Source: Mucisphaera calidilacus
GTDB lineage: Bacteria; Planctomycetota; Phycisphaerae; Phycisphaerales; Phycisphaeraceae
Direction: 5' to 3'
NCBI RefSeq assembly: GCF_007748075.1
Contig: NZ_CP036280.1
Location: 1,680,001-1,712,000, forward strand
DNA length: 32,000 bases
In this document: piece after piece, positions 1 to 32,000 of the stretch
Numbering within the stretch: the stretch's first letter is position 1
Layout of the letters: each line of letters opens with the position of its first letter
The notes under the pieces: model-generated
Told to the model about the DNA's origin: nothing
What the model saw: only the letters and a program-made list of their open reading frames with translations
Database searches by the model: none
Translations under genes and position numbers: made by a program

Positions 1-1700
1 CGCCCCGCCTGGAAAAGACGGTTGCCCTCGCCGATGTAACGGAAGGCGTAGGCGTGCTCGTTGGCGTGATGCCCGGGCTGAATCATCACGAGCATCTTCA
101 GGTCGGGTCCGCCAACAATAAGGTTGTTCTGGTAGAGATTGAGACCGGGCCTGACGAGCCGCTGGGTCTTGTGCCACGAATGCTCACGCGGGTGATAGAC
201 AACAGCCAGAGCAGGCAATGGGGTCTGATCGTCACCCTCGGTCATATCAGAGTTGTTGTAGATAATCGAATTCTTGAACGTCACCGGACCCGTAATCAGG
301 GTGCGGACCGCGGACTTCTGAGCGTGGGCAACAATGCTCTTGTCGACGTAGTAAGGCCCGTTGCCGATCTCGAAGAACAGGCCTCGCTGGTTGTAGGCAC
401 TCACCAGATTCTCAACAACGATATGCTCGCACTGGATGTCGTACCAGATACCCGGACAGAGATTACCAATCGCGGTGTGGTCACGGAGGATATTGAACTC
501 GGTGTCGTGGAACTTGATACCCCCCATGGCCCAGCTGTTGTAGTTGCCCCAGTGGCCACGCCAGTTGTTGAAACTCGTGGAATTACCCTCAAAGAGCGTA
601 TAACGATTCGGCCCCATGTTGATACCGCCGTCGCCGTTGTAGTCGAACCGGCTGTTGCGGATCGTCAGGTAATCAATGCTGTTCAGGCGAAGGCCGGTGA
701 AGTTATTCCAGGTGAAGGCGCAATCCTCGATGAGCACCTGCTCATACTTGCCGCGCAGGAACACCGGCCCGATGACACCGCCCTGCCGCTGACTCGCCGC
801 GCGGGTAAACGTCATGCCACGGATGACGAGATGCTCCTTGCCCCCGTCGACACGCAGGAGGTTGCCACGCGTAGACACCTCGATGCGGGCCGTACGCAGG
901 TCTTCGGTCTTCACGGGCCTGAAGTAGAGTCGATCCGACCACGGCGCAGAGTCCTCAGACTCCGCGACACCAAAGGTACCCGGGGTCAACACCTCGCGCG
1001 GATCCCTCACGCCATGCCGACTGTAGACCAGCCGCGAGTTGGAACCCATCTGCAACTTGCCCTCACGCCTGACCGACCACGCCTCCACGAGCACCTGCTT
1101 CGCCAGGTAGTCATCCACAAACAGCATCTCGCTTCGATGCCCCAGATACCCCTCCGGACCCCAGTCGGGTGAGCGGTGGCCAAAGTTGTGCTCCCACGGA
1201 ATCGCGTAGACACCCTGACCAACGTCCACCCAGTCCTCCGCCTTAACCACATCGGCGCCGGTGAAGATGGTCTTGTCGGCTCCGGCACCCTCGATGATCA
1301 GAAGCGTGCTGCGCACCAGACCGTCGCGTGTATCAAGCACACCCGCCGACTCCCGATACGTGCCCGGACCGATCTTGAGCTTGGTCGGCGTGCCCTCGGC
1401 AAGTGTCACCGAAGCGGCCCGCAGCCCGGCACGAATCGAGGGGAACGGGCGACGCTCCGTGCCGTCCGCCCCCGCATGCCGCGCACCGGATCGGACGTGA
1501 ATCGTGGCCTTGACGTGCTCGTCAGAAAGACGGCGTTCGTCAGCACCCGCGGTCTTCTCATCCATACGCTTGGCCCAGAGCGGCAGCTCATCCGCCAGCG
1601 TCGCCGCCGTGCCGATCCCGATACAGGCCAACATCACGCAAGCCACCAACGCACGCAGGCCCCGACAGAACGGGGTGTATTCAGCGAAAGAGCGATTCAC
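1..1700 (-). CDS. Secreted right-handed parallel beta-helix protein (DUF1565/pectate-lyase fold; candidate polysaccharide depolymerase); 3' end runs off the window
   Basis: Manual translation of the minus strand gives an open frame from a GTG at 1700 to the window edge. An AAGGAG Shine-Dalgarno sits 7 nt upstream of the GTG. The frame is absent from the ORF track because it is truncated. The N-terminus MNRSFAEYTPFCRGLRALVACVMLACIGIGTAATLA looks like a signal peptide. Downstream motifs are PFPSIRAGL...GTYRE, IEGAG..TIFTGADV, RNSRFDYNGDGG, NNWRG, GGIKF and YNQRGLFFEI. The protein aligns along its length with the 7317-9560 protein, so the two are paralogs. Confidence 0.75.
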   Translation of the reverse strand, partial: MNRSFAEYTPFCRGLRALVACVMLACIGIGTAATLADELPLWAKRMDEKTAGADERRLSDEHVKATIHVRSGARHAGADGTERRPFPSIRAGLRAASVTLAEGTPTKLKIGPGTYRESAGVLDTRDGLVRSTLLIIEGAGADKTIFTGADVVKAEDWVDVGQGVYAIPWEHNFGHRSPDWGPEGYLGHRSEMLFVDDYLAKQVLVEAWSVRREGKLQMGSNSRLVYSRHGVRDPREVLTPGTFGVAESEDSAPWSDRLYFRPVKTEDLRTARIEVSTRGNLLRVDGGKEHLVIRGMTFTRAASQRQGGVIGPVFLRGKYEQVLIEDCAFTWNNFTGLRLNSIDYLTIRNSRFDYNGDGGINMGPNRYTLFEGNSTSFNNWRGHWGNYNSWAMGGIKFHDTEFNILRDHTAIGNLCPGIWYDIQCEHIVVENLVSAYNQRGLFFEIGNGPYYVDKSIVAHAQKSAVRTLITGPVTFKNSIIYNNSDMTEGDDQTPLPALAVVYHPREHSWHKTQRLVRPGLNLYQNNLIVGGPDLKMLVMIQPGHHANEHAYAFRYIGEGNRLFQAG

Positions 1701-1765
1701 AGACGGTCTCCTTGATTCAGAGAAGGCAATGGTCGACAGGAAGCGACAGCACGCGCCGCGACGGA

Positions 1766-2602
1766 CTAACCCTTGATCGCGCCCGCGGCCAGACCGCGGA
1801 CAAACCATCGCATGAGAAAGATGAACATGATGATGAGCGGGATCGACGAGAGCGAATAACCCGCCATCATCTCACCCCACTGCTTGACATACTCACCCTC
1901 CAGTCGAAGCAGCCCGACGGGGATCGTCAGCTTCTCGTCGTCGCGGAGGATAACGAGGGGGAGCATGACGTTGTTCCACACGCCCAGAAACTTCATGATG
2001 GAGATCGTCGCGAGAATCGGCCCGCTCATGGGCAGGACGATATTGACAATCTGCTGAATATGGCCGGCCCCGTCCATCTCGGCCGCCTCAAACAGCGCCT
2101 TGGGGATGTCCTCGATGAACTGCCGGAGAATGAAGATGCCGGCCACCTGTCCGCCCGCAGCACCGACGACCACCAGCGCCCAGAGACTGTTGATCAGCCC
2201 CATGCCCTTGAGAAGCGTGAAGAGAGTCACGAGCGTCGCCGCCGTGCCCGGCAGAAACATACTCGCCACGATCCCGTAGTAGACAATCTCCCGGCCCGGA
2301 AACCGGTAACGCGCGATCGCGTACGCCGTCGGGATAATCATGCAGATACCAAACGCCACGGCCTGCACCGACACGAAGATCGAGTTGGCGATGTAGTTCT
2401 TCACGATCCCCCACGCAACCGACCAGTTCTCCCAGTGCCACTCGGAAATCGGATCGAAGAACCACGGGTTGGCCTGATACTGCTGGTTGTCCTTGAAACT
2501 GATGACAAACATCAGGAAGAGCGGGAAGAATGCGAAGAAAAGCACAAAGAGCACGATGAGGTGCTTGACGCCTTCGCCGGCTGCCGAGGGTTTGGATGCC
2601 AT
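1766..2602 (-). CDS. Carbohydrate ABC transporter permease (MalG/CUT1-type, BPD_transp_1)
   Basis: The 278-aa product has multiple hydrophobic helices and the EAA loop EAAEMDGAGHIQQIVNIVLPMSGP. The ATG lies 2 nt after the stop of the upstream permease. Confidence 0.9.
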   Translation of the reverse strand: MASKPSAAGEGVKHLIVLFVLFFAFFPLFLMFVISFKDNQQYQANPWFFDPISEWHWENWSVAWGIVKNYIANSIFVSVQAVAFGICMIIPTAYAIARYRFPGREIVYYGIVASMFLPGTAATLVTLFTLLKGMGLINSLWALVVVGAAGGQVAGIFILRQFIEDIPKALFEAAEMDGAGHIQQIVNIVLPMSGPILATISIMKFLGVWNNVMLPLVILRDDEKLTIPVGLLRLEGEYVKQWGEMMAGYSLSSIPLIIMFIFLMRWFVRGLAAGAIKG

Positions 2603-2604
2603 AT

Positions 2605-4146
2605 CTACTTGTCCACCTTGACGTACCGCTGATAGACAATCGTCAGCAGCAGGACCATCACGAAGAGAACCATGCCCAGGGCGCAGGAGTAGCCAAAGCG
2701 GCCGTCAATGAACGCCTTGGAGTACATGTACAGCCCGGGCACGATGCCGATATTCCCCGGCCCGCCCGCGTGACCGAGCAGGATGAGATAGAACTCATAG
2801 CCCGTGAGCGTGCCGATCGTCATGAAGATCAGGTTGATACGCACCTGAGTCATGACCAGCGGCAACTCGATGCTGAAGAGTCGCCGGACGGGGCCAACGC
2901 CGTCGAGCTCGGCCGCCTCGTAGACGTCGGTGGGTATCTGCTGGAGACCCGCCAGGTAGATCAGCACGCCGACGGTGCCCACCCACGGGAAGCCCCAGAA
3001 TATCAGTGCGGGCAGAACCAGGTCACGGCTGCCCAGCCACGCCGGAGTCCCCTCGATGAACTGATTGGTCGGTTCGACCCAGATCATGCCGAAAGCAACC
3101 AACAGCGAACCGACGGTGATCGTCGTATACCCCACCCAGCTCATGACCACCGGGGCATAAGCGTGATGCATCCGTGCACGCACAACCTCGCCGATCGCGA
3201 AGGCCGCGCCCATGAGGACCGGCAGATGGAGCAACGAAGTCCTACAGGCCCAGGCACCACCCAGCAGCAGGAAAGCCCAGAGCACCCACCGCGGGCCGAT
3301 GCGGGTCGCAGCGACATACATCAGCCCCATCATCAACGCGATCACCACCGTGAACCCCGGAACCGTCAACGCCAACTGCAGCGCCGCCGCCAGCCAGATC
3401 ACAACACCCAGGCCGACCAATGCCGCGTACGCGGTGAAACGCTCGGACCGATGCTTCGGCCACCCCTCCGTCGACGCCAGCACAAAAGCACCGAGCGCAA
3501 GCAAACCCCAGGTGCTGGAAAACACCACGCTCACCGGCCCCTCCATCACGGGCCGGAGCGCGGCCGCGATCGTCGGCATCACGCCCGGAGCCGCATCGGT
3601 GCCGTCGAGCCACGACAGAACGCCCATCATCCCCGTCATGTTCAGAAGACGATTGAGAATACCAAAGTCCGGATCGTAGAAACTCTTCCAAATCAGCAAC
3701 CAGACCAGCGCCGGGATTACCATCGGAATCACAAACAGAACCTGATAGATGTACCGCATGCGATCATTCAGCAGGCGGTGCAACGCAACAGCCGTGATGA
3801 TGGCCGGCCACATCTTGAACAGGTTCGCGACCAACATGATCGCCACCACCTTGAAGCTCTGCCAGAAGAGCGGGTCCGCAACCGCATCAGCAAAGTTCTG
3901 AAGCCCGATATACTCCTCCACCTCACCGGGCGTCCAGCGGTAGAAAGCCTTCACCACGACGTCATACTTCGGGTAATAACTGAAGACCAACAGCGAAACG
4001 ATCGACGGGAGCAGCAGGAGATAGATCGAACCGATAAACCGCGTCTTGTTCAGCAGACGCTGCCACAGGCGACGCGACGCCTGTTGCGCCTCGCCAGTAG
4101 CCGCGGTGCGGTCAGCAGTCTCCGAAGGGTAAGTCGTCTGGTTCAT
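2605..4146 (-). CDS. Carbohydrate ABC transporter permease (MalF/CUT1-type) with a roughly 200-aa hydrophobic insertion
   Basis: The 513-aa product carries the EAA loop YEAAELDGVGPVRRLFSIELPLV near its C-terminal third. The N-terminal TM1 and the loop IGLQNFADAVADPLFWQSF are typical of the family. Extra TM-like segments lie between GILNRLL and AWLGSRD. Confidence 0.85.
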   Translation of the reverse strand: MNQTTYPSETADRTAATGEAQQASRRLWQRLLNKTRFIGSIYLLLLPSIVSLLVFSYYPKYDVVVKAFYRWTPGEVEEYIGLQNFADAVADPLFWQSFKVVAIMLVANLFKMWPAIITAVALHRLLNDRMRYIYQVLFVIPMVIPALVWLLIWKSFYDPDFGILNRLLNMTGMMGVLSWLDGTDAAPGVMPTIAAALRPVMEGPVSVVFSSTWGLLALGAFVLASTEGWPKHRSERFTAYAALVGLGVVIWLAAALQLALTVPGFTVVIALMMGLMYVAATRIGPRWVLWAFLLLGGAWACRTSLLHLPVLMGAAFAIGEVVRARMHHAYAPVVMSWVGYTTITVGSLLVAFGMIWVEPTNQFIEGTPAWLGSRDLVLPALIFWGFPWVGTVGVLIYLAGLQQIPTDVYEAAELDGVGPVRRLFSIELPLVMTQVRINLIFMTIGTLTGYEFYLILLGHAGGPGNIGIVPGLYMYSKAFIDGRFGYSCALGMVLFVMVLLLTIVYQRYVKVDK

Positions 4147-4178
4147 GGTGGACGGTGTCGCTGATTACCTGGTAGGTC

Positions 4179-6029
4179 TTAGAACTCGGGGAACGGCTCG
4201 TCAGAATGCGTACGGCTCCACGCGCTGCGGGTACGCGTCGCTCCGAGCTGCTTGAGCGAATTGAACAACAGCAGCCGATACTTCATCTCGGCATCGGCCG
4301 CGCCGGTCGCCCCCGCAAGGTCGTTGTTGTTGAGAATCAGGTGCCTGAGGTCCTGGACCGCCATCAGGCGTTCCATCCCACGGGTGATGTCACGCTCGAG
4401 CCGGTCCGACTCGCTGTACAGCCGGGGGATGCCGTTATGCTCATTGCTTAGCCGATTCCCCACACGCTCGATGACCTCATCGACCGTGGCCTCGCCGCCG
4501 ATCAACAGCTCGATCTGCCCCTCGTACCCCATGCGGACATAGGAGTTCACGCGGTGACGCAGATCGATGCCGTAGGCCGGGATCGCGCCAACCGCATCGG
4601 GGATGAAGGGGTCCATCCGCGGAACGGGCGACGTGCCGATGATGCACGGCAGCCAGCCGCTGAGCTGATTGAACTTCTGGTTGACGCTGTAGCTGGTCAT
4701 GTAACGCAGAAAATCAATCGCCCACTCCTTGTTGGCCGATCGCTGATACACCTGATAAGGCACACCCGCCGAGATGGCCGCCTCGCTGGGCTTGATCAAC
4801 GCCGCGTCGTACCAACGCTCACCCGGAGCAGGAAGGGGCAGCTGTACGATCTCAACCTCAAACGGAACCGTCGCCTTCTTCGCGCCCTCGAACACCGTCG
4901 ACGCGTCCCACCCGCCCGTAAACAACATGGCGGCGTTCTCAAGCAAAAAACGCCTGATCGACTGCTCACGGTCCAGACCGAGAAAGCCCGGCGGGAAACC
5001 ACGGGAGATCGCCTCCATCGACTCGAGGTAATCGCGCATAGGCCGATCGTCCATCCGCCACACCGCATCCGACCACGCAGCACACTGCTCATCACGTGAA
5101 ATCGCGCTGTCCATGTTGACATCCATCCGACCGGCATAGCGATGCGTGAACGGCGCGATGTAGTAGCTGTACATCCAACGAGCGCTGTAGCTGCTCCCCG
5201 AAATCGGCACGAGCTTCGAACGCCCCGTCTCAGACGCCATGGCCGTCACCGCCCGGCTGAGCATCAGCAGACGGCCGAAAGTATCCGGCGCTGAACCGGA
5301 AACAACCCAGTCCCTGAACGCCTCGTCATCGCTCACGTAACGCTCCGCAAGGGCGTCACGCAGCCACACAGGCCTCGGCTCCGCAGCGAGCGCGCCGCCG
5401 AGGTACGTCATGCCCTCCGCAAGCAACCCGCGATTGAGATACACACGCAGCGGACCCCAGAAAGCACTCGGCGCCGCATAGTAATCCTGCAGCCGGTCGT
5501 CCCACCCGCCCTGCATGCCATCGACAAAGGTGTCACGCCAGGGTCCCGTCGACAGCGCCTCCGCGAGCGCAGCGTCCAGGTCAGGCGGGAGATACTCCGG
5601 GGCGTTGTAGGGATTCGGCCTCTGAACCCTGTCGCCAAGCGGCTCAAAGTACTTCGCCGTGTAATTACCCATGGTCATACGCGCCTGACCACGCTCACAG
5701 ATATCAGGCGCAGTGCCACTGATAATGTGCGTGTTCAGAAACTGCGCGTAGACACGCTCGGTCACAGCCAGCTGACGCACCTTGACCCCCGCGGCCTTCA
5801 CGCGCGGGAGAGCTTCATAATCGTCGATGATCGCCTGCAGGGCTTCCCGGTAACCCGGCTCGAGCTGCCAGTGGGCAATGCGGATCACAACACTCCCGTC
5901 ATCCTGGAGCGGGCCCTCGCCCGATTCCATGCTGAGCATCATCACACGGCTCGCACTGATCACGAACCCCGCGATCACGATCAACAGGCCGATGGTGTTC
6001 GGATGCAACAGAGTCTTGATCCATCTCAT
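4179..6029 (-). CDS. Extracytoplasmic solute-binding protein of the ABC importer (large, membrane-anchored)
   Basis: The 616-aa product has an N-terminal hydrophobic anchor IGLLIVIAGFVISA with no lipobox Cys. The following segment VIRIAHWQLEPGYREALQAIIDDYE...GTAPDI resembles family-1 sugar-binding proteins. It sits directly upstream of two permease genes. Confidence 0.65.
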   Translation of the reverse strand: MRWIKTLLHPNTIGLLIVIAGFVISASRVMMLSMESGEGPLQDDGSVVIRIAHWQLEPGYREALQAIIDDYEALPRVKAAGVKVRQLAVTERVYAQFLNTHIISGTAPDICERGQARMTMGNYTAKYFEPLGDRVQRPNPYNAPEYLPPDLDAALAEALSTGPWRDTFVDGMQGGWDDRLQDYYAAPSAFWGPLRVYLNRGLLAEGMTYLGGALAAEPRPVWLRDALAERYVSDDEAFRDWVVSGSAPDTFGRLLMLSRAVTAMASETGRSKLVPISGSSYSARWMYSYYIAPFTHRYAGRMDVNMDSAISRDEQCAAWSDAVWRMDDRPMRDYLESMEAISRGFPPGFLGLDREQSIRRFLLENAAMLFTGGWDASTVFEGAKKATVPFEVEIVQLPLPAPGERWYDAALIKPSEAAISAGVPYQVYQRSANKEWAIDFLRYMTSYSVNQKFNQLSGWLPCIIGTSPVPRMDPFIPDAVGAIPAYGIDLRHRVNSYVRMGYEGQIELLIGGEATVDEVIERVGNRLSNEHNGIPRLYSESDRLERDITRGMERLMAVQDLRHLILNNNDLAGATGAADAEMKYRLLLFNSLKQLGATRTRSAWSRTHSDEPFPEF

Positions 6030-7225
6030 GGCTCAGTACCCCCTGCCGCGACACGGTCCGGCGCAGGCCCGGTTGAACCCTCCGACGCCCGCGGCGTCTT
6101 GAACTCAACAAGGTCCGGAACACGCAGCTCAAGACGCGGGTGCTCCCTGGCAATCCGAAGCAGCACACGCCGCGCCTCGTAAGACCGGCCACTCCTCGGA
6201 TACTTCACCACCAGTTCCTCAAGAACAGGGACCGCCAGATCAAACCGACCCTGCTCAAGAGCCAGACGCGCAAGCGTCCAACTGATCCTCGGCGCGAATG
6301 TCGGATTGGTGAACCCGAGCTCGTGCGCTCGGGACAGAGCAAGAAGCGCACCCTCCCGATCTCCCTGCCGCTCGAGCATGATGATCCCCAGCGTCTCCCA
6401 GAGCAGAGGCAGCAGCTCGGCGTCGGGCCCGGCCTCGATGCGACACCGAAGCAGATGGACCGATTCCTCGATCGAATCCGGATTGCGGTACTCCGAGGCC
6501 AGCGACACCGCCAGCCGAAGCGTCGCCTCATCGACCAGTTCACCCGCCTCCTCTGCCTCGATCAGCTTCCGGTAATAGGCCCGGGCGAGGTCGTAATCGG
6601 TCGCGTCCCCCGGGTAATCAATCAGCTCTGCCATACGGGCCAGCGCCAGCCGAGAACGATCCCGATGCAAAGGCGCTTCAGCGTTCTCCTCGATACGAAC
6701 AAGCAGCTCTCGTGCCTCAACAGTCGCCCCCGACGATGGCGGCGTGTCGTGCCACAACGACATCGCCAGACCGTAGGCCGCGATGCACCAACGCTCCCCA
6801 CCCGTTCTTGCGGTTTCCATCTCCTCACGGAAGAGAAGCGAAGCCGCGGGGTAATCGAGCCTGACAAAGCTTCTCGCCGCAAGGACCAGAGGATCCACCG
6901 CTTCGGCCGACGGCCCCGTCGCAGCCGCAGCATCCTGCCGAGCCTCCTCCTCGGCGACTGCCCGCAAAGACGTGGATCCCAGCACACAACAGACAATCAG
7001 AAGCACACGCGCCCACAGCCCGCTCGCCGCCCGCCGCTCGAGCGGCCCACGCGCCCCCGTCCTCGCGAGACGCTCGCCTTCCTCAAAACAGCTCTCTCGT
7101 TCGACACCGGGGTCAGCCGGATGGAGCGGTCGTCGATGTTGTTGCCTCAGCAGATACATAGTCATGTCTGTTATCACCGTCGCGACGCGATGTTCGCGTT
7201 GATCATCAGGTTGCTGGCATACCAT
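6026..7225 (-). CDS. TPR-like all-helical protein with a signal or anchor segment, translationally coupled to the solute-binding protein
   Basis: The ORF is 399 aa. It has a hydrophobic segment LWARVLLIVCCVLGSTSLRAVA followed by helix-rich, repeat-like sequence rich in Ala, Leu, Glu and Arg. Its TGA overlaps the ATG of the next gene (ATGA at 6026-6029). The true start is uncertain; in-frame ATGs also occur at 7165 and 7159. Confidence 0.5.
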   Translation of the reverse strand: MVCQQPDDQREHRVATVITDMTMYLLRQQHRRPLHPADPGVERESCFEEGERLARTGARGPLERRAASGLWARVLLIVCCVLGSTSLRAVAEEEARQDAAAATGPSAEAVDPLVLAARSFVRLDYPAASLLFREEMETARTGGERWCIAAYGLAMSLWHDTPPSSGATVEARELLVRIEENAEAPLHRDRSRLALARMAELIDYPGDATDYDLARAYYRKLIEAEEAGELVDEATLRLAVSLASEYRNPDSIEESVHLLRCRIEAGPDAELLPLLWETLGIIMLERQGDREGALLALSRAHELGFTNPTFAPRISWTLARLALEQGRFDLAVPVLEELVVKYPRSGRSYEARRVLLRIAREHPRLELRVPDLVEFKTPRASEGSTGPAPDRVAAGGTEP

Positions 7226-7316
7226 TCAAAAGATGCTATCTATGTCATTGAAACTCAGTTCCAGAGTGCCGGTTGGCGGGTACGCCGCGCAAACCGCACG
7301 TAAATCGGCTGGTTGA

Positions 7317-9560
7317 TCAACAACGCTGCCGCGACGGCTGTCTCCGGATCGCACACCCACTCAGCACCAGGACACTCAGCGAAGAGGGTGCCGGGATCGT
7401 CGGGTCGGAAGAGCTGCTGAAGGTACGCCGCTCACCAAAATGGCTCGCGAGGATCGACAGATCCAGCAGGTCTACCCTCTGATCGCCATTGAAATCGCCA
7501 TCCGACCACGTGTAAAGACCAGGCCGGTTGTAACTCGACGCGAGAATAGAGAGATCAAGAAGATCGACCTTCCCGCTCTCGTTCGCGTCGCCGGGAATCG
7601 GCGGAATCGTCACCAGCACGTCGCGATTCACGCCCGCCCACGCATAGAACGCAGCTAACTCCGCCGTGTAGCCACTTAAATCCATGAAAGGCAGATCACC
7701 CTCGTTGCCGTAGAAGGGACTATCCTCGGCAGGCAGAAAGACGAGCCTCGCCATATCCTGAAATCGTGGATCAGCGAACGTCGGATCGATCTCCTCGCTC
7801 CCATTCGTAGCCAGAAACGCCAACCATTCCTCAAGAGTCCCCTCGCCGTAGTTGAAACCGCTGTTCTTACGCCACGCGAACGCCTTGTCCGGGTTCTCTG
7901 CAAAGTACGTGTTGCCGATGCCAGTCCAGCCATGCTGAGCCGCTGCCCAGAGATCCGGGTAAGTGGACGCATTGAACTGGTTGTGATTGTTGACCGCCGC
8001 GGCCTCGCCCTCGCCGTAGACAATCGAGTCTTCGACCGTCAGGGGGCCCGGACGATAGAACTCACCAGTGACGTTCGATCGGCCACGACCATACGATACG
8101 AAGTAGACCGCATCACTGTTCCGATCAGGGCCGCCGAGAATAATGCTGTCCGAGATCGTCACGTCCTCAGCCATCAGCGACCGGACCGACGCATCGCCCT
8201 CATCGGGCATGGCCAGAAGAGCACGCTCGATGGTGAACGGGCCCTGACTGATTTCGAGGAACAGGTTCCGTGTGTTGTAGACACTGACCAGATCCTCGAT
8301 CACCACGTCCTGAACGTCAATATCAAACCACAGCCCCGCACCCACATTACCGATGACCTCCAGATCACGGATGCGAACACCCTCCATACTGGCCCACTTC
8401 ATACCCCCAGTGTACCACCCGGGCTGACCACCAAGAGCCCCGTCACGCCAGTTGTTGTAATTGGCGGTATTACTTTCGTAAACAACGTCCGACGCCTTCT
8501 GAAGGCTGAAACCCTGCGAGCCGTTGTAATCGAAGTGCGAGTTGCGAACCGTCACGCCCGAGACATTCTCAATCCGGATGCCCTCAGCGGAATTCCAGCG
8601 GCTGGTCACCCCGTCAAAGAGAATATTGGAACTCAGGCTGTTCGGATTGCTCTGAAACCCGTCAAAGATGATCACGCCCTCACGGTCCTGACCCCCGCTC
8701 GTACGGGTGACGTGGTTGGCAGCGTGCTGGAAGGTCAGATTGCGGAAGGCGATCTGATCCTTGCCGTTCATCTCAAAGAGCTTGCTGCGCGTCGAAGCCT
8801 CAACCAGAGCGTCAGCGGGATTCGCGTTCTCGGGCAGACGCACGTACAGGCGGTCACCCCAGGCATGATCGCTACGTTCCGCGACACCGAACTGACCCGG
8901 CTGCAACGTCGTCGTCGGGTTCACGACACCGGTGTACGTCCAGCGGCTCTGCCCCGACCCATCGTTCGCAAAGTCGTACTGCTCGATCAGAGCCGGACGC
9001 AGCGCCGACCCGTTCACGATGACCTGCTCCGCGCGGTGCGCGAGAACAGAATCGTCCGGCGCGTAGCCCGCCTGCCAGTAAGTGTCGTTCCCGATGTTGT
9101 GCGTCCAAGGCGTCGAATAGACCCCGTTGCCCTCGTATTGCCAGCCGGTCATCACGTCGGCGCCGCTGATCACGACGCCCGGCCCGGAGCCCTCGATCAG
9201 CAGCGGCGTGTTCTTGCGGTTCGCGCTGCTGTTGACCCAGAGATGACTGCCCATGCTCTGCCGGTACGTGCCCGGATGAATCAGAACCCGGGCCCCAATG
9301 CCCGCGTCGAGATCGTTGCGGGCCCGCAGGATCGCCGACTCAATCGAGCCGAAAGGATCACCCTCGCTGCCGGTCGTGCCCGGCGATGTCGAACCATGGA
9401 TATCAACGTGGTACGTGTTCACGATCGCCGACGCGTTGAAGTTCGCGCCATCAACAACCGCATCGGCTTGCCCCGATACGCAGCCCAACGCGAACAGCGC
9501 AAACACAAACACGCCACGCCGGGTCGCTGCCTTCAGATCATGCACGTCGGATCGATTCAT
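7317..9560 (-). CDS. Secreted right-handed beta-helix protein with a C-terminal dockerin-type repeat pair and a PEP-CTERM-like sorting signal
   Basis: I chose the ATG at 9560 because GGAGAA lies 6 nt upstream. The signal peptide is MNRSDVHDLKAATRRGVFVFALFALGCVSGQADA. Beta-helix motifs include GTYRQ, IEGSG, RNSHFDYNGSQG, NNWRDG, GGMKW and YNTRNLFLEI. The C-terminal tail reads GDANESGKVDLLDLSILASSY...GDFNGDQRVDLLDLSILASHF followed by IPAPSSLSVLVLSGCAIRRQPSRQRC. Confidence 0.8.
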   Translation of the reverse strand: MNRSDVHDLKAATRRGVFVFALFALGCVSGQADAVVDGANFNASAIVNTYHVDIHGSTSPGTTGSEGDPFGSIESAILRARNDLDAGIGARVLIHPGTYRQSMGSHLWVNSSANRKNTPLLIEGSGPGVVISGADVMTGWQYEGNGVYSTPWTHNIGNDTYWQAGYAPDDSVLAHRAEQVIVNGSALRPALIEQYDFANDGSGQSRWTYTGVVNPTTTLQPGQFGVAERSDHAWGDRLYVRLPENANPADALVEASTRSKLFEMNGKDQIAFRNLTFQHAANHVTRTSGGQDREGVIIFDGFQSNPNSLSSNILFDGVTSRWNSAEGIRIENVSGVTVRNSHFDYNGSQGFSLQKASDVVYESNTANYNNWRDGALGGQPGWYTGGMKWASMEGVRIRDLEVIGNVGAGLWFDIDVQDVVIEDLVSVYNTRNLFLEISQGPFTIERALLAMPDEGDASVRSLMAEDVTISDSIILGGPDRNSDAVYFVSYGRGRSNVTGEFYRPGPLTVEDSIVYGEGEAAAVNNHNQFNASTYPDLWAAAQHGWTGIGNTYFAENPDKAFAWRKNSGFNYGEGTLEEWLAFLATNGSEEIDPTFADPRFQDMARLVFLPAEDSPFYGNEGDLPFMDLSGYTAELAAFYAWAGVNRDVLVTIPPIPGDANESGKVDLLDLSILASSYNRPGLYTWSDGDFNGDQRVDLLDLSILASHFGERRTFSSSSDPTIPAPSSLSVLVLSGCAIRRQPSRQRC
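7320..7592 (-). repeat. Domain-level module: dockerin-type EF-hand repeat pair (7437-7592) plus PEP-CTERM-like tail (7320-7397, PAP variant)
   Basis: The segment VDLLDLSILAS occurs twice, each time preceded by a D-x-N-x-(D/S)G loop. The tail is IPAPSS, a hydrophobic stretch, then an Arg-rich end. Confidence 0.75.
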
Positions 9561-9623
9561 GGTTGTTCTCCAGAACACAAGAGGCAACATCAACACCGTC
9601 TCAGCACCAGCGCCAAGCCACGC

Positions 9624-10589
9624 TCACCACTCCCGGCAGGCCCGCATCAGGTCATCCATCTGCGCGATGGCAACACACTGAACATAGTCAGCACCGCCGT
9701 AATAAAGCTTCACCGAACCGTCAGGCTCAACGATCTGTGAACACGGGAAGCAGACGTGCTCGACGTGACCGGTCATCTCGTAATCAGCCTCAGGCCAGAG
9801 CACGGGATACTTCGTCACGTGCCTGACCTTCCAGGGCTCGTCCCTGTCCAGGATCGCGGCACCGACCGTGTACTCACGCGTCGTGGCGTTATTCATGATG
9901 GCATGGAAACACATCAGCCACCCCTCATCCGTGAGGTAGGGGACCGTCGACGGACCCAGACCCGCATCGCAATACAGCGGCATATCGGTGTTACGCAGCA
10001 CCTCGTAGCTATCGCCCCAGTGAACAAGGTCGGGCGAGAAGCTCATCCAGATGTTGCCCTTGCCGCCCGCGCTGGCGAGATTCGGACGCTCGAGCCGGAT
10101 GTACCGACCGTCCGCCGTCTTCCCGGGAAACAGCACCATGTTGCGGTTGTCGGGCGCGTTGAACCAGTGCGAGAACGTCAGCGTCTCCAGGTCGGGCGAC
10201 GTAAAACAGGCCACACGCGTCTCGCGCGGATTCTGGCAGGCCACCAGAACCTTGTACTCGTCGTCGATCCACGTGATACGCGGATCGTAGTAAACCAGCG
10301 ATGCCGCGTAATCCCACTCGGGCGTGTCCGGAACCTTGTAAGGCTGATCACGCAGCTTCCAGCTCAGGCCGTCGTCAGAATCGGCCGGCCACATCAGCGT
10401 CTCCATGTTCACCTGATTGCAACGGGTGATCATGATGTAAGGCGAACGAGCGTTCTTGTGCTCGGTCTTCACAGCACTGCTGTTGTAGACCGAACGCATA
10501 CGCCAGGGAAAATCCCGATGCGTGAGAACCGGGTTGTTCTCGTAGCGTCGAAAGACTTCGTGATCGATGGGGATGACCGGCCAGCTCAA
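9624..10589 (-). CDS. Glycoside hydrolase family 130 protein (beta-mannoside phosphorylase/hydrolase family), short form
   Basis: The 321-aa product has the motifs YENNPVL, VYNSSAV, NRNMVLFP, GLGPST and a C-terminal KLYYGGAD, which are typical of GH130 five-bladed propellers. No signal peptide is present. The start is a TTG at 10589, with AAGGA 9 nt upstream. Confidence 0.75.
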   Translation of the reverse strand: MSWPVIPIDHEVFRRYENNPVLTHRDFPWRMRSVYNSSAVKTEHKNARSPYIMITRCNQVNMETLMWPADSDDGLSWKLRDQPYKVPDTPEWDYAASLVYYDPRITWIDDEYKVLVACQNPRETRVACFTSPDLETLTFSHWFNAPDNRNMVLFPGKTADGRYIRLERPNLASAGGKGNIWMSFSPDLVHWGDSYEVLRNTDMPLYCDAGLGPSTVPYLTDEGWLMCFHAIMNNATTREYTVGAAILDRDEPWKVRHVTKYPVLWPEADYEMTGHVEHVCFPCSQIVEPDGSVKLYYGGADYVQCVAIAQMDDLMRACREW

Positions 10590-10615
10590 GGTGCACTATC
10601 CTTCAAAAAGGGATA

Positions 10616-11983
10616 CTAAATATGAACAATCTCTCCGGGACGCGGGATGCCCCCGACACCCTCGCGCAGAGCGTCCTCCGTCCGATCCATCCACCCTTCC
10701 AGAGCCTCAACGAGCTCACGGTAGGTCGCCTCGTAACCCGCTTCACCCGCAACATTCTCACGCTCATACGGATCACGACGCAGGTCAAATAGCATGTCGA
10801 ACGCCCGCACACCCTCACCCGATGCCGCCTCCACCGGCGTAGCCTCAGCGATGTAATCCAACGCACCCGCCGACTCCATCGCGTCATGGATCGGCCGACG
10901 GTCCCAGTTGCTGCGCACGGCGTCCACATCGGTCCACCACCGCCGGATCAGCTTGTAATCACGCGTCCGCACGCAACGCTCCGGCTGCGGGCCGCCGTGG
11001 ATGTTCAATTCCGCAAAGACGTGCTCGTGGATCGCGTCGGTCTCATGCTTCACCAACGGCATCAAAGACGCGCCCTCGAGCCAGTCGGGCCGCGGAACGC
11101 CGCACGCCTCGCAAAGCGTCGGGTACAGATCCAGGTGCGTCACCATCCCCTCGATCTGCCCGGCTCCATCAAAACCCGGGCCGCTGATCATGAGCATCAC
11201 CTCGAGACCACCATCGCGAAGACTGCACTTGTGAAGCGGCAGGCTCACACCGTGATCCGTCGTCACGACAAGAATCGTGTTCTCCGACATGTTGAGCCGG
11301 TCTAACGTCCGCACGATCTTGCCGACCGCCGTATCAAAACGGGCCACCAGAACATTGTGATGCGCCTGCCAGAGCCTGGCCTCGGGCGAGTCCGCAAGCC
11401 CCGCCGGCACACCCGCCACCTCGATGTCCGCTTCGGCAGGCACGTACTTCTTCTCAAGCGATCGCCACGAACCGACATGCGTCTCGATGAAACCGACGTC
11501 CAGGAACCAGGGCTCATCACTCTGCCGATGGTCGTGCAGCCAACGCACCACGTCAGGCGTCAACGCGCTCGTCAGACGCACCGGATCGTTCTCACCCGCA
11601 TAAGCCTGCGGCCGCGTGATCGCCTCGCGCACCTCACGGTATCCCAGCTCCACCTCACTGCGATGCAGGTGCTGGACCCCGAGGATCGCCGTGTGATAGC
11701 CCGCGTCACGGAAGGCCCATGCCATCGCCCGCTGCGGGTTGGGCAACTCGTAGCCCAGATTCGCAAGACCCCACTGGCCGCACTGATGCGGGTACTGTCC
11801 CGTCAGCAGGCCCGCACGGCTCGGCGAGCAGGTCGGGCCCACGCAGAAAGCGTTCCCGAAGGTCGCGCCACGATCGGACAGAGCCTGCAGGTTCGGCGAG
11901 AAGACGTCGTGCCCATAAGGCTGCACACGCCGACCCGTATCGTGCGTATGCATGTAGATGACGTTCGGCCGCGACGCGCTCAT
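10616..11983 (-). CDS. Cys-type sulfatase (formylglycine-dependent, S1 family), no signal peptide
   Basis: The 455-aa product begins MSASRPNVIYMHTHD and carries the C-x-P-x-R motif CSPSRAGLLTG. The segment TTDHG lies downstream. Its ATG overlaps the stop of the upstream fucosidase (ATGA at 11980-11983). Confidence 0.9.
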   Translation of the reverse strand: MSASRPNVIYMHTHDTGRRVQPYGHDVFSPNLQALSDRGATFGNAFCVGPTCSPSRAGLLTGQYPHQCGQWGLANLGYELPNPQRAMAWAFRDAGYHTAILGVQHLHRSEVELGYREVREAITRPQAYAGENDPVRLTSALTPDVVRWLHDHRQSDEPWFLDVGFIETHVGSWRSLEKKYVPAEADIEVAGVPAGLADSPEARLWQAHHNVLVARFDTAVGKIVRTLDRLNMSENTILVVTTDHGVSLPLHKCSLRDGGLEVMLMISGPGFDGAGQIEGMVTHLDLYPTLCEACGVPRPDWLEGASLMPLVKHETDAIHEHVFAELNIHGGPQPERCVRTRDYKLIRRWWTDVDAVRSNWDRRPIHDAMESAGALDYIAEATPVEAASGEGVRAFDMLFDLRRDPYERENVAGEAGYEATYRELVEALEGWMDRTEDALREGVGGIPRPGEIVHI

Positions 11984-13356
11984 GACGCACCCCCACGGTC
12001 ACCAAGCGCCGTCTCGGGCTCCAGCCGGATCTCGAGCGTCACCACGCTGTCATCATCGCCGCAGTGACGCGGCATCATCACCGTCCACTCGTCCGGCTTG
12101 CGACTCAGATGTGAGCCCCGAACAAAACGAACGTCCGAACCGTCATCCATCAGCGTGATACGGGCGATCCTGTAGCCATCCATCGCGGGCAACGAGAGCA
12201 ACCCGTCAACCGACGAACGCAGCACGTGCGCATACAACGTGTCCCCACGCTGCGTATACGCCACACGCCACTTGAAGCTGTCCGTAAACCAGCGGTGAAC
12301 CGGCTCGCCACGACTCGAGATCACCATCGGACCCGTGCCGTAGACACTCTCCCCCTGCCGGCTCAGCCAGCGACCCGTGCCCCGCAGCACGTCGCCATAC
12401 CACGGCTCCGGAAACTCGCCACGCGCCGTCGGCCCGATATTCAGCAGCAGATTGCCACCCTTCGAGGCGATCTCCGCAATGCTCTCCATCACCGCACGCG
12501 GGCTGCGGTACGACCGATCGTCCCGGCAGTAACCCCAGTGCTCGTTGAGACACATGCAACTCTCCCACCGGACCGGACGACCCGACGCGTCACGAAGACC
12601 CCGCGGAGGAATCTTGTTCTCCGGCGTGATGATGTCAGGCAGCAGATCCGGATCCTCGATCTCAGCGTCACCCAGCACCAGCCTGTCATTCACCAGGATG
12701 TCTGGCTGCAACGCTCGGATACGACGCATCAGCCGCGCGCCGTCGTACGCCTCCGCGCCGGCTCGCCGAACATCAAACCAGAGCAGGTCAATCTTGCCGT
12801 AGCCCGTCAGCAACTCCTCAACCTGACCGTGCAGGTACGCAATCCCCGCTGCGCTCGGCCGCCACGCATCCGGATCCTCACTGAACCCCGCGTGACCCTC
12901 GGCATCAATCCCCGCCATCCCACCGTCCAACCCCGCGTGCCAGAGGTCCCAGATCGAATAGTAAACACCAAAACGCAAGCCGACCGCACGCACCGCATCC
13001 GCAACCTCGGCAACTACATCCCTGCCCAGAGGCGTGCGGGTAACCTTCCAGTCGGTGTGCCGCGAATCAAACATGCAGAAGCCGTCGTGATGCTTCGCCG
13101 TCAGAACGACATACTTCGCTCCCGACGCAGCGACCTGCTCTGCCCAGGCCTCGGGATCAAAACGGTCCGCAACAAAACGCTCCGCGTAACCGCGATAAAC
13201 CTCCTTCGGCACAGCGTCGCGATAGATCTCCCACTCGCCCCGAGCCGAAACCGCGTATACCCCCCAGTGGATGAAAATCCCAAAACGCGCATCGTCAAAC
13301 CATGCCTGTCCGGGCCTAGGCGTCGCGGTGCGAGGGCAGGGGACCGAATCACTCAT
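11980..13356 (-). CDS. Alpha-L-fucosidase, glycoside hydrolase family 29
   Basis: The 458-aa product has the motifs FGIFIHWGVYAV, KYVVLTAKHHDGFCMFDS and GGNLLLNIGP. No signal peptide is present. Its start overlaps the stop of the upstream GH130 gene (ATGA at 13353-13356). Confidence 0.9.
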   Translation of the reverse strand: MSDSVPCPRTATPRPGQAWFDDARFGIFIHWGVYAVSARGEWEIYRDAVPKEVYRGYAERFVADRFDPEAWAEQVAASGAKYVVLTAKHHDGFCMFDSRHTDWKVTRTPLGRDVVAEVADAVRAVGLRFGVYYSIWDLWHAGLDGGMAGIDAEGHAGFSEDPDAWRPSAAGIAYLHGQVEELLTGYGKIDLLWFDVRRAGAEAYDGARLMRRIRALQPDILVNDRLVLGDAEIEDPDLLPDIITPENKIPPRGLRDASGRPVRWESCMCLNEHWGYCRDDRSYRSPRAVMESIAEIASKGGNLLLNIGPTARGEFPEPWYGDVLRGTGRWLSRQGESVYGTGPMVISSRGEPVHRWFTDSFKWRVAYTQRGDTLYAHVLRSSVDGLLSLPAMDGYRIARITLMDDGSDVRFVRGSHLSRKPDEWTVMMPRHCGDDDSVVTLEIRLEPETALGDRGGAS

Positions 13357-14504
13357 AGCGTCACTGCCGCTCCTGCCCCGGCCGGCGCTGACAGACCGGA
13401 CACGTCAACACGCTCGCCAGGCTTGGGCGACGCCGCCGCAACAGCGATATAGGAATCGGCCGTGCCGTAGTAGATCAGCCATTGACCTCGGTGAAACACC
13501 AGCCCCTCGATAAACGTCACCTTGCCGATCTGCCCCTCCAGCTCGTAAGGCTGATCCGGCTTGATAAACGGCTCATCGGCCCGGTCCAGCATCCGGGTCG
13601 GATCGTTCGCGTCAAAGAGAGCCTGCACCCCGGCCCAGACATTACCGAACGGCGGCCCCTCAGGCGTCGGCACACGCTCCTGCTCCGGCAGCGGATTCGA
13701 GATGCCGTTGTACATAACCACGATCCCGTGCTCGGTCAGAATCGCAGCGGCACCCCCCTCCACAGCAAGATTATCCGTCGCGCTGTACCGCTCCTCAGGC
13801 CGGGGCCCCATCACCACCAGGTCACGGCCATCCTCGTCCAGCACACGCTCCCAGTGAATCAGATTGTCCGACACCGCGACACGCAGCTGCTCGACGCCCC
13901 AGTACATCCAGTACTTCCCGTTGATCCGCGTCGCCACCAGCCGATCATCCACCAGCCGCGAAACGATCTTGCCCGCCTTGAAACCCACACCCCCCTGACG
14001 CTCGCCATCAAGACCCGCCATCAGACCGTGCTTGGTCCAGTGCAACAGATCACGCGACGTCGCCAGGCACTGCTTGCCCGAAATCACGCCGTTGTACGCG
14101 TTGTACGTCATGTAATAAGTCCGGTCCTCGTCCTCGACAATACGCGGATCCTCAACGCCGCCCTCACGCTCGAAACACAAGAAGCTGTCGTTGTCCGGGT
14201 ACAGCACCGGACAACTGTGCCGCTCGAAAGTAATGCCGTCCTCACTCACCGCCAGACCGATCCGCGACGTCCCCTTGTACCTGCCCACGTGATCCTCAGC
14301 CCGATACAAAAGATAGACCCTGCCGTGACGCGTCACCGCGCAGGGGTTGAACACGTCCTTCGCCTCCCAGTCAACAAGCTCCTCGCGCACCGGGCAATAG
14401 AAACGCGTCGACGGCTCCGGCCCCATGATCGGGTTGACCGCATGGCACTTCTCAAAAGGACCGATCTGCCATTCAGGATAGCTAGACAAAACGAACTCCT
14501 GCAT
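13353..14504 (-). CDS. Glycoside hydrolase family 130 protein, long form
   Basis: Motifs include VFNPCAV, TSRIGLAVSEDGITFER, GGVEDPRIV, YYMTYNAY, LATSRDLLHWTK and IYYGTAD. I preferred the ATG at 14504 (MQEFVLSSYPEW) because it lies 4 nt after the upstream stop. The track start at 14564 would overlap the upstream gene. Confidence 0.75.
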   Translation of the reverse strand: MQEFVLSSYPEWQIGPFEKCHAVNPIMGPEPSTRFYCPVREELVDWEAKDVFNPCAVTRHGRVYLLYRAEDHVGRYKGTSRIGLAVSEDGITFERHSCPVLYPDNDSFLCFEREGGVEDPRIVEDEDRTYYMTYNAYNGVISGKQCLATSRDLLHWTKHGLMAGLDGERQGGVGFKAGKIVSRLVDDRLVATRINGKYWMYWGVEQLRVAVSDNLIHWERVLDEDGRDLVVMGPRPEERYSATDNLAVEGGAAAILTEHGIVVMYNGISNPLPEQERVPTPEGPPFGNVWAGVQALFDANDPTRMLDRADEPFIKPDQPYELEGQIGKVTFIEGLVFHRGQWLIYYGTADSYIAVAAASPKPGERVDVSGLSAPAGAGAAVTL

Positions 14505-14508
14505 CACG

Positions 14509-16563
14509 CTACGGACGCCCGGCCGCATCGGCCTCGCCCATGCTCGCATCTTCAACACGCACACGCCGGCAGGAAGGGTCGACGATCACCGGCCCCTCAC
14601 CATTCACGACATCCGGCGCTGCCGCATCATATTGATTGTCACGAACAACACTGTCACGCATACTGAACAGACGCACGCTGAAACCCGTGGTGTTCACAAA
14701 ACGATTACCCGCGATCTCGATATCCGCGATGTAAGGCGGGCCGTAGTGATAACGCTCACCCGGATAATCCACCGTCGCATTGATGCCGTGCGTCGCCTCA
14801 AAGGTATTGTCAATCATCCGCACGTTACGCGGCGCATACGCCTCCTGCCACGTCAGCCGCATCAGCAGCGAGACCGCCACGCCCGCATTCCGATCAAAAT
14901 GATTCCCCGCCACAAGACCGTTCGACGCCTTGAGCTTGATCCCGTTCACCGAGTTCTCGCCCAGCACCGAATCACGCATCACAAACCCGTCGCACTTCGT
15001 CTGCAGATTCGCCACCATCACCTCAAGCGGCTCGTCCGGAGCGCACATGTAAAACTCCATGTTGGAGAACACCGCGTGCGTCTTGCCCAACGACTCACGC
15101 GTCCGCAGCACCGGAAGCGGGCCGTCCAGCTTCACGCCCACCCGACGAAACCCACGCCACGTCCGCTCAGACACACCCGTGATCACCGGCGTGCCAACCG
15201 TCCCTCCCGTCATCGGATCGATCACCGCGAGCTGATCACCCACACGGAAGTGCCGACGGTCCGGCTGCCAGTTCACCGAACGATCCGACGGATCAAACGC
15301 ACTGTCCAGCACAAGCTCCGTCGCCGACGGCTGATCGTCGACCGACACCGCCTTGCAATACAGGTTCGACGAGTCGTCAAAATTACGGAGGATCCGGCAA
15401 TCCTGAATCCACGGCCCCACGCGCTGGGAGATGATGTGCAGACCGTCCGCGTTCGAGATCGCCAGCCGATCCGTCCCCGGCTTCGGCTCGCACACACAAC
15501 CGAGCAGCCGAACGTCGGTGTCCGCCGTTAACTGCCACGTGTGCGTCCACGCCGCATACACCGCGACACGCTCGAACGTCAGACGCGTGTTCCCCGCCGT
15601 CCACACCGCAGGCTGATGCCCCGGCACATTGCGACTCTGAATCGTCAGCGGATGACCCGGCCGGAACGTCTCCGGCAGATCTCGACCCGTCTCCCACGCC
15701 TGCTTCTTCCCGTGAAGAACAAAACGTTCTTCATCCAGCGGCTCAACCCGGGCCACGGTGAACCCGCCATGCCCCAGCACACGCCCCGTCTCCGGGCAGT
15801 GCGGCTTGGCACCGACATGCACCGCAAACACCGTCGGATCGCCGCCGACATCAAACGGAAAACCGGTCGGCGAAGGCCAACCCGCCTGACGACGCCACGT
15901 CACACTGAAGTCCTCAGGATGAATCGACTCGATCACGCCCTGCGTGAAAGGCAGCGGGTCGAAATCAAGACTCAGGTCAGCAACACGCACGTCCGCACAA
16001 TCCTCGATACGCAGCAGCGTGCCGATCTCCGTGCCCACCAACTCGGTCCTGCCGATGCCCTCGCCACGGATCGTGACGTCCTTCAACCCCTCCAGCAGCA
16101 GGTGCGTCCGACGAGGCGTGCCCCCAAAGCCATCAATCCGGTACGTGCCCGCCGGCAGCAATAATTCAGCCCCAGGCCCCGCCTCCGCCAGAGAGGCAAC
16201 AGCCCGGCGAAGGGCCGGGCCGTCGTCGTGGAGGTTGTCACCAACAGCGCCGAAATCACGCACGTTCAGCGTGACTGTCGGCCCGCCGATCTCGACCTCC
16301 CGAAGCGCCGCCCGTATCGCCGCTTCCAGGTTCTCACGGATCACCGCGTACTCACGCGGCCGAATCGAAGCCTCCATCGACGCCAGCGGCTCATCCGACC
16401 GGCCGTCATGACCCGCGATCAAACCCTCAAGCCGATTCAGGATGCTGACCTGATCCTCAAAATAAGGGACGGCGGGGTGACCTTCTTCGCGGATCCGTTC
16501 AAAGGCGCCAACAATCTCAGCAGACATCGGGACCGGTAGCGTCGACATACTCATACAACTCAT
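14509..16563 (-). CDS. Cytoplasmic right-handed beta-helix protein (Pectate_lyase_3-like N-terminal beta-helix signature)
   Basis: The segment LNVRDFGAVGDNLHDDGPALRRAVASL...LLLPAGTYRI is the classic start of tailspike/GH28/GH55-type beta-helices. No signal peptide is present. I placed the start at 16563 (MSCMSMSTLPV) because the longer track ORF, which reaches 16845, overlaps the upstream gene. The start is uncertain by a few codons. Confidence 0.65.
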   Translation of the reverse strand: MSCMSMSTLPVPMSAEIVGAFERIREEGHPAVPYFEDQVSILNRLEGLIAGHDGRSDEPLASMEASIRPREYAVIRENLEAAIRAALREVEIGGPTVTLNVRDFGAVGDNLHDDGPALRRAVASLAEAGPGAELLLPAGTYRIDGFGGTPRRTHLLLEGLKDVTIRGEGIGRTELVGTEIGTLLRIEDCADVRVADLSLDFDPLPFTQGVIESIHPEDFSVTWRRQAGWPSPTGFPFDVGGDPTVFAVHVGAKPHCPETGRVLGHGGFTVARVEPLDEERFVLHGKKQAWETGRDLPETFRPGHPLTIQSRNVPGHQPAVWTAGNTRLTFERVAVYAAWTHTWQLTADTDVRLLGCVCEPKPGTDRLAISNADGLHIISQRVGPWIQDCRILRNFDDSSNLYCKAVSVDDQPSATELVLDSAFDPSDRSVNWQPDRRHFRVGDQLAVIDPMTGGTVGTPVITGVSERTWRGFRRVGVKLDGPLPVLRTRESLGKTHAVFSNMEFYMCAPDEPLEVMVANLQTKCDGFVMRDSVLGENSVNGIKLKASNGLVAGNHFDRNAGVAVSLLMRLTWQEAYAPRNVRMIDNTFEATHGINATVDYPGERYHYGPPYIADIEIAGNRFVNTTGFSVRLFSMRDSVVRDNQYDAAAPDVVNGEGPVIVDPSCRRVRVEDASMGEADAAGRP

Positions 16564-16606
16564 TCTGCCTTGAACAGGGACCGTACGCTGTAATTCAGAG
16601 GCGACG

Positions 16607-17431
16607 TCAGCGCTGGGGCCAAAAGACGTCGATCCGCGGGTAGTCGTCTCGGGTGGCATCACGAGGCGGACGACCGTCTCGCGGGCTATCGATGGTGACC
16701 GTCCAGAGGTCGATGGTCTCAGCAACCGTGTCATCTTCGTTGCCGAGCACCTCACGCGCCTTACTCTCGGCGTGACCGTCAAAGAACAAGGCGTTCGTTG
16801 TCTCGCCGGGATGACGGTACGCAACCCCGCCACCGTTCTCTTCATCGATGTACTTATGCCTGTTGTTGAATGTATTCTGGAGCTCGCGTCCCCCTCCTGG
16901 CTCCATGTTGGTGTTGAAGTCGGTGAAGCTCACAGAGTCGGCGGGCGACAGAATCATGTACTTCGGGAAGGCCCGAAAGAATGCACCGCCACCAAATGGA
17001 TAAACGAAACGCAGGTTGGTACTGTTCGGGTAGTAAATATCACCGACGAAGGCGTCATCCGGCCCCAGTTCCTCGGGCTCCGCCGACGGGCAGATAAAAT
17101 CTGAGGGCCACGAATCCCAGGTGGTCGAGTCAACCTTATTGGGAATCAGGTTGCGTTTAAAATCCGGGTTCGTATACCAAAATGTCACGCTGGTGTCATC
17201 GGACATCCTGTAGGCGACAGGAACCGCAAGCTCATCCCAATCCAGGGAGTACGCCGCGTCGGCGATACCAAATTGACGCAGGATGCTCGAGCACTGGATC
17301 TTGCGTGCTGTCGAACGTGCCGCACCGAGCGCCGGCAGCAGAATACCGATCAGCAACGCAATAATCGAAATCACGACCAGGAGCTCGATGAGAGTGAATC
17401 CGCCGAAACGATGAGGGTGTGCGTGTGTCAT
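16607..17431 (-). CDS. Prepilin-type N-terminal cleavage/methylation protein of the DUF1559 family (pseudopilin-like)
   Basis: The protein begins [39 protein letters not shown], which contains the G/FTLIEL prepilin peptidase site. The segment [12 protein letters not shown] follows, and the C-terminal region has [14 protein letters not shown], an H-X9-DG-like motif with spacing 10 here. I chose the ATG at 17431 because GAGG lies 6 nt upstream. Confidence 0.85.
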
Positions 17432-17504
17432 GGCAACCTCTGCAGGGAAAAGGGCTGTTGCGTCCCGGCCATCCGGGGCCTGGGACAACTGGTTTCAAAG
17501 GGCC

Positions 17505-17526
17505 CGGCGGCAATGTCTTGCCGCCG
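17505..17526 (-). terminator. Candidate intrinsic terminator hairpin downstream of the PEP-CTERM gene
   Basis: The stem is a perfect 9 bp, CGGCGGCAA-tgtc-TTGCCGCCG, about 160 nt past the stop at 17683. On the minus strand it is followed only by gggcccTTTgaaa, so the U-tract is weak. Confidence 0.35.
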
Positions 17527-17682
17527 AACCGGGTGTATGTGGGGCTGATCCCCGACGGGCTCAGGCGGGAGGCCGTGTGCCACGCCGACCATCCAATCGA
17601 CGCGACGATGAGCGGAGGAAAGTCTCATCAATCCTCGGACTCACACCGGGCCTCCTCAGGGACAGCACCCGTGGCGAGATCA

Positions 17683-18627
17683 TCAGGCCATCCGCCGTCC
17701 GGCAACCAGAACGCCCAGACCCAGCAGGCTCAGAGCCGCCGGCTCCGGAGCCGCCGCGCCGGAGTCGAAGTTCGACGCCAGGATCGACAGGTCCAGCAGA
17801 TCAACGAATCCGTCCTCGTTGAAATCACCCTCAGCAACCGTGTAAGGCGTCTCAGTACCCTCGAAGTTGCTCGCGAGAATCGACAGGTCAAGCAGATCGA
17901 CCAGGCCGTCGCCGTTCGCGTCGCCGGGAACCGACGTCACCGGAGCGATCTCAACCTGGATACCCTCGACGTAGTAAGCGCGGTAGTCATTCGGATACCA
18001 GTCGAAGAAGATCAGTTCCGTGCCGGTCGGGATGAGGAGGTCTCCGACCGTGAACTCGTCGACACTGGCGTTGTCATTCGCGCCAACGTTGATGCCATCG
18101 GGATCAAGGTTGCCCACGTAGCTGTAGCCTTCGGGCGCAGGATCAATCCGAACACCATTATCGTAGTACTCAATCGCCGCACCCGAGTTCACATACGTCT
18201 CGATGTCGCCAACACGGAAAGCCGCACCGTCAAGACCACTGCCGACAAAGCGGTAGTCCACAAACTTGAGCAGAACGTCCTGATCGAACGTCAGACGCAG
18301 CTCCTCGTAACCCGCGATCTGGCGGTCAGCGGGCGCGCCGGCCGTGCTGCCCGTGCCCTTGCCCGACACGCCGATGCCCGTGGCGTCCCAGGGCTTGTCG
18401 GCCACACTGCCGTTGGCACTGCTGATGACCTCGGGAACATCATTCCCCTCATCATCTTCGTCAAACGCAGCGATGGTCAGCGTAACGCCGCCCTCCACCA
18501 GCACCAGAGCGTCCGTGGTCGTCGGGTCCGCATCCAGAGCAAAACTGAAATCAATCACAGCGGAAGCAGTCTGGGTCGATGCAAGCAGTGCACCGGCAAC
18601 GAGCGAAGCAGTTGTGAAGCGTGACAT
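17683..18627 (-). CDS. Surface protein with an unknown N-terminal domain, a dockerin-type repeat pair and a PEP-CTERM sorting signal
   Basis: The ATG at 18627 is preceded by a perfect AGGAGG. The signal peptide is MSRFTTASLVAGALLASTQTASA. A domain of about 210 aa follows in which I recognise no motif. The tail reads GDANGDGLVDLLDLSILASNF...GDFNEDGFVDLLDLSILASNF followed by APEPAALSLLGLGVLVAGRRMA. Confidence 0.8.
   Translation of the reverse strand: MSRFTTASLVAGALLASTQTASAVIDFSFALDADPTTTDALVLVEGGVTLTIAAFDEDDEGNDVPEVISSANGSVADKPWDATGIGVSGKGTGSTAGAPADRQIAGYEELRLTFDQDVLLKFVDYRFVGSGLDGAAFRVGDIETYVNSGAAIEYYDNGVRIDPAPEGYSYVGNLDPDGINVGANDNASVDEFTVGDLLIPTGTELIFFDWYPNDYRAYYVEGIQVEIAPVTSVPGDANGDGLVDLLDLSILASNFEGTETPYTVAEGDFNEDGFVDLLDLSILASNFDSGAAAPEPAALSLLGLGVLVAGRRMA
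17686..17925 (-). repeat. Domain-level module: dockerin-type repeat pair (17767-17925) plus canonical PEP-CTERM tail (17686-17751)
   Basis: The pair is GDANGDGLVDLLDLSILASNF and GDFNEDGFVDLLDLSILASNF. The tail is PEP, then ALSLLGLGVLVAG, then RR. Confidence 0.8.
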
Positions 18628-18668
18628 GAACGATCCTCCTAATGTGAAAAGAAACCATCGAAACACAA

Positions 18669-18684
18669 GCGGCCAGACAGCCGC
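18669..18684 (-). terminator. Candidate weak terminator or attenuator between lacI and the PEP-CTERM gene
   Basis: The stem GCGGC-cagaca-GCCGC is 5 bp. On the minus strand it is followed by the T-rich run TTGTGTTTCGATGGTTTCTTTT. It lies 14 nt after the lacI stop. Confidence 0.3.
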
Positions 18685-18697
18685 GAAACATCAGTCA

Positions 18698-19783
18698 TCA
18701 GGCCGGCAGGCCCGTCGAATCACGGATGATCAGCGAAGGCTGGAACAGGCTGCTCCGCTCCCTCTCAACCTCGACGAAAGACATCATCCCCGCCGGATCA
18801 TCACCATCACCGCGAATACCCAACTGCTGGAGCAGACGGTGAACCGCCAGACGCCCCATCTCCGCCGCGGGCACACGAACCGAAGTCAGCGGCGGACAGG
18901 TCCGCTCCGACGTCTCCAGATCGTTGAAGCCGACAACACTCAGCATGTTGGGAACCCGGATCTGACGCCGGTAACAATCACGCAGCACGCCGTAAGCAAC
19001 ATTGTCGTCGTAGCAGATCACCGCCGTAGGCGGGGGCGTGTCGCTGTTGACCTTACGGGCGAACGCACGCTGCAACTCTGGCAACTGATCGTCGTCACGC
19101 AACTCGATCACAGGCAGCTCGGGATTCAGACCGGCATCACGCCTCGCCTGACGAACACCCTCCTGACGCTGCTCGTAACTGTAATGCCGGCTGTGCTCAT
19201 ACTTGGGACGCACGAACCAGAAGTCGGTGTGCCCCAGCCCCACAAGATGCTCCGCCGCGACGCGACCCGCAGCCCGCTCATCGTTCAACACCTTCGGCAG
19301 CGAGACCTCAGCGTCAACGTTGACCAGCACCACGGGAACCTTCAACTCATCAACCACGCCCTCAAGGCCCAGCGGGATCGGCTGCATCACGATGCAACCG
19401 TCAACCCTGCGGTCGGCCAGCTTGTGCGACCAGGTACTCGGCTCGCCCGGCGCGGGCATCAGAATCAGGTCGTGATCGTCACGCTCCAACTCCCCCGCAA
19501 TCTCCGTAACCAACGAGCTGTAGGCACCGTCGAAGTACGGAACGTTCATGCCGTACAGCAGACCGATGCAACGCGTCCGCTTGCTCGCGAACGACTGAGC
19601 CCTGCGGTTCGGGCGGTAGCCCAGATCGACCGCGGCCTGATTGATCCGCTCCAGCGTGCTCTTGGCCACCGGGCCCGACCCGGAAAACGCGCGGTAGACC
19701 GTGACGTGCGTGACACCCGCCGCCTTCGCCACGTCATAGATCGTCGCTCGTTCAGGCTGAGGCTGGGTGGTGACGTTAGGCAT
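18698..19783 (-). CDS. LacI/GalR-family transcriptional regulator
   Basis: The 361-aa product has the N-terminal HTH TIYDVAKAAGVTHVTVYRAFSG...LGYRPNRRAQSF. A periplasmic-binding-protein-like sugar-sensor fold follows, with the segments IGLLY, AVICYDDNVAYGVL and SVVGFND. Confidence 0.9.
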   Translation of the reverse strand: MPNVTTQPQPERATIYDVAKAAGVTHVTVYRAFSGSGPVAKSTLERINQAAVDLGYRPNRRAQSFASKRTRCIGLLYGMNVPYFDGAYSSLVTEIAGELERDDHDLILMPAPGEPSTWSHKLADRRVDGCIVMQPIPLGLEGVVDELKVPVVLVNVDAEVSLPKVLNDERAAGRVAAEHLVGLGHTDFWFVRPKYEHSRHYSYEQRQEGVRQARRDAGLNPELPVIELRDDDQLPELQRAFARKVNSDTPPPTAVICYDDNVAYGVLRDCYRRQIRVPNMLSVVGFNDLETSERTCPPLTSVRVPAAEMGRLAVHRLLQQLGIRGDGDDPAGMMSFVEVERERSSLFQPSLIIRDSTGLPA

Positions 19784-19874
19784 GACTGATGTTCACTCAG
19801 GGCGTTAGAGCCATCCGAATCAAAGACGCACACAAACGAAACATCCGAAGCAGTCAGACACAAGACAAGAGTCA

Positions 19875-19888
19875 CTTCATGAATGAAG
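19875..19888. promoter_or_regulatory. Inverted repeat CTTCAT-GA-ATGAAG abutting the candidate -10 (possible operator)
   Basis: The two 6-nt arms are perfect reverse complements separated by 2 nt. The repeat starts directly after the TACATT hexamer on the minus strand, so it covers the expected transcription start. It does not match the classical CG-centred LacI operator consensus. Confidence 0.3.
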
Positions 19889-19916
19889 AATGTAACCGAG
19901 AACATAGCCGTGTCAA
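19889..19916 (-). promoter_or_regulatory. Candidate sigma70-type promoter of the lacI-led operon
   Basis: The minus strand reads TTGACA (19916-19911), a 16-nt spacer, then TACATT (19894-19889). This lies about 105 nt upstream of the lacI ATG, in the only A/T-rich stretch near it. Planctomycete promoter rules are poorly known. Confidence 0.35.
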
Positions 19917-20047
19917 GCAGCGTTTCGTACAAATCAGAAAATACCGCAAAGCCGCAAAACCCCCAGCCCGACAGCCTCATCCAGGCCTGCATCGGGTCGA
20001 CCCCAAGACCGTCAATCCCGGCCACAGAGCCGTATACACCGCTCTAG

Positions 20048-20112
20048 CCCCAAAAACAGCCATTTTGCCCCACTCTGGCCCACTTCTCCCCACTTTTCCC
20101 CATTCGGCCCAT
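20048..20112. repeat. 10-bp-phased tandem array, CCCCA on the plus strand and TGGGG on the minus strand
   Basis: Consecutive 10-mers are cattttgccc, cactctggcc, cacttctccc, cacttttccc and cattcggccc (20061-20110). Further CCCCA/CCCA junctions occur at 20048-20052 and 20108-20111. Confidence 0.8.
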
Positions 20113-20314
20113 AAGCGATCAGTTTCGGATCAACATCTCTCGCCCCAACAAGAACCACGCTCATATCCGTATTTGAACGTAGGGGTATTCCCGAGTCGGC
20201 CGACGCAACACAGCCGGCAAGCGATCCGCGATCACTCGAACCACCCATGTAACCCCCCGATATGACGCACCTTAATGTTCTCAGTTACATCTGTGCGCAC
20301 ACAGACGGCCTGCC

Positions 20315-22021
20315 TCAATCCGCCTCTAGTGGCAGAACGTAAACCGTCACCGATCGGGCCGGCACCACGTCCCCGAAACGATCTTCATGATCTACAACCA
20401 CATCATCATCAAGGATTTGCGCTGCATCGGTCTCCGCCAGCGGCTCCTCGTTCGCCACCATCCGACGCAGCACCGCCGACCCGCGACGCAGCACCAGGCC
20501 ATCCAGCCGCCAGACCACCTCCAGAGCCACATCGAATGAACGATTAATCACATGAATATAGAGATTTTCATCATCACGGGTTACAACCGAATCAATCAGA
20601 GCCAGCGACGGCTGCATACGGATCTTGTTCACGTGCAGGTCCTGCGTCACCTGCGGAATCTCGCTCACCGCCCGGGTCTCCAGGCGACGGTCGCCGTGGT
20701 TTCGACTGTAAAGCGATGTAGCTAAAGCCGTTGGGTGAATCCACGACTTACCCGTCTCAAGATCCATGAAGACACCCGAGAGCTGCCAGCTCACACCAAG
20801 CATCATCGACTGAGTCGCAAAGTCGATGTCGCCGCCCTGTCGCATCATGCCGTGCAGATAGCCGGCGGCGCCAAGCCCCCTGCCAAGAAAGCAAAGCGGC
20901 ACATCTATTTCCGTTCCCTTGCCCCAGCCGTTCCAGTTCCACTCGGTCAGCACCACGCCGTAGCCGGCCTTCTGGATCTCCGCGATCTTCTCGGGCTGGA
21001 TCGCAAGTGTTTGCCCCTCCGAATCATAGAACGATGGCATCGTCACCCAGCTGTACCAGAGTCGGATCAGCCCGACGTCCTCCGCCTCGACCTCGGTGGC
21101 TCCGCCATCCGTGCTGAGCGTGCGGATCCGCCAGGGCTGGTAGTGATGAACCGTCAGCCGGTCCACGCGCTGGGCCACACGCGGGTCCGACCACACCCGG
21201 CGGGCCATGTCCTTGTCGCGCATACCGTGGTCCAGGATGATCCTGATGTCCGGGTCGACGGCGCGCATCGCGTCGGCGTAGACGACCACGGCGTCGGCGA
21301 TCCGATCGCCCATGGCATCGATCTCCGCGCGGGAGGGGTCCGTTGCGAAGAACCTGCGGAGGAATACGAAGATCTCGTTGCCGATCTGCCAGTGCTTCAC
21401 GCGGTAGGGTTCGTGCCGTCCGTTGGCGGCGCGGATGGCGGGCCAGTCGATCATGCCCTGGGGTAACTGCTGCCCGAGCGGGGTGTTGCAGTAGGCGACC
21501 TGTCCCGCGGCGTGTCGTGCCGCGGTCTCCAGATCGACGCCGCCGAGCACGCCGTCGTAGAGGTTGACCACGAGCATCGGTTCCCATCCAAGTTGTTCGC
21601 TGAGTCGGAAAAACTCGTCGTAGCCGAAGCGGTTGTTGAGCGGCTGGCTGGCGGGGTTGTCCTGTGGGGTGACGACGGGCCGTGCGGGGAGGCCGCGTGG
21701 CGGGGCGCGGTCGATGCGGTGGGTCCAGTCGGTGTAGGGGATGTCGCCTCCGCCGGGGAAGCGGACGAGGGGCGCGTTGAGCAAGTCGAGTTTCTCGATG
21801 ATTTCGTTGGGTAATTCGCCGGTTTCGGGGTCGGCGATGGCGTCGGGTCCGGGCTCGCCCCAGCTGGCGATTTCCATGAAGTGGCCGAAGAGTCTCGGGT
21901 CGATGCGGTTGAGGGTGTGGTCGGTGACCTGAAACTCGACGCGTTGCGCGCAGCCGACTGAGGTCAGCAGGAGCGTGAGCGCGATGATGAGAAGCGGGCT
22001 GATGATGGGGTTTCGATTCAT
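20315..22021 (-). CDS. Lipoprotein glycoside hydrolase, clan GH-A, GH51-like (alpha-L-arabinofuranosidase-like)
   Basis: The 568-aa product has a lipobox-type signal LLLTSVGCAQ. The segments RIDPRLFGHFMEI, LVRFPGGG, NRFGYDEFFRLSEQLGWEPMLVVN, VAYCN and HWQIGNEIF follow the order of GH51 signature blocks, with the GNE acid/base region last. The family call is by eye only. Confidence 0.55.
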   Translation of the reverse strand: MNRNPIISPLLIIALTLLLTSVGCAQRVEFQVTDHTLNRIDPRLFGHFMEIASWGEPGPDAIADPETGELPNEIIEKLDLLNAPLVRFPGGGDIPYTDWTHRIDRAPPRGLPARPVVTPQDNPASQPLNNRFGYDEFFRLSEQLGWEPMLVVNLYDGVLGGVDLETAARHAAGQVAYCNTPLGQQLPQGMIDWPAIRAANGRHEPYRVKHWQIGNEIFVFLRRFFATDPSRAEIDAMGDRIADAVVVYADAMRAVDPDIRIILDHGMRDKDMARRVWSDPRVAQRVDRLTVHHYQPWRIRTLSTDGGATEVEAEDVGLIRLWYSWVTMPSFYDSEGQTLAIQPEKIAEIQKAGYGVVLTEWNWNGWGKGTEIDVPLCFLGRGLGAAGYLHGMMRQGGDIDFATQSMMLGVSWQLSGVFMDLETGKSWIHPTALATSLYSRNHGDRRLETRAVSEIPQVTQDLHVNKIRMQPSLALIDSVVTRDDENLYIHVINRSFDVALEVVWRLDGLVLRRGSAVLRRMVANEEPLAETDAAQILDDDVVVDHEDRFGDVVPARSVTVYVLPLEAD

Positions 22022-22221
22022 GGTGTGTGCTCTAGAAGGTGGACGAAACGGTGGCGATTCTGGTCTACGGCGGCCATGTTACCGATTACAGCCTGCGCGG
22101 CTATCGGGGCGTTGTTGGTGGTCCGTGGATCGCGACTTTCGGGCGTGACGCCATCGCGTTCAGCGCACGTTATGCTCTGGTCTTGCCCCCCAGGTCCCAC
22201 CCACTCGCGGAGCAGGAAAGC

Positions 22222-23721
22222 ATGATGCGGGTTTCTTCAAGTGATTTTTCAATACGCGCCCCGTCTTCTTCGGGCCGTCGCCCGAACGTCGTGTTCATCA
22301 TGCCGGATCAGCTCCGGGCCCGGTCGCTGCCTCTGTATCAGCGTCGGCTGCCTGACGCCGACAACACCTACCCGCTGCCGATCGAGACGCCTCATCTCGA
22401 GCTTCTCGCCTCGCAGAGCCTGGTGCTGGATGATGTCGTCTCGACCTGTCCGGTGTGCACGCCTTACCGCGCGATGCTCCAGACGGGTCGTCACCCTCAG
22501 ACCACCGGCCACATCATCAACTCGACGCGTACGCGTTGGAGTGAGATCGGGTTGGCGGATGCGTTCGGCAGGTCGGGGTACCGCACGGGCTATGTGGGCA
22601 AGTGGCATCTGCACACTGGAGCGTGGCCGGCCAACAACGTGCCTGACTGGGTGCCCGAGGGTCGGGACCGTCTGGGTTGGCAGTCGTGGCGAGGGTACAA
22701 CCAGCACATGGTCTACTTTGATGGGTATGTGAACGGGGATGACTGGAACGCCGATCGGTGGTCGGGGTATGAGACGCGTGGTTTGCAGGCGTACACGCGG
22801 GCGTTTCTCGATGAGCATCAGGCGAGCCACGCCGACGATCCTTTCTTTTTGTTCTTGTCGCCTCAGCCGCCTCATGACTCGCCGTTTACGATGGCACCGG
22901 AGGAGGCTTATGCGGGGCTTCCTGAGATCGAGGCTGTTTCGCTTCCGGCCAACGTCCCGGAGGGTGTGGACCGGACCCGGGTGAAGAAGGCGTATCGCGA
23001 TTACATGGCGATGATTCTGATGGTGGACGAGATGGTCGGCAGCGTGCTGTCGGATCTTGAGCGTCGCGGTCTGACGGACGATACGCTCGTGGTCTTCACC
23101 TCGGATCACGGCACGATGGGCGGTTCGCACGGGAGGGGTTTCTGGGAGAAGAAGCAGCCGCAGGAGGAGTCGATTCAGGTGCCGTTCATGGTTCGTTTTC
23201 CGGACGGCCGTCACGGGGGCGAGCGTCGGTCTGTGCTGACCTCGCCGGTTGATCTGTTCCCGTCGCTTTGCGGGCTGTGCGGTGTCGGGGTCCCGCGCAC
23301 GGTTGAGGGGCACGACCTGTCGGGTGCCTGGTGCGGTGCATCGGATGCGTTGCAGCAGGAGGGTGTGCTGCTGATGAACTTCTCCGAGGCCTTCGACCAT
23401 TACAGGAACGGCAACGAGTGGCGCGGGGTGCGTACGCGAGACCACTGCTACGCGCGTTATCTCGACGGGCGTGAAGTTTTGTACGGCCTGCGGGATGACC
23501 CGTTGCAGATGGAGAATCTTGCGGAGTATCGTCGGCACGCCGATCTCAAGTCGTCTCTGGCCGCGATGATGGGGAGCCTGATGGCGGAGCGTGGCGACGA
23601 GCTCCAGCCGTGCGTGAACTACCGCGACTGGGTGGACACGCAGCGGCGTGTGGTGCGCAATGCGTACGGGCCTCTGCCGGACCCCGAGCAGCTCCCCGAC
23701 TGGTCGCTGTGCGGGGCGTGA
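22222..23721 (+). CDS. Cys-type sulfatase, no signal peptide
   Basis: I chose the ATG at 22222 (AGGAAA upstream, MMRVSSSDF...RPNVVFIMPDQ). The track start at 22039 would consume the divergent promoter region. The motif is CTPYRAMLQTGRHP (C-x-P-x-R), and FTSDHG lies downstream. Confidence 0.85.
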   Translation: MMRVSSSDFSIRAPSSSGRRPNVVFIMPDQLRARSLPLYQRRLPDADNTYPLPIETPHLELLASQSLVLDDVVSTCPVCTPYRAMLQTGRHPQTTGHIINSTRTRWSEIGLADAFGRSGYRTGYVGKWHLHTGAWPANNVPDWVPEGRDRLGWQSWRGYNQHMVYFDGYVNGDDWNADRWSGYETRGLQAYTRAFLDEHQASHADDPFFLFLSPQPPHDSPFTMAPEEAYAGLPEIEAVSLPANVPEGVDRTRVKKAYRDYMAMILMVDEMVGSVLSDLERRGLTDDTLVVFTSDHGTMGGSHGRGFWEKKQPQEESIQVPFMVRFPDGRHGGERRSVLTSPVDLFPSLCGLCGVGVPRTVEGHDLSGAWCGASDALQQEGVLLMNFSEAFDHYRNGNEWRGVRTRDHCYARYLDGREVLYGLRDDPLQMENLAEYRRHADLKSSLAAMMGSLMAERGDELQPCVNYRDWVDTQRRVVRNAYGPLPDPEQLPDWSLCGA

Positions 23722-23728
23722 GGCGGGT

Positions 23729-25567
23729 TTACTCTGCTGGGGCGTGTTCTGCGGCGGCGATGGAATCGAACTCGGCACGGGCCGCGTGGGATGCTTCGAC
23801 GCGTGCGGTGTTGCTCATGGGCACGGCCGCGGCGAGGCAGTGAATCCCCGGGTTCAGGTGTGATTGCAGTGCGGGGATCAACACCCTGGGGTAGAGCAGG
23901 TTGGCGTTGGGTGCCGCCTTGATGATCTCGCCCTGTCGTTTGCCGTTGAGGTCGATGATGGCTGCGTTGATCGGTCCCCTGACCGAGGCGTGGCCCTCGC
24001 CTGTGTCGGTGTGATTCCCGGGGTCGGGTCGCGTTTCTTCGGCCAGCGGGACGGCGAAGCCGCCATCGACCGCGTGCAGTGATCTCGGCGTGTCGATGAA
24101 GTGGACCCTGATGTAGTCGGGTGGGGTCATCGCGAGCCATGTGGTGACGGTGACGTCCGGCCAGGGGTGCCAGCGGATGACGATGCGTCGGTCGATCATT
24201 TCGATTTCGTCGTGGTCGGTCCGGCTGCGCCAGCCGCGGCCGTCTTCGCTGAGCGCGAGTGTGCTGTCGGGGGCGAAGAACTCGATGGTGTCGTGGCTGA
24301 GGGGCACGCAGAATCCGTGGCGTGTTGCGTAGGCGAGTTTGGCGTACTTCGAGCCCGCGTGCCTGAGCCATCGCCCGTGGCTCTGCCCGACGATAGCGGT
24401 GACCTGGCCGTCGTCGGGGTCGCGTCGCAGCGCCATTCGCGCCTCGGGCTGCGTGATCACGGTTTCTTGCTCCGGTGCTGGCAGCGGTTCTTCGTCGGCG
24501 GTCCAGAAGGGGTGGTTCTCGGAGAGCGCGAGGGGCAGGAAGGCCTTGCCGGCCCAGTAGGGTGATCCGTGCGCGTTGTACTGCTCGGTCATGTGCGTGT
24601 TGGGGTAGGCGTAGCCGTTGACGAGTAGGCCGGCGGGGTTGAAGATCGCTTGCTGCGACCACCAGCGCAGATTGCGCAGGAGCATTCCCTTGACGCGGCC
24701 CCATGGTGTCTGCGGCTGTCCGCTGTAGGCCCATGCTGCCCAGAAGGATGCCTGGGCGTGCTTGTAGGTCAGGCTGCGTCCGAAGGGCAGGCCCTGGCCG
24801 TCCGACGCGAACCAGTGCTGGTGATGGTCGGCGAACTTTCGGGCGCGTTTCTCGGCGCGTTCGCAGAACTCGGGGTTGATCTCGCGTGCCTGCCGGGCGA
24901 TGACGAGTCCGTAGTACTGCATGGCCCAGGGGACGTACCAGTCGCACTGGCGACCGAGGCCGTCGCTGAGCCATCCGTTGCCGAGGGCCATCGTGTCGAT
25001 TCTGGCGAGGTCCTCGGCGATCTGTCGTTCGTCGCAGGGGCGTCCTGCGTGGCGCAGTCCCAGATTTGCGAGGAGACGGAAGTAGAGCCAGTTGTTCTCG
25101 GGCACGCGGCATTGGTTGACCTTGAGCATGAAGCGTTCGAGGTCGGCCCTGGCCTTCGTGGGTAGCGGCTCGTAGATTGATTCTGGGGCGATGAGCAGGC
25201 ATGCGCCGAGCACGCCGATCTCGACAATCCGCTGGTCGATATCGGTTGGGTCGCCCCAGAACTCGGGGTGATCGGGATTGACGCCGTTGCTGAGCACCTC
25301 GTGGATCACGTCGAGGTGGTCGAATCGTCCGCCTCCCGCGATCAGGGGCGTGATCGACCAGAACTGCCGCGCGAAGGCCTCCATCGTGGCGCCCCTGTTG
25401 CTGTAGGAGGCTCCTGTCGCGTCGAAGCGGATCCCTGCTCGGCCGGGCGTGATGAAGGGCAGCACCGGTTCGAAGATGTCTCTGGCTGCGTTCTGCAGGT
25501 CGCGGTGTGTTCGGAGCGGGTTGCCCGCGAGCGGGTTGTGGGGGATCGATCGTGTCTGCTCATGCAT
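23729..25567 (-). CDS. DUF2264 domain protein (uncharacterised, glycan-catabolism associated)
   Basis: The 612-aa product contains NPLAGNPLRTHRDL, GASYSNRGATMEAFARQFW, NPDHPEFWGDPTDIDQRIVE and ENNWLYFRLLANLGL. This matches the pattern I recall for DUF2264. No signal peptide is present. Confidence 0.65.
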   Translation of the reverse strand: MHEQTRSIPHNPLAGNPLRTHRDLQNAARDIFEPVLPFITPGRAGIRFDATGASYSNRGATMEAFARQFWSITPLIAGGGRFDHLDVIHEVLSNGVNPDHPEFWGDPTDIDQRIVEIGVLGACLLIAPESIYEPLPTKARADLERFMLKVNQCRVPENNWLYFRLLANLGLRHAGRPCDERQIAEDLARIDTMALGNGWLSDGLGRQCDWYVPWAMQYYGLVIARQAREINPEFCERAEKRARKFADHHQHWFASDGQGLPFGRSLTYKHAQASFWAAWAYSGQPQTPWGRVKGMLLRNLRWWSQQAIFNPAGLLVNGYAYPNTHMTEQYNAHGSPYWAGKAFLPLALSENHPFWTADEEPLPAPEQETVITQPEARMALRRDPDDGQVTAIVGQSHGRWLRHAGSKYAKLAYATRHGFCVPLSHDTIEFFAPDSTLALSEDGRGWRSRTDHDEIEMIDRRIVIRWHPWPDVTVTTWLAMTPPDYIRVHFIDTPRSLHAVDGGFAVPLAEETRPDPGNHTDTGEGHASVRGPINAAIIDLNGKRQGEIIKAAPNANLLYPRVLIPALQSHLNPGIHCLAAAVPMSNTARVEASHAARAEFDSIAAAEHAPAE

Positions 25568-25600
25568 GGCGGGTACTGATGGTTTGGGTGTGCGTGCGGA

Positions 25601-27028
25601 TCAGCATACGTGGGTGAGGTCGCTGTTGCGACGCCCTCCCGGGCGTAGCGATGTCGGTTCGATGATGGTCGGCGTGGGTTCGTTCAGTTGCTCCATCCAC
25701 GCGAGGAGGCGCGAGCGCATGTGGTCACGGACGTGGGTGAAGCTGTCGTAGTCCAGCAGGTTGTTGAGTTCGTAGGGGTCGTACTCGAGGTCGTAGAGCG
25801 CGGTTTCCCGGTAGGTGTCGCTGTGCATGGCTGAGGGGTCGTGCTCGGGTGCTTCGACGATGTATTTCCATCGCCGGGTGCGTACCGCGCGTGCGGTTCC
25901 GCTTTCGCTGATTTGTATGTAGACGCTGTCGGGTCGTTGCGTGGCGGGGTCTGTGTCGCGTCTGACCAGTGGCATGAGTGAGTGTCCCTGCATGGTCTGT
26001 GGTATGTCGATGTCGCAGGCGTCGAGGAGTGTTGGGGGCAGGTCGATGAGGCTGACGAGTTCGTCGATTCGTCCTGCGCCTGTGAACGGGCCGCCGTGGA
26101 GCATCGCGGGCACACGGATGGAAGCCTCGTGTCCGGATCGTTTGTATTCGGCGTTGCGGGTTTTGAAATGGTTGCCGTGGTCGGAGGTGAAGAGGACGAT
26201 GGTGTTGTCGAGGATACCGAGTGACTTGAGTGCGTCGGCGACGCGTCCGAGTGCCTCGTCGAGTCGTCGCACCATGCCGCAGTAGCCGGCGAAGTGCTGC
26301 TGTGTCGACCCGCCTGTGACGGCCTGGGGTTGGAATGTTGCTTGTTCGTGTGTTGGCAGTGCGGCGAGGTCTGGTGGGCACCATCGGCCGAGGTATCGTT
26401 GTGCGTAGCCGTCGGGTGCGGGGTAGCTGTCGGTGTCGTTCTGGTGATGGGGCTCGATGAAGGACCCCATCATGAAGAAGGGTTGATCGGGGTTTGTCTG
26501 CGTGTGGTCGTTGACCATGCGTATGAGTGCGTCGGCGACGGCGTCGGATCGGTAGCCGGGCAGGGTGACCGGCTGGTTGTCGTTGTCGTAGAGGATCGTT
26601 TTGTATTCGTGGACGGAGAATTCGAGGGCTTCGGTGCCGAGCCATGTCTGGTATCCGCCGCGTGCTGATTCGGGGACGACCTGTTCGCCGCGCGGCTCGC
26701 CGCTGAGGTGCCACTTGCCGACGTAGCCGGTGTGGTATCCGGCCTTGTTGAAGCATTCGGCGAGGCTTGGCAGGTCGGGGTTGAGGCCGATGCCGTTGCG
26801 GTAGGTGCCGTTGGTCGTGGCGTAGGTGCCGGTCTGGAGGCAAGCCCGAGCCGGTCCGCAGAGCGGCTGGCAGCTGAAGGTATTGTGCACGTCGGTCCCG
26901 CGTCGTGCGAGTCGGTCGAGGTTTGGCGTGAGGTCGAGCGGGCAGCCGTGGACGCCCGTGACGTCGTGTCGCTGCTGGTCGGTGAAGAAGATGAGGACGT
27001 TGTGGGGGCGTCGCGTCTGCATGGCCAT
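25601..27028 (-). CDS. Cys-type sulfatase, no signal peptide
   Basis: The 475-aa product begins MAMQTRRPHNVLIFFTDQQRHD and carries the motif CGPARACLQTGTY (C-x-P-x-R). Downstream segments are YVGKWHL and FTSDHGN. It lies 33 nt upstream of the DUF2264 gene on the same strand. Confidence 0.9.
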   Translation of the reverse strand: MAMQTRRPHNVLIFFTDQQRHDVTGVHGCPLDLTPNLDRLARRGTDVHNTFSCQPLCGPARACLQTGTYATTNGTYRNGIGLNPDLPSLAECFNKAGYHTGYVGKWHLSGEPRGEQVVPESARGGYQTWLGTEALEFSVHEYKTILYDNDNQPVTLPGYRSDAVADALIRMVNDHTQTNPDQPFFMMGSFIEPHHQNDTDSYPAPDGYAQRYLGRWCPPDLAALPTHEQATFQPQAVTGGSTQQHFAGYCGMVRRLDEALGRVADALKSLGILDNTIVLFTSDHGNHFKTRNAEYKRSGHEASIRVPAMLHGGPFTGAGRIDELVSLIDLPPTLLDACDIDIPQTMQGHSLMPLVRRDTDPATQRPDSVYIQISESGTARAVRTRRWKYIVEAPEHDPSAMHSDTYRETALYDLEYDPYELNNLLDYDSFTHVRDHMRSRLLAWMEQLNEPTPTIIEPTSLRPGGRRNSDLTHVC

Positions 27029-27098
27029 AAGCTACACGAGGGCAAAACGCCTCGCAGCGGGGGATCCCGGGCAGCCGTCGTGCGTGTTGCACGGCGGA

Positions 27099-27104
27099 TA
27101 TAAT
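27099..27104 (+). promoter_or_regulatory. Perfect TATAAT hexamer, candidate -10 for the S51/dockerin gene
   Basis: The hexamer lies 34 nt upstream of ATG 27138, within the 109-bp divergent intergenic region. I found no convincing -35. An imperfect inverted repeat CCGTCGTGC-gtgtt-GCACGGCGG (27075-27097) abuts it. Confidence 0.25.
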
Positions 27105-27137
27105 GGTTGGGCTACGGTCATCCATGTGAGAAGCTGT

Positions 27138-28544
27138 ATGTATATGGAGAGAAAGACTCTGCGTTCCACCATGTTTTCGCTCGTTGGCGTGTTGGTGGCG
27201 CTTCAGGCGTCATCGGTCCGGGGTCTGCAGATCTACACCACCGGCAACGGAGCGGACAGCACCGCCACGCCTGAGCCCGGTCTGCTTCTAGCCGGGGGCG
27301 GCCGGGACGTCGACTCTGCCATGCGTTGGTTCCGGGATCGTGTCAACGGCGGCGATCTGGTCGTTCTGAGAGCCTCCGGTTCGGATGGTTACAACGACTA
27401 TCTGTATCACCAGCTGCCGGGCGTCCGGCCCGACTCGGTCCAGACCCTGGTCATTGATCGCCGGTCGGATGCCTACAACGGGGCGGTCCTTCGTATTCTG
27501 GAGCGTGCCGAGGGTATCTTCATCGCGGGCGGTGATCAGGCGGATTACGACGCCTATTGGCGAGGAACGCCTGTGGAAGACGTCATCAACGAGAAGGTCG
27601 CCGCGGGCACGCCGTTGGGCGGGACCAGTGCCGGGCTGGCGATACTCGGCTCAACCGCTTACGTGGCCCGTTCGCTTTCGATCTATTCCTCCGAGGCCCT
27701 CGCCGATCCCTATCACGACTACGCAACGCTCGAGCATGATTTCCTGGACGTGCCGGGTCTGGAGGATCTTGTCACGGACTCCCATTTCAGCCAGCGCAGT
27801 CGCGAGGGACGTCTCGCGGCCTTCACCGCGCGTGTGCTCGCCGATACGCCAGCGGATGTCGCCCGGGGCATCGGCGTCGACGAGGATGCGGCGCTGACGA
27901 TCGACCATCGCGGCGAGGTGACCTTTCACGGCCCGTCCAATCGCTCGGCAACCCTGCTGAGGCTGATTGATGACGACCTGAGCCTGACGCCGGGTCAGCC
28001 CCTGACCGCCGGCCCTTACCTTGAGTATGTGCTCGATGACGGGGGCGGTTTTGATCTCGACGGCTGGCGGCCGTCGGGCAGCACGGGAGCAACGCGCACG
28101 TGGTTTGCTTATGAGAACGGTGCACGTATCGACCTGGGGAACCTCGGGGATCTCAATTTCGATGGCGTTCTCGACGCGGGTGATCTTGATCTGCTGAGCC
28201 AGACTCCCGATCACCCCGACGGCGACCTCAATCTGGACGGCCTGCGCGACGAGCAGGATCTTGCTTTTCTTGTCCGGGCTGTGATGGGCACCGAACTCGG
28301 CGACGCCAACCTCGACGGGCGTGTTGACCTCACCGATCTGTCGACGCTCGCGTTTCACTTCGATGAGCAAGATCGCTCGTGGGCGACGGCGGACTTCAAC
28401 GCGGACGGCAGGGTCGATCTGCTGGATCTCTCGATCCTCGCCGGTGGCTTCGGCTTTGAACGCTCTGCCGGTCTTCCCGAGCCGTCTGCGGGCCTTACGT
28501 TGCTCGGGTTGATGGCGGTTAGCGTCCGGCGCGTACCGGGATAA
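27138..28544 (+). CDS. Secreted cyanophycinase-like peptidase (family S51 fold) fused to two dockerin-type repeat pairs and a PEP-CTERM signal
   Basis: The start is ATG 27138 or 27144, giving the signal peptide MERKTLRSTMFSLVGVLVALQASSVRG. S51 blocks are LLLAGGGRDVD, GIFIAGGDQADY, GGTSAGLAILG (nucleophile Ser context) and DSHFSQRSREGRL. Four D-x-N-x-DG loops follow, and the protein ends in LPEPSAGLTLLGLMAVSVRRVPG. Confidence 0.7.
   Translation: MYMERKTLRSTMFSLVGVLVALQASSVRGLQIYTTGNGADSTATPEPGLLLAGGGRDVDSAMRWFRDRVNGGDLVVLRASGSDGYNDYLYHQLPGVRPDSVQTLVIDRRSDAYNGAVLRILERAEGIFIAGGDQADYDAYWRGTPVEDVINEKVAAGTPLGGTSAGLAILGSTAYVARSLSIYSSEALADPYHDYATLEHDFLDVPGLEDLVTDSHFSQRSREGRLAAFTARVLADTPADVARGIGVDEDAALTIDHRGEVTFHGPSNRSATLLRLIDDDLSLTPGQPLTAGPYLEYVLDDGGGFDLDGWRPSGSTGATRTWFAYENGARIDLGNLGDLNFDGVLDAGDLDLLSQTPDHPDGDLNLDGLRDEQDLAFLVRAVMGTELGDANLDGRVDLTDLSTLAFHFDEQDRSWATADFNADGRVDLLDLSILAGGFGFERSAGLPEPSAGLTLLGLMAVSVRRVPG
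28146..28541 (+). repeat. Domain-level module: four dockerin-type loops, i.e. two pairs (28146-28451), plus canonical PEP-CTERM tail (28473-28541)
   Basis: The four loops are GDLNFDGVLDAGDLDLL, GDLNLDGLRDEQDLAFL, GDANLDGRVDLTDLSTL and ADFNADGRVDLLDLSIL. The tail is LPEPSAGLTLLGLMAVSVRR. Confidence 0.8.
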
Positions 28545-28629
28545 CACGGCGTACGACGCTTGGCAGCCAGCGTGGGTTGTCGAGGGGGCATCGAGAGCGC
28601 GAGGATGATCTGCGGGGGGTTCGCGGGTG

Positions 28630-30045
28630 TCAGGCGATCACGAGGGTCTCGACGTCAAGCATCTGCCCGAGGTCTTTGAAGTGCTCGATGCCCAGCGGGT
28701 AGCTGTAGACCGTGTGGTGCGCTCCGCCGGCGTAGATCCATCCCTCGACCGCGCGTTCGAAGTCGGGGAGCGGCTTCCAGAGCGCTCGAGCCACGGGCAG
28801 TTTCGGCGTCGGCTCGTCGGGGGTCACGGCCTGGACTTCATTGAGCAGCAGCCGGAAGCGGTCGCCCATATCGATCAGGCTGGCGTTGACCGCGTTGCCG
28901 GGCGTCGCGGTAAAGACGAGTCGCACGGGGTCGTCTCTGTCGCCGATGCCGAGCGGGTGGCACTCCATGCTGGGTTGCTCGGCGGCGATCGACGGGCAGA
29001 TCTCCAGCATGTGCGATCCGAGGACCGCGGTGTTCTGCGGGTCGAGGTGGTAGGTGTAGTCCTCCATGAAGGAGGTGCCGCCCTCGAGGCCCTGTGCCAT
29101 GACCTTGGCGGCGTGCAGCAGGGCCGAGGTTTTCCAGTCGCCCTCGGCACCGAAGCCGTAGCCATCGGCCATCAGGCGCTGCGAGGCGATCCCCGGCAGT
29201 TGCCTGAGAGCGCCGAGGTCCTCAAAGGTATCGGTGTAGGCCATTGCGTGGCGTTCGTGGAGGAAGGCGCGCAGTCCGAGTTCGATCCGTGCCGCGTCGC
29301 GCACGTGGCTGGTTCGGTCTCCGCCGGTGCCGACGGTGTACTGCTGCCTGTAGGTTTCGCAGAGCCGGTCGATCTCGGCGTCCGCGATGGCGTTGACGTG
29401 CTCGACGAGTTCGCCCACGCCGTAGGTATTGACGCTGAAGCCCAGGATGCGTTCGGCTTCGACTTTGTCGCCCTCGGTGACGGCGACCTGCCTCATGTTG
29501 TCGCCGATGCGGGCCATGCGCAGGTGGCGCAGCGCGTGTTGTCCCGCCGCGGCTCGTGACCAGGTCCCGATGCGTTCGCGTGTGCGCGGGTCCTGCCAGT
29601 GTCCCGCGATGACCTTCCGCTTGACTTTGAGTCGTGCGCAGATGTGCCCGAACTCCCTGCCGCCGTGCGCCGACTGGTTGAGGTTCATGAAGTCCATGTC
29701 GATGGTCGACCAGGGGATGTCGCGGTTGTACTGGGTGTGCAGGTGCAGCAGCGGCTTGGCCAGGATGGATAATCCGCTGATCCACATCTTGGCGGGTGAG
29801 AAGGTGTGCATCCAGGCGATCAGCCCGATGCAGGACGGGCTTGCGTTGGCCTGCTCGATGACGTGCCGGATCTCCTGGGGCGACTGAAGCACCGGTTTGG
29901 CGACCACGCGCACGGGGATGGATGAATCGTGATGCAGTCCTTCCGCGACGCGGCGTGCGTGCTCGTCGACCTGCGCGAGGACCTCGGGGCCGTAGAGATT
30001 CTGACTGCCGACGATCAACCAGACTTCCAGTGAGTGAATATCCAT
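28630..30045 (-). CDS. araA: L-arabinose isomerase
   Basis: The sequence is collinear with E. coli AraA as I recall it. Shared segments are [86 protein letters not shown] and GGAHHTV. I chose the ATG at 30045 (MDIHSLEVW) because it lies 19 nt after the araD stop, with GGAG upstream. Confidence 0.92.
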
Positions 30046-30064
30046 CCCGCGCTCCGGCTTGTTG

Positions 30065-30763
30065 CTAGGTGGGTTGGCCGTAGTAGGCATCGGGCCCGTG
30101 CTTGCGGGCCTGGTGTTTGGCCAGAACGTAGGGTTCCAGTTCGATCGGATCCCCGGTGAGGCGTTGCAGGTGCAGGGCCATCTCCGCCACGGCTTCGAGT
30201 GCGACGGCGTTGTCCAGCGCCTTCGCGGGCGTTGTTCCCCAGGTGAAGGGCGCGTGGCCCGCGACCAGTACGGCGGGCAGGCGCAGGGGATCGTTCGCTT
30301 GCTGTGAGAGGCATTCGACGATTGCCCGGCCGGTCTCGTGCTCGTAGTCGTTGGCGACCTGATCCTGTGTCAGCGGGCGTGTCACCGGAATCGGGCCGTC
30401 GAAATGGTCGGCGTGCGTCGTGCCCGTGCAGGGGATCGGTCTGCGTGCCTGGGCGTACACGGTGGCGAAGCGGCTGTGCGTGTGGACGATCCCCCCGATG
30501 CCCTCGAAGCGTCGGTAGAGTTCGAGGTGAGTGGGGGTGTCGGATGAGGGCCGCAGGCCGGATTCGAGAACGTCGCCTTGCAGATTGGTAACCACCATCT
30601 GGTCGGGCGTGAGTTGCTCGTAGGGGACGCCGCTTGGCTTGATGACCATGTGGCGGCGATCTTCGCTGATGCCGCTGACGTTGCCCCAGGTCAGGGTGAC
30701 CAGGCCCTCGGCGACGAGTCGACGGTTGGCGTGACAGACAGCCTGCTTGAGGTCATCGAGCAT
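30065..30763 (-). CDS. araD: L-ribulose-5-phosphate 4-epimerase (class II aldolase fold)
   Basis: The 232-aa product is collinear with E. coli AraD. Shared segments are [54 protein letters not shown] and [10 protein letters not shown]. Confidence 0.92.
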
Positions 30764-30807
30764 GGTCTTGACCCAGGGGCTGTGTGCTTTCCGGTCGCTT
30801 GGTGCGC

Positions 30808-32000
30808 TCAGGCGTCACAGAGCTGTTCCTCCAGGCGATCCACACCCAGCTCGTTGCCGTTGCTCTCGATCACTCTGCCGTACCAGTGCGCGGAGAGTTT
30901 GGGCGTGCGTTTCAGCGTCTGGTAGTCGACGTGGATCATCCCGAATCGCTGGGAGTAACCTTCTGCCCACTCGAAGTTGTCCATCAGCGACCAGTGGAAG
31001 TAGCCGCGGATGTCGACGCCATCGCTGGCGGCGTCGCGGAGGCGTGTCAGGTAGCGTGAGGCGAGGTCGATCCGGTGGTAGTCGTAGACTCTGCCATCGG
31101 AGGCGACCCAGTCGTGGCCGGACATGCCGTTCTCGGTGATGACGATGGGCAGCTTGTACCGTTCCTGGAGGAAATAGGGCCCCCAGTAGAGGCAGTCGGG
31201 CTCGAGCGGCCAGCCGATGAGGGTGTGGGGGGAACCTGCGGGACGCTTGTAGTGGAGATCGATCTCGGGTGTGCCGTTGGCGGGCGCTCCGGTGTAGATG
31301 TTCGCTCCGTAGAAATCCAGGGGCTGGTTGATGACCTTGAGGTCGGCGGGATCGAAGTTCGGCACATCCTCGGCGAAGAGACGCAGGCCGTCCTCGGGGT
31401 AGTGGCCGAGGATCACGGGGTCGGAGTACCAGGTGTTGCTCCAGTGTGTCTTCTCGGTGATGTCGAACATGAGGCTTCGAGCGTGGTCGATGTACTGGCG
31501 GTCGTTGTTGTGCGGGTAGCGCACGACACCCACCGGTGCCCAGCCGATCGTGGGGGTGTTGCGCGCGTGTTCGCGGATGGTGGATACGGCGCGTCCGTGG
31601 GCCATGAGCGCGTGGTGGGCGGCCAGCAGGACATCGGACCAGGGGAGCTTGCAGCCGGGGGCGTGCTGCCCGGTGTAGTGCCCCATGCCGATGAAGCACT
31701 GGGGTTCGTTCAGGGTCATCCAGTTGGTGACACGGTCCGAGAAGCGGTCGACGAGCAGGCGTGTGTAGGCCTCGAACCAGTCGGGTGACTCGCGGTTGAG
31801 CCAGCCGCCTCGGTTGTAGAGCGCGAGGGGGTAATCCCAGTGAAAGAGGGTCAACCAGGGCTGAACGTTCGCTTCGAGCAGGGCGTCGATCAGCCTGTCG
31901 TAGAAGGCCAGGCCGGCCTCATTGACCTTGCCGGTGCCCTCGGGGAGTACGCGTGACCAGGAGACCGAGAATCGGTAGCTGTTGATCCCGATCTGGCGCA
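30808..32000 (-). CDS. Glycoside hydrolase family 1 beta-glucosidase/beta-glycosidase; 5' end lies outside the window
   Basis: The frame stays open to the window edge. Upstream of the track start it translates as YRFSVSWSRVLPEGTGKVNEAGLAFYDRLIDALLEANVQPWLTLFHWDYP. The TLNEP acid/base block and the ITENG nucleophile block follow. The M at 31854 in the track is an internal TTG (Leu). Confidence 0.9.
   Translation of the reverse strand, partial: RQIGINSYRFSVSWSRVLPEGTGKVNEAGLAFYDRLIDALLEANVQPWLTLFHWDYPLALYNRGGWLNRESPDWFEAYTRLLVDRFSDRVTNWMTLNEPQCFIGMGHYTGQHAPGCKLPWSDVLLAAHHALMAHGRAVSTIREHARNTPTIGWAPVGVVRYPHNNDRQYIDHARSLMFDITEKTHWSNTWYSDPVILGHYPEDGLRLFAEDVPNFDPADLKVINQPLDFYGANIYTGAPANGTPEIDLHYKRPAGSPHTLIGWPLEPDCLYWGPYFLQERYKLPIVITENGMSGHDWVASDGRVYDYHRIDLASRYLTRLRDAASDGVDIRGYFHWSLMDNFEWAEGYSQRFGMIHVDYQTLKRTPKLSAHWYGRVIESNGNELGVDRLEEQLCDA

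Follow-up and report, generated by a model that had tools for sequence, protein, structure and literature searches.

A long run of minus-strand genes in the planctomycete Mucisphaera calidilacus raises the question of whether it forms a single system for harvesting one glycan, and which glycan this would be. The window analysed here, a continuous stretch of 32,000 nucleotides, was initially annotated as carrying fourteen genes on one strand behind a LacI gene, forming a glycan-utilisation cluster devoid of SusC/SusD. Based on Pfam, NCBIfam and PDB searches, completed by structure searches, this picture was largely confirmed. The minus-strand ORFs tile positions 1-19783 of the window and amount to 14 genes, the LacI gene being one of them; the enzymes all fell into glycan-related families, and no SusC/SusD or TonB-dependent receptor was detected among the ORFs tiling the window. 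The locus is thus a real and fairly ordinary sugar-harvesting cluster of a marine-type planctomycete, for which a fucose-containing sulfated glycan is our best guess as a substrate.

The organization of the locus is compact (Table 1). From LacI to beta-helix 1, the successive spacers measure 70, 251, 58, 4, -4, -4, 26, 63, 91, -4, 32, 2 and 65 nt. The three overlapping junctions each consist of ATGA, and the remaining spacers range from 2 to 91 nt, so that the junctions had been rightly described as short or as 4-nt overlaps, with the single exception of the 251-nt gap. Gene calls in the protein collection match those made here for beta-helix 2, beta-helix 3 and the solute-binding protein (SBP). 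The beta-helix 1 gene is cut by the window edge at position 1, and about 120 C-terminal residues are missing.

Table 1. Features of the LacI-headed locus and its surroundings, in window coordinates.
Feature	Position	Strand	Basis
Beta-helix 1, GH120-like, predicted exported	1..1700	-	Pfam Beta_helix 3e-11
ABC permease, 278 aa, 6 hydrophobic segments	2602-1766	-	Pfam BPD_transp_1 4e-14
Long ABC permease, 513 aa	4146-2605	-	Pfam BPD_transp_1, under cut-off
SBP, 616 aa, N-terminal membrane anchor or signal	6029-4179	-	Pfam SBP_bac_1, SBP_bac_8, under cut-offs
TPR-repeat protein, one hydrophobic segment, start codon uncertain	7225-6026	-	Pfam TPR_6, TPR_16, TPR_2
Beta-helix 2, GH120-like, 747 aa, predicted exported	9560-7317	-	Pfam Beta_helix, Dockerin_1
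GH130b, no signal peptide (heuristic)	10589-9624	-	PDB search
Cys-type S1 sulfatase (sulfA), no signal peptide (heuristic)	11983-10616	-	Pfam Sulfatase, SGSH_C
GH29 alpha-L-fucosidase, no signal peptide (heuristic)	13356-11980	-	Pfam Alpha_L_fucos 1e-75
GH130a, BT3780-type, no signal peptide (heuristic)	14504-13353	-	Pfam GH130 1e-32
Beta-helix 3, GH110-like glycosidase, 679 aa	16548-14509	-	AlphaFold/Foldseek; profile against PDB
DUF1559-type pseudopilin, prepilin leader and FTLIELLVV	17431-16607	-	Pfam, NCBIfam
Longest spacer, 251 nt	17432..17682	-	Strongly structured as RNA
Dockerin/PEP-CTERM protein, 314 aa, predicted exported	18627-17683	-	Pfam Dockerin_1 2.4e-9
LacI-family repressor, 361 aa	19783-18698	-	Pfam LacI HTH, Peripla_BP_1, Peripla_BP_3
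Sigma-70-like promoter (TTGACA, 16 nt, TACATT)	19889..19916	-	Promoter scan
Second LacI-operator-like site TGTTACCGATTACA	22077..22090	+	Motif search

The division of the products into an exported and a cytoplasmic set was assessed by a heuristic combining N-terminal hydropathy and motifs, and the outcome agrees with the initial annotation for all the proteins that it listed. Signal-peptide-like N-termini were recognized in beta-helix 1, beta-helix 2 and the dockerin protein, a prepilin leader (G|FTLIELLVV) in the pseudopilin, and an N-terminal transmembrane segment in both the SBP and the TPR protein. By the same heuristic, no hydrophobic N-terminal segment was found at any candidate start of beta-helix 3, the two GH130 proteins, GH29 or the sulfatase, all predicted to be cytoplasmic. 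In the related locus L013, a stop codon stands one codon before the ATG of the GH130a orthologue.

The two exported beta-helix paralogues (32% identity) appear to be GH120-like glycosidases, GH141 being the next closest family. A profile of this family matched the GH120 enzyme XylC (PDB 3vst) at 7e-27, and the XylC nucleophile and acid/base, D382 and E405, align with invariant columns of the family, designating D413 and E436 as the candidate catalytic residues of beta-helix 2. With the AlphaFold model of beta-helix 2 (pLDDT 74), Foldseek returned 3vst first (9e-17), followed by the GH141 enzyme BT_1002 (1e-12). Since both characterized structural neighbours are exo-glycosidases, the earlier designation of this exported pair as surface depolymerases is an assumption as regards depolymerization, while their predicted export stands. 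No recognized endo-fucanase (GH107, GH168, GH174, GH187) or lyase was found. Beta-helix 1 orthologues occur in L005 (52% identity) and L012 (60%), where they adjoin LacI, pseudopilin and GH29 genes. The gene for P0002, the nearest homologue of beta-helix 2, adjoins dTDP-sugar biosynthesis genes.

Beta-helix 2 ends with a dockerin and a PEP-CTERM-like tail. The 314-aa dockerin protein, whose ATG is preceded by an AGGAGG ribosome-binding site, begins with a domain of unknown type, which is followed by a dockerin-like domain of type I and by a tail resembling PEP-CTERM (PEP, a hydrophobic stretch, and RR). In the Pfam search this tail scored 16.6 bits, under the cut-off of 20.7. The C-terminal module of the dockerin protein is common to beta-helix 2 and to an S51 protein encoded at 27135-28544. 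The pseudopilin matched Pfam N_methyl over the cut-off (30.6 bits), DUF1559 just under it (21.6 bits), and the GspG and GspH N-termini in NCBIfam; its homologues occupy an equivalent position in L005 and L012, and another is found in L007.

Beta-helix 3 had been described as a third, signal-less beta-helix protein; no signal peptide was indeed detected in it, and the family that had been left unnamed can now be proposed. It carries an N-terminal three-helix domain. Its AlphaFold model (mean pLDDT 85) gave 15 top Foldseek matches in the PDB that were all GH110 (E 1e-23 to 1e-26), 13 orders of magnitude ahead of the next fold (1e-10), and its family profile retrieved 8pvs (3e-56) and 7jw4 (1e-46). 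The candidate catalytic residues D368, D391 and D392 reproduce the 23-residue spacing of D321, D344 and D345 in PdGH110B. Beta-helix 3 is thus predicted to be a distant relative of the GH110-type exo-alpha-glycosidases with a conserved Asp triad. GH110 enzymes are known for acting on alpha-1,3-D-galactosides, not on fucosides; because identity to GH110 is only about 16%, the specificity of beta-helix 3 may differ. As a GH110-type enzyme, it would add an alpha-galactoside-like step that the initial annotation had not foreseen.

The other signal-less enzymes, namely the sulfatase, GH29 and the two GH130 proteins, were assigned to the families that had been proposed for them. GH130a, with an E-D motif in the proton-donor position, matched 4onz, 3r67, 3qc2 and 5a7v (about 1e-85) and the NCBIfam model of the BT3780 beta-1,2-mannosidase at 5e-103 (345 bits, under the 550-bit cut-off), and is probably a beta-mannosidase-like protein of the BT3780-type hydrolase clade. 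GH130b matched TM1225 (3e-42), UhgbMP (1e-38) and RaMP2 (3e-38), and alignment with UhgbMP showed that Y103, D104, R150, R168 and H231 are kept. According to published rules, a Y/R pair together with phosphate binding by R/H marks the beta-1,4 phosphorylases of GH130 (PMC7660257), a beta-1,4-mannoside phosphorylase signature that GH130b bears. The GH29 gene overlaps each of its neighbours by ATGA; its product matched 6gn6 at 6e-100 and has orthologues (63-71% identity) in L005, L012, L013 and L014. The sulfatase carries a CSPSR motif and an SGSH_C domain. Among solved structures, the S1_8B and S1_8A sulfatases come nearest to it (1e-28), and its subfamily can be guessed from them. No gene for a formylglycine-generating enzyme was found within the window.

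A binding-protein-dependent ABC importer had been predicted, and its SBP and two permeases were identified, but the locus, like the rest of the window, has no gene for the ATPase. In Coraliomargarita, the cassette is conserved together with a MalK-type ATPase. A total of 147 SBP homologues, about 600 aa long, occur in Planctomycetota, Phycisphaerales among them, and in Verrucomicrobiota (Opitutales, Puniceicoccales), several sources naming them raffinose/stachyose/melibiose-type SBPs. The TPR and SBP genes share an ATGA overlap. Homologues of the TPR protein (about 30% identity) are encoded directly upstream of the SBP gene in L009 and L011, and this protein is a conserved partner of SBPs of the family. 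In the same two loci are orthologues of the 278-aa permease (60-72% identity) and of the 513-aa permease (about 500 aa, 54-62%). The latter has at least nine hydrophobic segments in a transmembrane scan and a MalF/UgpA-like C-terminal part (NCBIfam UgpA, GlcT and MalF over residues 367-511).

The LacI repressor is 61% identical to its L005 counterpart and 47% to that of L012. The promoter-like site in front of its gene is not significant on its own, because the scan gave 3 sites versus 4.6 expected in 20 kb; terminator-like sites were likewise no commoner than chance. Overlapping the promoter spacer and -10 box is a LacI-operator-like half-palindrome, TGTTCTCGGTTACA (19904-19891), a motif that also precedes the LacI orthologues of L005 (as a perfect 20-bp palindrome) and L012 (two sites), and is thus found upstream of LacI in three loci. 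The motif search gave two matches in the window versus 0.44 expected, both intergenic. The second falls within a region of divergent promoters flanked by a GH51-like gene (20315-22021, minus strand), up to which the same-strand run extends upstream of LacI, and by a second sulfatase gene (22222-23721, plus strand) outside the 14-gene run. The locus had been ended at position 19916, the -35 box of the promoter-like site; given this second operator motif, the regulon probably reaches further and includes these two genes.

Related loci inform on the make-up of the cluster. GH110-like, sulfA-type sulfatase, GH120-like, GH29, LacI and pseudopilin genes form a recurrent set: L005 (41-66% identity) has all of them, including the beta-helix 1 orthologue, with the sulfA-clade sulfatase and the GH110-like homologue within one operon. 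A sulfA-type gene lies directly upstream of a GH110-like gene in L028 and L029, GH110-like and GH120-like genes occur together in L007 and L030, and in L012 the genes for LacI, a PEP-CTERM protein and a pseudopilin, with a pair of GH120-like genes, adjoin those for GH95, GH29 and two sulfatases. The synteny comparison thus recovered a GH110-like/sulfatase/GH29/GH120-like core, but in related genomes this core is found without GH130 or ABC genes, and the TPR-SBP-permease cassette without the enzymes of the locus. Since GH130 genes and the ABC cassette are found apart from this core, the locus is best viewed as a mosaic. The earlier view of a single operon directed at a single glycan is one possible reading; as other genomes carry the modules separately, the cluster may have two or more substrates. 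The 251-nt spacer could also divide the locus into several transcription units: its minimum free energy is -120 kcal/mol versus -101.7 for shuffled sequences (z = -3.4), and an Rfam search of it gave no family match.

Still, we find it rather probable that this LacI-controlled cluster takes a fucose-containing sulfated heteroglycan from the cell surface to cytoplasmic monosaccharides. Fucoidan loci in Planctomycetota have been found by their GH29, GH95 and GH141-type enzymes and sulfatases (PMC11685898), and the lambda-carrageenan cascade, in which S1_8B is followed by GH110A, offers a precedent for the sulfatase/GH110 pair (PMC12549532). The two exported retaining GH120-like (GH141-like) glycosidases would act on the polymer extracellularly, attacking or trimming it, and one of them would be tethered to the surface through its dockerin and PEP-CTERM tail. 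Sulfated oligosaccharides would then enter by an ABC cassette typical of PVC bacteria (the Planctomycetota-Verrucomicrobiota-Chlamydiota group), made up of the TPR companion, the anchored SBP and the two permeases, and driven by an ATPase whose gene lies elsewhere. The degradation would be completed by exo-acting enzymes in the cytoplasm: the S1 sulfatase would unmask the non-reducing end, the distant GH110-type inverting alpha-glycosidase would take off an alpha-linked galactose-like residue, GH29 would remove alpha-L-fucose, and GH130b, as a phosphorylase, and GH130a, as a mannosidase, would handle beta-mannosides. LacI would repress its own promoter through the TGTNNNCGGTTACA-type operator overlapping the -10 box, and probably also governs the divergent GH51-like/sulfatase pair upstream.

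New elements are the GH110 and GH120 kinship of the beta-helix proteins, the typing of the GH130 enzymes, the mosaic make-up of the locus and the LacI operator motif. Three beta-helix proteins that had no name can thereby be regarded as probably related, at a distance, to glycosidases of two known families, GH120 and GH110.

Between positions 1 and 19783, protein-like translations and family matches fell exclusively on a set of minus-strand ORFs, in a window with a G+C content of about 62% where spurious ORFs are common on both strands. With start codons picked by ribosome-binding site, spacing to neighbours and, where present, the stored gene calls of the protein collection, these ORFs form a run of 14 genes headed by a LacI gene, and the single-strand layout proposed in the initial annotation was confirmed from 19783 to the window edge. 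The same annotation had described the spacers as short or as 4-nt overlaps, which holds for all but one, the exception being the 251 nt that separate the dockerin and pseudopilin genes; the three gene overlaps are all ATGA. The co-directional run goes on upstream to a GH51-like gene. No SusC/SusD pair, the mark of a Bacteroidota-type PUL, was found, as neither a TonB-dependent receptor nor a SusD family occurs among the proteins tiling the window, in agreement with the proposal of a SusC/D-free locus. Overall, the glycan locus recognised initially is real and was largely read correctly, and the revisions concern what the beta-helix proteins are, how far the regulon extends, the mosaic make-up of the locus, the lack of an ATPase gene and the endo action presumed for the surface enzymes.

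Features of the M. calidilacus locus and of the loci compared with it. Positions are those of the window unless a locus from another genome (L001 to L028) is named; spacers run from each gene to the next one downstream, negative values being overlaps.
Feature	Position	Strand	Spacer to next gene (nt)
LacI	19783-18698	-	70
Dockerin/PEP-CTERM protein	18627-17683	-	251
DUF1559 pseudopilin	17431-16607	-	58
Beta-helix 3	16548-14509	-	4
GH130a	14504-13353	-	-4
GH29	13356-11980	-	-4
Sulfatase sulfA	11983-10616	-	26
GH130b	10589-9624	-	63
Beta-helix 2	9560-7317	-	91
TPR protein	7225-6026	-	-4
Solute-binding protein (SBP)	6029-4179	-	32
Permease, long	4146-2605	-	2
Permease, short	2602-1766	-	65
Beta-helix 1	1700 to past window edge	-	
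GH51-like protein	20315-22021	-	
Second sulfatase	22222-23721	+	
Further S1 sulfatase	25601-27028		
Other flanking genes	23729-25567, 27135-31854		
C-terminal module, dockerin protein	17683-17970		
C-terminal module, beta-helix 2	7317-7620		
C-terminal module, peptidase-S51-like protein	28270-28544		
Structured spacer	17432-17682		
Promoter-like site	19916-19889	-	
Operator-like site at LacI	19904-19891		
Second operator-like site	22077-22090		
531-nt region upstream of LacI	19784-20314		
GTGGGG-type 10-mers	20079-20102		
Beta-helix 2 homologue, L001	6426-8492		
TPR protein, L009	9069-10004		
TPR protein, L011	9102-9977		
GH130a orthologue, L013	1501-2586		
GH42-like gene, L005	14573-16666		
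GH42-like gene, L007	18437-20482		
GH42-like gene, L028	4376-6391		

Export signals were judged by hydropathy and motif inspection of the N-termini, a heuristic by which the earlier division into exported and signal-less proteins stands. In beta-helix 1, beta-helix 2 and the dockerin protein, the N-terminus combines positive charges with a hydrophobic core and an AxA-type site. A single hydrophobic segment is present at the N-terminus of both the SBP and the TPR protein, and no such segment was seen at any candidate start of beta-helix 3, GH130a, GH29, sulfA or GH130b. The pseudopilin carries a prepilin leader (G|FTLIELLVV), and its N-terminus matches those of the NCBIfam GspG and GspH models. 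With 30.6 bits for N_methyl (cut-off 21.2) and 21.6 bits for DUF1559, just below the cut-off of 23.3, it is predicted to be a type IV pilin/T2SS pseudopilin of the DUF1559 group.

Based on concordant profile, fold and Asp-triad matches, beta-helix 3 is predicted to be a distant GH110-type inverting exo-alpha-glycosidase. A profile made from its 10 nearest relatives matched every solved GH110 over nearly the full length, at 1e-40 to 3e-56 (8pvs 3e-56, 8yk3 2e-50, 7jw4 1e-46 and 9beh 2e-41, over 540 of 585 profile positions). Since the single sequence reached the PDB only weakly (9e-5), the protein would be either a distant member of GH110 or a sister group. When the AlphaFold model (pLDDT 85, pTM 0.89) was compared with the PDB using Foldseek, the top 15 matches were all GH110 (E 1e-23 to 1e-26, target TM-scores 0.50-0.77), the first non-GH110 fold following at 1e-10. 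In PdGH110B, Asp344 serves as the acid, and Asp321 and Asp345 activate water (PMC7939477); their counterparts in beta-helix 3, D368, D391 and D392, lie in an NADG-x22-DD arrangement with the same 23-residue spacing as in PdGH110B (D321, D344, D345) and 8pvs, and D391 and D392 occur in all 10 sequences of the family alignment. An identity as polysaccharide lyase or C5-epimerase was rejected for the beta-helix proteins, since their matches to AlgE4, RbmB and pectate lyases are much weaker than those to GH110 and GH120. A word-seeded search that found only 10 relatives had made beta-helix 3 appear nearly unique, a view overturned by exhaustive HMMER searches, which returned 57 cluster representatives at E <= 1e-30 and 740 at E <= 1e-10; the clade is thus rare, not unique. 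A scan of species-representative genomes with the GH110-like alignment found no relatives.

One of the closest known counterparts is the GH110/S1_8 system for lambda-carrageenan of Pseudoalteromonas distincta U2A (PMC7939477, PMC12549532), whose GH110 has the same beta-helix fold and domain architecture and the same Asp triad with identical spacing. The beta-helix 3 gene, too, is linked to an S1 sulfatase, sulfA, with S1_8A and S1_8B as its nearest solved relatives, and the logic would be alike, with an exo-sulfatase acting first and an exo-alpha-glycosidase second. In contrast to the P. distincta enzymes, with which identity is only about 16%, beta-helix 3 has an extra N-terminal three-helix domain, and its gene is accompanied by GH29 instead of GH150 and GH2. 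No signal peptide was detected on beta-helix 3 by N-terminus inspection, whereas the Pseudoalteromonas enzymes were cloned minus their predicted signal peptides; the closest relatives of beta-helix 3 also lack one, and a few more distant relatives possess it.

The two exported beta-helix proteins share 32% identity and are members of a small family (22 hits in a word-seeded search), whose profile matched the GH120 enzyme XylC (3vst) at 7e-27 in two stretches. The XylC nucleophile Asp382 and acid/base Glu405 (PMC3507262) align to D413 and E436 of beta-helix 2 with the 23-residue spacing kept, and both columns are invariant in alignments of 19 and 21 family members. In Foldseek comparisons, the model of beta-helix 2 (pLDDT 74) found 3vst first (9e-17, TM-score 0.48-0.55) and the GH141 fucosidase BT_1002 second (1e-12). 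Because of these matches and of the invariant catalytic pair, beta-helix 1 and 2 are probable retaining glycosidases related to GH120 and GH141; their relationship to GH120 is clear and their membership of GH120 itself uncertain. XylC (PMC3507262), the best match by both sequence profile and structure, shares with them a right-handed beta-helix and an inserted domain, at an identity of about 15% and a TM-score of about 0.5, while the GH141 alpha-L-fucosidase BT_1002 (5mqp) is more distant kin. Unlike XylC, these proteins are exported with dockerin and PEP-CTERM-like tails, and their family is rare, with fucosidases and sulfatases as neighbours instead of xylan-degrading genes, a context that offers no support for xylan as the substrate. 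The homologues of beta-helix 2 occur in unrelated gene contexts, with no conserved catabolic setting; the closest in the database (32% identity), at L001, has nucleotidyltransferase-like and dTDP-sugar isomerase/epimerase genes as neighbours, a biosynthetic rather than catabolic setting.

A C-terminal module of about 90 aa (47-60% identity) is found in three otherwise unrelated exported proteins, namely the dockerin protein, beta-helix 2 and the peptidase-S51-like protein of the flanking region. In this module a PEP-CTERM-like tail follows a type I dockerin-like domain, an architecture suggestive of a shared means of surface anchoring. The C-terminus of the dockerin protein reads ...PEPAALSLLGLGVLVAGRRMA, and the protein scores 16.6 bits against the Pfam PEP-CTERM model (cut-off 20.7), and the tail of beta-helix 2 has PAP where PEP is expected.

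Among the signal-less enzymes, GH29 is unambiguously assigned by its sequence matches (Pfam PF01120, 256 bits for a cut-off of 25; PDB 6gn6, 6e-100). The sulfA product (Pfam Sulfatase 104 bits, plus SGSH_C) carries CSPSR as its C-x-P-x-R maturation motif and is a predicted S1 formylglycine-dependent sulfatase. Among solved structures it comes nearest to S1_8B and S1_8A, galactose-2-sulfatases from the lambda-carrageenan cascade (1e-28), so that an S1_8-like subfamily is a guess given by the nearest neighbours only. All three S1 sulfatases of the window are of the Cys type (CxPxR), and neither they nor the DUF2264 protein of the flanking region have a signal peptide recognisable by N-terminus inspection, which for the sulfatases implies that desulfation would occur in the cytoplasm. 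No maturase gene, whether for a formylglycine-generating enzyme or an anaerobic sulfatase-maturating enzyme, was found in the window.

The two GH130 proteins appear to belong to different clades. Residue-by-residue alignment of GH130b with UhgbMP (chain numbering offset of 20) showed that YDPR, NRN, ERP and FHA are all kept, along with Y103, the proton donor D104, R150 and the phosphate-binding R168 and H231. The Y103/R150 pair together with the phosphate-binding R/H is the signature of cytoplasmic beta-1,4-mannoside phosphorylases (PMC7660257), and GH130b, which carries it, is predicted to be such an enzyme; it resembles the known mannoside phosphorylases (UhgbMP, RaMP2, TM1225) in its predicted cytoplasmic location and in keeping the proton donor, R/H and Y/R residues. 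GH130a appears closest to the BT3780 hydrolase clade of beta-1,2-mannosidases, with an E-D motif at the proton donor (VEDPR), a match to the NCBIfam BT3780 model at 5e-103 (345 bits, below the 550-bit cut-off) and PDB matches of about 1e-85 for hydrolase-clade members versus 1e-26 for phosphorylases. This clade has been described as secreted (PMC4599007, PMC7660257), whereas GH130a has no signal peptide, nor has its 66%-identical orthologue at L013, where a stop codon lies one codon 5' of the ATG. Unlike characterised GH130s, neither protein is encoded in a mannan or N-glycan locus.

Related loci occur in other genomes, and a genome scan anchored on GH29 did find relatives. L005 and L006 contain, in this order, the beta-helix 1 orthologue (52%), LacI (61%), the pseudopilin (41%), the GH110-like gene (66%), GH29 (63%) and sulfA (61%), with no GH130 or ABC genes. 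At L028 and L029, a sulfA-type sulfatase (32-36%), far closer to sulfA than to the other sulfatases of the window, lies directly upstream of a GH110-like gene (44% and 40%), and L007 and L030 combine a GH110-like gene (33-34%) with a large GH120-like gene, L007 additionally having a pseudopilin, an MFS transporter and LacI. In L012, from a Planctomycetota MAG, LacI, a PEP-CTERM protein, a DUF1559 pseudopilin, a beta-helix 1 orthologue (60%) and a second GH120-like gene are convergent with GH95, apiosidase-like, two sulfatase, GH63-like and GH29 (64%) genes, and L013 associates a GH63-like gene with GH130a (66%) and GH29 (71%). From this comparison, the recurrent core comprises GH110-like, sulfA-type sulfatase and GH120-like genes, often with GH29, LacI and a pseudopilin, and the GH130 genes and ABC cassette are add-ons in the M. 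calidilacus genome. The association of the pseudopilin with the core is suggestive only, because DUF1559 genes are very common in these phyla; two occur near an unrelated SBP homologue at L010. GH42-like genes stand beside the GH110-like homologues of L005, L007 and L028, and the window has none; cleavage of beta-galactosides or alpha-L-arabinopyranosides is hinted at as part of the ancestral module. A dehydratase flanking L005 was considered for a fuconate pathway and rejected as specific evidence for fucose, because its nearest NCBIfam models are arabinonate/galactonate dehydratases.

The import genes have a distribution of their own. The SBP belongs to a family of proteins of about 600 aa from Planctomycetota (including Phycisphaerales) and Verrucomicrobiota (Opitutales, Puniceicoccales), and the four-gene cassette (TPR protein, SBP, a permease of about 500 aa and one of 278 aa) recurs in L009, from a Planctomycetota MAG, and L011, from Coraliomargarita algicola. 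The cassette resembles CUT1 importers (MalEFG and MsmEFG, with the ATPase in trans) in its SBP and two BPD_transp_1 permeases, the longer of which has a MalF-like C-terminal core. It differs from them in an SBP about 200 residues longer than is typical and below Pfam cut-offs, in a first permease that exceeds the CUT1 norm by about 220 largely hydrophobic residues, and in a conserved TPR protein translationally coupled to the SBP gene. The extra residues of this 513-aa permease, which has at least nine hydrophobic segments, are located ahead of the MalF/UgpA-like core and seem to be membrane-spanning, not a periplasmic loop; the extra N-terminal part is kept in orthologues of about 500 aa. TPR proteins of about 300-400 aa are encoded directly upstream of long SBPs in the window, L009 and L011. 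The 4-nt TPR/SBP overlap is present in two of these three loci, the window and L009, with Planctomycetota and Verrucomicrobiota both represented among the three, and the TPR protein looks like an unrecognised accessory component of the transporter. No ATPase gene occurs anywhere in the 32-kb window, so that the importer would need an ATPase encoded elsewhere; at L011 a MalK-type ATPase gene follows the cassette. CUT1 systems commonly have no ATPase gene at the locus.

The LacI product has an N-terminal HTH and a periplasmic-binding-protein-like domain according to Pfam. Upstream of the LacI gene of L005, a perfect 20-bp palindrome, TGATGTAACCGGTTACATCA, abuts the -10 box of the promoter, and two related operator-like sites precede the LacI gene of L012. 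In the window, the operator-like TGTTCTCGGTTACA, with three mismatches, coincides in part with the spacer and -10 box of the sole promoter-like site near LacI (TTGACA, 16 nt, TACATT), and a second operator-like site, TGTTACCGATTACA, occurs where the GH51-like and second sulfatase genes diverge. These two matches, against 0.44 expected, both fall in the small intergenic fraction of the window, which supports autoregulation by LacI and a regulon that probably reaches beyond positions 1-19916, the extent first assigned to the operon. The motif search found no operator-like site inside the 14-gene run, which is consistent with, and not proof of, a single regulated promoter. Operon boundaries cannot be drawn from promoter and terminator scans because their counts in the window are at chance level; Rfam and tRNA scans of the window found nothing. 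The 251-nt spacer, which has no Rfam match, folds into several long GC-rich hairpins (z = -3.4 versus shuffled sequences); its role may be that of a terminator, attenuator, processing site or repeat element. Several small palindromes and a short series of 10-mers of the GTGGGG type (Tandem Repeats Finder: period 10, 2.4 copies) occur in the 531 nt that precede LacI.

The dispersal of these genes raises the question of whether the 20-kb run serves one glycan or is a mosaic of independent collinear modules for different substrates, possibly with internal promoters: one for fucose, sulfate and alpha-galactosides (GH120-like genes, pseudopilin, GH110-like, GH29 and sulfatase), a second for beta-mannoside salvage (the two GH130 genes) and a third forming a general oligosaccharide ABC cassette (TPR protein, SBP and permeases). 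Such a mosaic would account for a core without GH130 or ABC genes at L005, for the TPR-SBP-permease cassette without the locus enzymes at L009 and L011, for GH130a and GH29 being tied to a GH63-like gene at L013 and for the MFS transporter at L007, as well as for the structured 251-nt spacer and those of 63-91 nt ahead of the beta-helix 2 and TPR genes. However, all genes share one strand, operator-like sites are found only at the LacI promoter and the upstream divergent region, and GH130a is wedged between the GH110-like gene and GH29, with GH130b closely following the sulfatase; because of this 4-nt gap, ATGA overlap and 26-nt spacing, the GH130 genes are almost certainly co-transcribed with the core. 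Independent modules are considered a rather unlikely explanation of the run.

In the best-supported model, that of a single pathway, the GH120-like enzymes would trim or cleave the glycan at the surface, and sulfated oligosaccharides would be imported by the ABC system and exo-degraded in the cytoplasm, where the sulfatase would act before the GH110-like enzyme, GH29 would take off fucose and the two GH130 enzymes beta-mannose. The order of the first two cytoplasmic steps is drawn by analogy with the lambda-carrageenan cascade, in which S1_8B acts before GH110A (PMC12549532). GH29, GH95 and GH141-type enzymes together with sulfatases are markers for fucoidan loci in Planctomycetota (PMC11685898), and because the company kept by the orthologues (GH29 and GH95 fucosidases, GH141-like folds, sulfatases) matches these markers, the best guess for the substrate is a fucose-containing sulfated glycan. 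The arabinose-related flanking genes (GH51-like, AraA and AraD in the window, GH127 in L005), the GH42-like genes and the beta-mannoside enzymes would point either to a more complex heteroglycan or to several substrates. Among SusC/D-free clusters of Planctomycetota and Verrucomicrobiota, the window is comparable to the fucoidan loci of planctomycete strains 892 and 913 (PMC11685898) and to the sulfated methyl-pentose loci of Verrucomicrobiota (PMC8857213), all of them clustering GH29-type CAZymes with S1 sulfatases, many signal-less, and a regulator, replacing SusC/D by ABC or MFS transporters and covering the same taxonomic range; for the window locus, a link to fucoidan would be a prediction from gene content. 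Unlike these loci, the window has no recognised endo-fucanase (GH107, GH168, GH174, GH187) and has instead exported GH120-like and cytoplasmic GH110-like enzymes, plus two GH130 genes.

A host-type glycoconjugate, rather than an algal polysaccharide, could also be the target, with blood-group-B-like Gal-alpha-1,3-(Fuc-alpha-1,2)-Gal, sulfated mucin-type glycans and N-glycan cores as candidates. The GH110-like enzyme would then remove alpha-Gal, GH29 fucose and the sulfatase sulfate, and GH130b would phosphorolyse Man-beta-1,4-GlcNAc. The characterised GH110s do include blood-group-B alpha-galactosidases of Akkermansia and Bifidobacterium, which are among the top structural matches; the N-glycan core is the target of UhgbMP, to which GH130b is closely related, and sulfA also matches mucin-desulfating and GlcNAc-6-sulfatases. 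Yet the Y/R signature cannot tell Man-GlcNAc from mannan-oligosaccharide phosphorylases, no endo-beta-N-acetylglucosaminidase (GH18/GH85), hexosaminidase (GH20), sialidase, GH2 or alpha-mannosidase is encoded in the window, genes for arabinose catabolism adjoin the locus, and the related loci are those of Planctomycetota and Verrucomicrobiota rich in GH95, GH29, sulfatases, GH42, GH127 and GH51-like genes, which together make a host glycan very improbable. Equally improbable is that the exported beta-helix proteins release no nutrients and act as adhesins or autolytic glycosidases that bind or remodel exopolysaccharide or a surface layer of the cell itself, with the cytoplasmic enzymes recycling the fragments. 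In favour of this view, PEP-CTERM proteins are generally associated with exopolysaccharide-producing bacteria, the closest beta-helix 2 homologue adjoins dTDP-sugar isomerase, epimerase and nucleotidyltransferase genes, and the others have no conserved catabolic context. Against it, the beta-helix 1 orthologues lie repeatedly within catabolic loci (GH29, GH95, sulfatases, LacI), the GH120 catalytic Asp/Glu pair is invariant across the family, and the locus has an importer and catabolic enzymes and no glycosyltransferases.

In a more novel but rather unlikely reading, the GH110-like enzyme, a sulfA-type sulfatase that co-evolves with it and the exported GH120-like proteins would make up a hitherto undescribed module of two compartments, confined to PVC bacteria. 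Oligosaccharides of a fucose-containing glycan would enter the cell fully sulfated, and desulfation and cleavage would follow only in the cytoplasm. Both the GH110-like and the GH120-like clade would then differ in specificity from known enzymes, and the pseudopilin and the TPR companion could work in glycan capture and uptake. If true, such specificities may include cleavage of sulfated alpha-L-fucosides, of alpha-galactosides or endo-cleavage of fucan, and both clades would merit new CAZy families or subfamilies.

Beyond the run, the exported GH51-like protein has no Pfam match and reaches GH51 arabinofuranosidases in the PDB at 4e-14, and the second sulfatase is signal-less. The other flanking genes encode the signal-less DUF2264 protein, the dockerin/PEP-CTERM S51-like protein, L-arabinose isomerase, L-ribulose-5-phosphate 4-epimerase and a GH1; the isomerase and the epimerase place arabinose catabolism beside the sulfated-glycan genes. 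Planctomycetota and Verrucomicrobiota are considered degraders of recalcitrant sulfated glycans from algae, in which marine carbon is stored, and their glycan loci contain many unassigned beta-helix proteins. As specialists would expect, the locus is of a kind already known from descriptions of planctomycetal genomes, a CAZyme/sulfatase cluster, and is of value for giving poorly characterised enzyme clades specific assignments that can be tested. The three beta-helix proteins now have concrete candidate assignments of this kind, one as GH110-like with an Asp triad and two as GH120-like with an Asp/Glu pair, and the partnership of sulfatase and GH110-like genes, the candidate LacI operator and the conserved TPR/SBP/permease cassette were also identified. 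Their confirmation would bring further enzyme specificities and an uptake route into models of how sulfated glycans are turned over outside Bacteroidota.

Follow-up and report, generated by a model that had tools for sequence, protein, structure and literature searches.

Planctomycetota rank among the major degraders of sulfated polysaccharides in the sea but do not possess the SusC/D system. In the marine planctomycete Mucisphaera calidilacus, a sugar-degradation operon on the minus strand starts with a surface-anchored and a pilin-like protein (hereafter gene 1 and gene 2), and the question is what such a pair does at the head of a catabolic operon. Uptake by means of fibres, the 'fishing rod' idea, is currently under discussion; reviews from 2025 still treat it as a hypothesis and describe as unknown both how macromolecules are taken up and which players are involved. 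During growth on fucoidan, a planctomycete up-regulated 28 'secretion system' proteins. M. calidilacus itself is without the crateriform structures on which the fibre-uptake hypothesis was built. Here, we analyzed the two genes within a stretch of 32,000 nucleotides, referred to as the window, and in related loci.

Results

Two exported proteins open a LacI-headed operon

The operon is headed by a LacI-family regulator that shares 61% identity with the regulator of the orthologous locus L001. It is followed by gene 1, gene 2, CAZymes, sulfatases and an ABC importer (Table 1), which bears out the first-pass annotation: the two genes had been described as the first structural genes after the repressor, the operon is one for polysaccharides, and coordinates and strand are correct for both. 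The beta-helix protein behind gene 2 has marginal Pfam matches to Pect-lyase_RHGA_epim and Beta_helix, and an orthologue with 65% identity occupies the equivalent position in L001. Signal peptides are missing from most of the enzymes 3' of gene 2. As had been claimed before, the window contains no pilus or type II secretion system (T2SS) machinery genes, as judged by Pfam scans of ORFs of at least 200 aa, and a six-frame scan of the window for the prepilin motif returned gene 2 only.

For the promoter region, the orthologous LacI promoter of L001, which carries the perfect palindrome TGATGTAACCGGTTACATCA, supplied an operator pattern. This pattern matches the window twice, compared to 0.05 matches expected; one site lies at the LacI promoter (Table 1) and the second at 22076-22091. 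The same scan of the window gave no operator-like site before gene 1 or gene 2.

Table 1 Operon features and subfeatures of the two leading genes, in window positions
Feature	Residues	Window position	Strand	Remarks
Promoter-like TTGACA-16-TACATT		19889..19916	-	upstream of LacI; promoter scan
LacI-type operator-like half-palindrome ATGTTCTCGGTTACAT		19890-19905		overlaps -10 hexamer of LacI promoter
LacI-family regulator, 361 aa		18698..19783	-	Pfam LacI, Peripla_BP_1 and Peripla_BP_3 above cut-offs
Gene 1, 314 aa		17683..18627	-	first gene after LacI
Gene 1 signal peptide	1-23			
Gene 1 N-terminal domain, ~207 aa	24-230	17938-18558		almost orphan
Gene 1 dockerin-like module	234-285	17773-17928		Pfam Dockerin_1
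Gene 1 PEP-CTERM-like tail	293-314	17686-17751		
Gene 1-gene 2 spacer, 251 nt		17432-17682		strongly structured, z = -3.19
13-bp GC-rich hairpin GGTTCGGCGGCAA-GACA-TTGCCGCCGGGCC, then CTTTG		17501..17530	-	inside the spacer
Gene 2, 274 aa		16607..17431	-	type IV pilin-like / pseudopilin-like prepilin of the DUF1559/H-X9-DG kind
Gene 2 leader	1-11			cleavage between G11 and F12; E16 = E+5
Gene 2 alpha1 helix	14-64			
Gene 2 cysteines	Cys47, Cys114			
Gene 2 AYRH-X10-DGH motif	204-220	16775-16813 (H..DG)		
Beta-helix protein		14509..16563	-	directly 3' of gene 2; no signal peptide; candidate glycan-active enzyme
Operon remainder after beta-helix		1766..14564	-	Pfam scans, C-terminal tail, N-termini
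GH130		14564-13353	-	
GH29 fucosidase		13356-11980	-	
Sulfatase		11983-10616	-	
GH130 (second)		10589-9624	-	
Secreted beta-helix protein		9596-7317	-	dockerin and PEP-CTERM-like tail
TPR protein		7225-6026	-	
Solute-binding protein, 616 aa		6029-4179	-	
Two ABC permeases		4146-1766	-	

Gene 2 has the N-terminus of a prepilin and a divergent body

The cleavage site GFTLIE (cut between G and F) that had been read in gene 2 is present together with E+5, and the N-terminus exceeds the cut-offs of the Pfam model N_methyl (30.6 compared to 21.2) and of TIGR02532 (22.3 compared to 16.3). With a basic leader, F+1, E+5, a hydrophobic stretch and HMM matches above cut-off, the protein keeps, at the level of its sequence, every hallmark of a prepilin-peptidase substrate that is able to enter a filament. 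E+5 is tied to filament assembly; a mere membrane anchor would need neither E+5 nor F+1. In an alignment of 97 family members, E+5, C47, C114 and H207 are invariant, position -1 is G or A in 94 and position +1 is F in 96 of the sequences. Column conservation of 0.95 in alpha1-N drops to 0.26-0.30 halfway through the body and rises again to 0.55 at the AYRH..FFDGH hairpin.

The 'DUF1559 body' assigned to gene 2 by the first-pass annotation did not hold up, as the match to PF07596 stays below threshold (21.6 bits compared to 23.3) and covers only profile positions 2-46 of 268. Because many of its homologues carry PF07596, gene 2 is best regarded as a divergent DUF1559 relative. No NCBIfam match to the H-X9-DG model TIGR04294 was obtained at E ≤ 0.01, the motif of gene 2 being RH-X10-DGH. 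This H-X10-DG motif had been recognized correctly, but its description as a variant suggests a rarity that it does not have: the spacing is X10 in 51, X9 in 28 and X11 in 12 of the 97 sequences, and since X10 is the commonest form in the subfamily, it is no peculiarity of gene 2. DUF1559 and H-X9-DG proteins of Planctomycetota, Verrucomicrobiota and Lentisphaerota resemble gene 2 in their prepilin N-terminus, their size of about 250-300 aa, their occurrence as a large paralogous family and the C-terminal RH-X(9-11)-DG(H) motif; gene 2 differs by staying below the PF07596 cut-off, by giving no TIGR04294 match and by belonging to a Phycisphaerae subfamily in which X10 is the most frequent spacing. 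The DUF1559/H-X9-DG prepilins are among the largest paralogous families of the phylum, with 68-74 DUF1559 paralogues reported per genome in Planctomycetia, and have no assigned function.

The best partial NCBIfam matches of gene 2 are the equivalog models of GspG and GspH, which give 26.7 bits compared to cut-offs of 88.85 and 80 and cover the N-terminal 45-55 residues only. An AlphaFold2 (AF2) model (pLDDT 84.9) displays a long helix and a beta-sheet, and a Foldseek search with it against 350,542 PDB chains returned only pilins, while the body is unlike that of any solved pilin. Gene 2 models as a pilin-like alpha/beta protein. The solute-binding reading of DUF1559 (SBP_bac_10) was dropped for gene 2, as neither the AF2 model nor Foldseek gave a match to a binding protein. 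With the T2SS pseudopilins GspG/H/I/J/K and type IV pilins, gene 2 shares the class III signal peptide, F+1, E+5, the hydrophobic alpha1-N and, as modeled, an alpha1 helix with a beta-sheet body. However, sequence similarity is confined to the N-terminal helix, GspG is half as large as the body of gene 2, and the gene sits in a catabolic operon and not with the assembly machinery.

Gene 1 combines an almost orphan domain with a dockerin and a PEP-CTERM-like tail

The ATG of gene 1 follows 7 nt after the strong AGGAGG ribosome-binding site that had been reported for the secreted protein. Its dockerin-like module identifies it as a type I dockerin protein (Dockerin_1, PF00404, 37.7 bits compared to a cut-off of 22.9, residues 234-285). 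The C-terminal tail APEPAALSLLGLGVLVAGRRMA remains below the cut-off of PF07589 (16.6 compared to 20.7 bits) and gave no match to TIGR02595, but the P-E-P motif, a transmembrane helix and a basic cluster at the extreme C-terminus are all visible, and hhalign aligns it with the tails of other PEP-CTERM families (probability 81.5%, E 1e-5).

Searches of 1.84e9 representative sequences for the N-terminal domain, by word index (queried with a single sequence and a two-sequence profile) and by exhaustive phmmer, yielded one real relative, P0122 (40% identity), and one marginal repeat protein. P0122 passes both PEP-CTERM models, PF07589 and TIGR02595, and weakly matches XDP1 (NF041927) over its full length. 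At E ≤ 0.01, neither Pfam nor NCBIfam gave a family match for the domain itself, SusD/E/F, CBM and lectin families included. Its AF2 model, built from a two-row alignment, is all-beta with a pLDDT of 42.6, a value too low to assign a CBM or lectin fold or to give a fold search any meaning.

Gene 1 resembles PEP-CTERM/exosortase cargo (TIGR02595; XDP1, NF041927; PepA, NF033554) in its signal peptide, small beta-rich body, P-E-P motif, hydrophobic helix and C-terminal arginine cluster. For classical PEP-CTERM genes, the known linkage is to exopolysaccharide loci. In contrast, those described here belong to catabolic operons and immediately precede a prepilin gene, and in gene 1 a dockerin is placed in front of the tail. 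The window contains no exosortase gene; an indirect hint at one in the genome is the N-acyl amino acid synthase reported for the strain, a gene type that has been connected with PEP-CTERM systems. With cellulosomal type I dockerins, gene 1 shares the duplicated Ca-binding-loop segments DANGDGLVDLLD and DFNEDGFVDLLD; it differs in that a membrane-sorting tail comes after the module, and no cohesin was seen in the window. The same unit of dockerin and PEP-CTERM-like tail occurs on three unrelated proteins of the window, namely gene 1, the secreted beta-helix protein and an S51-like protein (26826-28544), which suggests a role as spacer or anchor rather than in cellulosome assembly. The predicted anchor of gene 1 is thus that of a secreted enzyme of the same operon.

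The spacer between gene 1 and gene 2 is structured

The spacer between the two genes contains a hairpin that is a candidate for a partial terminator or an mRNA-stabilizing element. Hairpins of 11-13 bp are also found 3' of the PEP-CTERM gene in L003, L006, L087, L091 and L092, whereas in the two remaining classes of spacer the best stem has a median of about 7 bp. As an Rfam scan of the window gave zero matches, the structure does not represent a known RNA family. Since a structured 251-nt spacer with a hairpin separates the two genes, we infer, rather than state as a fact, that they are co-transcribed.

The arrangement recurs in related loci

Homologues of gene 2 were used to fetch 12 further loci. 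Ten of these, like the window, display a sugar regulator, zero to two small PEP-CTERM proteins, one to four prepilin paralogues and then CAZymes (L001, L002, L003 with two cassettes, L006, L087, L088, L089, L091, L092 and L093); in L089 the order is AraC, a glycoside hydrolase (GH) and the prepilin. The regulators are of the LacI, GntR+PBP or AraC type. L004 and L005 lie outside carbohydrate contexts. The sample is small and includes orthologous loci, so that it corresponds to about 6-7 independent cassettes. The placement of the prepilin in a sugar operon is no accident, as the first-pass annotation had surmised: the regulator followed by the prepilin is conserved in relatives, and the gene association is real.

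The proposed pairing with a PEP-CTERM protein stood in part. In eight loci including the window, the prepilin is immediately preceded by a PEP-CTERM gene, and at the P0122 locus the order LacI, P0122, prepilin is as in the window, with a prepilin 39% identical to gene 2. However, the prepilin has no small PEP-CTERM gene in front of it in L001, L002 and the first cassette of L003. The empty slot in the orthologous L001 and L002 makes the pairing facultative, and the PEP-CTERM partner is therefore not required for the role of the prepilin. The conserved core is the succession of regulator, prepilin and CAZymes.

The proteins in the PEP-CTERM slot are small (225-314 aa) and match no catalytic family, and their bodies differ between operons, falling into at least four families without detectable similarity. 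The weak matches obtained, to F5/8 type C (E 5e-4) and CBM60 (E 0.06), are both below cut-off. The idea of a single diverged superfamily found no support, as profile-profile comparison shows homology in the tail only. A GH in L003 ends in a PEP-CTERM tail as well. The bodies of the prepilins group by operon type, with the window, L001, L006 and L003b in one group and L088, L091 and L092 in another; as judged from sequence, the body type follows the downstream enzyme set. In one genome, the whole cassette has been duplicated and has diverged (L087 and L093).

A broader PVC sample of 80 prepilin loci came from a profile search of contigs. Because the N-terminal helix and not the subfamily drove this search, the sample was used only as a control for regulator adjacency. 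The slot just upstream of the prepilin (about 68 loci) holds eight Peripla_BP_3 and four AraC regulators, whereas neither appears in the 25 families listed for a control slot 6 kb away (41 loci). Of the 11 LacI-like ORFs in this sample, six lie directly upstream of the prepilin and are co-directional with it. A metagenome scan for relatives of gene 2 by the pattern AYRHPGET confirmed one locus only. A description of the cassette was not found in the literature on DUF1559/H-X9-DG proteins, on prepilins in polysaccharide utilization loci (PULs) or on LacI or PEP-CTERM contexts, in a search with most subscription journals outside its scope. The recurrence of the arrangement of regulator, PEP-CTERM protein, prepilin and CAZymes is new here.

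Discussion

We propose, with a probability of roughly 0.45, that gene 1 and gene 2 form the front of an operon cassette that recurs in Phycisphaerae and that acts as a substrate-specific glycan-capture front end. Such a cassette would consist of a sugar-responsive regulator, zero to two PEP-CTERM-anchored proteins with variable bodies, one to four prepilins whose assembly helix is constant and whose globular body varies, and CAZymes and sulfatases, here joined by an ABC importer. An inducer would free LacI from the operator at its own promoter, whereupon the operon would be transcribed. The product of gene 1 would be exported and then anchored at the cell surface, and the hairpin behind its gene may render it more abundant than the downstream products. 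The product of gene 2 would be cleaved after Gly11 and would join a pilus or pseudopilus as a subunit specific to this operon, with the assembly machinery encoded elsewhere in the genome. At the envelope, close to the anchored beta-helix enzyme, the two proteins together would retain the cognate sulfated glycan, which would contain fucose/mannose; fragments of it would pass inwards, where the binding protein, the ABC transporter and the cytoplasmic enzymes (GH130, GH29 and sulfatase) would receive them. The net effect would be substrate-specific capture in a bacterium without SusC/D.

We infer glycan capture by the two proteins, and it is their position in the operon that suggests a role similar to that of SusD/E/F. 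Like SusD, SusE and SusF of Bacteroidota PULs, the proteins are exported, operon-specific and presumably non-catalytic, are encoded beside a regulator and CAZymes and have bodies that vary by locus, with glycan binding assumed by analogy. They differ in that they share no sequence similarity and that the anchor here is a PEP-CTERM tail (plus dockerin) and not a lipid; a SusC-like TonB-dependent transporter is absent, with import by an ABC system instead. Minor pilins that confer specificity exist, such as the DNA-binding ComP of Neisseria. The logic in common would be that a special subunit gives a shared filament its ligand specificity and a macromolecule crosses the outer membrane. The proposal also fits the published 'fishing rod' hypothesis. 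Points against it are the missing PEP-CTERM partner in L001 and L002, the position of L004 and L005 outside carbohydrate operons and the lack of crateriform structures in M. calidilacus.

Alternatively, the prepilin might be an operon-specific T2SS pseudopilin that helps to export gene 1 and the secreted beta-helix protein instead of binding glycans. The two roles, adaptor and capture, explain the data about equally well, although we consider the former unlikely. It would agree with the NCBI name of gene 2 ('type II secretion system protein'), with its N-terminal GspG and GspH matches, with the adjoining exported PEP-CTERM proteins in eight loci and with the induction of T2SS-related proteins on fucoidan in another planctomycete. 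However, those scores lie far under the cut-offs, L001, L002 and the first L003 cassette have a prepilin and no PEP-CTERM cargo gene before it, and most of the enzymes 3' of gene 2 would not be exported by signal peptide. In addition, we know of no T2SS with dozens of cargo-specific pseudopilins. It is also conceivable, but somewhat less probable, that the prepilin N-terminus merely anchors or sorts gene 2 without polymerization, and that the body acts in the periplasm as an oligosaccharide binder or sensor in concert with the ABC importer or the regulator. This corresponds to the older 'SBP_bac_10 / solute-binding' view of DUF1559. An ABC importer is indeed part of the operon, but a binding protein of 616 aa is already encoded there, the model of a long helix with a small beta-sheet led Foldseek to pilins and to no binding-protein fold, and the invariant E+5 and nearly invariant F+1 are filament-assembly features.

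Gene 1, in turn, could be an enzyme, i.e., an uncharacterized surface-anchored CAZyme or esterase, that lies next to gene 2 because exported proteins are placed first in the operon. The matching anchor on the beta-helix and S51-like enzymes of the window and the PEP-CTERM tail of the GH in L003 point in this direction. We nevertheless regard this as improbable, given that the proteins in this slot are small, vary in body by operon and match no catalytic family, and that their weak matches are binding modules and not enzymes. Finally, prepilin-like genes may be so abundant in PVC bacteria that the adjacency reflects coincidence or hitch-hiking duplication. The numerous DUF1559 paralogues reported per genome and the unrelated contexts of L004 and L005 are in line with this. 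Yet the same slot is filled in ten of 12 sampled loci from divergent organisms, the cassette was duplicated and diverged as a whole in L087 and L093, and regulators are enriched immediately upstream and not 6 kb away, all of which makes a lack of functional link very improbable.

Extending the capture proposal, operon-encoded pilin-like subunits on a shared pilus or pseudopilus might, together with an operon-specific PEP-CTERM surface protein, bind the matching glycan and pull it across the outer membrane in Phycisphaerae and perhaps more widely in PVC bacteria. We hold this wider version to be doubtful. If it were true, it would provide a filament-based functional replacement for SusC/D, a molecular basis for 'fishing rod' uptake and the first function for DUF1559/H-X9-DG proteins; if the prepilins were secretion adaptors, they would represent a new means of cargo specificity for the type II system. 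Gene 1 and gene 2 are candidate parts of the polysaccharide-capture apparatus of the phylum. The fixed position after sugar regulators is new information on the DUF1559/H-X9-DG family and yields genetically testable candidates. Further candidates are the PEP-CTERM proteins that often accompany the prepilin and those prepilin bodies whose type changes with the enzyme set. The cassette thereby offers a rule for locating the specificity determinants of each polysaccharide locus.

Organization and predicted regulation of the operon

The minus strand of the window of Mucisphaera calidilacus (Phycisphaerae, Planctomycetota) carries one long co-directional row of genes, among them gene 1, encoding a dockerin protein with a PEP-CTERM-like tail, and gene 2, encoding a pilin-like protein. 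Both products match database entries of this species with 100% identity. The GH130, GH29 and sulfatase enzymes of this operon lack signal peptides. Its ABC importer is atypical: no ATPase gene was found in the operon, the solute-binding protein is of 616 aa, and the first permease comprises 513 aa and has a long N-terminal extension. The 684-aa beta-helix protein gave only marginal Pfam matches (Pect-lyase_RHGA_epim, 29.5 bits over 47 residues) and is 65% identical to an ortholog in L001, a locus fetched from a relative, that is likewise placed after the prepilin; it possibly represents an undescribed family of cytoplasmic glycan-active enzymes. A mechanical ORF list extends its gene to 16845, into gene 2, and the real start lies at about 16563. 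Elsewhere in the window lie genes for a GH51-like lipoprotein, two further sulfatases, DUF2264, AraA, an aldolase, GH1 and an S51-like protein with a dockerin, whereas exosortase, pilus and type II secretion genes are all absent from it. Co-directional with and upstream of the LacI operon, a further gene encodes 568 aa that start with what may be a lipoprotein-type signal (LLLTSVGC). The product matched no Pfam family, and its sole match, weak and N-terminal, was to the arabinofuranosidase ArfA (NCBIfam, 59.8 bits versus a cut-off of 625).

The LacI region contains a single promoter-like site (TTGACA-16-TACATT). At the LacI promoter of L001, we found a perfect 20-bp palindrome, TGATGTAACCGGTTACATCA, with the halves TGATGTAACC and GGTTACATCA, located just past a TTGACC-17-TATGAT promoter and upstream of LacI. 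A similar site in the window, ATGTTCTCGGTTACAT, overlaps the -10 hexamer of the promoter-like site before LacI, and a second occurs where the GH51-like gene and a sulfatase gene diverge, in the stretch between them. Both copies have three mismatches, and 0.05 copies were expected in the window. Judged by sequence, they are candidate operator sites of this LacI ortholog group, and the second hints that the regulon extends beyond the operon. No operator-like site was found 5' of gene 1 or gene 2, which fits our inference that both are transcribed from an autoregulated LacI promoter.

Features of the window and of the related loci (coordinates count within the window or the respective locus)
Feature	Coordinates	Strand	Position or gene order
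LacI promoter-like site	19916-19889		LacI region
Operator-like site 1	19890-19905		LacI promoter
Operator-like site 2	22076-22091		between GH51-like and sulfatase genes
568-aa protein	20315-22021	-	upstream of LacI operon
LacI-family regulator	19783-18698	-	head of gene row
Gene 1 (314 aa)	18627-17683	-	directly after LacI
Spacer gene 1/gene 2 (251 nt)	17432-17682	-
Hairpin in spacer	17501-17530	-
Gene 2 (274 aa)	17431-16607	-	after spacer
Beta-helix protein without signal peptide, 684 aa	about 16563-14509	-	after gene 2
GH130, GH29 alpha-L-fucosidase, sulfatase, second GH130		-	3' of 684-aa beta-helix gene
Secreted beta-helix protein with dockerin	9596-7317	-	3' of second GH130
TPR protein	6026-7225	-	translationally coupled, upstream of solute-binding-protein gene
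Solute-binding protein, 616 aa (SBP_bac_1 match sub-threshold)	4179-6029	-
Two ABC permeases	first 2605-4146; pair ends at 1766	-	last genes of row
S51-like protein with dockerin	26826-28544	+
L001 palindrome	7426-7445		LacI promoter
L001 beta-helix ortholog	9771-11711		after prepilin
L001, L002			LacI, prepilin, beta-helix, GH29, sulfatase
L003, first cassette			LacI, prepilin, GH
L003, second cassette			LacI, 242-aa protein, PEP-CTERM protein, prepilin, beta-helix, GH5, sulfatase
L006			LacI-like, P0122, prepilin
L087	3264-9723		LacI, two PEP-CTERM proteins, four prepilins, large proteins
L088, L091, L092			GntR+PBP, PEP-CTERM protein, prepilin, GH39, GH38, ..., GH172
L093			LacI, PEP-CTERM protein, prepilin, BNR-like protein
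L089			AraC, GH, prepilin
L004, prepilin pair	6190-8744		outside carbohydrate context
L005, prepilin pair	8001-9721		outside carbohydrate context
Hairpin, L003	7939-7969
Hairpin, L006	1677-1704
Hairpin, L087	5960-5989
Hairpin, L091	6899-6928
Hairpin, L092	6927-6952

Gene 2 encodes a predicted pilin-like subunit

A six-frame search identified gene 2 as the sole prepilin motif across the window, and the assignment of its N-terminus was borne out by N_methyl and TIGR02532, both above their cut-offs. More than 7,800 relatives were recovered, the majority from Phycisphaerae or unclassified Planctomycetota and the closest 46% identical. In an alignment of 97 sequences, the mature N-terminus is near-invariant (G/A at -1 in 94, F at +1 in 96 and E at +5 in all 97), C47, C114 and H207 are invariant, and mean column conservation amounts to 0.95 in alpha1-N, 0.26-0.30 in the mid-body and 0.55 in the AYRH...FFDGH hairpin. 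A confident AlphaFold model (pLDDT 84.9, pTM 0.82) shows a helix at residues 14-64 followed by a beta-sheet, and a profile search against PDB sequences matched pilins over the helix only. The product is best described as a pilin-like subunit, predicted to be polymerization-competent, in which the assembly module stays constant while the surface varies. The H-X10-DG motif is present, as the first-pass annotation had noted. Its spacing was given correctly, but as a variant it is not notable, X10 being the commonest spacing in the subfamily (51/97). The DUF1559 label came out weaker: the match stayed below threshold and covered profile positions 2-46 of 268 alone; gene 2 is a divergent relative of the DUF1559/H-X9-DG proteins.

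Gene 1 carries a nearly orphan domain on a putative shared anchor

Gene 1 is preceded by AGGAGG 7 nt 5' of its ATG and encodes a signal peptide (MSRFTTASLVAGALLASTQTASA), an N-terminal domain of about 207 aa, a Dockerin_1 module (37.7 bits versus a cut-off of 22.9) and the tail APEPAALSLLGLGVLVAGRRMA. The tail, annotated as PEP-CTERM, scored below both curated thresholds, but hhalign related it to undoubted PEP-CTERM tails with a probability of 81.5%. All earlier sequence observations on the two genes hold, with the PEP-CTERM and DUF1559 labels weaker than stated. The N-terminal domain is nearly orphan: a word-index search and HMMER, run exhaustively over 1.84 billion representatives, returned as its relatives only P0122, encoded in L006, and one marginal repeat protein. 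In P0122 (225 aa, 40% identity to the gene 1 domain), this domain runs straight into a canonical PEP-CTERM tail with no dockerin in between, and the protein has a weak whole-length likeness to the exosortase-dependent surface protein XDP1 (22.8 bits versus a cut-off of 125).

Dockerin and PEP-CTERM-like tail together end three unrelated proteins of the window, that of gene 1, the secreted beta-helix protein and the S51-like protein. In this composite C-terminus, a type I dockerin-like module precedes P-E/A-P, a hydrophobic helix and an Arg cluster. Its recurrence argues that the organism uses it generically for anchoring proteins at the surface. No cohesin was seen in the window, and the dockerin may serve an exosortase-type anchor as a Ca-binding spacer instead of acting as a cellulosome connector.

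The cassette recurs in relatives

Loci were chosen from gene 2 homologs, beginning with the closest (P0003) and continuing with higher-ranking matches whose contig was longer or whose genome was named. L001, with identities of 65% (beta-helix protein), 61% (LacI) and 46% (prepilin), is orthologous to the operon of the window. It contains no PEP-CTERM gene, and gene 1 is therefore an optional accessory. Proteins in the PEP-CTERM slot belong to at least four body families with the tail alone in common, and prepilin bodies group by the downstream enzyme set. The largest cassette among the loci fetched, L087, shares a genome with L093, where the whole cassette has been duplicated and has diverged, the L093 copy being single. 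In L087, the two PEP-CTERM proteins differ from each other, and the four tandem prepilin paralogs measure 279, 266, 258 and 279 aa.

Across 80 prepilin loci sampled broadly from PVC genomes, the slot directly 5' of the prepilin could be compared in about 68 and held a Peripla_BP_3-type regulator in 8 of these and AraC in 4; none of these regulators appeared among the 25 families listed for a control slot located 6 kb farther 5' (41 loci). Six of the 11 LacI-like ORFs in this sample lie directly upstream of a prepilin and co-directionally with it. A non-CAZyme context (L004 and L005) is conserved between the genomes of Poriferisphaera corsica and a Planctomycetota bacterium, and the prepilin family is therefore not confined to sugar operons. 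There, the prepilin homologs are paired on opposite strands and adjoin AraC, NUDIX, ferredoxin and two or three DUF7453 genes.

The spacer between genes 1 and 2 is strongly folded (z = -3.2) and contains a 13-bp GC-rich hairpin. GC-rich hairpins of 11-13 bp with a weak U-tract occur between the PEP-CTERM and prepilin genes in most loci; in the two remaining loci, the hairpin after the PEP-CTERM gene is weaker or interrupted. The median best stem in the spacers following the regulator or the prepilin is about 7 bp. In L087, a near-identical hairpin sequence appears again after the first prepilin. The hairpin may act as a partial terminator or 3' mRNA stabilizer that sets the ratio of PEP-CTERM protein to prepilin.

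A possible front end for glycan capture

We favor, with a probability of about 0.45, a reading in which the products of genes 1 and 2 are exported and, without being catalytic themselves, form a front end that keeps the operon's cognate glycan at the envelope. The hairpin would raise the PEP-CTERM protein above the downstream gene products, so that the gene 1 product would be abundant and anchored at the surface. The gene 2 product would join, as a subunit specific to this operon, a pilus or pseudopilus whose machinery is encoded elsewhere. Both would hold the glycan beside the anchored beta-helix enzyme, and fragments would pass via the binding protein and ABC transporter to the cytoplasmic GH130, GH29 and sulfatase.

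Gene 2 might instead encode a cargo-specific pseudopilin adapting type II secretion to the exoproteins of the operon, which we consider unlikely. Somewhat less probable again is a membrane-anchored periplasmic binder that does not polymerize. The Foldseek matches of gene 2 in the PDB were all type IV pilins, all weak, and included no periplasmic-binding-protein fold, which leaves the old "solute-binding protein" label of PF07596 unsupported. That gene 1 is a so far unrecognized enzyme seems improbable. Its N-terminal domain was modeled as all-beta with a pLDDT of 42.6 (AlphaFold, two-sequence alignment), and at this value the predicted fold does not settle a CBM or lectin nature. We give the least credence to the two genes having no functional link. 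The interpretation proposed earlier is supported in part: the module is real and conserved in relatives, the pairing is facultative, as L001 illustrates, and the function is putative.

Relation to known systems

The front-end reading of genes 1 and 2 agrees with the "fishing rod" hypothesis of uptake, which a 2025 review credits to "dedicated pilin-like proteins"; according to a second review of 2025, how macromolecules are taken up, and by which players, is still unknown. M. calidilacus does not have the crateriform structures that served as the basis of the hypothesis. In a proteomic study of a planctomycete grown on fucoidan, 28 "secretion system" proteins were induced, and these may include prepilins of the gene 2 kind. 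A literature search, with most subscription journals outside it, returned no account of a regulator/PEP-CTERM/prepilin/CAZyme cassette and no functional context for the gene 2 prepilin family. A type IV pilin-like prepilin, a divergent DUF1559/H-X9-DG relative, a dockerin, PEP-CTERM cargo and a LacI operon are each of a known kind; what is apparently new is their fixed cassette. We rate the locus as PUL-like, with pilin-like and exosortase-type surface proteins as its putative front end for capture or export.
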